From positions 1,888,001-1,952,000 of the forward strand of contig JASGHJ010000002.1 of the NCBI GenBank assembly GCA_047602405.1: a stretch of 64,000 nucleotides of DNA. The letters run 5' to 3'. Of this stretch, positions 1 through 64,000 are shown piece after piece. Numbering within the stretch: position 1 is the first letter of the stretch; every line of letters begins with the position of its first letter. The notes below the pieces were generated by a model. It saw only the letters and a list, made by a program, of their open reading frames with translations, did no database searches and had not been told where the DNA came from. A program made the translations under genes and the position numbers. This stretch comes from Anaeromyxobacteraceae bacterium (GTDB lineage Bacteria > Myxococcota > Myxococcia > Myxococcales > Anaeromyxobacteraceae).

Positions 1-409
1 CCTGCCCGCGCTCCTCGTCCTCGCCGCCTGCGGGAAGCCGGACGTCGGCCCGCACACCGGCGGGGGCGGCGGCGCGACCGCCGCGACCTACGCGAGCATC
101 ACCACCGGCCTCATGGTCCCGCGCTGCGCCACCGGCGCCTGCCACGGCGGCTCGAGCCCGGTCGCCTTCCCGCCCTGCGACGCCAATCGCTGGTACGCCG
201 CGATGGTCGACGTGGAGTCGCAGCAGGCCCCCGGCGTGAAGCTCATCGCCCCGGGCGACCCCGACTCGAGCTACCTCGTCCACAAGCTCCGCGGAACGCA
301 CGCCCTGGTGGGCGGCGGCGGAGCACGCATGCCCATCGCGGACGCCGCGCTCGACGACGCCGAGCAGGCCGCGGTGGAAGCCTGGATCGCCAACGGAGCC
401 ACCCGATGA
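1..409 (+). CDS. Putative lipoprotein c-type cytochrome (5' end outside window), atypical CX4CH motif
   Basis: Frame open from base 2: LPALLVLAAC (lipobox-like) ... CATGACH ... YLVHKL ... RMP ... WIANGA. Its stop overlaps the next ATG (ATGA). Confidence 0.7.
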   Translation, partial: LPALLVLAACGKPDVGPHTGGGGGATAATYASITTGLMVPRCATGACHGGSSPVAFPPCDANRWYAAMVDVESQQAPGVKLIAPGDPDSSYLVHKLRGTHALVGGGGARMPIADAALDDAEQAAVEAWIANGATR

Positions 410-1545
410 GCCACCTGCGCACGCACCCCTGGGCCCGTACCCTCCCCCTCGCCGCCGCGCTCGCGGCGCTCCTCGCCGCCGGCGCCGCCCGCGCCGGGTC
501 CTCCACCACCGTCTCCGGCTCGGTCTACGTGGACGAGTGGTGGATGAACCGCCCGGACGTCCAGAAGCGCTCGCCGGGCGGCGTGACCATCGACGGCGCG
601 GTGAAGATCGGCGTCGACATCTCCGACGACGTCGCGTTCTCCACGAAGGCGTGCATGAGCTGCCACGGCATCGAGCTCGAGCACTTCCAGATGGAGTACA
701 TGCCGAAGACCTGGTTCAACGTGCAGGCGGGCCGCCTCGCCATCCCGTTCGGCGAGTTCGCGAACCGGGTGGACCAGTCCGGGCACAAGACGGTCTCGGC
801 CCCGCTCATCTACGACATGGGCCGGATGGCGTACGGCGAGAAGGGCGCGATGAACCTCGGCGTCCTCCCCCTGCCGTACACCGACACCGGCGTGATGGTG
901 TACGGGCAGCGCTTCCTCGGGCCGATCCAGGCCTGGTACGGCGTCTACGGCGTGGCGGGCCTCCGCGGCGGCAACGACGCGGACTGGACCGCGATGCGCG
1001 CGCTCTACTACACCGATCCGAACCGCGTCCCCTCGGTGGGCGGCCGCCTCGCGCTCACGCTGGCCGCGCAGCCGGGCCGGTTCCTCGGCGACACCTCGGT
1101 CGGCGGGTCCTGGACGCGGGGCCGCTACGACCGCGACGCGGTCCTCGGCTACGAGATCTGGGGCATCGACGCCTCCATGCAGCTCGGCAAGCTCGTCGTG
1201 CGCGGCGAGTACGCGCACCGCCGCACCGACCTCTCCACCAAGGCGAGCTACCCCTACACGCTCGTGGATCCCTGGTTCACGAAGGAAGGGTTCTACGTGG
1301 AGGCCGAGGCGCCGCTGGGCGGCAGCCTCGGCGTCGTCTACCGCTACGACGAGCTGGGCCGCCACGGCGTCCCGCTGCCCGGCTCGACCGGGCTGTCGAC
1401 CAACTCTCACATCCTCCGGCACACCGCCGGAATTCTGTACACCCCGGCGCCGTCCACCTTCCTGAAGCTCGGGTGGGAGTACTGGATGGCGTCCGATTAC
1501 ACCGACTTCCACTCGGTCCACCTCGGAGTCGGAGGAGCGTTCTGA
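406..1545 (+). CDS. Putative outer-membrane beta-barrel/porin protein containing a CXXCH motif
   Basis: Signal peptide (LAAALAALLAAGAARA), aromatic/Gly-rich amphipathic strands, porin-like NVQAGR..PFG segment, C-terminal Phe (GVGGAF), internal CMSCH. Confidence 0.7.
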   Translation: MSHLRTHPWARTLPLAAALAALLAAGAARAGSSTTVSGSVYVDEWWMNRPDVQKRSPGGVTIDGAVKIGVDISDDVAFSTKACMSCHGIELEHFQMEYMPKTWFNVQAGRLAIPFGEFANRVDQSGHKTVSAPLIYDMGRMAYGEKGAMNLGVLPLPYTDTGVMVYGQRFLGPIQAWYGVYGVAGLRGGNDADWTAMRALYYTDPNRVPSVGGRLALTLAAQPGRFLGDTSVGGSWTRGRYDRDAVLGYEIWGIDASMQLGKLVVRGEYAHRRTDLSTKASYPYTLVDPWFTKEGFYVEAEAPLGGSLGVVYRYDELGRHGVPLPGSTGLSTNSHILRHTAGILYTPAPSTFLKLGWEYWMASDYTDFHSVHLGVGGAF

Positions 1546-1872
1546 TGTCCACCCTCACGTTCGTCGCCGTCGCAGCCCTGAAGCTCACCCTCGCCCAGAT
1601 CCGCCGCCGGCACCGACGCCCGCGACAACGGGCCCGGCACCATCGACGTCGCGAGCTGGCCCGCGGAGCAGAAGGCCCGCTACCCGCTCTTCCAGCAGAA
1701 GTGCGCGAAGTGCCACGCCCTCGCACGCTCCGTGAACTCGAAGTTCTCGGCCGCCGAGTGGAAGCGCTACATGAAGCGGATGGTCCGCCGCCCGAACGCG
1801 GGCGTCACCGACGAGCAGGCCGAGGACATCTTCGAGTTCCTCAAGTACTACGCCTCGAAGCAGGGGCTCTAG
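1545..1872 (+). CDS. Small monoheme cytochrome c, copy 1 (apparent +1 frameshift at ~1600)
   Basis: ATG 1545 gives signal-like MSTLTFVAVAALKLTLAQ. After removing one base at GATCC (1598-1602) it reads ...FQQKCAKCHAL...EWKRYMKRMVRRP...KQGL-TAG 1872. Confidence 0.75.
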
Positions 1873-1894
1873 CCGCAGGACCGGGAGCTTCACC

Positions 1895-2219
1895 ATGACC
1901 ACCCTCGCCCTCGTGGCCGCCGCCGCGCTGCAGCTTCTCCTCCGGCCAGGACGCCGGCTCGGATGCCCGCGACGCCGGCCCCGACAAGATCGACGTCTCG
2001 GGCTACCCCGCCGAGCAGAAGGCCAACTACGAGCTCTTCCGCCAGAAGTGCTCGAAGTGCCACAGCGCGGCGCGGGCGGTGAACTCCAGGTTCTCCGCGG
2101 TCGAGTGGAAGCGCTACATCAAGCGGATGGTGCGGCGCCCCAACGCGGGCGTCACCGAGGAGCAGTCGGACGCCATCTTCGAGTTCCTGAAGTTCTACAG
2201 CACGAAGCTCGGCCTGTAG
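1895..2219 (+). CDS. Small monoheme cytochrome c, copy 2, tandem paralog (apparent +1 frameshift at ~1942)
   Basis: MTTLALVAAAALQLLL, then shifted frame GQDAGSDARD...FRQKCSKCHSA...EWKRYIKRMVRRPNAG...KLGL-TAG 2219. Aligns along its length with copy 1. Confidence 0.75.
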
Positions 2220-2244
2220 CTCGAGGCCGGGCCGAGGGACCACC

Positions 2245-4691
2245 ATGCCCCGCCCGACGACGCTCGCCACCACCCTCGCCGCCCTCGCCGCCGCCGCGCT
2301 CGCCTGCTCGAAGCCGGGGGTCGGCGCGAAGGTGGAGAAGGTCGTGCCCGACACGACCGTGAAGACCCACGCGGTCGCGCTCACCGGCGCGACCGTGGAC
2401 GCCGCGAGCCGGAAGGTCGTGGTGGACTTCACGCTGACGTACGGCGGCACGCCGGTGGCCCTCGCGGACCTCGCGACGCTGAAGCCGACGTTCACGCTCG
2501 CCGAGCTCACGGTGGATCCGGAGAGCGGGCTCCCCTCCTGGAAGAGCGCGCTCCTCACCGGCTCCCAGACCGCCACGTCGAACCCGATCGGCGGTCCCGG
2601 GACCCGCGACGAGAACGTCCTCAAGGGCCTGAAGCAGCCCGGCTCGGAGGCGACCGGCACCGCCGAGGCGCTCGCCGCGGGGGGCTTCCGCTACACCTTC
2701 GCGAACGCCCTCGCCGACGGCTACGACGCGACCCACACCTGGCGCGTCGGCGTCTGGCTGAACGGCGTCTCCGCGGGCACCCACGCGACCTGCACCACGC
2801 TCGACTTCGTCCCGGCCGGCGGCGCGGCCGCGCCCCGTGACCTCGTCGCCGACGCCGACTGCCAGCGGTGCCACACCCAGGTGCTCGCCCACGGGCGGCG
2901 CGTCGGCGTGCAGCTCTGCACGACCTGCCACACGTGGCAGGCGGTCGACCCCGACACCGTCGATCCGGCGGCGCCGCTCGCCGCGACCCCCGCCACGAAC
3001 CCCAACCCCCTCGACTTCGGCCGCCTGGTCCACCGCATCCACCGCGGGAAGAACCTGCCGACCCTCTACACCGCCTCGAGCGCCGCCCCCGCCCCGGCCC
3101 TCGGCTCGGCCGCCATCGCCGCCCCCTTCGCGCCGGGCCGGAACGCCGCGGTCCCCGGCCGGAAGTTCTCGATCGTCGGCTACAACAGCACGGTCATGAC
3201 GTTCGGGCAAATCCTCGAGTGGACCTCGCCCGACGGGACGACGGTGTCGAAGCGGGCCGTCGCCGGGGGCGTGGGGTTCCCGCGCGACTACCGCGACTGC
3301 GACGCCTGCCACGCGAAGGCCGCGCAGGGCGCCCGGATCCACACCGAGGTCTCGCGCCGCACCTGCGCGGGCTGCCACCCGGACGTGTGGTTCGCGACGG
3401 CGACCCCGCCCGACACCGCGCACCTCGCCCACCCGGGCGGCGTGCAGGCCGACGACACCGCCTGCGCCGGCTGCCACGTGGCCCCCGGCTCGCCGAAGCT
3501 CTACGTCGACTCGAGGGACGTGCACACGCCGGTGGCGGACCACGAGCGGTTCAGCGCGATCACGGCCTCGATCGTGTCGGTCTCCGGGCTCCTCCCCGGC
3601 GGCTTCCCGACGGTCGTGTTCACGCTCTCCGACCGCACCGGGCCCATCTCCCCATCAACGACGCGACGACCGCGCCGCCCGTCGACTCGGCCGCGAAGCC
3701 GAGCCCGGTCGCCCGCAAGGTCACCCGCCTCGCGTTCGTCCTCTCCGGCCCGACCTCGCCCGACCGCCTCACCTCGAACGTGCCCCTCTCCGAGCCGGTC
3801 ACCGACAAGCTCGTCGCCGACGAGCAGGGCCGCTTCACCTACACCTTCAAGACCGCGAAGCTCCCCGCCGCCGCCACCGGCGCCTGGACCGTGATGCTCG
3901 AGGCCCGCCGCCAGCTCGCGGCGCCCTCGAAGTTCTACGATCTCGCGACCGACACGCTCGTCTGGCCCTACACCGGCGAGGGCATCACCGAGTACGCGAA
4001 CAACGCGATGGTGGACGTCGCCGTGGACCTCGGCGACACCTCGAAGCCGGCGCTCGCGCGCCGCGCGGTGGTGGACGTCCAGAAGTGCAACGCCTGCCAC
4101 AAGACGCTGCTCCTCCACGGCGGCAACCGCTCGGGCGTCGAGAGCTGCCCGATGTGCCACACGCCGGACCAGACCGACTGGGCCCAGCGGCCCAAGCTCG
4201 CGAGCGGGAACGTGCTCCTCGCCGGGACCCTCGACGGCATCGAGGAGCGCTCGGTCCACTTCAAGACCATGGTCCACCGCATCCACACCGGCGGCCGCAA
4301 GGGCATCGCCCAGCTCGACGCGGAGCCGTTCGTCATCTACGGCTTCGGCAAGAACCCGCTCTTCTTCGACGAGGCCGTGTTCCCGAACGACCTCGCGAAC
4401 TGCCGCGTCTGCCACCTCGGCGAGTCCTTCCGCCTCGAGGCAATCCCGGTGGACGCCGCGCCGACGGTGGCGAACGAGACCGCCTCGCTCGTCCACAAGA
4501 ACACCGCGGCGCACGGGTCGGACGCGAAGGTCCGCCCGATGCAGGCCGCCTGCACCTCCTGCCACGACACCGGCACGGCGCACGACCACGCCAACCGGAA
4601 CACCGTGAACGGGGTGGAGGCCTGCGTCTCCTGCCACGGCGAGTCGGCGCAGTACTCGCTCTACGGGCTGCACGGGGTCGAGAGGCCGTAG
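2245..4691 (+). CDS. Decaheme c-type cytochrome lipoprotein, OmcA/MtrC family (apparent frameshift at ~3650, C homopolymer)
   Basis: Lipobox ALAC. Ten CXXCH motifs in two groups of five (CQRCH, CTTCH, CDACH, CAGCH, CAGCH / CNACH, CPMCH, CRVCH, CTSCH, CVSCH), each preceded by a heme-free domain. VHRIH motifs. Joins ORFs 2245..3894 and 2868..4691. Confidence 0.9.
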
Positions 4692-4790
4692 TTCACCCTG
4701 GGCGGCGGTCGGTTTCTTGACCACGATCCCCGACATGCGAAGCTCGGCGCGTCACGATATCGGCGGACATCGCCGCCCGGAGCGACGCCC

Positions 4791-4982
4791 ATGCTGCTCG
4801 AGCCCTCGCCGTTCTACGATCCCGAGTCCGACGCCCGCGACCTCGACGCGTTCCTGGCGGAGGTCGACCGGGCCCTCGACGAGCTCGTGCTCGCCCACCG
4901 CGAGGACGGCGCGCGCGCTGCGGCGCCGCGCGCCACCCGCAAGCGCCGCTCAGGCGGGCGGGCCAGCGTCGCGCTCCGCTGA
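4791..4982 (+). CDS. Small hypothetical protein
   Basis: 63-aa ORF with host-like codon usage and GGAG upstream. Overlaps the 3' end of the convergent gene. Confidence 0.45.
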   Translation: MLLEPSPFYDPESDARDLDAFLAEVDRALDELVLAHREDGARAAAPRATRKRRSGGRASVALR

Positions 4983-6020
4983 CACGTACTCCGCCTCCTC
5001 CGCCTCGAGCCCCTCGCCGACGGCCTCGCCGGCGGTCCAGAGCTTCGCGAGCTGGATGTGGCTCGAGAAGAGGAAGCCGAAGCCCAGCGCGGCCTGCACC
5101 GCGAGCTGCACCGCCCACAGGACGTTCGCGTAGGCCGTGCCGCGCGTCGCCACCGCCTCCGGCGTCGCGAACAGCCCGAGCCCGAGCACGATGGCGCCCT
5201 GGAACGTGCCGATCATGCCGGGGCCGGCGGGGATCATCACCCCGACCACCAGCACGCCGAGCAGCGTGACCGCCTCGGTCGGGCCGAGGTCGAAGCCGAA
5301 CCCGCGCGCGAGCAGGCTCATGCCCCAGGCGTTGAGGCCCCAGTAGAAGGCGGTCAGCGCGAAGAAGAGCCCGAGCTTCCGCTTCGAGGGCACGAGCCTC
5401 AGGCCGTGGATGAAGGCGTCCAGCATGCCCGCCGCGCGCTCGGCGAGCCCCGGCGAGAACGGGCGCAGCATCCCGGTGACGATCCGGATGGCCTGCTCGC
5501 GGTTCACGTACGCGCCCGTCAGGAACACGAGCAGCCCCGCGAAGGCGAGCGACACCACGACGCCGCCCGTGCGGAGCACGCGCAGCCCGGGCGTCCCGTC
5601 CGGCACCGCGAACAGCGACACGACGAGGAGGAGCCCGGTGAAGAGGCCGTCCACCACCCGCTCGACGACCACCGACGAGAGCGCGGCCGACACCCGCAGC
5701 CTCGGGCGCTCGGCGATGAGGTACGGGCGGGCGAACTCGCCGAGCCGGAACGGCAGGAGGACGAGCGCCATGATCCCGACCGCCGACACGGCGTTCAGGC
5801 GCGCGAACGGGACCTTCGCGACCGGCTCGAGCAGGATCCCCCACCGCAGGGTGCGGGTGAGGTGGATGACGAGGAGCGTGGCGACGTAGGGGGCGAGGTA
5901 GCCGTAGTCGGCCGCCCGGATCTCGCGGGCGATCTCGCCGACGTCCTTGCCCCTGAGGGTCAGCCACAGCGCGAGCGCCGAGACGGCGAGCCCCGCCAGG
6001 ACCTGCAGCGCGCGCTTCAC
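4950..6020 (-). CDS. Lysylphosphatidylglycerol synthase TM / flippase-like membrane protein (UPF0104)
   Basis: Multi-TM protein with RW..LL, LPFRLGEFAR, ERVVDG and PAGPG.IG motifs. GTG start overlaps the upstream stop. Confidence 0.85.
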   Translation of the reverse strand: MKRALQVLAGLAVSALALWLTLRGKDVGEIAREIRAADYGYLAPYVATLLVIHLTRTLRWGILLEPVAKVPFARLNAVSAVGIMALVLLPFRLGEFARPYLIAERPRLRVSAALSSVVVERVVDGLFTGLLLVVSLFAVPDGTPGLRVLRTGGVVVSLAFAGLLVFLTGAYVNREQAIRIVTGMLRPFSPGLAERAAGMLDAFIHGLRLVPSKRKLGLFFALTAFYWGLNAWGMSLLARGFGFDLGPTEAVTLLGVLVVGVMIPAGPGMIGTFQGAIVLGLGLFATPEAVATRGTAYANVLWAVQLAVQAALGFGFLFSSHIQLAKLWTAGEAVGEGLEAEEAEYVSAERDAGPPA

Positions 6021-6742
6021 GGCAGCTCCTCCCCGGCCAAGATGCGGCGCGGGTTCTCGGAGAGCAGCCGGGTACGCCCCTCCTTGCCGGCGCGCCGGGC
6101 GAGCAGCTCGAGCGCGTCGTCGAGCCACTCGTCCGCCCGGAACGGCACGTGGAGGTCGGTCGCCGCCACGGCGTAGAGCCCCTCGGAGAGGAACCGCTCC
6201 GCGAGCTTGCGCGGGCCGCGGCCGTAGAGCCCGGACAGGGCGCCGACGTTGAGCTGGAGGGCCGCTCCGAGGCGCACCACCTCCTCCGCGCTCCCGGGCC
6301 GCTCGAACTCGACGCAGCGCTCGGGGTGCGCGAAGAGCGGCATGACGCCCTTGCGCCGGAGCCGGAACACGAGGTCGGGCAGCGCCGGCACCGACGAGCC
6401 GAACGGCAGCTCCACGAGGGCCCAGCGCTGGGTCGGCCCGATGCCGCGGCGCTCCGGGCCGTCCACCCGCGCGAAGAAGTGCTCGTCGAGCTTGTTCTCG
6501 GAGTTCGGGTGCAGCTTGAGGCGGATGCCCTCGGCGTCGAAGGCGGCCTGGACCTCCGCCCGGCGCCGCTCGCAGAGCGCCCAGTCCAGGCTCGGGAAGT
6601 TCCCGGCCGCGTGCGGCGAGGTCGCGACCTCGTCGAAGCCCATCGCCACCAGCAGCCGGCCCGCCTCGAGCGAGGCGTCCGGCGTGGGGCACCCGTCGTC
6701 GATGCCCCAGAGCAGGTGGTTGTGCAGGTCGAGGTACCCCAT
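6017..6742 (-). CDS. PHP-family tyrosine phosphatase (CpsB/CapC/YwqE-like)
   Basis: DLHNHLLWGIDDG, ATSPH, AHPER and ATDLH motifs. Confidence 0.9.
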   Translation of the reverse strand: MGYLDLHNHLLWGIDDGCPTPDASLEAGRLLVAMGFDEVATSPHAAGNFPSLDWALCERRRAEVQAAFDAEGIRLKLHPNSENKLDEHFFARVDGPERRGIGPTQRWALVELPFGSSVPALPDLVFRLRRKGVMPLFAHPERCVEFERPGSAEEVVRLGAALQLNVGALSGLYGRGPRKLAERFLSEGLYAVAATDLHVPFRADEWLDDALELLARRAGKEGRTRLLSENPRRILAGEELP

Positions 6743-6828
6743 CGCGCGGACGCGGCATACCACGGCGGGAGGTCCGGACTCCACCAGTGCGGGGGCGGGT
6801 GCGCCGGGGCAGAGACCCCGTCCCGGCC

Positions 6829-7776
6829 TCAGACCACCCGGTGGCGCGGCGGCGCGCCCCGGGCGAACCGCTGGAGCTCGTCGAGGACGAGGCGGGCCAT
6901 CGCGGCGCGCGTCTCCCGCGTCCCCGAGCCCACGTGCGGCGTGAGGACCACGTTCTCGAGGGCGCGGAGCGACGCTGGGACGCCCGGCTCGGCGCGGAAG
7001 ACGTCGAGGCCGGCCCCGCCGAGGCGGCCGGCTGCGAGCGCCTCCGCGAGGGCGTCCTCGTCGACGACGGCGCCCCGGGCGGTGTTGACGAGGATGGCGC
7101 CGGGCTTCATGCGGGCGAGGCGCTCCCGCGAGAGGAGCCCCGCGGTCTCGGGCGTGAGCGGGACGTGGAGCGAGACGAAGTCCGAGGTCTCGAGGAGCGC
7201 GTCGAGGGTCACCCGCTCGGCGCCGTCCATCGGCCCCGCCGGCCGCTGCGGCCGCTCGTCGGCGTAGACCACCTCGAGGCCGAAGGCGCCCGCCCGGCGC
7301 GCCATCGCGCGCCCGATGCGCCCGAGGCCGATGAGGCCGAGGCGCTTGCCGCGGACGTCGGTGCCCAGGAACCAGCCCGGGTCGACCGCCGTCCACCCTC
7401 CCCGCCGCACGAGGCGGTCGCCCTCGGCGACCCGCCGGGCGACGGCGAGGAGGAGCGCGAACGCGTGGTCGGCGGTGGTGTCGGTGAGGACGTCGGGCGT
7501 GTTCGTCACCGTCACCCCGCGTGCCCTGCAGGCCTCGAGGTCGAGGTGGTCGGTGCCGACGCCGTAGGAGGCGACGAGCCGGACGGTCGGGAGGGCGTCG
7601 AGCAGCCCGGCGTCCACCCGGTCGACGAAGGTCGGGACGAGCACCGCGGCACCCCGCGCGGCGGCGGCCACCTCGGCGCGGGGCACCTCGGCGCCGACCC
7701 GGACCTCGAAGTCCGCGGCCAGCACGGTGAGATCCGCGCCGGGGAGCGCGCGGAACGCGTACAGGACCGGCCTCAG
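6829..7776 (-). CDS. D-2-hydroxyacid dehydrogenase (glyoxylate/hydroxypyruvate reductase type); start uncertain
   Basis: VTNTPDVLT, GLGRIG, SLHVPL, NTARG, GLDVF..EP and TPHVGS motifs. Confidence 0.9.
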   Translation of the reverse strand: MRPVLYAFRALPGADLTVLAADFEVRVGAEVPRAEVAAAARGAAVLVPTFVDRVDAGLLDALPTVRLVASYGVGTDHLDLEACRARGVTVTNTPDVLTDTTADHAFALLLAVARRVAEGDRLVRRGGWTAVDPGWFLGTDVRGKRLGLIGLGRIGRAMARRAGAFGLEVVYADERPQRPAGPMDGAERVTLDALLETSDFVSLHVPLTPETAGLLSRERLARMKPGAILVNTARGAVVDEDALAEALAAGRLGGAGLDVFRAEPGVPASLRALENVVLTPHVGSGTRETRAAMARLVLDELQRFARGAPPRHRVV

Positions 7777-7976
7777 GGTTCCCTCTCGTCGTCGCCCGGC
7801 CGCGCGTCGCCGGCCGCGCCATCGCCCGCCCGGGCGCCGGGGATGCGGTACTCGCCCCCGAGCCACTTGCCGAGATCGAGGAGGCGGCAGCGGTCGCCGC
7901 AGAACGGGAAGGCGCGGTTCTGGGCGCGCGGGAGGGCGGGCTTTCCGCAGATGGGGCAGGTGCGCGGCGTGGTCAC
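7773..7976 (-). CDS. yacG: DNA gyrase inhibitor YacG
   Basis: CPICGK...FPFCGDRCRLLDLGKW...YRIP signature. Confidence 0.92.
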   Translation of the reverse strand: MTTPRTCPICGKPALPRAQNRAFPFCGDRCRLLDLGKWLGGEYRIPGARAGDGAAGDARPGDDEREP

Positions 7977-7986
7977 GCGCGTGGTT

Positions 7987-8494
7987 CTAACCCGCCGGGC
8001 AGGTCGTGGGCAGGATCGGCTTCACCGCGTCCGCGAGAATCCTCGCGGGAGATGGCGCCGCCGAACACCTTCTGGACCCGCCCCTCGGGATCGATCACGA
8101 AGGTCTTCGGGTAGGCCTGCACGCCCCAGGCGTCGAGGGCGCTCGCCCGCTCGTCGACGAGGATCGGGTACGGGATGCGGGAGGCCATGGCCACGAGGTC
8201 CTCGTGGCCGGACTCCTCCGCCACGCCGAGCACCTCGAAGCAGCTGCCGCGGTGCTCCTGCCAGAACCGGGTGATCTCCGGGAGCTCCTGCCGGCACGGC
8301 GGGCACCAGGTGGCCCAGAAGTTCACCGCCACGACCTTGCCGCGGTACTGGGCGAGGTCGACCTGCTTGCCCGAGAGGTCCGGCAGCGCGAGCGGCGGCG
8401 CCGAGACCGCCTGCCGCTCGCTCTTCTGCGTGAAGAGCTGGAAGGTCACGACGGCGACGAGGGCGATGGCGGACAGGCCGATGACGCTCTTCAT
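7987..8494 (-). CDS. TlpA/ResA-family thiol-disulfide reductase (apparent frameshift at ~8039)
   Basis: N-terminal anchor, VNFWATWCPPC, YPKTFVIDPEG. Removing one base at 8037-8041 gives the C-terminus EDLADAVKPILPTTCPAG-stop 7987. Confidence 0.88.
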
Positions 8495-8536
8495 TTCGAA
8501 TCCCTTGGAGCCCCGGTAACCGGCCGAGGGTTCCCT

Positions 8537-10162
8537 CTATTTCGAGGAGGAGGGGATGGCGCTGCCAGCCCCCGAACCCATCAGGGTCTTCAGGTCGTCG
8601 TCGGTGAAGAAGAACCCACCGCCGAAGAAGACGTCGGTGCCGACGTTGAAGTGGCGCCCGCCGGGGTAGGAGCCGGACTCCCAGCGGTTCAGGAAGTCGT
8701 CCACGCCGGTGGTCACGTAGAAGTTCTGGAGGAAGTAGTAGTTCATCCAGGCCTTCGCGCGCGGGAAGACGTTCTGGAACGGGCGCGAGAACTGGTACGC
8801 GGAGACCGAGATCTGCAGGGCGTCGTTGAGGAGGTGCAGGTCGGAGCCCACACCGCCCGACCCCTCGATGACGCCGACCCGGAAGGTGAGCGGTCCGTAC
8901 CGCTTCGCGAGCTGGAGCGAGAGCGTGAGGGACTCGGTGTTCTTCGAGCGGGTGACGACCGAGGTCTGGCCGGCGGTCGAGATGGTCTCGGTGGTGACCG
9001 TCGTGACGCCGCGCGGGTCGGAGACGAGCTCCAGCAGGTAGTACTTGTCGGGCCGGGGGAGCAGCCGGGCGCCGAAGTAGATCTTCGCACCGGGGCGCCC
9101 CTCCTCGCGGCTCTGGTTGAGGAGGAACTCGCTGCGGAAGCTGAGCTGCAGCTGCAGCTTCTGGAGCTTCGAGTAGTACTCGGAGACCCCGTTCACCGCC
9201 TCGCCGAGCTGCCGGCCCATCCGCTCGTCCACGAGCAGCTTGCCCGCGACGCTCTTGCCCTCGTTGACCTTGGTCATGAGGTCGTCGAGCTTCGTCGCGC
9301 TCGCGGCGAGGCGGTCGATGGCCTCGCGCACGCCGCGCGCGGCGGCCTGCTGGTCCTTCGCCGCGGGACCGCCCCCGGGCGCCGCCCCCGGCTGTCCGGG
9401 CGCGCCGCGCGGCGAGCCGACGATGTCCTGCACGCTCATCGAGATGTCGCGCAGGCGGTTCGTGAGGTCCTCGAGGTTCCGGGCGATGGCGTGGTAGCGC
9501 GCCTTGTCCTCGCTCGAGATCTCGGAGAGGTCGCCGGTGAAGTCGCGGGTGTTGCGGAGGATCTGGGAGAGCGTCTCGCCGTTCGTGCGGATGACCTCGT
9601 CGATCTGGCGGGTGACCCCGGCGAGGTTCCGGACAATCTCCGCCATCGAGCCGGACGGGCCCGACACGGTCCGCGCGAGGTCGCCGGTGACGGTCTGGAT
9701 GTCGACCGCCACCTGGCGCATGACGTCCATGACCTCCTGGACCGTCGCGGCGGAGCGCACGCACTTGATCTCCCGCTGCTCGGCCGGGAGGTCCGCGAGC
9801 TTCGGCGCCGTCGGCGACCCGAGGGCCACCTCGAGCACCGCGTCGGGGAGCATCGGCGACGGGAAGGTGCGGTTGAGGCAGCCGTCCTGGTGCAGCTCGA
9901 TGTCCTTGCGGATCCGGACGTCGAGGCGCGCGCGGCCACCCTCGAGCTCGATGTTCACCACCTCGCCGATCTGGATGCCGGCGATCTGCACCCGGCTCTT
10001 CCAGGAGAGGCCGGTCGCGTCGGTGAAGTAGGCGTAGGCGGTGTAGCTGTCGCCCTTCCCGAAGCCACCCTGGCGCACGAAGGTGAGCGCGAAGATCGAC
10101 GCCGCGCCGACCACGGCGACGAACGTCCCGACGACGAGGGCTCGGCTGACGCGCGGGGTCAC
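8537..10162 (-). CDS. mlaD: Long MlaD/MCE protein with helical extension and C-terminal beta-rich domain
   Basis: N-terminal TM, MCE motif FTDATGL...V.IAGIQIGEV, long heptad-rich helical region, aromatic beta-strand C-terminus. Follows mlaE and mlaF. Confidence 0.88.
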   Translation of the reverse strand: MTPRVSRALVVGTFVAVVGAASIFALTFVRQGGFGKGDSYTAYAYFTDATGLSWKSRVQIAGIQIGEVVNIELEGGRARLDVRIRKDIELHQDGCLNRTFPSPMLPDAVLEVALGSPTAPKLADLPAEQREIKCVRSAATVQEVMDVMRQVAVDIQTVTGDLARTVSGPSGSMAEIVRNLAGVTRQIDEVIRTNGETLSQILRNTRDFTGDLSEISSEDKARYHAIARNLEDLTNRLRDISMSVQDIVGSPRGAPGQPGAAPGGGPAAKDQQAAARGVREAIDRLAASATKLDDLMTKVNEGKSVAGKLLVDERMGRQLGEAVNGVSEYYSKLQKLQLQLSFRSEFLLNQSREEGRPGAKIYFGARLLPRPDKYYLLELVSDPRGVTTVTTETISTAGQTSVVTRSKNTESLTLSLQLAKRYGPLTFRVGVIEGSGGVGSDLHLLNDALQISVSAYQFSRPFQNVFPRAKAWMNYYFLQNFYVTTGVDDFLNRWESGSYPGGRHFNVGTDVFFGGGFFFTDDDLKTLMGSGAGSAIPSSSK

Positions 10163-10920
10163 TGCTTCTCGAACCAGGTGGAGAGGAAGCGCTGCACGAA
10201 GGGCTCCTTGCTCGCCCGCACCTCCGCGGGGGTTCCCTCGGCGGCGAGGTGACCATCGTAGAGCACGGCCAGCCTGTCGGCCACCTTGAACGCGCTCGCG
10301 ATGTCGTGGCTGATGACCATGCTCGTGATCCCGAGCTTCTGCTTCGCGTTCAGGATCATCTCGTCCACGTAGTCGGTGGTGATCGGGTCGAGGCCGGTGG
10401 TGGGCTCGTCGTAGAGCACCACCGGCGGGTCGGACACGAGCGCCCGCGCGAGCGCCACGCGCTTGCGCATGCCGCCGGAGAGCTGCGCCGGCCAGCGCTC
10501 GAGGACCTCCTCGCCGAGGTCCACGACCGCGAGCTTCTCGACCACCCGGTGGCGGACCTCGTCGGGCTTCAGCCCGCGGCCGGCGCGCGACTCGACGAGC
10601 GGGAACGCGACGTTCTCGAAGACGGTCATCGAGTCGAAGAGCGCGGCCCCCTGGAACACCATGCCGAAGCGCTGGCGGGCCTCGGTGAGCGCCTTGCCCT
10701 CGAGGCGCGAGATGGGCACCCCGTCCACCACCACCTCCCCGCGGTCGGGCTTGAGGAGCCCGATCACGTGCTTCATGAGCACGGTCTTCCCGGAGCCGGA
10801 CCCGCCGAGCACCACGAAGGTGGTGCCCTTCGGGATCGAGAGGGAGATCCCCCTCAGGACGGCGTTGTCGCCGAAGGTCTTGTGGAGGTCGCGGACCTCA
10901 ATCATGGGGCCCTCGCTCAT
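10159..10920 (-). CDS. mlaF: MlaF-type ABC ATP-binding protein
   Basis: GGSGSGKT, FQGAALFDSMTVFENV, LSGGMRKRVALARA, YDEPTTGLDPI. Confidence 0.92.
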   Translation of the reverse strand: MSEGPMIEVRDLHKTFGDNAVLRGISLSIPKGTTFVVLGGSGSGKTVLMKHVIGLLKPDRGEVVVDGVPISRLEGKALTEARQRFGMVFQGAALFDSMTVFENVAFPLVESRAGRGLKPDEVRHRVVEKLAVVDLGEEVLERWPAQLSGGMRKRVALARALVSDPPVVLYDEPTTGLDPITTDYVDEMILNAKQKLGITSMVISHDIASAFKVADRLAVLYDGHLAAEGTPAEVRASKEPFVQRFLSTWFEKQ

Positions 10921-11672
10921 CGCGTGCCCACCGAGAGGAAGGTCACCACGTAGTCGGCGACGAGGATGGCGATCGAGCTCGCGACGACGCCGCGGGTGGT
11001 GCCCTCGCCGACGCCGCGGGAGCCGCCGGTGGCCGCGTAGCCGCGCCAGGTGGTGATGAGGGACACGATGAGGCCGAAGATGATGGCCTTGAAGAGGCCG
11101 TGGCCGACGTCGGTGTCCCGCACGACCTCCTGGGTGTGCGCGATGAACGGGGCAACCGGGATCCGGGCGACCACCACGCCCATGAAGAGCGCACCGAGCC
11201 AGCCCAGGATGTTGAAGAGCATGGTGAGGACCGGGAACATCAGCATCGCCGACACCAGGCGCGGGACGACGAGGTACTGGATCGGCGAGACCGCCATCGA
11301 CTCCATGGCGTCGATCTGCTCGGTGACCCGCATCGTGCCGAGCTCGGAGGCGATGGCGCTGCCCGAGCGGCCGGTGATCATGAGCGCCGCGAAGACCGGC
11401 GCGAGCTCGCGGGCGAGCGCGAAGCCGACCGTGCCGCCCACGTAGTTCTCCATGCCGAACTGGCCGAGGGCCATGTTGAGCTGGAGGGCGAGCACCATCC
11501 CGGTGAAGGTGCCGGTGACGCCGACGATGAAGGCCGAGCCGACGCCGATGAAGGCCATCTGGGCGACCACGAGCTCGAGGCGGAAGGGCGGCCGGAACGC
11601 CCAGGCGAACGCCTCCCCGGCGAAGAACAGCATCTGCCCGAAGTCCTCGAGGGCGGCCAGCAGGCGTCGCAT
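10917..11672 (-). CDS. mlaE: MlaE-type ABC permease
   Basis: RELAPV, GRSGSAIASELGTMRVTEQIDAM, YLVVPR, GVGEGTTRGVV. Confidence 0.93.
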   Translation of the reverse strand: MRRLLAALEDFGQMLFFAGEAFAWAFRPPFRLELVVAQMAFIGVGSAFIVGVTGTFTGMVLALQLNMALGQFGMENYVGGTVGFALARELAPVFAALMITGRSGSAIASELGTMRVTEQIDAMESMAVSPIQYLVVPRLVSAMLMFPVLTMLFNILGWLGALFMGVVVARIPVAPFIAHTQEVVRDTDVGHGLFKAIIFGLIVSLITTWRGYAATGGSRGVGEGTTRGVVASSIAILVADYVVTFLSVGTR

Positions 11673-11771
11673 CGGTCGGGCCATTGTCGCACGAGGCCCG
11701 CCCGCGCGCCGAAAAACGGAGCGCCGCCACCGCGGGCATCCGGGCCGCTTCGCGGCTATACTGCGCCGCCC

Positions 11772-12188
11772 ATGGTCAAGGTCGGCGGCGAGGTGGATGC
11801 GGTCTGCGGCAAGTGCGAGATGATCCTCGCGCACACGGTGCACGCGGTGGTGAGCGGGCAGCCGGTGAAGGTCGAGTGCAACACCTGCCACGCGGTGCAC
11901 AAGTACAGGGCCCCCCCCGGCGCCGCCGCGCGCGCCCGGCCCGGCGGCGGGGTCGCGAAGCCCCGCGCCGTGAAGGAGAAGATCCCCAGCGTCCCCTTCG
12001 AGACGATCCTCGCCGGCAAGGACCAGGGGTCCGCGCGCCGGTACTCGCCGAAGGACACCTTCACCGTGGACCAGGTGGTCGACCACCCGACGTTCGGCCG
12101 CGGGTTCGTGTCGGCGGTCCGTGACGGCGGGAAGATCGAGGTCACCTTCCGGTCGGACGTGAAGATCCTCGTCCATGGCCGGGCCTGA
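11772..12188 (+). CDS. Conserved hypothetical protein with zinc-ribbon-like N-terminus
   Basis: CGKC...CNTC pairs and C-terminal HPTFGRGFV...KIEVTF motif. No signal peptide. Confidence 0.75.
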   Translation: MVKVGGEVDAVCGKCEMILAHTVHAVVSGQPVKVECNTCHAVHKYRAPPGAAARARPGGGVAKPRAVKEKIPSVPFETILAGKDQGSARRYSPKDTFTVDQVVDHPTFGRGFVSAVRDGGKIEVTFRSDVKILVHGRA

Positions 12189-12207
12189 GTTCGGATACCG
12201 TCCCGCC

Positions 12208-13020
12208 ATGCGCGCCGCCCTCCCCGTCCTCGCGGTCCTCGCGGCCGCCCTCGCCTGCTCGAAGCCGTCCCCGCCCGCGCCCACCCCGGGTGCGAGCGGC
12301 GCGGCCGCCCCCGGCGGCGCCCCCGTCGCGAGCGGCGGCGCCGCCGCCCCGTCGCCGGGCGGCCCGGCCACGTACGTCTCGACCGTCACCCTGCTCCGCC
12401 GCGAGCCCTCGGACGCCCGCAAGGTCCCGGGGCCGAACGGGAAGGAGGTCGCGAACTACCTCGCGACGCTCCAGCGCGGCGAGCAGGTCACGATCGCCGG
12501 CGAGCCGAGGCGCGCGGGGGACGACGCGTGGGTGAAGGTCCGGACCTCCGACGACTCGGAGGGCTGGCTCAAGCGCTCGGCGCTCCTCGAGGGCGACGGG
12601 ATCGTCGAGGCGACCGTGATCGCGCAGGCCGACGTGTTCGACCGGCCCGACCTCCTCGCGGCGAACGCCGCGCGCAAGCTCGAGCCCGCCACCCTGCTGC
12701 TCGTCGTGCGCCAGCGCACGCCGTTCAGCGAGGTCAACGTGGGCTCCGGCGCGAACGCATGGGTGCTCACCGACCGCCTCGCGACCGGCCCGACCGAGGT
12801 CGGCATCGCGAAGCTCGCCGAGAAGGGCCGCTGGCTCCGCAGGAGCGGCAAGCAGGAGGAGGCCGCCCAGATCCTCGCGCTCGCGCGCACGCAGTTCCCC
12901 GGCGCGCCGCTCCTCGACCAGGTCGCGCTCCAGCTCGGCGAGGCGCCGGCCGCGGCGCCGGTCCCGGCGGGCGGCGAGGTGCCTGGCGCGCCGCAGGGGA
13001 CGACGGGGACGCCGCAGTAG
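12208..13020 (+). CDS. Putative lipoprotein with bacterial SH3-like domain(s)
   Basis: Lipobox ALAC, Pro/Ala linker, LATLQRGEQVTI...WVKVRT..SEGWL. Confidence 0.75.
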   Translation: MRAALPVLAVLAAALACSKPSPPAPTPGASGAAAPGGAPVASGGAAAPSPGGPATYVSTVTLLRREPSDARKVPGPNGKEVANYLATLQRGEQVTIAGEPRRAGDDAWVKVRTSDDSEGWLKRSALLEGDGIVEATVIAQADVFDRPDLLAANAARKLEPATLLLVVRQRTPFSEVNVGSGANAWVLTDRLATGPTEVGIAKLAEKGRWLRRSGKQEEAAQILALARTQFPGAPLLDQVALQLGEAPAAAPVPAGGEVPGAPQGTTGTPQ

Positions 13021-13072
13021 GTCCACCCCTCTCCCCACGTGGGGTCGGGAGGCTTCACACCCTCCGCCGCGG

Positions 13073-13760
13073 CTACGCGCGGAGCGCGGCGAGGACCGCC
13101 GTGAGATTGTCCGGCAGCGGCGCCTCGAGCACGAGCGGCTCGCCGGTCGCGGGGTGCGCGAGCTCGAGCCGCGCGGCGTGCAGCGGCGTGCGCGCGAGCG
13201 TCGCGGCTCCGAACCCGAGCGGCCCGGGCTCCGCGTAGTCCGGGTCGACCGCGAGCGGGAAGCCGGCGCTCCTCAGGTGCACGCGGATTCTGGTGGGTCC
13301 GGCCGGTCTCCGGGCGCGCCTCCACGAGGGCGAGGTCGACGGCGGGGAACCGCTCGAGCACCGCGAGGCCGGTCGCGGACGCCTTCGCGCCCTCCTCGCC
13401 CGGCCGGCCCGGGCGCATCCTGCCCTTGCGGCCCTTCGCGATGGGCACGTCGACCCGCAGGGTGTCCCAGGGCGGCACGCCGCGGACGAGCGCGAGGTAG
13501 CGCTTGCGCGGCTGGCCCGCGTCGAACGCGAGGTTGAGCGTCCGGTGCGCCTCCGCCGTCCGCGCCAGCACGAGCACGCCGCTCGTGCCGCGGTCGAGCC
13601 GGTGCACCACCCAGAGCCGCCCGAAGCGGCCCTCGAGCTCCTCCCGCAGGCTCGCCTCCCCGGGCGTGCGCCCCGGGATGACGAGGCGCCCCGCCGGCTT
13701 CGAGATCGCGACGAGGTGCGCGTCCTCGAGCAGGACCGCGGGCGGGGCCTCCCCGCTCAC
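13073..13760 (-). CDS. RluA-family pseudouridine synthase (apparent frameshift at ~13288)
   Basis: KPAG, HRLDRGTSG, then TGRTHQ|IRVHL split across frames at GATTC 13286-13290. Confidence 0.88.
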
Positions 13761-15076
13761 ATGATCTTCCGGGAGGGCACGACGGTGACCGGCCCGAACG
13801 GCTCGAGCAGCTTCGCGATGCGCGCGGCGGGGCCGACCGCCACCACGAGCCGGCGCTCCAGGGGAAAGTAGCGGCGCGCCGCGGCGACCATCGCGGCGGG
13901 GTCGATCGCGCGGATCTTCTCGGGGAAGCGGGTGACCTCCTCGTCCGGCAGCGAGAAGAGCGCGAGGTCGGCGAGGCGCTCGGCGAGCTGGTCGTGGGTC
14001 TCGAGCGACAGCGGGAACAGGCCGCACAGGTAGGCCTGGGTCCGCTCGAGCTCCTCGGCGGTCGGGCCGCCGTCGGCGAGGCGCGCGGTCTCGTCGAGCG
14101 CGACCTTCACGATCTCGGCCGTGCTCTCGAGCTTCGTGAACGTCGAGATGGCGAAGAGCCCGCCCGAGCCGCTCGTCAAAAAGCGGCTCCGCACGCCGTA
14201 GGAGAGCCCGCGCTGGACCCGGATCGCGTCCATGAGCCGCGAGGCGAAGCCGCCGCCGAGCACCGCGCTCGCCACGACGCCGGCGTGGTAGTCGGGGCTC
14301 GAGCGCGGGAAGCCGGCCGAGGCGATGCGGACCTGCGTCTGCGAGACGTCCGGCTTGTCGACCACGAGCACGCGCGTCTGCGGCGGGGCCGGCGGCGGCG
14401 GCGCCGCCGGGACCTCGCCGCTCGCCTTCCAGGCGCCGAAGCGCCGCCGGACGAGCTCGAGCACCTCGTCGCGCTTCACCCGGCCCACCACCACCACGAG
14501 GCCGGCCGAGGGCAGGTACGCCGCGGCGTGGTACCGGGCGACGTCCGCGCGGGTCGCGCGGGAGAGATCGCGGGCGCGGCCCTCGGCGGCGTGGCCGTAG
14601 GGGTGCCCCGCGTAGGCGGCCTCCAGCATGGCCCGGTCCGCGACGAGCGCGGGCTCGTCGGCGTCGTGCGCGAGGGAGGCCACCTCCCGCCGGCGCAGGC
14701 GCGCGACCTCGCCGGCCGGGAAGGTGGGGCGGGCGGCGACGTTCGCGAGGATGTCGACGCAGGTGGCGAGCCCCTCCACCGGCGCCGAGATCCCGAAGTA
14801 GCTCGCGTCCTCGTCGACGCCCGAGCCGAGCTCGGCGCCGAGCGACTCGACGACGAGGTCGATCTGCTCGCCGGTGCGGCGCCGCGTGCCGCGGCGGGCG
14901 GAGATCGCCGCGAGGTGCGCGAGGCCCTGGCGGCCGGCGGGGTCGAGCGACGAGCCGCCGCGCAGCACCAGCCGGACCGCCGCGAGCGGCACGCCAGGGC
15001 GCTCGGCCACCACGACCTGCAGCCCGTTCTCGAGCCGCTCGCGGTGGAGCGGAGGCAGCGGGATGGGCGCGCTCAC
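13757..15076 (-). CDS. M16 peptidase, non-catalytic subunit
   Basis: LENGLQV, GLAHLA (no HXXEH), SRLMDAIRVQRGLSYG. Confidence 0.88.
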   Translation of the reverse strand: MSAPIPLPPLHRERLENGLQVVVAERPGVPLAAVRLVLRGGSSLDPAGRQGLAHLAAISARRGTRRRTGEQIDLVVESLGAELGSGVDEDASYFGISAPVEGLATCVDILANVAARPTFPAGEVARLRRREVASLAHDADEPALVADRAMLEAAYAGHPYGHAAEGRARDLSRATRADVARYHAAAYLPSAGLVVVVGRVKRDEVLELVRRRFGAWKASGEVPAAPPPPAPPQTRVLVVDKPDVSQTQVRIASAGFPRSSPDYHAGVVASAVLGGGFASRLMDAIRVQRGLSYGVRSRFLTSGSGGLFAISTFTKLESTAEIVKVALDETARLADGGPTAEELERTQAYLCGLFPLSLETHDQLAERLADLALFSLPDEEVTRFPEKIRAIDPAAMVAAARRYFPLERRLVVAVGPAARIAKLLEPFGPVTVVPSRKIM

Positions 15077-16392
15077 CGGGCGCTCCGGCGCGCCCTGCGC
15101 GCGGTCCGCGCGGGGTCGAGCGGGTCGAGCGTCACGATCGAGCGGCGCTCCGGGGCGAGGTACTCCCGGGCGACCCGCCGCACGTCGGCCGGGGTGATGG
15201 TCGCGTACAGCTCGAGCGCCCTGCCCGCCTCGCGCCAGTCGCCGAGGAGCGCCTCGGCCTGGCCGAGCGCGTGGGCGATCCCGTGATGCGTGGCGAGCTC
15301 GTGCAGCACCGAGCTGCGCAGGAGCGCGCGCGCCCGGGCCATCTCGGCCGCCGTGACGCCCCTGTCGGCCACCTTCGCGAGCTCGTCGAACAGCATCCGC
15401 TCGGCGCGCGCCGGCGACGCCCCCGGGGCGAGCTCGACGAACGCGATGAAGATGCCGGGGTCGATGCGCCAGCCCCAGCTCACGGACACCGACACCGCGA
15501 CCTCGGTGTCGAGCACCATCCGGCGGCGGAGCCGCGACGACTCCCCCACGGCGAGGCAGACCTGGAGCAGGTCGAGCGCGGCGGCGTCGGGGTGCCTGGC
15601 CGGCGGCCCCCGCCAGCCGGCGAGCAGGGCCGGCGCCTGGGCCGGGAACTGGATCACGCCTCGCCGCTCGCCCCGCTGGGGAGGCTCACCCTCGGGGACG
15701 GCCACCGGAGGGGGCCCGGAAGGGATGTCGGCGTAGTACCGCTGCAGGAGCTGGAGGGCGCGGTCGGGGTCGAGGTCGCCCACCACGTAGATGGAGGCGT
15801 TTGACGGTGCGTAGTAGGTCTTGAAGTAGGACTCGCAGTCCACCCGCGAGATCCGCTGGATGTCGTCCATCCACCCGATCACCGGCCAGCGGTACGGGTG
15901 GGCCTGGAAGACCAGCGACTCGAGCTGCTCCTCCATGAGCCCGAAGACCGAGTTCTCGGTCCGGAGCAGGCGCTCCTCCTTCACCACCTCGCGCTCCTGC
16001 TCGAGCGCCTCGTCGTCGATCCGGAGCGAGCCCATCCGGTCGGACTCGAGATCGATGACGGTCTCGAGGGCCTCGGCCGCGAAGTCCTCGTAGTAGGCCG
16101 TGAGGTCGTTCGACGTGTAGGCGTTCGAGTGCCCGCCGCGCGACTCGAGGACGCGGTCGAACTCCTTCGGACCGTACCTCGACGCGCCGTTGAACATCAT
16201 GTGCTCGAAGAGGTGGCTGATCCCGGTGAGCCCTATCCGCTCGTTCCGCGAGCCGACCCGGAAGAACGTGTAGTAGCTGACGGTGGGGGTGCTCGAGTCG
16301 GCGAGCAGGCGCACCCGGAGCCCGTTGGGGAGCACGTGCTCGCGCACGCGATCGATCTCGAGCACCGGTTCGGCCTTCTGGAGCGCGTTCAT
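15073..16392 (-). CDS. M16 zinc peptidase, catalytic subunit
   Basis: LPNGLRV, GISHLFEHMMF (HXXEH), NAYTS.D.T, EREVVKEE, HPYRWPVIGW. Confidence 0.92.
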   Translation of the reverse strand: MNALQKAEPVLEIDRVREHVLPNGLRVRLLADSSTPTVSYYTFFRVGSRNERIGLTGISHLFEHMMFNGASRYGPKEFDRVLESRGGHSNAYTSNDLTAYYEDFAAEALETVIDLESDRMGSLRIDDEALEQEREVVKEERLLRTENSVFGLMEEQLESLVFQAHPYRWPVIGWMDDIQRISRVDCESYFKTYYAPSNASIYVVGDLDPDRALQLLQRYYADIPSGPPPVAVPEGEPPQRGERRGVIQFPAQAPALLAGWRGPPARHPDAAALDLLQVCLAVGESSRLRRRMVLDTEVAVSVSVSWGWRIDPGIFIAFVELAPGASPARAERMLFDELAKVADRGVTAAEMARARALLRSSVLHELATHHGIAHALGQAEALLGDWREAGRALELYATITPADVRRVAREYLAPERRSIVTLDPLDPARTARRARRSAR

Positions 16393-16522
16393 CCGGGCGC
16401 GAACATAGCGTCCGACCTCGGGGGCGTCCACGAACCTGCCCCGTGGGTGTGAGGCCGGCCGCGCCCCGGGTGTGGGCGCGGCCGCGCAACCCCTCCCGAG
16501 ACCGATCCGCGCTCGGTGTGAC

Positions 16523-16539
16523 GTTGACGTATCGTCAAC
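16523..16539. promoter_or_regulatory. Perfect 17-bp palindrome (candidate operator) containing a TTGACG -35-like hexamer
   Basis: GTTGACG-TAT-CGTCAAC in the divergent spacer between the M16 operon and the XRE gene. Confidence 0.5.
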
Positions 16540-16672
16540 TTGGGCCCCCAATGAGGGAGTTCCCGTCCGGTCCGGTCAGACCCAGCGTCGGTGGACCCAT
16601 CTCGGTTTCGGACCTAAAGGTTTCGGCCCGACAACTCGGGTTTTTCTCTCACTTCGAACGAGCCGATTGCCC

Positions 16673-16918
16673 ATGCCCACGAAGCCCAAGCCGCAGAAGG
16701 ATCCCCGCCGGGAAGAGCTCCGCCGTCTCGGCGAGCGCGTCCGCGAGCAGCGGCGCACCCGCGGCCTCACCCAGGAGGCCCTCGCCGAGGCGCTCGACCT
16801 GTCGGTCGCGTACGTGAGCCTCATCGAGCGCGGCGGCCGGAACCCGCCGTACACCACGGTCGTCGCGATCGCGCGCGCCCTCGGCGTGCCCACCGCGCGG
16901 ATCGTCGCGGACGAGTAG
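16673..16918 (+). CDS. XRE-family helix-turn-helix regulator
   Basis: LGERVREQR..RGLTQEALA...YVSLIERG.RNP...IARALGV. Confidence 0.92.
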   Translation: MPTKPKPQKDPRREELRRLGERVREQRRTRGLTQEALAEALDLSVAYVSLIERGGRNPPYTTVVAIARALGVPTARIVADE

Positions 16919-16928
16919 CCGCCAGCAC

Positions 16929-17153
16929 CTAGAGCGAATCGACGGGCCGGCCGCAAGCAGCACAGCGGCCGGCCTTCTTCTTGAGCGGCAGCCCGCAGCC
17001 GGGGCACCGCTCGCCCGGCGGGCGCCGTGCCGGACGCGCCGCGCGACCATCGCCGGGCGCTGCCCTCCCCCCTTCCAGCCTCGCGACCCGCTCCTCGAGC
17101 GCCTCGATGCGCGCGAGGAGCTCGGACGTCGTCGGGCGGCGGGGGGTGGCCAT
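16929..17153 (-). CDS. Small hypothetical protein, coiled coil plus zinc ribbon
   Basis: LLARIEALEERVARLE followed by CPGC...CAAC. Confidence 0.6.
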   Translation of the reverse strand: MATPRRPTTSELLARIEALEERVARLEGGRAAPGDGRAARPARRPPGERCPGCGLPLKKKAGRCAACGRPVDSL

Positions 17154-17266
17154 GCGCCGCGAGCGTGCCACGGGGGGGCACGGGGTCAACTTCCCGGGCG
17201 GACACGCCCCGCTCCTCCTCGGCCCCTCACGTTGAGTCCGCGCCCGCGCTGGGCTATCTCGTTCTC

Positions 17267-18892
17267 ATGGAACGCGAAGGCGACCACGCCGCCGAGCCTG
17301 CGTCCGGCGGCCCGCCCGCCTACGAGGCGCCGGAGATCCAGGCCCTGCTCGCCGGGCCCCACGCGGGCCGCGAGGTCGCCCGCGCGCGCCAGATCTTCGT
17401 CAACCGCAACCTGCGGATGGACAAGATCGAGGCCGTCGGCTTCGACATGGACTACACGGTCGCGATGTACCACCTGCGCCGGCTCGAGGAGCTCGCCTTC
17501 GAGATGACGCTGGCGCGGATGGTGGTGGCGATGGGCTACCCCGCCCACATCCGCGCCCTCCGCTACGATCCCGAGTTCGTCATCCGCGGCCTCGTGATGG
17601 ACCGGCAGCGCGGCAACATCTTCAAGATGGACCGGCACAACCACGTGGGCCGGGCCTACCACGGGCGGCGGCCGCTCTCGTACGACGAGCTGAAGCGGGT
17701 CTACCGCGACGAGAAGATCCACCTCTCCTCGCCGCGCTTCGCCTGGATCGACACCCTGTTCGCGCTGCCGGAGGCCTGCATCTACGCCGAGGTGATCGGG
17801 CTTCTCGAGGGCGAGGGCAAGGACGTCCCCTACGACAAGCTCTGGGCCGACATCCGCGAGGCCATCGACACCGTCCACCGCGACGGGTCGCTCAAGAGCG
17901 TCGTGAAGCAGGACCTCGCGCGCTACGTCCTGAAGGACCCCGAGCTCGCGCCGGCGCTCCACAAGCTCCGCTCCGGCGGGAAGAAGCTCTTCCTCCTCAC
18001 GAACTCCCTCGCCGACTACACCGACGCCGTGATGCGCTTCGTGCTCGACGGCGTGCTCCCCGAGTACCCGAGCTGGCGGAACTACTTCGACGTGGTGGTC
18101 ACCGGGGCCTCGAAGCCGGCGTTCTTCTCCGACCACCGCCCGCTGTACCTGCTCTCGCCGGCGGGCGAGCGGGTCGGCGAGGCCGGCCACCTCGAGCGCG
18201 GGCGCTGGTACGAGGGCGGCGACCTCGCCACGCTCGAGCGGCTCATGGGCGTGAGCGGCGACCGGATCCTCTACGTCGGCGATCACATCTACGGCGACAT
18301 CCTCCGGTCCAAGAAGAGCTCGCTCTGGCGCACCTGCATGGTGGTCGAGGAGATCGAGCGCGAGCTCGCGTGGCTCGAGCAGCACCACCCGGAGCTGGAG
18401 GAGCTCGGGCGGCTCGAGGAGCTGCGGGTCCGCATCGAGGACGAGATCTCGGTGGAGCGCGCGGCGCTCAACGTGCTCGAGCGGCGGATGGACCGGGAGG
18501 AGCCCGGCGCCGACCGGGAGCGGCTCGCCCAGGAGCGCAAGCGCGACAAGGCCCGGCTGGAGGCGATGCGCAAGGCGAAGCGCGACGCCGACCAGCGCCT
18601 CGCCGAGCTCGGGCGGCGCATCGAGGACGGCTTCAACGCCTACTGGGGGCTCACGTTCAAGGAGGGGAACGAGAACTCCCGCTTCGGCGAGCAGATCGAG
18701 GACTACGCCTGCCTGTACACGAGCCGGGTGTCGAACTTCGTCTTCTACTCGCCGATGCAGTACTTCCGCTCCCCGCGCGCCGCGATGCCGCACGAGCGCG
18801 CCGCCCCCGCGCGCATCTCGCCCTGGGGCGACGAGCACGGCGCGCCGCTCGCCGGCGATCGCCCGTCCCGCGTGTCGAAGGCGTCGCGGTAG
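17267..18892 (+). CDS. HAD-superfamily IG 5'-nucleotidase (cN-II-like)
   Basis: IFVNRNL, GFDMDYT, LLTNS, KP.FF, YVGDHIYGDI, YACLYTSRVSN. Confidence 0.92.
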   Translation: MEREGDHAAEPASGGPPAYEAPEIQALLAGPHAGREVARARQIFVNRNLRMDKIEAVGFDMDYTVAMYHLRRLEELAFEMTLARMVVAMGYPAHIRALRYDPEFVIRGLVMDRQRGNIFKMDRHNHVGRAYHGRRPLSYDELKRVYRDEKIHLSSPRFAWIDTLFALPEACIYAEVIGLLEGEGKDVPYDKLWADIREAIDTVHRDGSLKSVVKQDLARYVLKDPELAPALHKLRSGGKKLFLLTNSLADYTDAVMRFVLDGVLPEYPSWRNYFDVVVTGASKPAFFSDHRPLYLLSPAGERVGEAGHLERGRWYEGGDLATLERLMGVSGDRILYVGDHIYGDILRSKKSSLWRTCMVVEEIERELAWLEQHHPELEELGRLEELRVRIEDEISVERAALNVLERRMDREEPGADRERLAQERKRDKARLEAMRKAKRDADQRLAELGRRIEDGFNAYWGLTFKEGNENSRFGEQIEDYACLYTSRVSNFVFYSPMQYFRSPRAAMPHERAAPARISPWGDEHGAPLAGDRPSRVSKASR

Positions 18893-18903
18893 CGCCCCGG
18901 TCC

Positions 18904-18932
18904 TTGACGCTTCCCCGGCCGTTGCGTACACC
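18904..18932 (+). promoter_or_regulatory. Sigma70-type promoter of selC
   Basis: TTGACG (18904-09), 17-bp spacer, TACACC (18927-32), 7 nt before the tRNA. Confidence 0.6.
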
Positions 18933-18939
18933 CGACGGC

Positions 18940-19035
18940 GGCAGGGCGTCCTAGGCTGGTGCCGGGCTCGGTCTTCAAAACCGATGGATGGTGCTGAGAG
19001 GCGCTGTCGGAGGGTTCGATTCCCTTGCCCTGCCG
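18940..19035 (+). tRNA. selC: tRNA-Sec (anticodon UCA)
   Basis: 8-bp acceptor stem GGCAGGGC/GCCCTGCC with G discriminator, anticodon arm TCGGT-CTTCAAA-ACCGA, long variable arm, T arm GAGGG-TTCGATT-CCCTT. CCA not encoded. Confidence 0.93.
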
Positions 19036-19183
19036 TCTGATCCCGATCCGACCGCACCGATCGCTTTGCGAGCGGATCCGCCGCTCGCCCGAGGCGAACC
19101 CGCTCGGCCATCCGACCAGCGCGCGACGCCTCGACCGGATACCTATACACGCGCGGCGGGGCGGGTAGACTCTCTCCCCGGAC

Positions 19184-19585
19184 GTGCGCTCCCCTCTTCG
19201 GTTACTGCGGGTGAATCGGCTCGAGAGCCTGCTCAGGGCCTCGCGGGATCGTGACCGTCGCGCGGCCGCGGAGGCCTTCGAGCGACGCGGGCGGTGCCCG
19301 GGCGTCGTGCCGCCCTGCCCGGAGGTGGACGGAGACTCCGGCGGGCCCTCCGGCGCGGGCGACGCGACGCTGCGCTTCTACGAGCTCGTGCATGCCTTCC
19401 GGGCCAACGAGCGTCGGGCCCTCAGGGACGCCCTCGCGCGGCACGTCCCCCGCCCGAGGCTCCTCGCCGTGTCGCCCTCCCTGGCGAGGAGGCTGTTCGA
19501 GCACGTGGGGCGCAACCTCGCCTTCGAAGGCGTCCCGGTCCTCGTCGACCCTTCCCTGCCGGAGTTCGACTACCGGATCCGCTGA
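19184..19585 (+). CDS. Hypothetical protein (start may be 19211)
   Basis: ORF fills the gap after selC with plausible codon usage. No recognisable motif. Confidence 0.5.
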
Positions 19586-19811
19586 AGCGCAGCGGAAGGC
19601 CGCTCTCGCGACCTCGTCGCACCCTGGGTTTCGACGCACCCCCTGGCCGGGGCCCCGCACGAAGCGTGCGTCACCAGACCAGAACCTTCAGAGCGATTCG
19701 TGCTTTTGCCTATGTGCTCGATACGGGACGCTGCATCCCGATCGGCGGCGCAGGTGTTGCAAATATCTGCGGTCGACTGCCGCACCCCTGCGGCGCGAGG
19801 AGCCGACCTGC

Positions 19812-22511
19812 ATGATGTCCAGCCTCACGACCAGCGCCCGCATCCGCGCAGGCTTCGCCGTCGGGTTCGCACTGCTCGTCCTGGTGGGCGCGATCGGCTG
19901 GCGCGTCTCCTCCCGGATCGAGGCCTCGCTTCAGGACGTCGCCATCGCGAAGTTCCCGGCGGCCCAGCGGCTGGCCCGGATCGAGGACGCGCAGACCGAG
20001 ATCGCGCGCGACATGTACGGCGCCATCGGCTCGCAGGCGGACGCCGGGATGCGTTCGGGCGCCCTCGCCGCCATCCAGTCCTCCTTCGTCAAGCTTGACC
20101 AGGCGGTCTCGGAGTTCGAGAAGCTCCCCCTCGACGCGGCGCAGGCATCGCTCTGGGAGGCTTCGAAGACGAGCCGGCGGGCGTGGCGCGCGGACGTCGA
20201 GGCCGCGGTCGCCCTCGGCGCGGAACGCGACGCCCTGCTCCGCGGCGGCACGAGCCCCACCGCGCCCGAGGCCGTCGCGCTCGGAGAGAAGGCATGGGCC
20301 GCGCTCCGGAGCTGCCGGACCGCTCGGCTCGCGTGCGAGGCCGACCTCGACAAGGTGAAGGACGCCGTGGCCGCCGCCGCTTCCGCCGCGGCAGCGGAGG
20401 GGAGCGCGGACGCGCGCGCGGGCCTGGTGTGGGTGACCGTGGCCATCGGGGCGGGCGGCCTCCTCATCGCCGTGCTCGGCCTGCTGCTCGGGCGCAGCAT
20501 CGGCAGCACCCTCGACCGCCTCACCGCAGAGGCCGGGCGCCTCCGCGACGCCGTCGCCGCCGGCAGGCTCGACGTGAGGGGTGACGAGCTCTCGGTCGCC
20601 GGCGAGTTCCGGCCGATCGTCGCGGGCCTCAACGCCACCATGGACGCCTTCATCCGTCCGATCCGGATGACCGCGGAGTGCGTCGATCGGATCTCCAGGG
20701 GAGACGTGCCGCCCCCCATCACCGAGCGGTACGAGGGCGACTTCAACGCCATCAAGGACAACCTGAACCGGGCCATCGCGGCCATCGGCGCTCTCGTGAC
20801 CGACGCGAAGACGCTCGCGAGCGCCGGCGCCGAGGGCCACCTCTCGGTGCGGGCCGACGCCGCGCGGCACCAGGGCGACTTCCGGGTGGTCATCGAGGGC
20901 GTGAACGCGACGCTCGACGCGGTGACCGGCCCGCTCCGGACCGCCGCCGAATGCGTGAACGAGATCGCGCAGGGCAAGGTCCCGGCGCCGATCACCGCCG
21001 ACTTCCGGGGTGACTTCGAGCTCCTGAAGCGCAACCTGAACGCGTGCCTCGCCGCGGTGACCGCGCTCGTCGAGGACTCGCGCATGCTCGCCACCGCCGC
21101 CGTGGAAGGACGCTTCGACGTCCGCGCGGACGCGAGCCGCCACCGCGGAGAGTTCCGCGCCATCGTGCAGGGGGTGAACGACGCCGTCGAGGCCATCGTC
21201 GCACCGCTCCGCGTCCTCGCCGACTACTGCGAGCGCCTCTCGCACGGTGACCTCCCCCCGCGCCGCACCCACCAGGTCCGCGGCGACGTGGTGGCGATGC
21301 AGGCCAGCCTCAACCGCTGCGTGGACGCGGTCACCGCGCTCGTGACCGACATGAACGGCCTGGTCTCGAAGGCCGTCGGCGGCCAGCTCGCCGAGCGCGT
21401 CGACGTCCGGCGCCACGAGGGCGCCTTCAAGGAGGCCATGGAGGGTGTGAACGCGACCCTCGACGCGGTGCTCGCCCCGACGATCGAGGCCAGCAGCGTC
21501 CTCGAGCGCCTCGCCGCGCGCGACCTGCGGGCGCGCATGGCGGGCGAGTACCGGGGCGACAACGCGAAGATGAAGCAGTCCCTGAACGCCACCGCCGAGG
21601 CGCTGCACGACGCGGTCAGTCAGGTCGCCTCGGCGGTCGAACAGGTCTCGTCGGCGGCGACCCAGATCGCGGCGTCCTCGCAGGCCGTCGCGAGCGGCGC
21701 CTCGGAGCAGGCCGCGTCGCTCGAGGAGACGGGCGCGTCGCTCGAGTCGGTGATGTCGCTCACGACCCAGGCGGCCGCGAACGCCCAGCAGGCTCACCAC
21801 CTCGCGTCCACCGCGCGCGCCGCGGCCACCGAGGGCGCGGGCGCCGTCGAGCAGATGCAGGGCGTCATGAGCCGCATCAAGGCCTCCGCGGAGGGCACCT
21901 CCCAGATCATCAAGGACGTGTCGGACATCGCCTTCCAGACGAACCTCCTCGCGCTCAACGCCGCCGTCGAGGCTGCCCGGGCGGGCGAGGCCGGCCGCGG
22001 GTTCGCGGTGGTCGCCGAGGAGGTCCGCTCGCTCGCGCTGCGCGCGAAGGACGCAGCCCTGAAGACGGAGGAGCTCATCAAGGAGTCCGTGAAGCAGGCG
22101 GGAGAGGGAGAGCTCACCTCACGGAAGGTCGCCGGGAAGCTCTCCGAGATCGTCGCGGGCACGGGGAAGGTCTCCGACATCGTGACGGAGATCGCGACCG
22201 CCGCGAAGGAGCAGACCAGCGGCATCACGCAGGTGAACCAGGCCGTCGGCCAGATGGACAAGGTGACCCAGCAGAATGCCGCCTCGGCCGAGGAGTCCTC
22301 GTCGGCCGCCTCCGAGCTCTCGGGGCAGTCCGAGGAGCTCGCCGCGATGGTCGGAACGTTCCAGCTCCAGCGTTCGACCTCGACGCCGCGGTCGCTCGAG
22401 CCGCGCCGGTCGTCCCGGCACGCCTCCGCGCCGCCGCCGAAGCTCGGCTCGAGCAGGGCGAACGGTCACGATCCGTTCCCCATGGACCACACGGACGTCG
22501 CGGACTTCTGA
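19812..22511 (+). CDS. Methyl-accepting chemotaxis protein with periplasmic helical sensor and poly-HAMP array
   Basis: Two TMs, about 3.5 repeats of a ~91-aa di-HAMP unit, signalling hairpin [34 protein letters not shown]. Confidence 0.95.
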
Positions 22512-22534
22512 GCCGCTGCGGCCCCCTGCCGGCT

Positions 22535-23143
22535 TCAAGCCCGCCGCGCCCACCGGTACGTCGCCGCCGCGAGCGACAGCGCCGCCGCCACCCCGCCCCA
22601 GACGAACGCGCTCCCGGTCGCGACGCCGGCCACCGCGAGGAGGCCTGCGGCCTCGAAGAACCGGCCACGGCTCACGAGGAACACCGTCCCGCGGTCGTAG
22701 GTGGCGCGGACCCCCGCGGCCGCCGGCACGGTCAGCATCCGCCGGAGCAGCGCGAGGTTCTGCAGGTGCCCGGCGACGAGCGCGAGCCGGCCGAGCACGA
22801 CCGCCCCGAGGAGGACCCTCCCGAGGTCGAGCAGCGTCCCCTTCCACCACCAGGGCGCGCCCGGCAACCGCCCGGCGAGCGCGAGCGCCGAGCAGAACGC
22901 CATGAGCACCAGCGCGCCGGCGACGAGGGTCAGCACGAAGGGCCGCGAGAGGAGCCTGCCGGCCTCCACCGCGGCCCTGAAGCGGGGGTTCAGCTCCAGG
23001 CTGCCGCCGAAGTCCAGGCGCGCCGGGAGATCGCCCTCGCGCCTCCGGCGCGCCGCCGCGAGCGTGAGCGCGTGGTCGGCGGTGTGCAGGACGCCCCACG
23101 CGAGGCCCATCCAGACCGGCAAGGTTTCGAGGCTCGGCTCCAT
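22535..23143 (-). CDS. Hypothetical membrane protein
   Basis: 202-aa ORF with several hydrophobic segments and an ELNP motif. Confidence 0.65.
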   Translation of the reverse strand: MEPSLETLPVWMGLAWGVLHTADHALTLAAARRRREGDLPARLDFGGSLELNPRFRAAVEAGRLLSRPFVLTLVAGALVLMAFCSALALAGRLPGAPWWWKGTLLDLGRVLLGAVVLGRLALVAGHLQNLALLRRMLTVPAAAGVRATYDRGTVFLVSRGRFFEAAGLLAVAGVATGSAFVWGGVAAALSLAAATYRWARRA

Positions 23144-23361
23144 CCCCGCACGTTAGCGCACCCGAGGTGAATGGCGCGGGCCGACGGCGGCCGGGCGGTA
23201 TCGCGGCCGGCCACGAGCCCGCAGGACCAGCGCACCCCGCCGAGGGCGCTCCGCACCTCCCCGTGCTCCTTCACTCGGGGGATGAGACACCCGCGCACGT
23301 TCACCCATTGCCGTGATCACGTTATGCCGCGCGGTCGACCGCCCTGTCAGCATGCCGTCAT

Positions 23362-23979
23362 ATGGACTTCCGTGGTGATGGCTTCCCGGCGGGCGACGCG
23401 CCCCGCTCCGAGGGGGCGCACGAGCAGGCCGAGCCGAGGGACTGGACCTGCGCCGTCACGCCACGGCTGCCCGGGCGCACCACCTTGACGCTCGTCGGAG
23501 CGCTGCAGGCCGGCTGGGCCGCGCGGCTCGCGAGCGGCCTCGCCGCGCGCGGCGTGAGCGTGCTGCGGGCGCGGGCCCACAAGAACCTGGCGCGCGTCTG
23601 GCTCGCCGAGCTCGACGTGCAGGCGCCCGACGCGAGCGCGCCGGTCGACGGCGGCACCGTCGATCGCATCCTGCGCGACCGCGGCCCGCTCGAGGGCAGG
23701 AGCCACGCGCCCGCGGTGACGCGCTACGTGCTGACCCCGCGCGAGGACGCGCTCGAGGTCCAGATCCGCGCGCCGGACTCGGTGGGCCTGCTCGACCGCA
23801 TCCTGCGGATGTTCGCCTTCTACGGCCTCTTCCCGTGCGACCTCGCGATCGACACAGTCCGCGGCGAGGCGCGCGACACCTTCCGGCTCCGGACGATGAC
23901 CGGCGAGGTGCCGTCCTCCCGCACGCGCGACGCCCTCGAGCGGCGGCTCGCGGCGCTGTCGGGGGTCCTGCGGGTCTGA
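23362..23979 (+). CDS. ACT-domain protein (GlnD C-terminal-like)
   Basis: LEVQIRAPDSVGLLDRI...AIDTVRGEARDTFRL resembles the uridylyltransferase ACT repeats. Confidence 0.65.
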   Translation: MDFRGDGFPAGDAPRSEGAHEQAEPRDWTCAVTPRLPGRTTLTLVGALQAGWAARLASGLAARGVSVLRARAHKNLARVWLAELDVQAPDASAPVDGGTVDRILRDRGPLEGRSHAPAVTRYVLTPREDALEVQIRAPDSVGLLDRILRMFAFYGLFPCDLAIDTVRGEARDTFRLRTMTGEVPSSRTRDALERRLAALSGVLRV

Positions 23980-23998
23980 GGCGGCGGCGCTGGCCGCG

Positions 23999-24202
23999 TC
24001 AGTCCTCGATGCGGAACCCGATCCGGATCGTCACCTGGAACTCGAGCACCTTGCCGTCCTTCACGGCCCCGCGCTGCTCGGCGACCTCGAACCAGCTCAT
24101 GTTCCGCACGGTCTTCGAGGCCTCCTCGACGGCGTTGCGGGTGGCCTCGGCGAAGCTCACCGGCGAGGTCCCCACGATGTCGATCTTCTTGTAGACGGCC
24201 AT
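23999..24202 (-). CDS. Dodecin (flavin-binding)
   Basis: VYKKIDIVGTS...A..NAV..ASKTVRN..WFEV...FQVTIRIGFRIE. Confidence 0.95.
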   Translation of the reverse strand: MAVYKKIDIVGTSPVSFAEATRNAVEEASKTVRNMSWFEVAEQRGAVKDGKVLEFQVTIRIGFRIED

Positions 24203-24299
24203 GGCGGTGCTCCCCTTCTGGTTCGAGGCGGCCTCGGCGCGAGGCGCGGCAAGGTGACGTGCCCCGAGGCTAGCACGCCGGCCGCGGGTCTCCGGTGAT

Positions 24300-25382
24300 T
24301 CAGTACGGCGCGAACCCGCCCGCCGATCGCCGTGACCGCCAGAGCGAGACGCCGATCCCGAGGAGCGTGAGCGGGAGCGCGAACTCGACCACCACGGCGG
24401 AGAACGCCGGCAGGGCGTCGTGCGCCTGCGCCTGGAGCACGAGGTAGGCCACGTAGGCCGCGTAGTAGCCCAGGAACACGAGCGCCGTGAGCCGGCCGAT
24501 GGAGTGGCCGGAGAGGAAGATCGGCAGGCACGCCACCGTGACCGCCACCATGACCGGCAGGTCGAAGTCGACCACCGCCGGGGGCACCGGCAGCCCGCCG
24601 GGCGTCACGACGGACGCGATCCCGAGGATGCCGAGCATGTTGAAGACGTTCGAGCCCACCACGTTGCCGATGGCGAGGTCGCGCTCGCCCCTCGACGCGG
24701 CGACGACGGAGGTCGCGAGCTCCGGCATGCCGGTGCCCGCCGCCACCACGGTGAGCCCGATGACGGCGTCGGAGACGCCGAGCGCGCGCGCGAGCGCGAC
24801 GGCCCCGTCCACGAACCAGCCGGCGCCCGCGACGAGCCCCGCGAGCCCCGCGGCGACCAGGCCGAGCGCGACCGCGAGCTGCCCCGCCGAGGCGGGCTCC
24901 ACGCGGCCGGCCTGCTCCCGGCGGGCCCTCACCTCGCGGCGGCTGCGCCAGACGGTCCACGCGGTGTAGGCGACCATCAGCGCCGAGAGCAGCGCGCCGT
25001 CGGCCGGGGCGATCCGCCGGTCGAGCGCGACCCCCCAGGCGAGGAGCGCCGCCCCGATCATGATCGGCACCTCGAGCCGCACGATCTGCCGGGCGACGAC
25101 GAGCGGCGCCACGAGCGCGGACGCGCCCAGGATGAAGAGCACGTTGAAGACGTTCGACCCGACCGCGTTGCCGACGGCGAGGTCCGGCGCGCCGGCGAGC
25201 CCCGCCCGGACGCTCACCACGAGCTCCGGGGCGCTCGTGCCCATGGCGACGACGGTGAGCCCGACCACGAGCGGCGTGACGCCGGCGAGGAGCGCGAGCC
25301 GGGAGGCGCCGCGGACCAGGGCCTCGGCGCCGGCCACGAGGACGGCGAGGCCGCCGGCGAGCGTGAGGGCGATGAGGATCAT
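24300..25382 (-). CDS. Calcium/sodium antiporter (YrbG/CaCA family)
   Basis: Two alpha repeats: GTSAPEL...GNAVGSNVFN and GTGMPEL...GNVVGSNVFN. Confidence 0.93.
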   Translation of the reverse strand: MILIALTLAGGLAVLVAGAEALVRGASRLALLAGVTPLVVGLTVVAMGTSAPELVVSVRAGLAGAPDLAVGNAVGSNVFNVLFILGASALVAPLVVARQIVRLEVPIMIGAALLAWGVALDRRIAPADGALLSALMVAYTAWTVWRSRREVRARREQAGRVEPASAGQLAVALGLVAAGLAGLVAGAGWFVDGAVALARALGVSDAVIGLTVVAAGTGMPELATSVVAASRGERDLAIGNVVGSNVFNMLGILGIASVVTPGGLPVPPAVVDFDLPVMVAVTVACLPIFLSGHSIGRLTALVFLGYYAAYVAYLVLQAQAHDALPAFSAVVVEFALPLTLLGIGVSLWRSRRSAGGFAPY

Positions 25383-27049
25383 GGCGCGGCGGGCGCGGCG
25401 AGAGACGACGCCCGCACCGCCTCGAACTCGTCGCCCGGGCGCCAGCGGGGCGGCCCCGGCGCGTTCGCGACCCGCACCGCGAGGTGGAAGGCGAGCCGGG
25501 CGTCCTGGACGAGGCCGGAGAGGTCCCAGGCCGGGTTCCACGCGTCGGACGGCTGGTGGTAGTGCCGCGCGGTCCAGGCCTCGGCGTTCTCCTTGCCCCA
25601 GCCCGGCGGCCGCCCGACGAACTCGACGCCGCCGCCGAGCGAGACGGACGGGACGCCCACCTTCGCGAACGAGAAGTGGTCGGAGCGGTAGTACACGCCC
25701 TTCTCCGGGAAGGGATCGCCCGCGACCGTCCGCCCCTGCCAGCCCGCCACCGCGCGCGCGTCCTCGTCGAGCGAGCTTTTCCCGAGCCCGATCAGGGTGA
25801 GGTCCCGCGTGCGCCCGAAGACGTTGAGGCCGTCGAGGTTGAGGTCGGCGACGACGCGCGCGATCGGCACCGGCGGGTGGAGGGCGAGCCACTCCGAGCC
25901 CAGGGTGCCCTGCTCCTCGGCGCCGACGAAGGCGAACACCACGGTGCGGGCCGGCGCCCTCGGCAGCGCTTCCAGGGCCCGGGCGATCGCGAGCACGGCC
26001 GCGCACCCGGTCGCGTTGTCGACGGCGCCGTTGTAGATCGCGTCCTCGCCCGGGGCGGCGTTCGCCTTCTTGCCCAGGTGGTCGTGGTGCGCGGTGAGGA
26101 GCACGACCTCCCCGGCGCGCGCCGGGTCGGAGCCCGGCAGCTTCGCGAGCACGTTCGCCGTCTCGGTCCGGCTCACGCGCGCGGTGAGGCCGACCGAGAG
26201 CGTGAGGCCGAGCGGCACCGCCGCGAAGCCGCGCCGGTTCGCCGCGGCGCGCAGCGCGTCGAGGTCGTGCCCGCCGAGCGCGACGAGCCGGCGGCTGGCG
26301 TCCTCGGTGGTCCACATCTTCACGCGCAGGCGCGGCGCCGCCACGCCCTCGCCGAGCTCGAACTCCTCTCCCGACCAGGAGGTCTGCACGACCTGCCACG
26401 GGTAGGACGCGGAGGGCGTCGTGTGGATGATGATCGCCCCCGCGGCGCCGTGGCGGGCGGCCTCCTCGTACTTGTAGGTCCAGCGGCCGTAGTAGAGGCG
26501 GGCCTTCCCGCCGAAGCGCGCGGGGTCGTCGGAGGGGTCGTCGTTCATCACGAGCACGACCTTCCCCTTCACGTCGGCCTTCGCGTAGTCGTCCCACCCG
26601 TACTCCGGCGCGACGATCCCGTAGCCCACGAAGACGACCTCGGCGCGGTCGAGCGCGACCGCGGGCTCGGGCACCCCGGCGGTCGCCATGTACTCCCCCG
26701 GCGCGAGCGCGAGCGCGCCCGCCTTGCCCTCGAAGCGCGGCGCCGCCGCCACCGAGGTCGTGACGCCGACGAGGGGCACCCGCTGCAGGTAGCCGCCCTC
26801 CGGCGCCGCGGGGGCGAGGCCGAGCCCGCGCAGCGTCGCCTCGAGGTAGGCCTGCGCGAGCGCGTCGCCGCGGGTGCCGGGCCCGCGGCCCTCGAGGAGG
26901 TCCGAGGCCAGGAACTGCACGTGGGCCGAGACGAGCGCCGGGGTCACCTGCTCCGCCGCGCGGCGCTCGTCCGGTGGCGGCCGTGGCGGCGCGGAGGCCG
27001 CCGGGCGGGGCGCCGCGAGCGCGGCGGCGAGGAGGACGGCGGCGGTCAT
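25379..27049 (-). CDS. Exported M28 metallopeptidase with PA domain
   Basis: Signal peptide, LASDLLEGRGPGT, AHHDHLG, NGAVDNATG, AEEQG, RSDHFSF, YHQPSD. Confidence 0.92.
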   Translation of the reverse strand: MTAAVLLAAALAAPRPAASAPPRPPPDERRAAEQVTPALVSAHVQFLASDLLEGRGPGTRGDALAQAYLEATLRGLGLAPAAPEGGYLQRVPLVGVTTSVAAAPRFEGKAGALALAPGEYMATAGVPEPAVALDRAEVVFVGYGIVAPEYGWDDYAKADVKGKVVLVMNDDPSDDPARFGGKARLYYGRWTYKYEEAARHGAAGAIIIHTTPSASYPWQVVQTSWSGEEFELGEGVAAPRLRVKMWTTEDASRRLVALGGHDLDALRAAANRRGFAAVPLGLTLSVGLTARVSRTETANVLAKLPGSDPARAGEVVLLTAHHDHLGKKANAAPGEDAIYNGAVDNATGCAAVLAIARALEALPRAPARTVVFAFVGAEEQGTLGSEWLALHPPVPIARVVADLNLDGLNVFGRTRDLTLIGLGKSSLDEDARAVAGWQGRTVAGDPFPEKGVYYRSDHFSFAKVGVPSVSLGGGVEFVGRPPGWGKENAEAWTARHYHQPSDAWNPAWDLSGLVQDARLAFHLAVRVANAPGPPRWRPGDEFEAVRASSLAAPAAP

Positions 27050-27053
27050 GCGG

Positions 27054-27455
27054 TCAGGCTCCCCGTGAGCGGGCCGTGCGCCAGCGCGCGACGAAGCGCT
27101 CCACGTCGAACGGGGCGAGGCTCGTGGGCGGCCCCGCGACGGCGGTGGCGTTGAGGCGGCGGATGCGGCGGTTCATCTCCTCGAGCTTCTGCCGGACGAC
27201 CTGCTCGTCGCCCTCGCGCGCGAGCGCCGCGGCGAGCGCCTCGGCGTCGTGGCGGATGGAGAGCGCCTCGGGGAGGTCGTTCACCCGCTCGCGCCTGAGC
27301 TTCTCCTTGATCCACCAGGCCTCGGGGAGGTCGCCGGTGAGCGGCAGGGGCCTCCCCTCGCCCGGGAGGTGGTCGAAGGCCCCTTCCTCGCGCGCCTCCC
27401 GGATGAGCCGGTCCACGAAGCCCTCGTGGCTCTCTGAAGCCCGCTTTCCCTTCAC
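27054..27455 (-). CDS. DUF1992 (DnaJ-associated) family protein
   Basis: VDRLIREAREEGAFDHLPGEGRPL...WWIKEKL. Confidence 0.85.
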   Translation of the reverse strand: MKGKRASESHEGFVDRLIREAREEGAFDHLPGEGRPLPLTGDLPEAWWIKEKLRRERVNDLPEALSIRHDAEALAAALAREGDEQVVRQKLEEMNRRIRRLNATAVAGPPTSLAPFDVERFVARWRTARSRGA

Positions 27456-27504
27456 CCTGCGACGTTGATAACCCAGGTCGCGCCGGGATGCAGGCGCGGA
27501 CCCG

Positions 27505-29469
27505 CTAGACCCCGCCGAGGTACGTGTACCCCTTCATCACCGCCTCGTAGAAGTCGGCGAGCGACACGCCCTCCTTCGGACGGATCGCGCCCTCCTTCAC
27601 CTTGGCGTCGAGGCTCGACTTCACCCGGCGGAAGAGCTCGGCGGGCTCGTACTGCACCCGCGACAGCACCTTCTCGATGGTGTCCCCGGGGATGACCTCC
27701 TCGATGTAGAAGTCCTCGGGGTCCTCGTCGTCCACGAAGACGTGGATCTCGTTCACCCGGCCGAACAGGTTGTGCATGTCGCCCATGATGTCCTGGTAGG
27801 CGCCGGTCATGAACATGCCGAGGTAGTACGGCTCGCCGGGCGAGAGCGCGTGGAGCGCGAGCGTCTCGTCGACCCCGTCGTTCTCGATGAAGCGGTCGAT
27901 CTTGCCGTCCGAGTCGCAGGTGATGTCGACGATGGTCGCGTCCTGCGTGGGCGGCTCGGCGAGGCGGTGCAGGGGCACGATCGGGAAGAGCTGGTCGAAG
28001 GCCCAGTGGTCGGGCGCGCTCTGGAAGAGCGAGAAGTTCGCCATGTACTGGTCGGCGATCTTGTCGCCGAGGTCCTTCGTCTCCCGCGGGAGGCGCTTCT
28101 TGCCGCGGTTCAGCTCGGCGATGCCACGGGCGAGCTTCCAGAAGAGCGACTCCACCACCGCGCGCTCCTCGAGCCCGAGGATGCCCAGCTTGAACATCTG
28201 CAGGGCCTCCTCCTTCTTCGCGAGGCCGTCGTGGTAGGTCTCGGCGCGGTTGCGGGGCGTCATCGAGGCCACGATCTCGCGCATCTCGCGCACGACCTTG
28301 GGCTCGTCGGCCTTGGGCACCGAGGCCGCGGCGATCTCCTCCGCCGAGCCGATCTCGATGTGCCCGAACACGTTCATGATGATGCAGGAGTGGTGCGCGG
28401 TGACCGCGCGGCCGGACTCCGAGACGATGTGCGGCTCGGGCACGCCCTCGTTCAGGCAGACCCGCTGCACGTTGTAGACGACGTCGCCGACGTACTCCTC
28501 GGTGGAGTAGTTCACCGACGAGGCGTAGCCGTTCGAGTGGGTGCCGACGTAGTCGACCCCGAGGCCGCCGCCGACGTCGAAGTACTCGATGCCGAGCCCC
28601 ATCTTGCGGAGCTTCGCGTAGACCCGGGCGCCCTCGTTCACCGCGTCCTTCACGACGCGGATCTCGGTGAGCTGGGAGCCGACGTGGAAGTGGAGCAGCT
28701 TCGCGCAGTGCTCCTTCCCCGCGTCCTTCAGGATCTTCACCGCCTCGATCATCTCGGGGACGGTGAGGCCGAACTTCGCGAAGTCGCCGGAGGAGCCCTC
28801 CCACTTGCCGGTGCCCCGGGTGGTGAGCTTCGAGCGCAGCCCGATCCAGGGCTCGACGCCCATCTCCTCGCCGAGGCGCAGGAGCTGCGGCAGCTCGGAG
28901 AGCTTCTCGATGACGACGATCACCTTCCGGCCGAGCTTGCGCCCCATGAGCGCGAGCCGGAGGTACTCCTCGTCCTTGTAGCCGTTGCAGACGGTGAGGG
29001 CCTCCGGGTCGGCGTTCATGCCGAGCACGACGAGGAGCTCGCCCTTCGAGCCCGCCTCGAGGCCGTAGTGGTACGGCGCGCCGGCGTCGACGATCTCCTC
29101 GACGACCTCGCGCATCTGGTTGACCTTGATCGGGTAGACGCCGAAGTACCGGGCGCCGTACCCCATCTCCATCACGGCCTTCCCGAAGGCCTCGTTGATC
29201 TGCTTCACGCGGGCGCGCAGCACGTCCTGGAAGCGCACCACGCACGGGAAGCCGATCTTCCGCTCCCGGATGTCCTCGACCACGTCCATGAGGTCGATGA
29301 CCGGGCCCGGCTGGCCCATCGGGTGGACGATGATGTGCCCGCGGTCGTTGACCGAGAAGAACCCGGCGCCCCACCCGCTCACGTTGTAGTACTGGCTGGC
29401 GCGCTCCGCCGACCACTCCGCCTGCCCCTGCGCCTGGGTGGCGTCGCTGCGCCGATCCGGAAAGTTCAT
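27505..29469 (-). CDS. speA: Biosynthetic arginine decarboxylase
   Basis: YPIKVNQ, GLEAGSK, CNGYKD, HFHVGSQ, DVGGGLGVDY, SESGRA, DITCDSDG, GAYQ...HNLFG. Confidence 0.97.
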   Translation of the reverse strand: MNFPDRRSDATQAQGQAEWSAERASQYYNVSGWGAGFFSVNDRGHIIVHPMGQPGPVIDLMDVVEDIRERKIGFPCVVRFQDVLRARVKQINEAFGKAVMEMGYGARYFGVYPIKVNQMREVVEEIVDAGAPYHYGLEAGSKGELLVVLGMNADPEALTVCNGYKDEEYLRLALMGRKLGRKVIVVIEKLSELPQLLRLGEEMGVEPWIGLRSKLTTRGTGKWEGSSGDFAKFGLTVPEMIEAVKILKDAGKEHCAKLLHFHVGSQLTEIRVVKDAVNEGARVYAKLRKMGLGIEYFDVGGGLGVDYVGTHSNGYASSVNYSTEEYVGDVVYNVQRVCLNEGVPEPHIVSESGRAVTAHHSCIIMNVFGHIEIGSAEEIAAASVPKADEPKVVREMREIVASMTPRNRAETYHDGLAKKEEALQMFKLGILGLEERAVVESLFWKLARGIAELNRGKKRLPRETKDLGDKIADQYMANFSLFQSAPDHWAFDQLFPIVPLHRLAEPPTQDATIVDITCDSDGKIDRFIENDGVDETLALHALSPGEPYYLGMFMTGAYQDIMGDMHNLFGRVNEIHVFVDDEDPEDFYIEEVIPGDTIEKVLSRVQYEPAELFRRVKSSLDAKVKEGAIRPKEGVSLADFYEAVMKGYTYLGGV

Positions 29470-29525
29470 CGCCCGCTGATTTAACTCACCCGGGACGGGA
29501 AATGAAGGGAGCGACGACGAAGATC

Positions 29526-31382
29526 ATGAGAGCGCACCGCCCGCCCGCCGACGCGCCCCGCCTCGCGGACCGCCTCCGCTCCGCCCGCGTCCTGTCGCGT
29601 CACGTCCCCGGCACGCTCCGGCTCGTCTGGGAGGCCGACCGCGCGGGCGCCGTCGCGATCCTGGCGCTCACGGCCGCGCTCGCGCTCCTGCCGGCGGGCG
29701 TGGCCTGGCTCGGCAAGCTCATCGTCGACGGCGTCGTCGCCGCCGCGCGCTCCGGCGCGGAGGCCGACCGGGCCCGCGTCGTCTGGCTGGTCGGCGCCGA
29801 GCTCGGCTTGATGGCGGCGCAGACCGCGGCCGCCCGGCTGCTCGCCCTGCGCAGGGAGCTCCTCCGGGGCTCGCTCGGCAACCGGATCAACGAGCGGATC
29901 CTCGAGAAGGCCCTCACGCTCGAGCTCAGGCACTTCGAGGACTCGGAGGTCTACGACAAGATGCAGAACGCGCGGCGGGAGGCCTCCACCCGGCCCCTCT
30001 CGCTCGCGATGCAGCTCCTCGCCATCGCCCAGAACGCCGTCACCCTCGCCGCGCTCTCGGGGCTCCTGTGGCGCCTCTCGCCCACCTCGGTGCTGGTGGT
30101 CGTGGCGGCCTCGCTGCCGGCCTTCCTCGCCGAGGCCCGGCTCTCGGGCGAGTCGTTCCGCCTGTGGACCTGGCGCGCCCCGGAGGGGCGGCGGCTCAAC
30201 TACCTCGAGTGGATCCTCACCCGCGACAGCCACGTGAAGGAGGTGAAGGTCTTCGGGCTGGGACCGCTGGTCCTGGGGCGGTACCGGGCCCTGTTCGCGA
30301 AGTTCTTCCAGGAGGACCGCCGGCTGGCCGTGCGGCGGTTCCGGAGCGGGCTCCTCTTCGGGCTCCTCTCGCTGGGCGCGTTCTACGCCATGTACGCGCT
30401 GCTCGCCGCCCGGGCGGCGCGGGCGGACATCTCGCTCGGCGACCTCACGCTGTACATCACCGTGTTCCGGCAGGGCCAGGGCGCGGTCCAGGCCATCCTC
30501 TCGGGGCTGTCGGGGCTCTACGAGGACGCCCTCTTCATGCAGAACCTGTTCGACTACCTCGAGCTGCCGACCTCGAACGAGCGCCCGCGCGTCACGCCGC
30601 CGCGCACGGTCCCGCGCGGCCGGCCGGCGCTGCTCGAGCTCGACCGGGTGTCCTTCCGCTACCCCGGGCGCGAGGCCTGGGCGCTCCGCGACGTCTCGCT
30701 CGAGGTCCGCCCCGGTGAGAAGCTCGGCCTGGTCGGCGAGAACGGGGCCGGCAAGAGCACGCTCGTGAAGCTGCTGCTCCGGCTCCACGACCCGACCGAG
30801 GGCGCGATCCGCTACGGGGGCGTCGACCTGCGCGACCTCGACCCCGCCGATCTCCGGGGCCGGATCGGCGCGGTCTTCCAGGACTTCGTCCGCTACCAGT
30901 TCTCGGCGGCCGAGAACGTCGGCCTGGGCGAGCCCGCCCACGTCGAGGACCGGGCGCGCGTCGAGCGCGCGGCGCGCCTCGGCGGCGCGGAGCCGGTCAT
31001 CGCCGGGCTCCCGCAGGGGATGGAGACGGTGCTCGGCGGGTGGTTCGAGGCGGGGCAGGAGCTCTCCGCTGGCCAGTGGCAGAAGCTCGCCGTCGCCCGG
31101 GCCTTCATGCGCGAGGACGCCGAGATCCTGGTCCTCGACGAGCCCACGGCCTCCATCGACGCCGAGGCGGAGCACGAGCTCTTCGAGCGCTTCCAGGCGC
31201 TCGCGGCCGACCGCACCGCGATCGTCGTCTCGCACCGGTTCTCGACCGTGCGGCTCGCAGACCGGGTCGCCGTCTTCCACGGGGGCCGCCTCGAGGAGCT
31301 CGGCACCCACCGCGACCTGCTCGCGGCCGACGGCCGGTACGCGCACCTGTTCCGGCTGCAGGCCCGCGGTTACCTCGATTAG
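29526..31382 (+). CDS. ABC exporter, fused permease/ATP-binding
   Basis: N-terminal TMs, GENGAGKST, LSAGQWQKLAVARAF, LDEPTA, SHRFST. Confidence 0.93.
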   Translation: MRAHRPPADAPRLADRLRSARVLSRHVPGTLRLVWEADRAGAVAILALTAALALLPAGVAWLGKLIVDGVVAAARSGAEADRARVVWLVGAELGLMAAQTAAARLLALRRELLRGSLGNRINERILEKALTLELRHFEDSEVYDKMQNARREASTRPLSLAMQLLAIAQNAVTLAALSGLLWRLSPTSVLVVVAASLPAFLAEARLSGESFRLWTWRAPEGRRLNYLEWILTRDSHVKEVKVFGLGPLVLGRYRALFAKFFQEDRRLAVRRFRSGLLFGLLSLGAFYAMYALLAARAARADISLGDLTLYITVFRQGQGAVQAILSGLSGLYEDALFMQNLFDYLELPTSNERPRVTPPRTVPRGRPALLELDRVSFRYPGREAWALRDVSLEVRPGEKLGLVGENGAGKSTLVKLLLRLHDPTEGAIRYGGVDLRDLDPADLRGRIGAVFQDFVRYQFSAAENVGLGEPAHVEDRARVERAARLGGAEPVIAGLPQGMETVLGGWFEAGQELSAGQWQKLAVARAFMREDAEILVLDEPTASIDAEAEHELFERFQALAADRTAIVVSHRFSTVRLADRVAVFHGGRLEELGTHRDLLAADGRYAHLFRLQARGYLD

Positions 31383-31394
31383 GGACGGAGTCCC

Positions 31395-31976
31395 GTGCGC
31401 GGCATCGAGCAGATCCCGTGGGTGTACGACGCCATGCTCTGGGTCTCGGAGCACACCGGCTTCGGGTCCTGGCGGCGCTGGCTGCCCGCCGGCGCGCGGG
31501 GCCGCACGCTCGACCTCGGCACCGGCACCGGCCGCAACCTGCCGCTCCTCTCGGGCGAGGCGCGCGCCGTGGGCGTCGACCCGTACGTCTGGAACCTCCG
31601 CCGCGCCCGGCGGCGCGCCCCGGGCGTGCCGCTCGTGCGGGCCCGGGCGGAGGCCCTCCCGTTCCGCGACGGCGCCTTCGACACGGTGCTCTCGGGGCTC
31701 GTGATGTGCAGCGTCGACGAGCCCCCGCGGGCGTTCGCCGAGGTCCGGCGCGTGCTCCGCTCGGGCGGCGCGCTCCGGCTGCTCGAGCACGTCCGCGCCG
31801 AGGGGCGGCGGGGGCGCTTCCAGGACTGGGTGCAGCCCGCGTGGACGGCGGTGGCCGGCGGATGTAGGCCCAACCGCGACACCGAGGTCGAGGTGGGACG
31901 GGCCGGCTTCGAGGTGGAGGCGGGCTCGCGGCGGGCCCGGGGTGTGATGCGGCGGCTCGTCGCGTGGCGCCGGTGA
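31395..31976 (+). CDS. Class I SAM-dependent methyltransferase
   Basis: LDLGTGTG, AEALPF.DG.FDTV, CSV, VRRVLR.GG, LEHV. Confidence 0.9.
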   Translation: MRGIEQIPWVYDAMLWVSEHTGFGSWRRWLPAGARGRTLDLGTGTGRNLPLLSGEARAVGVDPYVWNLRRARRRAPGVPLVRARAEALPFRDGAFDTVLSGLVMCSVDEPPRAFAEVRRVLRSGGALRLLEHVRAEGRRGRFQDWVQPAWTAVAGGCRPNRDTEVEVGRAGFEVEAGSRRARGVMRRLVAWRR

Positions 31977-32020
31977 TACGACCCTGACGCGTCAGCCTGC
32001 TGCCGGGGTTTGGCCCTGGA

Positions 32021-32070
32021 TCCGTTCATCCCGAGCGTAGGGCCGCCTCCGGCGGTCCGGAGTCGAGGGA
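32021..32070. repeat. REP-like palindromic intergenic element, copy A
   Basis: Reverse complement reads TCCCTCGAC-[hairpin insert]-GCTCGGGATGAACGG and shares both arms with 59306-59332. Lies between convergent genes. Confidence 0.55.
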
Positions 32071-32088
32071 CGAGCCCCCCGTCGAAAC

Positions 32089-32328
32089 TCAGCTCGCCAG
32101 CCGCACCTCGTCGAGGACCGAGTCGAACCAGGTCGTGACGGCGGCGCTGCCCCGCTCGTGCTCGAGCTTCATGAGCACGGCGACTTCGTCGAGGGTGAAG
32201 CGCTTCGCGACCCAGCGGTCGAGGATGGGGGCGAGGGGCTCGCGCGGCATCGGGACGATGAGCGGCGGCGGGTCCTGGCGGTAGAGCCGCACGAACTTCT
32301 GCTTCACGTCCTTGAGGGTCTCGTCCAT
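32089..32328 (-). CDS. Small hypothetical protein
   Basis: 79-aa ORF MDETLKDVKQKFVRLY..., preceded by a GGAGG RBS. Confidence 0.7.
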   Translation of the reverse strand: MDETLKDVKQKFVRLYRQDPPPLIVPMPREPLAPILDRWVAKRFTLDEVAVLMKLEHERGSAAVTTWFDSVLDEVRLAS

Positions 32329-32496
32329 GGCCTGCCTCCGGCGGCTGCTCCCTGGAGAACAGCAAGAGCCGCGCCATGTAGGCGCGGGCCAGTTCACCGG
32401 TGGTTCGGACCGCCGTCGTCCTACCCCGGGGCCGCCGCACCCCACCGCACGCCACCTGCCCTGTCGCTCGAACACGGGATAAGGTGCAGAGCGGAC

Positions 32497-33717
32497 GTGC
32501 CCCTCGCGCTCCCGAGCCTGCTCCTCGCGGCGGTCGTCGCCGCGGACGCTCCGCCGCGCACGCCGTGCGACGGCGCCCCCTGGTCCGCGCTCCCGCCGGA
32601 CACCCCGGCGCCCCCGCCGCCGCCGACCGAGCGCCCGCCGGAGGGGCTGCCGGACTGGTGCCCGCCCGACTTCACCCCGCCCGAGCCCGAGGAGGGCGAG
32701 CCGGTCCCCCGCCAGCCGGGCGAGCGCACGTGGGTGGACAGCGCGCACGCGTTCGTCGAGGCGAACGTCTTCCGGCCGGTGCGGTGGGTCGACCGCTTCT
32801 TCTCCGACGAGCGCGCGCTCGAGGACGAGCGGGCGCGCTCCTTCATCGGCTGGCGCAACGAGCTCCGCCTCGACGTGGAGCACCACCCGGCCTTCGCGAC
32901 GACCGTCCGCGCGAACCTCCGCTTCCCCGGGCTGAACCTCGTGCTCCGGCGGCTGCGGATCGTCGTGGAGGGCTCGACGCGCGACGCCCTCGGCAACCTC
33001 TTCCCGGAGGAGCAGCAGGGGCCGGCGGGGCGCCGGGCCCGCGGCGGCAACGCGGAGCTCCGGATCGACCTGTGGCGGGCGCTCGGCGCGCGCGCCGACC
33101 TCGGTGCCGGCCTCCTCTTCGGCTGGCCTCCGGGCGCCTACGGCCGCGCGCGCCTGCGCTGGCGCGCGGTCGCCTTCGACCACGTCGTCTACCGCAGCGC
33201 GCTCGCCGGATTCTGGCGCACCGACACCCACTTCGGCACGTCGTTCGACGCCCACCTCGAGCGGCCCTTCGCGCTCGCCTCGCCGGTCGTGGCCCGCCTC
33301 GGCAGCACGCTCGACCTCACGCAGGAGAGCCGCGGCCTCGAGTGGACGCCGGACGCGACCGTGGTCGTGGGGCTCGGGCCGCGGGCCGCGGTCGCGCTGG
33401 GCGCCTCGGCGCAGTGGTGGTCGCGGCCGGAGCCCGGCCACCCGAGGCTCGACCGCACCCGGGTCGGCGTCCGGTTCCGCCGCGACTTCTACCGGCGCTG
33501 GCTCTTCCTCGAGCTCGAGCCGGAGTTCTACTGGCCGTGGTCGCCGGAGCGGGGCCGCCACCCGGCCTGGGCGACCACCTTCCGCGTCGAGGTCCAGTTC
33601 CACGGCACGGCGCCTCCGGCGCGGCCGCCCGCCGCCGCACCCGGGGTCGAGCCCGAGGACGACGACGAGCCGGACGACGCGGCCCGCGATGTTGCCCCTC
33701 CGTCCGGCCGGCGGTAG
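32497..33717 (+). CDS. Putative outer-membrane beta-barrel protein
   Basis: Signal-like N-terminus, VDRFFSDER, alternating aromatic/Arg strands, RRDFYRRWLFLELEPEFYWP. Confidence 0.65.
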   Translation: MPLALPSLLLAAVVAADAPPRTPCDGAPWSALPPDTPAPPPPPTERPPEGLPDWCPPDFTPPEPEEGEPVPRQPGERTWVDSAHAFVEANVFRPVRWVDRFFSDERALEDERARSFIGWRNELRLDVEHHPAFATTVRANLRFPGLNLVLRRLRIVVEGSTRDALGNLFPEEQQGPAGRRARGGNAELRIDLWRALGARADLGAGLLFGWPPGAYGRARLRWRAVAFDHVVYRSALAGFWRTDTHFGTSFDAHLERPFALASPVVARLGSTLDLTQESRGLEWTPDATVVVGLGPRAAVALGASAQWWSRPEPGHPRLDRTRVGVRFRRDFYRRWLFLELEPEFYWPWSPERGRHPAWATTFRVEVQFHGTAPPARPPAAAPGVEPEDDDEPDDAARDVAPPSGRR

Positions 33718-33739
33718 CGTCGCCCGGGAGGGTGACCCC

Positions 33740-34834
33740 ATGGCCGAGCGGCTGCGCATCGCGGTGAACACCGGCGGCGGGGACGCCCCGGGCCTGAACG
33801 CGGTCCTCTACGGCGTGACGATGGCCGCGTACCAGCGCGGCTGGGAGGTGCTGGGCATCCCCTCCGGCTACGCGGGCCTGCTCGACACCTCGAAGATCGT
33901 CCAGCTCACCCCCGAGCGCGTCGCCGGGATCGTGTCCCAGGGCGGGACCATCCTCGGCACCACCAACCGCGGCGACCCCTTCCGCTTCCCCGTCCCCGCG
34001 GCCGACGGCACCGTCGACTACCGCGACGTGTCCGACCGGCTGATCGAGAACTTCAACCGGCTCGGCCTCGACCTCATGGTCGCGGTCGGCGGCGACGGCT
34101 CGCTGACGCTCGCGAACCGGCTCTCGCAGAAGGGCATGCCGGTGATCGGCGTGCCGAAGACGATCGACAACGACCTCGAGGGCACGGTCGCCACCTTCGG
34201 CTTCGACACCGCGGTGACCACCGCCACCGAGGCCATCGACAAGCTCCACTCTACCGCCGCCGCGCACGAGCGGGTGATGGTGGTCGAGGTGATGGGGCGC
34301 TACGCGGGCTGGATCGCGCTCAACAGCGGCACCTCCGGCTCGGCCGACGCGATCCTCATCCCCGAGATCCCGTTCGACATCGACCGGGTGTGCCGCCGCC
34401 TCGCCGAGAACGAGCGCCGCGGGAAGCGCTACGGCATCGTGGTCGTCGCCGAGGGCGCCGCGCCGAAGGGCGGCGCCATGGTGACGAAGGGCGGCGCGAC
34501 CGGCGGGCGCACCGAGGTGCTGCTGGGCGGCATCGCCGAGTGGGTCGCGAAGGAGATCGCCTCGCGCACCGGCAAGGAGACCCGCTCGCTCGTGCTCGGC
34601 CACCTGCAGCGCGGCGGCTCGCCCACCACCTTCGACCGCCTGCTCGCGCTCCGGTTCGGCGCCGCCGCGGTCCGGTTCGCGGCGAAGGGGGAGCGGAACG
34701 TGATGGTCGCCCTGCGCCCACCCGAGATCGTCGCCGTGCCCATCCCGGACGTCATCGCGCGCACGAAGCGCGTGCCGGCCGACTCCGACACGATCCTCAC
34801 CTGCCGCGACCTCGGGATCTCCTTCGGGGATTGA
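33740..34834 (+). CDS. pfkA: 6-phosphofructokinase
   Basis: TGGGDAPGLN, GGTILGT, GGDGS, PKTIDND, EVMGR, LGHLQRGG. Confidence 0.95.
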   Translation: MAERLRIAVNTGGGDAPGLNAVLYGVTMAAYQRGWEVLGIPSGYAGLLDTSKIVQLTPERVAGIVSQGGTILGTTNRGDPFRFPVPAADGTVDYRDVSDRLIENFNRLGLDLMVAVGGDGSLTLANRLSQKGMPVIGVPKTIDNDLEGTVATFGFDTAVTTATEAIDKLHSTAAAHERVMVVEVMGRYAGWIALNSGTSGSADAILIPEIPFDIDRVCRRLAENERRGKRYGIVVVAEGAAPKGGAMVTKGGATGGRTEVLLGGIAEWVAKEIASRTGKETRSLVLGHLQRGGSPTTFDRLLALRFGAAAVRFAAKGERNVMVALRPPEIVAVPIPDVIARTKRVPADSDTILTCRDLGISFGD

Positions 34835-34946
34835 TCCGGCCCGCCGGCATGCAGCCAGGCGGCCTTCCGGCGCAGCGACCCGGTCATCGTGGTGACCCCC
34901 GTCGGGCCACGTCGCGCCGGCCGTTCGCGGACGATACGATGAGACC

Positions 34947-36454
34947 GTGGCCCGCGCGCCGGCGCTCCTCGTCGCCCTCTCCCTCGGGCTCGCCGCCTCC
35001 GGGTGCGCGAGCGCGCGGATGGCGCGGTGCCCCGCGAAGGGCGGCCCGGAGTGGCGCGAGCTCGTCACCGATCACTTCGTCCTGCGCACGAACCTCCCCT
35101 CCGGGCGGGCCGCGAAGCTCGCCGGCCGGCTCGAGCGCATGCGGGCCGGCGTCGTCGCCGCGCTCGGCGTGCAGGCCGTGCAGCCCGGGCGCGTGGAGGT
35201 CATCGCGTTCCGCTCGAAGGCCGAGTACCGGGCCTTCGCGCCGGAGCACTCCGCCGGCTACTACCTGCGCTACTCCGGCGGCCCGCCGCGCATCGTGCTC
35301 TCGGCGCGCGCCGGCCCCTCCGAGCGCGCCCTGCTCGCGCACGAGCTCACGCACCACTTCATGGCCGGCGCCTTCTGGAGACAGCCGCGCTGGCTCTCGG
35401 AGGGGCTCGCCGTCTACATGGAGTCGCTCGGCGAGGACGACCCGCGGGACGAGACCCTCCACCTCGGCGGCATCCCGATGATGCGGCTCGCCCGCGCGCG
35501 GGAGGGGCTCGTGCCGGTGCGCGAGCTCCTCGCCTGGGAGCAGGACCCGGGGCGGCGGCTGACGCTCGAGTACTACGCGACGAGCTGGGTGCTCGTGCAC
35601 TGGCTCGTGCAGCGGCGGCCCCAGGCCCTCGCCGAGATCGAGCGGCGGCTCGCGGCGGGCGAGGACCCCGCGGAGGCCTGGGCGGCCGCCCTGCCCGACT
35701 ACCGGCCCGACCGCGGGACGGCGCTCGAGGGGCTCGACCTCGTGCTCACCCAGTACGTCGTGTACCAGATCGTCGGGCAATCGAAGGAGATCCCGGTGCC
35801 TCCCGCCGTGGGCTACTGGGAGCGCCCGATGCCCACGGACGAGGTCCACGCGCTCCACCTCACGCTCTGGAACAACGGGCCGGACCGCGGCCGGGCGGCG
35901 CTGCAGGCCGAGGTGGACGAGGCGCTCTCGGAGGCCCCCGATCGCCCATCGCGCTCTCGGTGAAGGCGCTCGTCCTCAAGGAGGGGAACGCCGAGGAGAT
36001 GGCACGGCGGTCCGTCGAGAGCTACCCGGGCGATCCCCGCGCGTGGATCTTCCTCGGGCAGGCCTTGCCGCCGGGCGAGGAGCGGATCCACGCGTTCCAG
36101 AAGGCCGTCGAGTACGCCTCCGAGAACCCCGCGGCCCTGATCACGCTCGCGAACGAGCTCGTCGACGCCGGCCGGTCCGGCGAGGCGCTGCCCTGGGCGC
36201 GCAAGGCGGTGAAGCTCGCGCCCTGGAGCCCGCCGCTCCTCGCCACCTACGCCCGCGTCCTCTCCGACCTCGGCCAGTGCGCGCTCGCCATCCCCCACCA
36301 GCTCCGGGCGGTGGAGGCGCTCCCGGAGAGCACCGGGACCGTGGAGCGCGCGGGCTACCTCGAGAAGCTCGTCGCCTACCGGAGCCAGTGCCGCCGCGGC
36401 GGCGCGCCGAGCGTCGCCGACGTGCCGCGCGACGCGGGCGGCGGCGGCCCCTAA
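34947..36454 (+). CDS. Lipoprotein with DUF1570-like zincin domain and TPR repeats (apparent frameshift at ~35942)
   Basis: Lipobox ASGC, HELTH...WLSEGLA. TPR-like C-terminus continues in another frame after GATC 35940-35943. Confidence 0.75.
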
Positions 36455-37449
36455 CCCTCCGCGGCGGCGCCCCGGCGCAGGAGCTTCAGCCCGCGCTCGA
36501 GCGCCGCGGGGACCGGCGCCGTGAACACGAGGCGCTTCCCGCTGCGGGGGTGGTCGAAGGCGAGCCGCCACGCGTGCAGCGCCTGGCGGCCGATCGCCGC
36601 CGCGGCCTCGCGGACGGGGTCGCCCCCGGGCAGCCGCGCCTCCCGCCGCGCGCCGCCGTACACCGCGTCGGCGAGGAGCGGGAACCCCGCCTCCGAGAGG
36701 TGCACGCGGATCTGGTGCGTGCGCCCGGTCTCGAGCGCGACCTCGAGGAGCGCCGCCCGGTCGCCGAACCGCTCCCGCACCCGCCAGCCCGTCACCGCCC
36801 GGCGCGAGGACTCCACCCGGCCCGTGTACCGGGTCCGGTCGCGGGGGTGGCGGCCGTAGGGCGTGTCGAGGCGGCCCTCGTCGGCGGGCCGGCCGTGCAC
36901 GACGGCGAGGTACGTCTTCTCGACCGTGCGCGCCTTGAACTGCGCCTGGAGGGCGGCGAGCGCCCGCTCGGTGCGCGCGACCACGAGGCAGCCGGAGGTG
37001 TCCTTGTCGAGCCGGTGGACCAGGCCGAGCCGCGGCAGCTTGCCGCCCGCGCCGAGCCGGTGGAGGAGCGCGTTCACGACCGTGGAGTGCGGCGAGCCGC
37101 GCGCCGGGTGGACCACCATGCCGGCCGCCTTGTCGAGCACCACCACCTCGGCGTCCTCGTGCAGCACCGCGAGCGGCAGGTCCTGCGGGACCGCGTCGGT
37201 CGGCTCGGGCGGCGGGACCTCGACCTCGACCGCCTCGCCGCCGCGGACGCGCGCCGAGGCCTTCGGGGCGCGCCCGTCCACGCGCACGTGCCCCTCCTCG
37301 AGGAGGCGCTGGACGCGGGCGCGGGACAGGCCGGGGACGAGCTTCGCGACGGCGGCGTCGAGCCGCTCGCCGGCGAGCGCCGGGGGGACGGAGACCGTCG
37401 TCCTCGAGGCTGCGCTGTGGACGGTCGGGCCGGGAGGGGCGGCGCTCAC
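36451..37449 (-). CDS. rluD: RluD-type pseudouridine synthase with S4 domain
   Basis: GERLD...LSRARVQRLL (S4), HRLDKDTSG, TGRTHQIRVH, RQALHA. Confidence 0.92.
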   Translation of the reverse strand: MSAAPPGPTVHSAASRTTVSVPPALAGERLDAAVAKLVPGLSRARVQRLLEEGHVRVDGRAPKASARVRGGEAVEVEVPPPEPTDAVPQDLPLAVLHEDAEVVVLDKAAGMVVHPARGSPHSTVVNALLHRLGAGGKLPRLGLVHRLDKDTSGCLVVARTERALAALQAQFKARTVEKTYLAVVHGRPADEGRLDTPYGRHPRDRTRYTGRVESSRRAVTGWRVRERFGDRAALLEVALETGRTHQIRVHLSEAGFPLLADAVYGGARREARLPGGDPVREAAAAIGRQALHAWRLAFDHPRSGKRLVFTAPVPAALERGLKLLRRGAAAEG

Positions 37450-37712
37450 CGAATCTTCGACTTCACGTGACCCTTGGAGCGCAGGATCACGTCGACGATG
37501 GCCCGGTCGTAGAAGTTCGTCCGCTGGAAGAGGTCGGGGGACACGCGGGAGCGGTACAGCTCCCGGCCCTCCTCGAGCTCCTCCCGCACGGCGTCGAAGA
37601 AGTTGTCGTGCTCGATCCCGCGCACGATCTTCTCCTCGTTGTAGAGGGCGACGTCCGAGCAGATCGCCCGGGCGAGCCTCATCGCAGCCTCGGGCGCCTC
37701 GATGAGCGGCAT
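37446..37712 (-). CDS. Conserved hypothetical protein
   Basis: RLARAICSDVALYNEEKI...ELEEGRELY. Coupled to rluD by a GTGA overlap. Confidence 0.8.
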   Translation of the reverse strand: MPLIEAPEAAMRLARAICSDVALYNEEKIVRGIEHDNFFDAVREELEEGRELYRSRVSPDLFQRTNFYDRAIVDVILRSKGHVKSKIR

Positions 37713-37775
37713 ACGTCCGGCAGATTAGGCGACGGGTGCGGGCGGGTCAACGAAGCGGCGAGCCGCCGCGGGGCC

Positions 37776-38790
37776 CTACCCCCGCTTCGGCCCGGGCGTC
37801 GTGGGCGGCGGGGACAGGGCCGCGGCCATCCGCTCGAGGTACGACCGCGCCACCCGCTGTCCGTCGAGCCTGAGCTCGCGGGCGAGGCCGAACAGGATGC
37901 CGCGCAGGTAGACCGGCGCGGGCAGGGCCGAGAAGCGGTCCGCCTCGATGTTCTCGAGGTGGTGGCGCGTCACCTTGGTGCGCTCGGCCACGATCTCGGA
38001 TCGGGATGCCGCGGGCCTCGCGTACGCGGCGCAGCATCTCGCCCGTCCACGGGGCGTCCGCGGCGAAGGCCGGCATCGGCTCCTCGGCGCGCGGCGGGGC
38101 GGTCACCGCCTGGGGGACGGGCGTCATCGCGTTCGCCAGGCTCACCGGACGGTCGAGCCGGATCGGCGCCCTGCGGAGCACCTCGGGCGTCACCTCCGGT
38201 GGGCTCGCCTCGGGGTGCGGCGTCACCGGGCGCGTCAGGAGGAGGACCCCTCGACTCCGGGCTGCCTCCGGCGGCTCCACGCGCGGGGTGGGCGGCTCGG
38301 TGGGTTCCTCCCCGGTCGGCTCGGCCTCCGCGGCGGGGTCGGGCCCGGGGGCCGGCGACGCAGCCTCGAGCGCCGGCGGCGCAGCCTCGAGGGCCGGCGG
38401 CGCAGGCTCGGGGTCGGCCGGCGAGGCCTCCGGGCCCGCGGCGATCGGTCCGGGCGCTCCGGGTGCGGGCGGCACCTCGTCGGACGGCGCCCTCGCCGGG
38501 ATGACCGGCGGCAGCGACCAGGGCTGCACGCGCTGCGCGGTCGCGCCGTTGCCGGCGATGGTCGCGTCGTAGCGGGCGCGCGCCTCGGGGTCGAGGAGCG
38601 TCCTGTCGGCCTCCTCGATGCGGCGGTTCATGAGCTCCGCCTCGTCCGCGGACATGAGCGAGTACATCGCGAGCGAGCCCGGCCCGAAGATGCTGCGGGC
38701 GCGCTCAATCGCCTCCCGCACGGCGTCCTGCGCCGCGTCCGCCGGCACCTCGAGGATCTCGTAGAGGGTCTGGTCGTTGAGGCGCTTCAC
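37776..38790 (-). CDS. J-domain-like N-terminus, Pro-rich linker, RodZ-like HTH (apparent frameshift at ~38000)
   Basis: LYEILEV...TLLDPEARARYD, then GEMLRRVREARGI|VAERTKV...LENIEADRF..LPAPVYLRG. Confidence 0.8.
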
Positions 38791-39791
38791 GGCTCCCCTC
38801 CGGGGGGCGGCGGCGCGGGGGCCGGCGGCGTGGTGCGCGGGATCACCGCGTCGAGGGCGAGCAGCGCGTCGACGAGGCCGCCGAAGGCGCGCGCGGCCGG
38901 GGCGTCGGGGCGCTCGACGAGGAGCGGGCGGCGGGCGCGCTGCACGCGCCACATGTCGTCGTCGTAGGGCAGGTGGCCGAGGTAGTCCATCTGCAGGCCG
39001 AAGTACCTCCGCCAGGCCGCCGCGATGGCCGGGCCAATCTCCTTGTCCTGCGGGGTGCGGGCCTGGTTCACGACGAGGCGCGGGCGGAACGCCGCGAGCT
39101 GCCGCACGAGGTTCTGGCCGGCCTCCCGGTCGCGCTCCATGACGGTCGCGACGAGCTCCACCGGGCTGCGGAACGGGGCGGTGGTGAGGAGGGAGCGCAG
39201 CAGCGGGTCGTAGCCGAACACGTGCGCGACGTTGCGCAGCCGCCGCCAGAACGCCGCCTTCAGGAACCGGTAGGCGTTCTCGACCGAGGTCGGCTCGGGG
39301 ACGAGCACGAGCACGCCGTGGTCGGAGACGAGGAAGAAGTCGAGGACGTTCGAGTGGGTGCCCGCGCCGAGGTCGAGGATCGCGTAGTCCGAGTCGAGCT
39401 GCTGCACGTGGCGGAGCAGCCGCATCTTCTGGGCGTAGCGCGGGTTCGCGGCGTCGACGTGGTCGAGCGCGCCCGAGACGAGCGAGAGGTTCGCGATCCC
39501 GGTCGGGGTGAGCACGTCGTCCATCTTGCCGACGCGCCGCTCGATGAAGTCGGAGAGCGTGCGCTTCGGCATCTCGAGGCCGAGCGTGGTGTGGAGGTTC
39601 GCGCCGCCGAGGTCGGCGTCGACGAGCACCACCTTGCGACCCCGCCGGGCGAGCTCGATGCCGAGGTTCGCCGAGACGAGGCTCTTCCCGATGCCGCCCT
39701 TGCCGCCGCCCACCGCGATGATGCGGCGCGAGCGCGCGGGGACGCGCGCCGCGCGCGCGGGCGCCGCGCTCGGCGGCAACAGCTGGAGCAT
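38787..39791 (-). CDS. MinD/FlhG-like P-loop ATPase
   Basis: Deviant Walker A GGKGGIGKS, DADLGGANLH, DLGAGT, PEPTSVENAY. Confidence 0.9.
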   Translation of the reverse strand: MLQLLPPSAAPARAARVPARSRRIIAVGGGKGGIGKSLVSANLGIELARRGRKVVLVDADLGGANLHTTLGLEMPKRTLSDFIERRVGKMDDVLTPTGIANLSLVSGALDHVDAANPRYAQKMRLLRHVQQLDSDYAILDLGAGTHSNVLDFFLVSDHGVLVLVPEPTSVENAYRFLKAAFWRRLRNVAHVFGYDPLLRSLLTTAPFRSPVELVATVMERDREAGQNLVRQLAAFRPRLVVNQARTPQDKEIGPAIAAAWRRYFGLQMDYLGHLPYDDDMWRVQRARRPLLVERPDAPAARAFGGLVDALLALDAVIPRTTPPAPAPPPPGGEP

Positions 39792-39936
39792 GGGGACGTC
39801 GCCATCCGGCCTATCGTAGACGTTTCGGGGGCCGAGTCCAAAACCGCTGAGTTTCACCCGGGGACTCGGCACGCTCCCCGGCCCACCTCGCGCACGCGCA
39901 CCGGATGAGCGGCCCCCCGGCAGCGGGCGATAGCGC

Positions 39937-40536
39937 CTAATCCAGCAGCTCGGCGTTCCAGTAGGCGGCGTCCGCCAAGGTGAGGAACGGTCGCCACTCG
40001 CGGTAGAACGCCCGGCGCGCGGCGTTCCGGAAGGTCGGCGTCCAGCGGGGCCGGGTCGGGTTGCGGAGCAGGCGCATGCTCGCCTCCTCGGGGGTCCGCC
40101 CGCCCTTCCTGAGGTTGCAGGGGATGCAGGAGCAGACGACGTTCTCCCAGCTCGTCGAGCCGCCCTTCGACCGCGGGACCACGTGGTCGAGGTTGAGCTC
40201 CGCCCTGCGGAAGCGCTTGCCGCAGTACTGGCAGGTGTTGTCGTCGCGCGCGTAGATGTTGAACCGCGAGAACCGCACGCGGGTCTTCGGCAGGTGCTCG
40301 TAGGCGATGAGCACGATCACCCGGGGGATCCGGATGCGCCGGTCGACCGTGTGGATCGCGTCCTCGTGCTCCGCGGCGGAGAGCGCCGCCCAGCTCTCGA
40401 AGTCGAAGAGCTGGAACGCCTCGTCGATGGCCCTCGCGGCGCCCTGGTACAGGAGCGCGAAGGCCCGCCTCACCGAGGTGATGTGGACCGGCTGGTAGAC
40501 GCGGTTGAGGACGAGGACGCCGGTGTCGAGTACCAC
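39937..40536 (-). CDS. HNH endonuclease (McrA/HNH_5-like)
   Basis: VLVLN..YQP, SRFNIYARD...CQYCG...LDHVVPRSKGG..SWENVV.SC.PCN.RKG.RTP. Confidence 0.92.
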   Translation of the reverse strand: MVLDTGVLVLNRVYQPVHITSVRRAFALLYQGAARAIDEAFQLFDFESWAALSAAEHEDAIHTVDRRIRIPRVIVLIAYEHLPKTRVRFSRFNIYARDDNTCQYCGKRFRRAELNLDHVVPRSKGGSTSWENVVCSCIPCNLRKGGRTPEEASMRLLRNPTRPRWTPTFRNAARRAFYREWRPFLTLADAAYWNAELLD

Positions 40537-40659
40537 CCCGGGAGGATACTCCGGACCCTCGTCCGCCGCACGGGCGGCCGCCGCCCGGGCGCTCCCGGCG
40601 GTGCAGGGCACCTCGGAGCGCCGGGTGCAGGCCCCGCGCGGGGCCTGCCCAGGGGCCGG

Positions 40660-42813
40660 CTACCCGCGCGGCGCGGGGGTGAACGTGAGGGCGCTCGTCG
40701 GGCCGTCCCCCTCCCCGTAGAGCAGGCGGTAGGACGCGTAGGACCGGAGCACGCGCTTCACGTAGCCGCGGGTCTCGTCGTACGGGATCTGCTCCACGAA
40801 GGCGTCGAGCTCGCCGGCCCCGCGCTCCTCGACCCAGCGGGCGACCGCGTTCGGCCCCGCGTTGTAGGCCGCGAGCGCGAGCGGCAGCGAGCCGTCGAAC
40901 CGCTTCACGAGCTGCCCGAGGTAGCGGGCGCCGATCCGGATGTTCACGTCGGCCTTCATGAGGTCCGCGCGCGAGGGCCGCGGCAACCCCGCGCCCTTCG
41001 CGATGGCGCGGGCGGTGGGGACCATGAGCTGGGTGAGCCCGACCGCGCCGGCCGGCGAGAGCGCCTTCGGCTCGAGCGCGCTCTCCTCGCGCATGAGGGC
41101 CTGGAGGAGATCCACCGGCACGCCCGCGGGCGGCGCCCAGCGCTTCACGAGGTCCCGGTAGGCCGGCGGGTACGCGATGCGCCAGGCCCTGAGGTCCTCG
41201 GCGCGCGGCGCCCGCGGCAGGGCCGCGCGGGCCTTCGTCCGGAGGAGCTGGTGCGCGCCGCGGTGGTCCCCGGCGCGATCGAGGAGGTCGGCCACGACGA
41301 GGAGCGGCTCCGGGCCGGCGCCGGCCGCCCGCGAGAGATCGACGGCCTCGAGCTCGGCGACGGCGTCCTCGAGGAGTCCCATCGCGAGCAGCGCCCGGGC
41401 GGCCGGGAGGTGCGGGTCGTCGGCGAGCGGCCCCGCGTCCCAGGTCGGCTCGATCGAGACCGGCTTCACCGGCGCCGGGAAGCCGCCCTCCCCGCCCGCC
41501 TCCGCGAGCCGGCTCCGGGCGAGGAGCCCGTAGTAGTCGGCGGGGTACCGCGCCACGAGCTCGGCCCAGAGCGCCTTCGCGGCGGCGGCGCCGGCCGCGT
41601 CCTTCCCGGCGAGGAGGCGGGCCCGCCAGTAGGCGGCGCGGGCGTGCTCGTAGGGATCGACCCCGACCTCGGTGGCCTCGATCTCGGCGAGGGCCGCGAC
41701 GGCCGCGTCGAGGTCGCCCTCCTTCCAGGCGAGCCAGGCCGCGCGGAAGCGGGCCTCGTCGCGGACGTCGCCGTCCGGGAACGCCTTCGCGAGCGCGCCG
41801 AGCGCCGCGCGGGCCTCGGCGAGCCTGCCGTCGGAGGCGAGCAGGTCGGCCGCCGCGAAGAGCGCGTCGTCGGCGAGCGGGCTCTCCGGGTACTTCTCGG
41901 CGAGGCGGCGGTGGAGCGCGATCGCGCCGGCGCGATCGCCGGTGATGGCGGTGGAGCCGGCGAGCACGAAGAGCGCGCGGGAGACCACCGCGGGCTCCCG
42001 GCACCGCTCCACGACCGGCCCCAGCGTCGCCACCACCTTCCGGTGCTCGCGCTCCCGCCGGTAGGCCCGGCCGGTGGCCGCGCGCACGCGGCACGCGAAG
42101 GCGTCGTCCGGGGAGGGCTCGCCCGCCTTCACCTTCGCGAGCGCGGCGAGGGCCGCGTCGGTGCGGTTCGCCTCGAGCAGCCGCTCCGCGCGGGTGAGCA
42201 CGACGTCGGGCTCGGGCGGCCCGCCGTGGGGCGCCGGCAGCGCGCGCGCCGCGGCCAGGCAGGCCGCGGCCTCCGGCGCGAGCGGGTGCGCCGACCAGCA
42301 GGTCAGGAGGTCCTTGCGGCCGGCGGCCGGGTCCGCGCCGCGGCCGGTGCCACGGAGCTTCCCCGCGAGGAGGAGCGCGGTGGCGGCCGGGTCGGCGCGC
42401 CCGGGCTCCGCCGGCGCCGGGCGGCCGAGGAGCGGCGCGAGCGTGGCGAGCGCCCGCTCGCGCTCGCCGAGGAGGTCGGCGCCCCGGGCGAGCGCGATCC
42501 GCGCCTCCGGCGCGAGGACCGAGCCGTCCGGCACGGCGGCGTAGGCGTCGAGGGCCTCGCGCGACCGGAGGAGCGCGGTCAGCGCCTCCCCGCGCATGAA
42601 CAGGATGCGGTCGGCGAGCGCCGGCAGGCGCGCCTCGAGCCCGTCGAGGGGCCCGAGGACCTGCGACACCCGGCCCGCCGCGAGGTGGGCGCGCGCCGAC
42701 AGGTAGGCCGCGTACGCGGGGTCGGCCCCGGGCTCCGGCGAGGAGGGCGGGGACACCTTCGCGGGGGCGGGCGTGGCGGCGAGGAGGGCGGCGAGCGCGG
42801 CGGGGGCGAGCAT
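40660..42813 (-). CDS. Soluble lytic transglycosylase (Slt) with TPR-like helical domain
   Basis: Signal peptide, MREES, SPAGAVGLTQLM, AYNAG, IPYDETRGYVKRV. Confidence 0.92.
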   Translation of the reverse strand: MLAPAALAALLAATPAPAKVSPPSSPEPGADPAYAAYLSARAHLAAGRVSQVLGPLDGLEARLPALADRILFMRGEALTALLRSREALDAYAAVPDGSVLAPEARIALARGADLLGERERALATLAPLLGRPAPAEPGRADPAATALLLAGKLRGTGRGADPAAGRKDLLTCWSAHPLAPEAAACLAAARALPAPHGGPPEPDVVLTRAERLLEANRTDAALAALAKVKAGEPSPDDAFACRVRAATGRAYRREREHRKVVATLGPVVERCREPAVVSRALFVLAGSTAITGDRAGAIALHRRLAEKYPESPLADDALFAAADLLASDGRLAEARAALGALAKAFPDGDVRDEARFRAAWLAWKEGDLDAAVAALAEIEATEVGVDPYEHARAAYWRARLLAGKDAAGAAAAKALWAELVARYPADYYGLLARSRLAEAGGEGGFPAPVKPVSIEPTWDAGPLADDPHLPAARALLAMGLLEDAVAELEAVDLSRAAGAGPEPLLVVADLLDRAGDHRGAHQLLRTKARAALPRAPRAEDLRAWRIAYPPAYRDLVKRWAPPAGVPVDLLQALMREESALEPKALSPAGAVGLTQLMVPTARAIAKGAGLPRPSRADLMKADVNIRIGARYLGQLVKRFDGSLPLALAAYNAGPNAVARWVEERGAGELDAFVEQIPYDETRGYVKRVLRSYASYRLLYGEGDGPTSALTFTPAPRG

Positions 42814-42919
42814 CGAGGTCACAGGGTTGGGCAGGCGGCGCCCCCGGTCAAGGCCACGGCCTCGTGAGGTGACGCCACGACCGGAACGCCCCGCGCGGAC
42901 GGAGGATTCCGGGGCTAAG

Positions 42920-45181
42920 ATGGGCACCGTGGACATCCGCACCCAGGCGGCGCTGCTCGCGGCCATCGTCACGCTGGCGCTCGCCGTGGCGGCGCTCCTG
43001 CGCGACAACCGCTCGCGGACGTTCACGCTCTTCGCGGTCTTCTCGCTCGACCTCTTCCTCTTCTCGCTCGCGCTCTTCTTCACGCGCTGGCCGGCGTCCT
43101 TCGCGCTCGTCTGGTGGGAGCGGCTCGCGGTCGCCTCCGGCGCGCTCGTCCCCGCGGCCGCCCTCGCCTTCTTCCTCGAGTTCCTCGGCGTCGCCCGGCG
43201 GCCCGCGCGCCGCGCCCGGAACGCGATGCTCGCGGGCGCGCTCTCCGGCCTCGTGGTGGCGACCACGCCCCTCGTCCACGTCTACGTCGCGAAGCTCGTC
43301 GTCGCGATCTACGTCGTGGGCGGGCTCACCGCGGTGCTCTCGGTGCTGTGGGGCAAGATGCTCGCCTCGGCGACGCGGGTCGAGCGCGCGCGCCTCGCCT
43401 ACCTGTTCATCGGCGCGCTCGTGGCCGTCACGCTGTCGACCCTCGACATGCTGCCGCGCCTCGGCGTCGAGTACCCGGCCGAGGGGCTCGGCTCCATCAC
43501 CCTCACCGTCTTCATGTTCTTCCTGTCGCAGACGCTGCAGCGCCACCGGCTGCTCGACCTGCACGAGTTCCTCGGGAAGATCGTCGTCGTCACCGCCCTC
43601 GGCCTCGTGCTCGTGGCCATCTACGGCGGCCTCGTCTCGTGGGTCGGCGACCGGCGCGAGCTCTTCTACTTCAACACCGTCGTCGCCTCGTTCGTGATCC
43701 TCTCGCTGTTCGAGCCGATGCGCGAGCGGGTCGAGGAGTGGGTGGTCGCGACGCTCTTCCACGAGCGCTACGAGCTCGTGCGGCAGCTCGAGGCCATCCG
43801 GCGGCGCTGCGCGAACGTCATCGACCCCGACGCGCTCGGCGCGGTGGTGCTCGACGGCCTCGTCGACACCCGGCGGGTCACGCACTCGGGGCTGTGGCTG
43901 CTCGCCGAGGACCGCCCCGGCTACCGGCTCCTCGCCTCGCGCGGCCCCCCGCCCTTCCCGTTCCTCGAGCCCTCCGCGGTGCGGGCGCTGCGCGCCGCCG
44001 CGGCGGTGGGCCAGAAGGCGATGCTGCGCGAGAACCTCGACCGCCGCGTCGCGGAGCTCCGCGCCGCCCTCCCGCCCGGACCGACAGAGCACGAGAGCCG
44101 CGGCAACCGCGGCGCGCCCGCGGCCACCGCCGAGGAGCTCCGCAAGCTCGAGGACGCCCGCGCGGTCATGGAGGGCATGAAGGCCGGCATCTGCATGCTG
44201 CTCCTCGCCGGCGACCGGCTGGTGGGGTTCCTCGCCTGCTGGGACGACCGGGTGCCGGAGGCCTTCGCGTCCGACGAGATCGCGGCGCTCCTCGAGCTCG
44301 CCGACCGCTGCGCGCTCGTCATCGAGAACTCGAAGCTCTACCAGCAGATGAAGGAGCGGGACCGCCTCGCCGCGCTCGGCGAGATGTCGGCCGGCCTCGC
44401 CCACGAGATCCGCAACCCCCTCGCCGCCATCAAGGGCGCGGTCCAGTACATCGACCCCTCCCGCCACCCCGCCGAGGACCGCGAGTTCCTGGAGATCATG
44501 ATCGAGGAGGTGAACCGCCTGAACGGCGTCGTCACCCAGTTCCTCGACTACTCGCGCCCGCTCAAGCCCGCGCTCGCGCCGACCTCCGTGAACGAGGTCC
44601 TCGACCGCACCTTCAAGCTCCTCGGCCCCCAGGTGCCGGAGGGCGTCGCGGTGGAGCTCTCGCTCGCCGAGTGGCTCCCGCGGGTGAACGCCGACGCGGA
44701 GCAGCTGAAGCAGGTGTTCCTCAACCTCGCGCTCAACGCCTTCCAGGCCATGGGCCCCGCCGGCGGCAAGCTCGTCGTCTCCACCCGGCTCGCCCGCGAC
44801 GAGCTCGCCTTCTGGCGGGAGGGCTCGCGGCGCGCCGAGGTGGTCGAGATCCGGTTCGCGGACTCCGGCCCCGGCATCCCGGAGTCGGAGCACGAGCGGG
44901 TCTTCGTGCCCTTCTTCACCACGAAGGAGAAGGGCACCGGGCTCGGCCTCGCCATCTGCCAGCGGCTCGTGAAGGCGAACCAGGGCACCATCCAGCTGCG
45001 CTCGGCGCCCGGCGCGGGGGCGGAGTTCCTCATCGCGCTGCCGGGGCTGCCCGACGAGCGTCCGCCGGACCAGGCGCGGCCGCCGAAGGACCCCGACGAG
45101 CGGGCCCGGGAGCGCGAGCGGCGCCGTGCGAGCGCCGAGGCCCGGCTGCGCAGCCGCCGCCGGCGCAAGCAGCAGGCGTGA
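42920..45181 (+). CDS. Membrane sensor histidine kinase (multi-TM, GAF-like, HisKA, HATPase)
   Basis: AHEIRNPL, QVFLNLALNA, DSGPGI, PFFTTKEKGTGLGL. Confidence 0.93.
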   Translation: MGTVDIRTQAALLAAIVTLALAVAALLRDNRSRTFTLFAVFSLDLFLFSLALFFTRWPASFALVWWERLAVASGALVPAAALAFFLEFLGVARRPARRARNAMLAGALSGLVVATTPLVHVYVAKLVVAIYVVGGLTAVLSVLWGKMLASATRVERARLAYLFIGALVAVTLSTLDMLPRLGVEYPAEGLGSITLTVFMFFLSQTLQRHRLLDLHEFLGKIVVVTALGLVLVAIYGGLVSWVGDRRELFYFNTVVASFVILSLFEPMRERVEEWVVATLFHERYELVRQLEAIRRRCANVIDPDALGAVVLDGLVDTRRVTHSGLWLLAEDRPGYRLLASRGPPPFPFLEPSAVRALRAAAAVGQKAMLRENLDRRVAELRAALPPGPTEHESRGNRGAPAATAEELRKLEDARAVMEGMKAGICMLLLAGDRLVGFLACWDDRVPEAFASDEIAALLELADRCALVIENSKLYQQMKERDRLAALGEMSAGLAHEIRNPLAAIKGAVQYIDPSRHPAEDREFLEIMIEEVNRLNGVVTQFLDYSRPLKPALAPTSVNEVLDRTFKLLGPQVPEGVAVELSLAEWLPRVNADAEQLKQVFLNLALNAFQAMGPAGGKLVVSTRLARDELAFWREGSRRAEVVEIRFADSGPGIPESEHERVFVPFFTTKEKGTGLGLAICQRLVKANQGTIQLRSAPGAGAEFLIALPGLPDERPPDQARPPKDPDERARERERRRASAEARLRSRRRRKQQA

Positions 45182-45193
45182 TAGAAGGGTCGC

Positions 45194-46603
<1,410 letters not shown>

Positions 46604-46632
46604 GGTAGGCCGGGGTGCGAGCCGGCGCTAAC

Positions 46633-46661
46633 TTGACCGGTCCTGGACCCGCTGCTAGCGT
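46633..46661 (+). promoter_or_regulatory. Candidate sigma70-type promoter
   Basis: TTGACC, 17-bp spacer, TAGCGT, ending 40 nt upstream of ATG 46701. Confidence 0.45.
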
Positions 46662-46700
46662 CGATTCCTGGCGATTTACGGCCATTTACGGAGGCGCGGG

Positions 46701-48062
46701 ATGAGCCGGCTCGGCTGCGTTGCGATCGGGATGCTCCTCGTCGGCGCGCTTCCCTCCTCCGCGGGCGCCGCCGAGGTCACCCGCGTCGCGACCGCCGGCG
46801 AGAAGGAGAACCCCTTCGACCTCGTGCTGTCGGTGCGCTGGGACCGGCTCTCCGAGACCTCCACGATCAACCGGGAGACCGCCGTCGCGCCGTCGGCCGG
46901 CGCGCCCTTCGGACGCCTCGACACCACCCCGCAGTTCCGCTACTCGCGCACCCGCAACGCGGTCGTGCCCCGCATCGCCTTCGGCATCTACGAGGGGCTC
47001 GAGCTGCACGCCGAGGCCCCCTACGTGCTCGCCGACGACCGCAGCTACAAGGGCGCCAAGGTGAACGGCACCCCGGCGAGCAATCTCCCCGGGAGCGTCG
47101 CCCAGAACCGCGTCGACGCGATGAACCAGCCGTGCACGACGGGCGGCGGCATCTGCCCGATCTTCCCGGAGGGCGAGGTCTTCCACGGCGGCCAGCTCGG
47201 CGACGTGAAGGCCGGCTTCGCGTGGGCGATCCTCGACGACGCGAAGGACGACACCACCTCGTCCTGGGTCGTCGGCCTCGACGTCACCTTCCCGAGCGCG
47301 AAGAAGTACGACCCGGCCGCGGGCCGCGGCGCCGAGACGTGGCTGTCGCCGTACATCGTGCCGGCCGAGGTGGGCCCCTTCGGCGAGAAGATCTGGCGCT
47401 ACGAGCTCTCCACCGCCCTCTCGCGGCGCTACGGCCCCATCGATCCCTACGTGCGGCTCCACGTCACGGCGACCCGCCCGTCGAGCAGCACCTACTCGAA
47501 CTGCGACGCCGCCGCGGTGGCGTCCGCGGCCACGCCGGTCGCGCAGATGACCCTCGCCTCGGTCGCGAACTGCGCCTCCTCGACCTGGAAGGACGAGGCC
47601 GGCGCCCGGCTGCCCTGGCTCGCGGGCGGCGTGTTCGGCGTCGAGCTCGTCCCCTACGACAACCCGGAGAAGCTCCAGAAGGTCGCCCTCGACCTCTCCG
47701 GCTCGGTCGAGTACACGAGCGACCAGCGGTTCTTCAACCCGCTCACCGACGTCACCGGCAAGCTCATGTGGACGCAGGCGCACTACACGGTGGGCGGCCG
47801 CGCCGCGCTCCGCCTGCGCGCCTCCCGGTTCGTGACCTTCCTCGGCGCCGCCTCCTACGTGCGCGAGACCGACCACTTCGTCTCGGGCGAGTCGCTCGGC
47901 AAGGCCGGCGTGGACGCGGGGACGAACGACGTGACCGGCCAGACGGCGAACCCGCTCCTCAACCCGAACTTCGACTGGCGCTACGACGCCCCGGGCCGCC
48001 GCTTCCGCGTGACCGACAGCGGCGTGTTCACGGTCACCTTCCTGGCCTCGCTGGGCTTCTAG
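46701..48062 (+). CDS. Putative outer-membrane beta-barrel protein
   Basis: Signal peptide, beta-strand pattern, Cys pairs in probable loops, C-terminal LGF. Confidence 0.7.
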   Translation: MSRLGCVAIGMLLVGALPSSAGAAEVTRVATAGEKENPFDLVLSVRWDRLSETSTINRETAVAPSAGAPFGRLDTTPQFRYSRTRNAVVPRIAFGIYEGLELHAEAPYVLADDRSYKGAKVNGTPASNLPGSVAQNRVDAMNQPCTTGGGICPIFPEGEVFHGGQLGDVKAGFAWAILDDAKDDTTSSWVVGLDVTFPSAKKYDPAAGRGAETWLSPYIVPAEVGPFGEKIWRYELSTALSRRYGPIDPYVRLHVTATRPSSSTYSNCDAAAVASAATPVAQMTLASVANCASSTWKDEAGARLPWLAGGVFGVELVPYDNPEKLQKVALDLSGSVEYTSDQRFFNPLTDVTGKLMWTQAHYTVGGRAALRLRASRFVTFLGAASYVRETDHFVSGESLGKAGVDAGTNDVTGQTANPLLNPNFDWRYDAPGRRFRVTDSGVFTVTFLASLGF

Positions 48063-48517
48063 GAGCGCGCCGGCGACGGCGCCGGACCCGCGGCCGCCTC
48101 GAGCGCGCGCCGCAGCGGCTCCGGCAGCGACACGAGCCGCCGCGCCTCGTAGTCGAAGCAGCACAGGCGCGTGACCGCCCGCGCGAGCTCGAGTCCGGTT
48201 CCCACGTCGGTGAAGCGGTGCACGAGCTCGAAGGCGCGGGTCCGCACCTCGCCCACGGCGAGCTCCCCCCGCACCACCATGCCGTAGCGCCCCTCCCCGC
48301 CGAAGTGCACCGCGGCGTCGGTCATGATGAGCCCGACGCCGCCCACGTCGAGCTCGCCGAGCCCGTGGGTCGCGAGCCAGGCCACCCGGACCTCCTGGGC
48401 GAGCGTGAGCACCCGGTCGTTGCCGAGGTGGCCACCGTAGTTGAGGTCGGCGACCCGCAGCGGGAAGTCGAGGGAGAACGCGACGCGGGCGGGCAGGACG
48501 ATGTCGATGCGGTTCAA
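48059..48517 (-). CDS. Hotdog-fold thioesterase (4HBT/FcbC-like)
   Basis: LRVADLNYGGHLGND...FDYEAR. TTG start overlaps the upstream stop. Confidence 0.85.
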   Translation of the reverse strand: MNRIDIVLPARVAFSLDFPLRVADLNYGGHLGNDRVLTLAQEVRVAWLATHGLGELDVGGVGLIMTDAAVHFGGEGRYGMVVRGELAVGEVRTRAFELVHRFTDVGTGLELARAVTRLCCFDYEARRLVSLPEPLRRALEAAAGPAPSPARS

Positions 48518-49575
48518 GGTGGGGTCTCCGGGAGCAGCCCGGCGCGGGCCTTCGCGAGGAGCACGCGCCGCACGCTCTCGTCGAGCCGGGGCTCGAGCTC
48601 GGGCCGGGCGCGCACGAGGTCGGCGAGGACCCGGCGCACGTCGGGGCGGCCGGGCCACTCGACGGGGGTCGTCACGAGGAGGAGGTCGTTGCCGGCGAGG
48701 AACGCGCGGCGCCAGAGCTCGGCGGGGTCCCCGCCGGTCACGGCGAGGAGGTTCGGCACCGCGAGGTCGTCGGTGATGGTGAGGAACCCCGCGAGGTGGG
48801 CGCGGGCCACGATCTCGGGCGACAGGCACGCCGGGACCCCGCCGTAGGCCGCGAAGCCCACGTTCGCCATCATCACCCCGGTGAGCTCCTCGGAGGCCGC
48901 CACGAACGCCGCCTGCTGCCGGGCGACCTCCTGCGGGCTGCGGTCCACGATGAGGAGCGCCTGGTCGGACGAGCCCGGCACCGGCCCGTAGCCCGGGTAG
49001 TGCTTGCCGAACGCGAGCACGCCCGCCGACCCGAGCCCCCGGGCGAAGGCCCGCCCGAGCCGGGCGACCCGCGTGGCGTCGCCGCCGAGGGACCGGCCGG
49101 ACTCCGCCATGAAGCCCGTCTCCGCGAGATCGAGCACCGGCCCGAGGCTCGTGTTCACGCCCAGCGCGGCGAGGTCGAGGCCGGCGCGGCGGCCCCACGC
49201 CTCCGCCTCCCAGGCGCCCTCGTCGCCCATGTCGCGCGCGGACGGCAGCGCCGCGAGCGTGCGGACGGCGCGGAACCGGTTGAGGTCGCCCCCCTCGAGG
49301 TCGACGGCGACGAGCAGCGGGATCGTCGCGCGGGCCCCGAGGCCGCGCACCCGCTCGCCGACCGCCACGGGGTCCCGCAGGAGCTTCCCGAGCAGGATGA
49401 CGCCGCCCTGCGCGACCGGCCCGTCGCCCGCCGGCGGGTACGCCACGACGAGCTGCGCCACCTTCTCCTCGAGGTCCAGCCCGGCGAGGACCCGCTCCGC
49501 GGCGGCCCGCTCGCGCTCGCCCGCGGGCGTGCGCGAGAGCGTCAGGGCGAGGGCGGCGAGCGCGGCGAGGGTCAC
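48514..49575 (-). CDS. GH3 N-terminal domain protein (NagZ-like)
   Basis: AVDLEGG..NR, GVN...PVLDL, RSLG, KHYPGYG, ITDDL, AGND. Confidence 0.85.
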   Translation of the reverse strand: MTLAALAALALTLSRTPAGERERAAAERVLAGLDLEEKVAQLVVAYPPAGDGPVAQGGVILLGKLLRDPVAVGERVRGLGARATIPLLVAVDLEGGDLNRFRAVRTLAALPSARDMGDEGAWEAEAWGRRAGLDLAALGVNTSLGPVLDLAETGFMAESGRSLGGDATRVARLGRAFARGLGSAGVLAFGKHYPGYGPVPGSSDQALLIVDRSPQEVARQQAAFVAASEELTGVMMANVGFAAYGGVPACLSPEIVARAHLAGFLTITDDLAVPNLLAVTGGDPAELWRRAFLAGNDLLLVTTPVEWPGRPDVRRVLADLVRARPELEPRLDESVRRVLLAKARAGLLPETPP

Positions 49576-49694
49576 GGCCCGAGTGAAACCCGGCCGCCCC
49601 GCGCGAGCAAGTCGTTTGCCCCCGGCGCACCGAGGTGGGTCCGGAGTCTCCGGCCGCCCCCCCCAGGGGCCCTGGGGTAGACTATCCCCTCCCG

Positions 49695-51512
49695 GTGAAC
49701 ACGCCGCCCGCCACGCCCACGCCGCCCACCCGGCCGAGCCTGCGCGCCGGGCTCTTCGTGCGCCTCGTGGCGCTCGCCGCGGCGCTGAGCCTGCCCCCGC
49801 TCGCGCTCCTCGCCTTCGTCCTCGTCGACATCAACGCCCGGGCCCTGCGGAACGACGCCCGCGAGCTGCACCTCGCCCTCGCGGCGGACGTCCGGCGCGC
49901 GCTCCGCGCCGAGCTCGCCCGGAGCGGCGACGAGCTCGCGGCGGTGGGGCTCCTCCTCCTCGGCCCCGGGGTGGGGGACGACCGCGAGCGCCTGGCGCTG
50001 GTGGGCTCGCGCCTGGGCGCCTCCGGCACCTTCGACCACGTCACGGTCTACGCCCCCGACGGCGCGCGCGGGCCCACCGTGAAGGTGAAGGAGGCCCCCC
50101 TGCCGACCCTGCCCGGGCGGCTGCCCGCGGAGCTCCTGCGCGCCGCCGCCTCTAACGCGAGCGGGCTCGTGGGCCTCGCGGCGGGCGAGGTCGTCCCGAC
50201 CGCGCGCGGGCCAGCGCTCGAGCTCGTCCGGGAGCTCCGCGTCGACGGCCAGCCGCGCGGCTTCATCGCCGGGCGGCTCCCGCTCGCGGGCCTGGCGCGG
50301 CTCCTGACCGAGCTCGGCGAGACCCGCCTCGGCGACGCCTCGGCCATCTACGTGCTCGCCGAGGGCCGGCGCCTCGTGCTCGCCGCGGACCTGGCGCGGG
50401 TGGAGCGCGCCGAGCGCGTGCCGGAGGGCGGCATCCTCGCGGCGCTCGACCCCGGGACGACCTTCCGGCAACCCTTCGGGCTCTCGCCCGAGTACGACGC
50501 CGGCGGCGAGGCGCGCGTCGGCGCGCTGGAGACGGTCCCCGAGCTCGGCTGGGCCGTCGTGGTGGAGCGGCCGCGCGCCGTCGCCTACGCGTCGCTCGCC
50601 TCCATGCGGCGGTCGGTGGCCATCGGGCTCGCGGGCGCGGCCCTCCTCGCCGTCGTGGGCGCCCTGCTCGCGGCGCGCCGGCTCTCGCGGCCCATCCGCG
50701 CCCTCGTCCGGGCCACCCGCGAGATCGGCGAGCGCCGCTACCAGCCGGTGCCCGCGCTCGTCTCCGGCCGCGGCGACGAGCTCGGCGAGCTCGGGCGCGC
50801 CATGGACGACATGTCCGACGCGCTCGCCCGCTCCGAGGCGCGCCTCGTCACCGAGACCCGCGTCCGCGGTGCCCTCTCCCGCTACCTCGCGCCGGACGTG
50901 GTGGAGCGCGCGGTGCGCGAGCCGGAGGCCCTGAAGCTCGGCGGCGAGCGCCGCGAGGTCACCGTGCTCTTCGCCGACGTGGTGGGGTTCACCCGCCTCA
51001 CGGAGCGGCTGCCGCCCGAGGCGGTCGTCGCGATCCTGAACGACCTCTTCACGTTCGCGACCGAGATCGTCGAGCGGCGCGGCGGGATGGTCGACAAGTT
51101 CATCGGCGACTGCGTCATGGCGGTGTGGGGCTCGCCCGCGCCGGCGCCCGACGACGCGCTGCGCGCGGTCCTCGCCGCGGCAGACCTCAGGCGCTGGCTC
51201 GAGACCGCGAACCGCCGCTGGCGCCAGCGGTACGCCGTCGAGGTCCACCTCGCCATGGGCCTCCACTCCGGCGAGGCCGTCGCGGGCAACCTCGGCAGCG
51301 AGCGCCGCATGGACTACACGGTCATCGGCGGCGTCGTGAACCAGGCGGCGCGCCTCGAGGCGCTCGCCGCCCCGGGGCAGATCCTGGTCTCGCCCACCAC
51401 GCGCGAGCGCGCGCTGCGGGCCGCGGCGCCGGCCGGGCCGCGGGTGGAGCTCGCCGCGTGCCCGCCGCCCGCCGGCGCCGGCTTCCCCGAGGTCTTCGAG
51501 GTGCCCGCGTGA
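49695..51512 (+). CDS. Membrane adenylate cyclase (periplasmic Cache-like sensor, HAMP, class III cyclase)
   Basis: Two TMs, HAMP RGDELGEL, TVLFADVVGFT, DKFIGDCVM, DYTVIGGVVNQAARLE (Lys/Asp pair typical of ATP specificity). Confidence 0.92.
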   Translation: MNTPPATPTPPTRPSLRAGLFVRLVALAAALSLPPLALLAFVLVDINARALRNDARELHLALAADVRRALRAELARSGDELAAVGLLLLGPGVGDDRERLALVGSRLGASGTFDHVTVYAPDGARGPTVKVKEAPLPTLPGRLPAELLRAAASNASGLVGLAAGEVVPTARGPALELVRELRVDGQPRGFIAGRLPLAGLARLLTELGETRLGDASAIYVLAEGRRLVLAADLARVERAERVPEGGILAALDPGTTFRQPFGLSPEYDAGGEARVGALETVPELGWAVVVERPRAVAYASLASMRRSVAIGLAGAALLAVVGALLAARRLSRPIRALVRATREIGERRYQPVPALVSGRGDELGELGRAMDDMSDALARSEARLVTETRVRGALSRYLAPDVVERAVREPEALKLGGERREVTVLFADVVGFTRLTERLPPEAVVAILNDLFTFATEIVERRGGMVDKFIGDCVMAVWGSPAPAPDDALRAVLAAADLRRWLETANRRWRQRYAVEVHLAMGLHSGEAVAGNLGSERRMDYTVIGGVVNQAARLEALAAPGQILVSPTTRERALRAAAPAGPRVELAACPPPAGAGFPEVFEVPA

Positions 51513-52825
51513 GGCCGCGGATCCCGGGGCCCGGCGACCTCCTCGGCGGCCGGTACCGCGTGCGGAACCAGCTCGGGGCCGGCGGCACCGGCACGGTGTT
51601 CGAGGCCGTCCAGGAGGGGCTCGAGCGCCGGGTGGCGCTGAAGCTCCTCCACGCGCACGTCGCCGCGGTGCCGGGCGCGCCGGAGCGCTTCCGGCGCGAG
51701 GGCATCATCATGGCCCGGCTGCGCCACCCGAACGCCGTCGAGGTCTACGAGTGGGGCGACGACGCGGGCACGCTCTTCCTCGCCATGGAGCTCCTCGAGG
51801 GCCTCCCGCTCGACGACCTCGTCTACCGGTCGGGGGCCCTGCCCATCGCCCGGATCGCCGGGCTCGTCGCGCAGGTGCTGGACGTGCTCGACGCCGCCCA
51901 CGCGCTCGGGATCATCCACCGCGACCTCAAGCCGTCGAACCTGATGGTCTGCCGGGGCGCCTCGGGCGACCGGGTGAAGCTCCTCGACCTCGGCCTCGCG
52001 ACCGTGGTGGGCGACACCGCCCTCGCGCGGCTCACGCAGAGCGGCGCGCTCACCGGGACGCCGGCCTACATGTCCCCGGAGCAGAGCCGCGCCGAGCCGG
52101 TGGACGCGCGCTCCGACCTCTACGCCCTCGGGTGCGTCCTCTACGAGCTCGTCACCGGGCAGCCGCCCTTCGGGGACGCGCCGACCATGGACGTGCTCGC
52201 CGGCCACGTCTACCGCCCGGCGCGACCGCCCTCCGACGTGCGGGCCGACCGGGGCGTCCCGCTCGCGCTCGAGCGCGTGATCCTGCGGGCGCTCGCGAAG
52301 CGCCCGGTGGACCGGCCGCAGTCCGCCGCCGCGATGAAGCGGGAGCTCCTCGCCGCGATGACGGAGCCGGCCGGCGCGACGCCGGTCCGCGCCGCCCGGG
52401 CCTCCCCGCGGACGCCGCCCTCCCCCTGGATCCCCGAGGCCACGCCGGGCGCCGCGGCCGCCCCGGTGGGCGTGCTCGCCCTCGCCCCGGGCGGCGGGGC
52501 GCGCGAGGACGCCGACGAGGGCGTGCTCACCGCGCTCGGCGCCTCCGGGCTCGACGCCCGCCCCATCCGCCGCGACGCCCCGCCCGCCGCCTGGTCGTGC
52601 GTGCTCGTGGTCGCGGCCGCCGGCGGGGCCTTCGCCGTCGACGCCGCCCGCGCCTTCGCGGCCGCGCCGGGGGCCCCTCCGGTGCTGCTCTGCGGCCCGG
52701 AGGACGACTTCCCGCTCATGACCGCCGCCATCCAGGCCGGCCTCTTCGACTACGTGCCGCTCCCGCTCGATCCCGCAGACCTCCTGCGCAAGGTGACCCG
52801 TGCCCAGCGCCAAGCCCAGCCCTGA
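51509..52825 (+). CDS. Ser/Thr protein kinase with C-terminal receiver-like domain
   Basis: LGAGGTGTV, VALK, HRDLKPSN, DLG, GTPAYMSPEQ, SDLYALG. C-terminal PVLLCG...AGLFDYVPLPLDPADL. Confidence 0.92.
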   Translation: MRPRIPGPGDLLGGRYRVRNQLGAGGTGTVFEAVQEGLERRVALKLLHAHVAAVPGAPERFRREGIIMARLRHPNAVEVYEWGDDAGTLFLAMELLEGLPLDDLVYRSGALPIARIAGLVAQVLDVLDAAHALGIIHRDLKPSNLMVCRGASGDRVKLLDLGLATVVGDTALARLTQSGALTGTPAYMSPEQSRAEPVDARSDLYALGCVLYELVTGQPPFGDAPTMDVLAGHVYRPARPPSDVRADRGVPLALERVILRALAKRPVDRPQSAAAMKRELLAAMTEPAGATPVRAARASPRTPPSPWIPEATPGAAAAPVGVLALAPGGGAREDADEGVLTALGASGLDARPIRRDAPPAAWSCVLVVAAAGGAFAVDAARAFAAAPGAPPVLLCGPEDDFPLMTAAIQAGLFDYVPLPLDPADLLRKVTRAQRQAQP

Positions 52826-54653
52826 CCGCGCCCGCCGGCTCGCCGGCGTGCTGCTCGCCGCCGTGCTCGCCCTCCCCGCCGCCGCGCCCGCCAGACCGCC
52901 CGACACGTGGGTCGTGAAGCCGGGCGAGACCTGCGTCGGCATCGCGCGCGTCGTGTTCGGCAACGGCAAGGCGGGCCTCGCGCGCCTCCACGCCCTCAAC
53001 CCGCAGCTCGGCCCGCAGCCGCACCGGCTCGTCCCGGGCAGCGTGCTCCGCCTCGCCGACGCGCCCGTCGCCGAGCTCACGCTCGTGCGCCCCCGCGTCG
53101 AGGCGCGCGCGCCCGGCGCCACCGAGTGGTCGCCCGCGTCGCAGGGGCTGGGCCTCCAGCCCCGCTCGCAGGTGACCACGCTCGAGCGCGCCGGCGCCGA
53201 GGTCACCTTCGCGGACACCTCGCGGCTCGTGCTCCGCGAGAACGCGTTCGCCATCATCTACGGCCCGCTCGCCTCGGCCGCGCGCTCGCCGGACCGCTCG
53301 GGCCAGGTCGAGCTCGTGCAGGGCGAGGCCTCGGTGTCCCTCGCGGCGCTGCGGGGCGAGACCGCCCGGGTGGCGACGCCCGGCGCGAGCCTGTCGGCCG
53401 CCTCCCGCGAGGTGGTGGTGGCCGTGGACGGCCCCATGAGCCGGGTCTCCGTGCTCGACGGCCGCGCCGAGGTCTCCGCGCGCGGCAGGGCCGTGGCGCT
53501 CCGCGAGGGCGAGGGCACGCGCGTCGAACAGGGCAAGGCGCCCGAGCCGGCCCGGAAGCTCCCCGCCGCGCCCGAGCTCGCCGGGGCGGCCCGCCGGGTG
53601 CTGCTCTCCGGGGAAGGCCCCGGCAAGGAGCTGCGCCTCGGCTGGGCCCCGGTGCCGGGAGCGGCCCGGTACCGCGTCGAGGTGGCGCGCGACGAGCGCT
53701 TCGCGGACCGGGTCGCGGTGCTGGACCTCGCGGCCTCCGCCGCGCCCGAGGCGGTCGTCCCGGGCCTCGCGCCCGGACGGCTGCGCGCCCGCGTGCGCGC
53801 CGTGGACGCCGCCGGGCTCGTGGGCCCGGCGTCCGCGCCGGCGATCGTGGACGTGGTCGCGCTGCGCATCGAGCGCGGCGAGCCCGGCGCCGACGGCGTG
53901 GTCCGGGGCGAGCAGGAGGTGCGGCTCGCGCTCGAGGCGCCGCAGGGCGTCGAGGACCTCGTGCTCACCGTGGACGGGAAGCCGGACCGCTCTCCGGTCA
54001 CGCTCGCCACGCCGGGGCGGCACGCGGTCCGCGTCGGGATCCCGGGCGCGCCCGCGGGCGAGGGCGTGGGCCTCGCCGCGGACGTGGTGGGCCCGCCGCC
54101 CGCGCCGCCGGCGCCGCCGCCGGCCTCCCCGCCCCCCGCCGCGCCCGCGGAGCCCTCGGGGCCGGTGGTCGAGGCCCGGGTCGCCGTCGTGTCCGGACAC
54201 GGTCCGGCGGCGCAGGGGAGCCCGCTCTCGAGCCACGCGGCCGTCGAGCTGCACGCCGGGTGGAGGGTGTCGCGGGTGCTCGCGCTCACCTTGTACGGGT
54301 CGCACGGGCCCGGGGCGCTCGGGTTCGGGGCGTGCCCGGCGGCCGGCTGCGGCTCGACGAGCGCGGCGGGCTTCGAGGCTGAATTCTCGCTCGCGCCGGG
54401 CGCCGCCTCGAACCCGTGGATCGGGCTCGGAGCGGGGCTGTCGTGGATCCAGCCGCCGACCGGGACGCCGCAGCGGAGCACCACGCTGCTCAGGACCCGT
54501 ATCGGGGTGACCTCGGAGATCGCGCGAGGGCTCGCCGTCGGCCCGTGGTTCGGCTGGAGCTTCGAGCGGCCGGAGGCGTCGGCCGGGTCCAGCCGGTCGC
54601 TGCACGGGTGGATCGCGGTCGGGGTGAGCGGCGCATGGGAAGGGCGCAGGTAG
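52800..54653 (+). CDS. Exported LysM + FecR + FN3-like + C-terminal beta-barrel-like protein
   Basis: Signal peptide, WVVKPGETC..IA...NPQL...LVPG.VLRL (LysM), VTT..AGAEVTFADTSRLVL (FecR), W.PVPGAARYRVEVARDERF (FN3), Pro linker, amphipathic strands. Confidence 0.8.
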   Translation: MPSAKPSPDRARRLAGVLLAAVLALPAAAPARPPDTWVVKPGETCVGIARVVFGNGKAGLARLHALNPQLGPQPHRLVPGSVLRLADAPVAELTLVRPRVEARAPGATEWSPASQGLGLQPRSQVTTLERAGAEVTFADTSRLVLRENAFAIIYGPLASAARSPDRSGQVELVQGEASVSLAALRGETARVATPGASLSAASREVVVAVDGPMSRVSVLDGRAEVSARGRAVALREGEGTRVEQGKAPEPARKLPAAPELAGAARRVLLSGEGPGKELRLGWAPVPGAARYRVEVARDERFADRVAVLDLAASAAPEAVVPGLAPGRLRARVRAVDAAGLVGPASAPAIVDVVALRIERGEPGADGVVRGEQEVRLALEAPQGVEDLVLTVDGKPDRSPVTLATPGRHAVRVGIPGAPAGEGVGLAADVVGPPPAPPAPPPASPPPAAPAEPSGPVVEARVAVVSGHGPAAQGSPLSSHAAVELHAGWRVSRVLALTLYGSHGPGALGFGACPAAGCGSTSAAGFEAEFSLAPGAASNPWIGLGAGLSWIQPPTGTPQRSTTLLRTRIGVTSEIARGLAVGPWFGWSFERPEASAGSSRSLHGWIAVGVSGAWEGRR

Positions 54654-54660
54654 GTCCGCC

Positions 54661-55338
54661 GTGTACGCACGCACCGAGCGCCCGCTCACCGAAGCCGAGC
54701 AACGGCGCCTCCGCAGGCAGCTCGCGAGGAAGTCCCGACGATCGCTGGCCTCGCCCAGGCCCTGGATCGCCAGCCTCGTCGTCTTCGGCGTGCTCTGGGC
54801 GGCGACCGTGCTCGCCACGGGCCGGGTCCTCTGGCCCACGGTCCTGTGGGGGGCGGCCGCGCTCCTCATGCCCCTCTGGATGGACCGGGACGAGCGCCTC
54901 GAGGCCCGCGCGCGTCGCCGCCGGCTCGAGGGTGCGCTGGCTGCGAACCGTGCGGAGGAGCACCGCGTGACGGCCACCGCGGCCGTGCTGCTCGAGGAGG
55001 TCGAGGATCTCGGCGAGGCCTGGGCCTTCCAGGTCGAGCCCGACCGGCTCCTGCTCCTCGGGCCGCGCCAGGCCCTGCCGCGCGGCTTCCCGAGTGACGA
55101 CTTCTCCTACACGAAGTGCCGCGACGCGGAGGGGGCGGTCGTCGAGGAGTGGTTCACGCTGCGCGGCGAGCCGCTCGCTCCGGCGCGCCGGATCCCGGCC
55201 GCGGTCCAGCCCGGGCTCGCGTTCCCTGGCGAGCTCGAGCTCCTCGAGGGGCGGCTGGACCGGCTCGAGGACCTCCTCCGCCCCGCCCGCTCGATCACCC
55301 CACCGCGGCCGCCACCCCCGCCGGCAACCGCATGCTGA
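54661..55338 (+). CDS. Hypothetical membrane protein
   Basis: Two adjacent TM segments followed by a soluble domain. Confidence 0.6.
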   Translation: MYARTERPLTEAEQRRLRRQLARKSRRSLASPRPWIASLVVFGVLWAATVLATGRVLWPTVLWGAAALLMPLWMDRDERLEARARRRRLEGALAANRAEEHRVTATAAVLLEEVEDLGEAWAFQVEPDRLLLLGPRQALPRGFPSDDFSYTKCRDAEGAVVEEWFTLRGEPLAPARRIPAAVQPGLAFPGELELLEGRLDRLEDLLRPARSITPPRPPPPPATAC

Positions 55339-56131
55339 CCCTCGTCCCCTTCCCCGGCGCGGAGGCGATCTCGAGCGTGCCGCCCATCAGCTCGACGCGC
55401 TCCTGCATGCCGGCGAGCCCGAGGTGCCCGCCGGCCTCGGACCGCGAGCGCATCGCGGGCACGTCGAACCCCGCCCCGTCGTCGGAGACGACCACGACGA
55501 GCGCGGAGCCCTCCTCGCCGACCGACACCGCGAGCTCCTTCGCGGCGGCGTGCCTGAGCACGTTCGTCACCGCCTCCTGCACGACCCGGAACACGGTGAT
55601 CTCGACGTCCGGCGGGTACCGATCGAGCCCGGCAGGGAGCTCGATCCGCATCTGGATGCCGGAGCGGCGCCGGACCGCCTCGAGCCAGCCCTCGAGCGCG
55701 ACGCGCAGGCCACGCTCGTCCAGCAGCGGCGGCCGCAGGTCGAGCGAGATCCCGCGCACCCGGGCGATGAGCCGGTCGAGGAGCCCGATGGTGTCGGTGA
55801 GGCTCGCGACCTTGGGCGCCGGCGTGGACGGGCGCTTCAGGAGCTGCAGGTTGATCTTCGCGGCCGTGAGCTCCTGGCCGATCTCGTCGTGGAGCTCCCG
55901 GGCGATGCGGCGGCGCTCGTCCTCGCGGACCGCCTCGAGGCGGCGGCTGAGGTCCCGCAGGCGCTCGTAGGCGCGCTCGAGCTCGGCCGTGCGCGCCTTG
56001 AGCTCGCGGACCCGGTACCGGTACGCGAGGTACGCGACCGTGATCACGAGGATCGCGAAGGACGCGCGCACCGGCCACGGAAAGAGGACGAAGTCGCCCG
56101 GCGGGACCGACCAGTTCAAGGCCGGCATCAT
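55295..56131 (-). CDS. NarX-like (HisKA_3) histidine kinase with a single TM and no sensor domain
   Basis: ERRRIARELHDEIGQ, LRP..LD..GL, QEAVTNVLRHA, DDGAGF, GLAGMQER. ATGA overlap with rsmI. Confidence 0.9.
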   Translation of the reverse strand: MMPALNWSVPPGDFVLFPWPVRASFAILVITVAYLAYRYRVRELKARTAELERAYERLRDLSRRLEAVREDERRRIARELHDEIGQELTAAKINLQLLKRPSTPAPKVASLTDTIGLLDRLIARVRGISLDLRPPLLDERGLRVALEGWLEAVRRRSGIQMRIELPAGLDRYPPDVEITVFRVVQEAVTNVLRHAAAKELAVSVGEEGSALVVVVSDDGAGFDVPAMRSRSEAGGHLGLAGMQERVELMGGTLEIASAPGKGTRVSMRLPAGVAAAVG

Positions 56132-56976
56132 ACCCCGTGCTTGATCCGCTCGAGGGCCGCGTACACCTCGTGCCGCACGAGCCCGCGCGCGCGCGCGACC
56201 TCCTTCGCGATCGCCGTCGGCGGCTCGCCCGCCGCGACGCGGCGCCGGAGCTCGTCCTCGAGCGGCTCGACCGCGACCTCGGGGGCGTGCGCCGCCGCGC
56301 CCTCCGCCGGCGGGCCGACCACGAGGGTCACCTCGCCCTTCACCTCGCCCGCGAAGCGCGCGGCGAGGGCCGTGAGCGTGCCCCGCGCGAGCTCCTCGTG
56401 GACCTTCGTGAGCTCGCGCGCGACCACCGCCGGGCGGTCGCCGAGCGCCTCGGCGAGGTCGAGGAGCGTGTCGCGGGTGCGGTTGCCGGCCTCGTAGAGC
56501 ACGAGCGTGCACGGGAGCGAGGCGAGCCACCGGAGCGCGTCGGCGCGGGCCCCGCCCTTGCGCGGCAGGAAGCCTGCGAAGGTGAACCGGTCGGCGGGCA
56601 GGCCCGAGCCGGCGAGGGCGGCGAGCGCGGCGCTCGGGCCGGGCACGGGCACCACCGTCGCGCCCGCCTCCCAGGCGGCCGCCACGAGCGCGGCGCCGGG
56701 GTCGGAGACGCCGGGGGTGCCGGCGTCGGTGCAGAGCGCCACCTCCTCGCCCGCGGCGAGCCGGTCGAGCACCGGCCCGAGCCGGGCCCGCTCGTCGAAC
56801 GCCGGGAGCGAGACCAGCGCGGGCGCCGGCGCGCCGAGGTGGGCGTAGAGCTTGCGGGTGCGGCGGGTGTCCTCGGCGGCGACCGCGGTCACGCGCCGGA
56901 GCACCTCGGCGGCCCGCGGCGAGAGGTCGCCGAGGTTGCCGATGGGCGTCGCGAGGACCCAGAGCGTCCCGCTCAC
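56128..56976 (-). CDS. rsmI: 16S rRNA C1402 2'-O-methyltransferase
   Basis: ATPIGNLGD, AEDTR, DAGTPGVSDPG, PGPSA, RELTKVHEE. Confidence 0.96.
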   Translation of the reverse strand: MSGTLWVLATPIGNLGDLSPRAAEVLRRVTAVAAEDTRRTRKLYAHLGAPAPALVSLPAFDERARLGPVLDRLAAGEEVALCTDAGTPGVSDPGAALVAAAWEAGATVVPVPGPSAALAALAGSGLPADRFTFAGFLPRKGGARADALRWLASLPCTLVLYEAGNRTRDTLLDLAEALGDRPAVVARELTKVHEELARGTLTALAARFAGEVKGEVTLVVGPPAEGAAAHAPEVAVEPLEDELRRRVAAGEPPTAIAKEVARARGLVRHEVYAALERIKHGV

Positions 56977-57371
56977 TGCGCGCCCCCGTCGGCGTCGAAG
57001 GCGTTCCGGTGGTGGCGGACGACGGGCGCCCCCCGCCCGAGCTCGATGGCGACCACGTCGAAGCGGATGGGGCGGTCGAGGCCGCCGTGGCGCGCGGCCC
57101 AGTCGGTCGCGGCGGCGACCACCCGCAGCGCCTTGCGCCGGTCAATCGACTCCTCGGGCGTCATGGGCGCGCCGACCTCGCGGGAGCGGACCTCCACGAA
57201 GCACAGCACCGCGCCGTCCCGGCAGACGAGGTCGACCTCGCCGCGCCGCGCGCGGTGGTTCCTCGCGAGGATCTCCATGCCCTTCCCTTCCAGGTACTCC
57301 GCCGCGAGCGCCTCGGCGCGCCGGCCGGCCTCGGTGCGCTCGCCCGGGGCTCTCGAGGGGGGCCGCCGCAC
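56973..57371 (-). CDS. yraN: YraN (UPF0102) family protein
   Basis: G..AE..A..YL...ILARN.R...GEVDLV...FVEVR...RFDVV. Confidence 0.92.
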   Translation of the reverse strand: MRRPPSRAPGERTEAGRRAEALAAEYLEGKGMEILARNHRARRGEVDLVCRDGAVLCFVEVRSREVGAPMTPEESIDRRKALRVVAAATDWAARHGGLDRPIRFDVVAIELGRGAPVVRHHRNAFDADGGAQ

Positions 57372-57380
57372 GCGCGCGCC

Positions 57381-59229
57381 TCAGGCCACGTGATCCGCGG
57401 CCTCCTTGAAGGCCGGGTCGGAGGTCGCGTGCACGATCTGGCCGGGCTTCGCGAGCTGCTTGAGGAGCCGCGCCACGAAGCGCCGCGAGCCCTCGGCGAG
57501 CCCGGCGAAGGCGTCGTCCACCACCGCCACGGAGCGCGTCTCCACGAGCGCGCGCTCGAGGAACGCGAGCTTGAGCGCGAGCCAGAGGAGATCGCGGTCG
57601 GCCATCGAGAGCGTGGAGGCGGGCGTGGGCCGGCCGCCGGTCACCGCCGCGAGGTTCCCGCGGTCGTCCACCTGCAGCGCCGAGAGCCGCTGGAAGGTGA
57701 GCCCGGCGAGGTGCGCGGAGGCCTTCTGCGCGACGGCGCGCGCGGCGGCGGCCGGGCTCTGCTTGAGCTCGGTCCCGGCCCGCTCGAGGAGCGCCCGGAG
57801 GGGGTCGACCACCGGCGCCGCCGTCACCGGCGGTGGGGGCGGCGCCGCCGCGGCGGGCGGGGCGGCCGCGTCGGCCTCCATGCGCTGGATCTCGCTCTCC
57901 ACCGAGCGCACGTCGCGGACGAAGCCGCCGGCGTCCTCGGAGAGCCTCGCCTCGAGGTCCCTGATCTGCGCCTCGACCGCGGCGCGCTCGCGCTTGCCCT
58001 CGGTGGCCTCCGGGGAGGCCTCCCACTCGTCGCGGCGGCGGCGCCACTCGGCCACCACCTGGTCGGCGTCGGCGAGCCGCCCGAGCGCCTCCTTCAGCTC
58101 CGCGACGCGGGTGAAGCCGAGCGCCTTCATCGCCGCGTGGATCTCGGCGCCGTCCCGCTCGAACTGCTCCCCGACCTTCTGCTCCCAGTCGGCCAGCACC
58201 CGGCGCCGCCGGCCGACGCGCTCCCAGCCCTCGAGCTCGCCGATCCAGCGGTACGCGAGCACCCCGGCGCCGCCGAACGCGGCGATGGCCAGGATCGACA
58301 GGTAGCGGAGAATCGCTGTGCGACGCGGCCCCGTACGCGGCGAGGACCGCGAAGAGGAGCCCGCCGCCGGCGAGCCCCCAGAACCGCCCGTCGCCCCAGA
58401 ACGGCACCGGCCCGCCGCCCGCCTCGGCCTCGGCGAGCGCCTCCTTCTCCCGGGCCGCCTTGGCGCCGGCCTCCTCGCGCCGCGCCGCGAGCTTCTCGTA
58501 GGCGCCGAGCTTCGCCTCGGCCTCCCCGAGCGCGGCGGCCGCCCCGGCCACGTCGCCGAGCTCCTGGCGGGCGGCCTCGGCCTTCTCGAGCCCCTCGGCG
58601 ACGCGCGCGCCGCTCTTCATGACCTCCTCGAGCTTGAACAGCTTCGCCTGGAGCCCGTCGAGCTGGTACTGGAGCTTCTCCGCCACCTTCGCCTTCTCGA
58701 GCTCGGCGCGCAGCGCGACGAGCCGCTTCCTCGCCTCGTCGGGCGGGACGGCCGCGCGGATGGGCTGCTCGGAGCCGGTGATGGAGGTGCGCGCGCCCTG
58801 CTTCGAGGGGAGGTCGGCGGCGGCGATCGTCAGGAACGCCTTCGTCCGCTCGGCGGGCGGCGCGCCCGCGGTGGCGCGCAGGAAGTCGGCGATCGCGGGG
58901 AGCTCCGACGCGACGAGCGCGAAGGAGCGCTTCTCGGGATCGAACCGGTGCAGCTGGCAGCCCGCCGCGAAGTCGCGGACCAGCCGGTAGGTCACCCGGT
59001 CGTCGCCGACCAGGGTCAGGCCCGCCTTGAGCGGCGACTGGCCGGGCTGCCCCGACGTGCGGGGGAGCCCCTCGCCGTCGCGGGAGGTGGGGTGGAGGAG
59101 CGCCTCGAGGAGCTTGCGCAGCGCGACGCCATCGGCGGCGACGACGTTGTAGCCGGGGCGCAGCGTCGCCCGGCCACCGGCCGGAGCGACACCGCGGACG
59201 CCCTGCGCTGCGAACTCGAGGAGGATCAC
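57381..59229 (-). CDS. SMC/Rad50-like coiled-coil protein with degenerate ATPase motifs (apparent frameshift at ~58312)
   Basis: Long coiled coils flanking a hydrophobic hairpin, C-terminal LSMADRD...ALKLA...VVDDAF. Joins ORFs 57142..59229 and 57381..58262. Confidence 0.7.
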
Positions 59230-59305
59230 GGGTGGGCGCCCATGTTAGCGCCCGGCCCGTGCTCCGGGAAGCACTACGCCTCGATCCGGGGTGGGGCCCC
59301 GGCGA

Positions 59306-59332
59306 TCCCTCGACAAGCTCGGGATCGACGGG
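59306..59332. repeat. REP-like palindromic intergenic element, copy B
   Basis: TCCCTCGACAAGCTCGGGATCGACGGG, with the same arms as 32021-32070. Confidence 0.5.
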
Positions 59333-59351
59333 GCGGGGGCCATGCCCCCGC
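59333..59351 (-). terminator. GC hairpin directly after the rplS stop
   Basis: GCGGGGGC-CAT-GCCCCCGC. No U-tract, so terminator function is uncertain. Confidence 0.35.
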
Positions 59352-59352
59352 G

Positions 59353-59748
59353 CTACTCGGTCTTCGGGGCAGGGGCGGCCGGCGCGGCGGCCTCGCCGCT
59401 GCCCTCCTCCTGGTGGAGGCGCGCGGCCTTGCCCTGGAGGTCGCGGAGGAAGTAGAGGCGGGCGCGGCGGACCTCGCCGTGGCCCAGCACCTCGACCTTG
59501 TCCACGCGGGGGCTGTGGGTCGGGAAGATGCGCTCCACGCCCACGCCGTAGCTGACCTTGCGGACCGTGAAGTTGGAGGCGGTGCCACCCTTGCGGTAGG
59601 CGATGACCACGCCCTCGAAGACCTGGATGCGCTCCTTGTCGCCTTCCTTGATCTTCGTGTGGACGCGGACGTTGTCACCCGCGCGCATCTCGGGGACGTC
59701 CTTCCGCTTGTACTTCGCCTCGACGTCGGCAATCGCCTTGCGCATCAT
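59353..59748 (-). CDS. rplS: 50S ribosomal protein L19
   Basis: [39 protein letters not shown]. Confidence 0.97.
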
Positions 59749-59762
59749 GGTTCCGCTCTCCT

Positions 59763-60500
59763 CTACAGCTCGTCGTCCCCGGCCTCGATGAGCCGGAGGT
59801 CCTTTTCGTCGAGGCGCAGCCGCTCGAACAGATCGGGCCTGCGCTCCCGGGTGGCGCGCAGCGACTCGCGCCGCCGCCACCGCTCGATGCGCCGGTGGTC
59901 CCCGCTCAGGAGGACCTCCGGCACCTTCATGCCCCGGTACTCCGGGGGCCGCGTGTAGTGGGGGTACTCGAGGGCGCCGTCGGCGAAGCTCTCGGCGCCC
60001 GCGGAGTCCGCGTTGCCGAGCACGCCGGGCACGAGCCGCGCCGCCGCGTCGACCACGCACAGCGCCGCGAGCTCACCGCCCGTGAGCACGAAGTCTCCCA
60101 GGGAGACCTCTCTGTCCACCACCGACCTCACGCGCTCGTCCACTCCCTCGTACCGGCCACACACCAGGATCAGCCTGCCGTGCCCCGCCAGCTCCTTCGC
60201 CAGCGCCTGCGAGAGCACCTGCCCCCGCGGGCTCGTCAGCACCACCCAGGCCCCGGGCCTCCGCGCCCGCGCCGCCTCGATGGCCTCCGTGAGCGGCTCG
60301 GGCTTCATCACCATCCCGGCCCCGCCCCCGTACGGCGCGTCGTCGGCGACCCGGTGCTTGCCCGCGGCGTGCTCTCGCACGTCGTGCACCGCCACGTCGA
60401 CGAGCCCGGCCTCCCTGGCCTTCGCCAGGATGGAGCCCGCGAGGTAACCCTCGCAGAGCCCGGGGAACAGCGTCAGGATGTCGACCTCCAGCCCGGCCAC
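59763..60500 (-). CDS. trmD: tRNA (guanine-37-N1)-methyltransferase
   Basis: [42 protein letters not shown]. Confidence 0.97.
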
Positions 60501-60525
60501 GTCGGCCTCTCCCGGTGCCTCCTGC

Positions 60526-61026
60526 CTAACCGCCCTGCTCCAGCAAACCCTCCGGCGGATCGACCACGATGCGCCGGCGCTCCAGATCCACTTCCACGTA
60601 CGGCGCGAGCGGGATCAGCACCTCTCCCCGGTCGCCCGTCACCTGCAAGACGTCCACGGCGCCCGTCTCGAGCAGCCCGGTCACCTTCCCGACCGGCTGG
60701 CCCGCCGCCGTCACCACCTCGAGGCCCTCGAGATCGGCCCAGTAGAAGGCCCCCTCGCCCGCCTCGCCCAGGTCCTCGCGCTCGGCGAGCACCTCGGCCC
60801 CCACCCACGTCTCGGCGGCGGTCCGGTCCACCACCCCGTCCACCCCGAGCGCCCAGAGGCGCCCCTGCGGCCGCGCCACCTGCACCTTCACCAGGCGATC
60901 CGGCTGCCCGGCCCTCCGGAGCGTCACGCGCTCGAGCTCGGCGAGCGCGCCCTCCGTGCCGGCCACCCCCAGGAGCCCCTTGAGGCCCAGGGCGCGGACG
61001 ACCTTGCCCAGCGGGACCAGCGGCAC
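60526..61026 (-). CDS. rimM: Ribosome maturation factor RimM
   Basis: [30 protein letters not shown]. Canonical position. Confidence 0.93.
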
Positions 61027-61030
61027 GCCG

Positions 61031-61261
61031 CTAGTCCAGGATGTCGAGCACCGCCCGCTTGCCCTCGCGGCGCGCGGCGGCCTCGACGACGGTGCGGAGC
61101 GCCTTCGCGGTCCGCCCGCCACGCCCGATGACGCGCCCGAGGTCGTCCTCGGCCACCGTGAGCTCGAGCACCGTCGAGCGATCCCGCTCGATGGCGTCGA
61201 CCTTCACGGCGTCCCGGTGCTCGACGAGCTCCCGGGCGAGCCAGAGGACGAGATCGTGCAC
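61031..61261 (-). CDS. khpA: KH-domain RNA-binding protein KhpA
   Basis: DLGRVIGRGGRTAKALRTVV, located between rpsP and rimM. Confidence 0.93.
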   Translation of the reverse strand: MHDLVLWLARELVEHRDAVKVDAIERDRSTVLELTVAEDDLGRVIGRGGRTAKALRTVVEAAARREGKRAVLDILD

Positions 61262-61264
61262 GCC

Positions 61265-61540
61265 CTAGGCCTTCTTCCCGGCGCTCTCGGCCTTCGGGGC
61301 GGCCTTCCCGGCGCGCTTCAGGATCTTCGCGACGGTCGGGCTCGGCTTCGCGCCGATCTTGAGCCAGTGCTGGATGCGCTCGGCCTTGAGCTCGATCCGC
61401 TCCGGGGAGCGGGTCGGGTCGAAGATGCCGACGTCCTCGAGGTACTTGCCGTCCCGCGCCGCGCGCGAGTCGGTGGCCACCACGTGATAGAAGGGCGCCT
61501 TGTGCGTGCCCGCACGCGAGAGCCTGAGAACCACCGCCAT
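61265..61540 (-). CDS. rpsP: 30S ribosomal protein S16
   Basis: LRLSRAG..KAPFYHVVATDSR..RDGKYLE. Confidence 0.97.
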   Translation of the reverse strand: MAVVLRLSRAGTHKAPFYHVVATDSRAARDGKYLEDVGIFDPTRSPERIELKAERIQHWLKIGAKPSPTVAKILKRAGKAAPKAESAGKKA

Positions 61541-61560
61541 GTGAAGCCTCCTGTGTTTCC

Positions 61561-61608
61561 TGGACCGCGGTGCGGTCGCCTTCGTGGACCGCGGTGCGGT
61601 CGCGGTCC
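61561..61608. repeat. Tandem 19-bp direct repeat / hairpin in the rplQ-rpsP spacer
   Basis: TGGACCGCGGTGCGGTCGC at 61561-79 and 61585-603. GGACCGCG/CGCGGTCC stem at 61586-61608. Confidence 0.75.
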
Positions 61609-62042
61609 TACTTCTTGGTCTTCTTCTCGGCCTTCTCGGCGGCCGGCTTCTCGGTCTTCTCGTCGCCGCCGGCCGCGGAGGCCGGGGAGCGGTCGAGCAG
61701 CTCGATCATGGCCATCTCGGCCGCGTCGCCCGCCCGGCGCCCGATCTTCACGATGCGCGTGTAGCCACCCGGGCGGCTCTTGAAGCGCTCGGCCATCGGG
61801 CCGAACAGCTTGTTGAGCGCCTCGACGTCCTTCACGTCGCGGTTCGCGATGCGGCGGTGGTGCGCGCCGCCCTTCTTCGCGAGCGTGATGAACTTGTCGC
61901 AGATGCGCTTCAGCTCCTTGGCCTTGGGCGTGGTGGTCACGATCCGCTCGTGGCGGATGAGCGACGTCACCATGTTCCGGAACATCGCGGTGCGATGCTC
62001 GGTGGTGCGGTCCAGCCTGCGGCCTGCGATCCGGTGCTTCAT
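61608..62042 (-). CDS. rplQ: 50S ribosomal protein L17
   Basis: MKHR...[14 protein letters not shown]...[10 protein letters not shown]...R.GDAAEMA.IEL. Confidence 0.97.
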
Positions 62043-62126
62043 CTGAGTCGTTCCTCTCTGTGTCTCCGGGGGCACAGGCCCCCGCCCCGCCGGGCAAAGC
62101 CCGTCGGGGCCCCACCCCGGGGCAAA

Positions 62127-63146
62127 TTAGGCCTTCAGCTGGCCCTGCGGCGCGGCCTTGGGCGGCCAGTTCTCGAGCTTCATGCCGAGGGAGAGCCCCA
62201 TCTCCGCGAGGATCTCCTCGATCTCCTTCAGCGACTTCCGGCCGAAGTTCTTCGTCTTCAGCATCTCGGCCTCGGTCTTCTGGACGAGATCGCCGATGGT
62301 CTTGATGTTCGCGTTCTGGAGGCAGTTCGCGGAGCGGACCGAGAGCTCGAGCTCGTCGACCGAGCGGAAGAGGTTCTCGTTCAGCTTCTGCTCCTCGACC
62401 GGCTTCACCTCCTCGGCGGGCTCCTCGGCCTCGTCGAAGTTGATGAAGATCGAGAGCTGCTCCTTGACGATCTTGGCGGCGAACGCCACCGCGTCGGCCG
62501 GGGCCACGGACCCGTCGGTCCAGACCTCGAGCGAGAGGCGGTCGTAGTCGGTCTGCTGGCCGACGCGGGCGTTCGTGACCTGGTAGTTCACCTTCCGGAT
62601 CGGGCTGAAGAGCGCGTCGATCGGGATGGTGCCGATGGGCGAGCCCGGCACCTTGTTCCGCTCGGCCGGGACGTAGCCGCGGCCGCGGCGGGCGGTGAGC
62701 TCGGCGCGGACCTTGCCGCCCTCGGAGATGGTGAGGACGTGGTGGCCCGGGTTGAGGACCTCGACCTGCGGATCCACGATGAGGTCGCCCGCCTTGATCT
62801 CGCGGGGGCCGTCCGCCTCGATGCGGAGGGTCTTGACCTCGTTCGTGTGGATCTGGAGGAGGACCTCCTTCATGTTGAGGATGATGTCGGTGACGTCCTC
62901 GGCGACCTCGGGGATGGTCATGAACTCGTGCTCGACGCCCTCGATCTTCACCGAGGTGATGGCGGCGCCCTGCAGGCTCGAGAGGAGCACGCGGCGCAGC
63001 GCATTGCCGAGCGTGATGCCGAAGCCGCGCTCCAGCGGCTCCGCGATGAACTTCCCGTAGGTGTTGCTGAGGCTCTCCTGGTCGACCACGAGCCCGCGGG
63101 GCTTGATGAGGTCGCGCCAGTTCTTCGTGACGATGCCGTCCACCAT
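62127..63146 (-). CDS. rpoA: RNA polymerase subunit alpha
   Basis: [46 protein letters not shown]. Confidence 0.98.
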
Positions 63147-63301
63147 GGGCTGTCTCCTTGGCCGCCGCCCCCTCCCCCCGTCCGGTCAGCCGGGCCGGCG
63201 TGAGGCTCCGTGGGGCGCGCGACGTTGTCGTTCGACGACCTGCCGTGAAAGGGAGCGGGCCCGCGCTGCGTGCGACCGGGCCCGCTCCGGAACTCGGGGC
63301 T

Positions 63302-63929
63302 CTACTTCGAGTAGAGCTCGACGATGAGCTGCTCCTGGATCGGCATCGTGATGTCCTCGCGCGACGGCGAGGTCTTCACGGTGCCCTTGAAGGCGCCCTT
63401 GTCGAGCTCCAGCCAGCCGGGGACCTGGCGGCGGTCGACCGCCTCGAGGGCCTCGGAGAATCCGGACCACCTTCTTCGAGCGCTCCTTCACCTCGACCTT
63501 GTCGCCGGGGCGGCAGAGGTAGCTCGGGATGTTCACCTTGCGGCCGTTCACGCGGAAGTGGCCGTGGCGGACGAGCTGGCGGGCCTCGTTCCGGGTGTCG
63601 GCGAAGCCGAGCCGGAAGACGACGTTGTCGAGCCGCAGCTCGAGCGTCTGGAGGAGGTTCTCGCCGGTCTTGCCCTTCGCGGCGGCGGCGTTGTGGTACG
63701 CGTGGCGGAACCCGGCCTCGAGTAGGCCGTACATCCGCTTCACCTTCTGCTTCTCACGCAGCTGGACGCCGTACTCCGAGAACTTCGTGCGGCCCTGGCC
63801 GTGCTGGCCAGGCGGGTAAGGGCGGCGCTCGATGGCGCACTTGTCCGTGTAGCAACGGTCGCCCTTCAGGTACATCTTCAGGTTCTCGCGCCGGCAGAGG
63901 CGGCACTGGCTTTCGCTGTAACGGGCCAC
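63302..63929 (-). CDS. rpsD: 30S ribosomal protein S4 (apparent frameshift at ~63460)
   Basis: [31 protein letters not shown]. After removing one base it continues [11 protein letters not shown]...[13 protein letters not shown]. Confidence 0.96.
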
Positions 63930-63945
63930 TCGATGGTCTCCTGAC

Positions 63946-64000
63946 TCAGACGCGGCGGCGCTTCGGCGGCCGGCAACCGTTGTGCGGGATCGGCGTGGCA
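63946..64000 (-). CDS. rpsK: 30S ribosomal protein S11, 3' end only
   Basis: Minus strand reads [20 protein letters not shown]. Confidence 0.95.

Follow-up and report, generated by a model that had tools for sequence, protein, structure and literature searches.

The window analysed here, a 64,000-nucleotide stretch from a bacterium of the Anaeromyxobacteraceae, carries genes for two small cytochromes c, thioredoxin-like, RluA-family, DUF1570/TPR and DnaJ-like/HTH_25 proteins, a long gene product and rpsD, each broken by a short indel (Table 1). A preliminary description had counted nine breaks and placed seven of them at GATC, or at GATC with one extra base. We aligned the window to G010, a relative of ~93% identity that is another strain and whose alignment covers 59,602 of the 64,000 window bases; all seven (7/7) are frame-breaking indels in or beside GATC, with the motifs where that description had put them. 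Those at 8037, 13286, 58310 and 63458 are an additional A or T within GATC, again as described, and at 8037 the net +1 in the window is confirmed although G010 itself reads GGTC there. The expectation that one-nucleotide corrections suffice is borne out at 8037, 13286, 35940, 37997, 58310 and 63458 and fails at 1598, where the net change is -2. GATC with 1 nt on either side makes up 3.1% of clean window columns, and finding 7 of 9 breakpoints there has a p of about 1e-9, a value that takes over the preliminary count of nine. The labels RluA, rpsD, thioredoxin-like, DUF1570/TPR and DnaJ-like/HTH_25 hold, as does, read by eye, the small CxxCH cytochrome at 1598; for the SMC-like label of the gene at 58310, a Pfam search returned no match. 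Short-read contigs of related strains, which do not stem from the same sample, were compared over positions 45000-64000, and among the matches listed base 63459 is missing from four contig sets from four studies; sites 1598, 8037, 13286, 35940 and 37997 are called from G010 and the frame signal. The BLAST matches listed include no second copy of rpsD, and a plasmid search with the window DNA gave no usable match.

Table 1. Frame-breaking indels in the window (positions count from its first base; changes are those of the window sequence)
Position	Strand	Gene	Motif	Change	Frame score
1598..1603	+	small cytochrome c	GATC	net -2 around the motif vs G010	
1935..1936	+	second small cytochrome c	GCTCTCC (SapI site with one mismatch; not GATC)	+1 T	
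8037..8041	-	thioredoxin-like (tlpA)	GAATC	+1 A	+20.8
13286..13290	-	RluA family	GATTC	+1 T	+30.5
35940..35944	+	DUF1570/TPR	GATC	-1 immediately 3' of the motif	
37992..38002	-	DnaJ-like/HTH_25	two flanking GATC sites	+1 C (37997)	
58310..58314	-	long gene, no Pfam match	GAATC	+1 A	+31.8
63458..63462	-	rpsD	GAATC	+1 A	+33.0

The pattern extends across the genome. Comparison with G010 over 0.8 Mb gives 312 isolated indels of 1-2 nt, 80 of which lie in GATC where 7.0 are expected, far above what the frequency of the motif predicts. A single event type, GATC to GAATC or GATTC, makes up 71 of the GATC indels, and it is directional: the extra A or T occurs 71 times in the present genome (G000) and once in the opposite direction, with single-base indels outside the motif balanced at 77 vs 77. 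Measured against G010, 73 of 4367 GATC sites (about 1.7%) are in error. A reference-free frame scan, loosened after a stricter version had recovered 16 of the 71 known events, puts GAATC/GATTC at the top of all 5-mers genome-wide (285 +1 vs 29 -1 shifts at 1752 sites), with the control words GAGTC, GAAAC and CAATC flat and the shifts distributed over both contigs; at GAATC, +1 shifts number 353 vs 56 across G000 and 12 vs 8 in the G010 loci. The scan also gave -1 signals at GTGA/ATGA, which we take as ordinary stop-start overlaps. Substitutions are skewed as well, with a C>T/G>A excess at GATC (96 vs 11, p=4e-20), which ranks first for C>T asymmetry among 64 contexts; a synonymous/non-synonymous test of these substitutions had equal control rates and thus no power. 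The preliminary view that the errors sit at the C is not confirmed by this spectrum, in which the main indel class duplicates A or T and only flank events and the C>T/G>A excess touch C or G. In other error-rich relatives, compared over 40-80 kb each (G009 being alignable for just 3.7 kb), GATC holds 0/18 (G004), 6/71 (G012) and 1/42 (G014) of the indels, which are mostly generic G/C insertions; in these small stretches, the GATC footprint is not genus-wide.

A second motif, GAAGAGC/GCTCTTC, has 24 indels in the same comparison with 1.3 expected. Its error rate is 23/452 (about 5%), compared with 0/50, 1/695 and 0/261 for one-base variants, and the borders of the error motif are sharp at 7 bp, coinciding with the recognition site of SapI, given as GCTCTTC in Table 1 of PMC13673671. 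A5 is doubled in 13 events and G6 in 7, the sole C on that strand being at position 7. The preliminary description does not mention this motif. Contig C1 encodes a SapI-homologous endonuclease (C1:90939-92198; a 420-aa open frame, 46% identical over 430 columns), which is present in this genome alone among 61 (1/61) and for which a PDB search gave nothing usable, and a fused SapI-type methylase (C1:74425-77175; 906 aa) with two SPPY/F motifs. The C-terminal half of the latter, the part compared with named enzymes, shares 53% identity with an enzyme from Saccharopolyspora (P0248) named as cytosine-N4-specific, the base of M.SapI itself resting on a UniRef name. Both proteins and the error motif thus resemble the SapI system, from which the present one differs in the fusion of two methylases and in the distance of about 14 kb between methylase and endonuclease; in 25/32 homologous loci the two are adjacent, and here inverted 2.66 kb IS copies lie between or beside them. 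A literature search by enzyme name gave nothing usable on SapI. On sequence grounds, we predict a SapI-type IIS system of an endonuclease and two N4-cytosine-type methylase units, for which the error motif indirectly indicates GCTCTTC as the target; equally indirectly, the errors suggest that the predicted methylase is active in this uncultured strain.

For GATC, the preliminary description had found no responsible enzyme within the window, and the candidate indeed lies elsewhere, at C2:848.2-849.0 kb. This DpnA-like methylase, whose own gene is broken once at GATC and once at GAAGAGC, is a beta-class N6_N4_Mtase with a DPPY motif and recognition loops of the GATC type; it is single-copy, chromosomal and close to queG in the loci scanned. 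The other family genomes all have it (26/26), as do 73/74 in another family of the order. In class, DPPY motif and recognition-loop segments it resembles DpnA of DpnII-type systems such as the operon of the Lactococcus plasmid pSRQ700, and the operon context of close homologues is DpnA-type. Overall identity, at 41-46% to DpnA-type enzymes and 45-47% to CcrM, separates neither, and a tree of 10 methylases with a long-branch outgroup was uninformative on this point. The best PDB and NCBIfam matches are CcrM, under the cut-off (238 vs 830 bits); GANTC insertions relative to G010 number just 2/846, at odds with the CcrM target, and the recognition loops also differ. In contrast to DpnII-type systems, the gene is chromosomal and lineage-wide and has neither partner: the DpnII endonuclease (PF04556) was not found (0/5, and 0/121 genomes of the order), and the sole match to a Dam-like partner (PF02086) is a sub-cut-off one on the SapI-type methylase. 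Membership of a DpnII-type restriction-modification system is not assigned, and judged by its gene complement the methylase is an orphan. Like Dam and CcrM as portrayed in passages of PMC4752239, it is lineage-wide, lacks a cognate endonuclease and may go with a modest GATC excess upstream of dnaA; it differs from Dam in belonging to another enzyme branch, and MutH was not found (0/5). Two further gamma-class methylases are encoded at C1:160-162 kb and C2:3747 kb, as is a BsuBI/PstI-type system, yet CTGCAG has no indel excess (1/335).

From the motif enrichment and error spectrum, the indels in essential genes and the presence and distribution of both enzymes, all directly observed, we infer the sequencing platform, the activity of the enzymes, their pairing with the motifs and the modified base: the breaks are probably long-read (presumably nanopore) consensus errors at methylated bases, GATC likely carrying 6mA from the orphan DpnA-like methylase and GAAGAGC/GCTCTTC likely carrying 4mC from the SapI-type system. 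A genome-wide GATC modification as the cause of motif-specific error, as first proposed, is supported as likely. The methyl group would alter the pore current across a few bases, the caller would duplicate an A or turn the preceding G into A in contexts such as AGATC and TCGATC, and polishing would leave errors at about 1.7% of the GATC sites and 5% of the SapI sites. The changes are concentrated at motifs and missing from the assemblies of related strains (G010 and the short-read contigs, all from strains other than this sample), and matching methylases are encoded, as looked for in methylation-linked consensus error. Because such indels also occur in the essential genes rpoB, rpoC, rpsD, secY, pheS, argS and ffh, the affected genes are not pseudogenes, as had been proposed, and all of them, the GATC methylase included, should be treated as intact. 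Motif-linked nanopore errors are described for Dcm sites (CCWGG; PMC6591954) and for GCAGC/GCTGG in Listeria (PMC10687267), and C2T/G2A at methylated GATC is given as a signature of R10.4.1 (PMC11610603). The published cases likewise recur at one motif, survive into the consensus and betray a methylation system, with G>A/C>T at GATC; they are mostly described as mismatches, whereas +1 A/T frameshifts form the largest visible class in this genome.

The preliminary description favoured 4mC or 5mC at GATC. We prefer 6mA because the best candidate is the lineage-wide DpnA-like orphan, and DpnA-type methylases form a 6mA class; 4mC ranks second because, among the candidates, this one alone has recognition loops of the GATC type, and 5mC is not supported. 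That the orphan writes GAT-4mC, giving the same artefact, is unlikely, yet several observations fit it: the doubled A sits 2 nt 5' of the C in GATC and GAAGAGC alike, as 4mC at both would have it, the doubled A and T of GATC share their offsets from the C with A5 and G6 of GAAGAGC, and the C>T excess falls on the C. Moreover, 6mA at GATC is common in base-caller training data, and an indel rate of 1.7% is high for a mark on which callers train. The DpnA-type recognition loops and operon context speak for 6mA instead, as does the fact that the sole SPPY-type enzyme found is the SapI-type one. Homology leaves the modified base unfixed, as the passage on M.NruI and M.Sbo13I in PMC2890505 illustrates for close homologues that may modify different bases; G>A at 6mA GATC, on the other hand, is already published (PMC11610603), and in Myxococcus hansupus m6A is reported at 31.9% of GATC (PMC4765838). 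Context-dependent caller or polisher error free of any modification could account for the strong flank bias, the 5' base being A in 49/74 GATC events and T in 0/74, but is very unlikely given the sharp 7-bp borders of the SapI motif alongside a strain-specific SapI system, and the 0/18 and 1/42 of G004 and G014. Phosphorothioation or 5mC is more improbable still: GATC is a phosphorothioate consensus and the doubled A adjoins the G-A linkage, but PF01507 (PAPS reductase, the domain of DndC/SspD), DndC and PF00145 (the 5mC methylase family of Sau3AI/DpnIII-type systems) have no match in the 98% complete genome, with PF01507 and PF00145 controls positive. Real mutations, through a mutator or programmed slippage at GATC, are scarcely credible, for although mutS and mutL carry motif indels, so do rpoB, rpoC, rpsD, secY, pheS, argS, trpS, ffh, der and nusG, and the frame scan finds several hundred affected sites genome-wide. 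An origin in Illumina adapters, a word of which contains both motifs, was rejected: the genome lacks that word (0 occurrences), GATC is not preceded by an inserted A, and the 5' flanks of SapI-site errors match background.

Upstream of dnaA, the mean number of GATC sites per 500 nt is 6.2 for the 26 genomes that carry the methylase and 3.4 for the 20 that do not (backgrounds 3.0 and 3.3; family-level p=0.067), in a count that left out seven complete genomes with dnaA at a contig start. Family f8 has 6-10 GATC there, yet searches did not find the methylase in it; family f6 is weak. For the lineage-wide orphan methylase of these myxobacteria-like organisms, our literature search found no methylome study. 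It is conceivable, though doubtful, that three families of the order (likely including Anaeromyxobacter and Myxococcus) have a core DpnA-derived orphan GATC methylase as their Dam/CcrM equivalent, acting at GATCs of the rpmH-dnaA promoter and possibly writing 4mC, and that public long-read indel spectra can be mined for methylomes and enzyme-motif pairing without raw signal, as the SapI site, recovered blind here, illustrates. For this 98%-complete genome, several hundred genes look broken and are probably intact: the frame scan gives about 300 + 70 apparent breaks at GATC and the SapI motif, or about 550 + 150 by extrapolation, if the rates against G010 apply to all 33,163 and 2,935 sites. 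Such errors distort the counting of pseudogenes, the content of protein databases and the calling of pathways. The error class itself is a published artefact; the lead worth keeping is the lineage-wide orphan methylase in myxobacteria-like organisms to which the errors direct attention.

The pattern of indels in G000, the genome under study, is real and almost certainly a sequencing artefact, of a kind already known: motif-linked consensus errors have been reported at Dcm sites (PMC6591954), in Listeria (PMC10687267), in a 2026 preprint (10.64898/2026.01.14.699587) and, as G2A/C2T errors at GATC with R10.4.1 and amplified-DNA controls, in PMC11610603. Judged from contiguity and error pattern, the G000 assembly (6.16 Mb, 74% GC, two contigs, 98% complete) is probably long-read. 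As reference for indel calling we used G010, from the same genus (per-block identity 90–98%; 56 loci, 1.12 Mb out of 6.0 Mb, of which 982 kb aligned and 799 kb gave clean columns). Among 312 isolated 1–2 nt indels, an unbiased k-mer scan places 80 in GATC vs. 7.0 expected, an enrichment beyond its frequency, and 24 vs. 1.3 in a second motif, GAAGAGC/GCTCTTC. The GATC events are one-directional (71 GAATC/GATTC in G000, one opposite), with a 5' A preceding 49 of 74; GAAGAGC has A5 doubled in 13 and G6 in 7, and the other 169 indels are balanced between the genomes. Single-base insertions occur at 73/4367 GATC and 23/452 GAAGAGC sites; words one base away from GAAGAGC give 0/50, 1/695 and 0/261, and GANTC gives 2/846. 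In a reference-free codon-frame test of G000, the 1752 GAATC/GATTC sites show 353 +1 shifts and 56 −1 shifts; the corresponding counts are 64 and 25 for GAAGAAGC, and 43 and 11 for GAAGAGGC. Control words are flat, GAATC in the G010 loci gives 12 vs. 8, and GAATC ranks first among 5-mers genome-wide. GATC in G000 also carries a C>T/G>A substitution excess (96 vs. 11), the strongest among 64 contexts.

All seven GATC breakpoints named in the preliminary description, in a window spanning C2:1888001-1952000, are frame-breaking indels relative to G010. Four are an A or T doubled within GATC; the other three adjoin it, and the proposed 1-nt correction per gene holds at 35940 (−1) and 37997 (+1) but not at 1598 (net −2). 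The extra rpsD base at 63459 is missing from contigs of four short-read runs of related strains, from four studies. A further GATTC, absent from that list, has a +1 frame signal of 20.5 and no isolated indel vs. G010; the window also holds a tRNA-SeC gene. Among 91 G010 gene stretches matching G000 insertions at these motifs (89 scanned) are rpoB, rpoC, rpsD, secY, pheS, argS, trpS, ffh, der, nusG, dnaK and gap; since a viable cell could not bear such breaks, the broken genes are, as proposed, not pseudogenes.

Methyl marks likely shift the pore signal, in favoured contexts the caller likely duplicates an A or calls A in place of G, and polishing would leave a fraction of the errors behind. 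Counter to this reading, three error-rich relatives (G004, G012, G014) show little GATC bias over short stretches. Generic G/C insertions are numerous in all three, and in G012 indels reach roughly 4 per kb of cleanly aligned sequence.

For the second motif, a fused methylase lies in a lower-GC island beside an integrase and tRNA genes; a Saccharopolyspora enzyme named cytosine-N4-specific shares 53% identity with its C-half. A neighbour gene is conserved in 25/32 homologous loci, and its G000 copy is a SapI-type endonuclease, present in 1/61 genomes searched, namely G000. GCTCTTC is the SapI site (PMC13673671, table), and because the error motif was identified before the enzyme, the match tests the entire argument independently. 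The island may have undergone an inversion, to judge from two identical, inverted 2,662-nt IS copies and a second IS that is split.

Features in G000 (C1 and C2, contigs)
Feature	Coordinates	Description
Fused methylase	C1:74425-77175	906 aa; two SPPY/F motifs
SapI-type endonuclease	C1:90939-92198	46% identical to SapI
Island	C1:66000-92200	integrase, SapI-type M and R genes with IS elements between
Inverted IS copies	C1:71055-73716; C1:87774-90435	
Orphan methylase	C2:848179-849029	beta-class, 283 aa; flanked by queG and CDP-alcohol phosphatidyltransferase in scanned locus
BsuBI/PstI-type fusion	C2:2292362-2296156	1265-codon frame; methylase and BsuBI/PstI endonuclease domains
tRNA-SeC	C2:1906940-1907035 (window 18940-19035)	
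Further GATTC	window 24297-24301	
rpmH-dnaA divergent promoter region	C1:1061400-1061890	GATC sites
GATC-rich repeats	C1:316250-316500; C2:3644590-3644860; C2:235950-236270	intergenic short tandem repeats; two oppositely oriented arms

As the preliminary description stated, the window encodes no GATC enzyme; the candidate lies elsewhere on C2. The genome search that it proposed returned this beta-class methylase and the fused SapI-type one, with no DndC match. In G000 the candidate gene is interrupted twice, by one break at GATC and one at GAAGAGC; G010 has it intact. The high-scoring plasmid relatives examined are the middle gene of operons ordered Dam-like/methylase/endonuclease, the endonuclease being DpnII in both operons scanned. 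Identity to these relatives (41–46%) equals that to CcrM (45–47%) and does not separate the two, but the two loop segments with which CcrM reads the bases (PMC6787082) here match DpnA-type rows. No DpnII endonuclease was found among 121 genomes of the order, and the methylase is therefore an orphan.

On sequence grounds, we favour 6mA as the GATC mark, which the orphan enzyme would write. The preliminary description preferred 4mC/5mC, and the case for 4mC is a real one: doubled bases sit at equal offsets from C in both motifs, and the modified base can differ between close homologues (PMC2890505). 5mC is unsupported, with no PF00145 match in G000, as is phosphorothioation, with none to PF01507 or DndC. 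Phage-Dam gave no match either, and the sole weak D12 match is the fused methylase. G000 also encodes two gamma-class methylases and a BsuBI/PstI-type fusion, despite which CTGCAG shows no error excess. The only methylome data found for this lineage, in openly searchable literature and the PMC4752239 supplements, are from Myxococcus hansupus, with m6A on 31.9% of GATC (PMC4765838).

Orphan methylases in PMC4752239 have motif clusters tied to the origin, echoed here by GATC upstream of dnaA: G000 has 7 in 500 nt, and the mean is 6.2 across 26 genomes that carry the orphan gene and 3.4 across 20 that lack it, a contrast that is not significant at family level (p=0.067) and that family f8 contradicts. 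Some GATC positions between rpmH and dnaA are conserved across family f1, and GATC-rich repeats occur at three other places. MutH was not found in 5 genomes. The orphan gene is present in 34/36 genomes of the genus and 108/201 overall, with 26/26 in f1, 73/74 in family f6 (including the unpublished genome G199, on which the outcome does not depend) and 4/4 in family f3, and is rare elsewhere in the phylum; this DpnA-like orphan, favoured as writer of a 6mA mark at GATC, is a core gene in three of the order's families.
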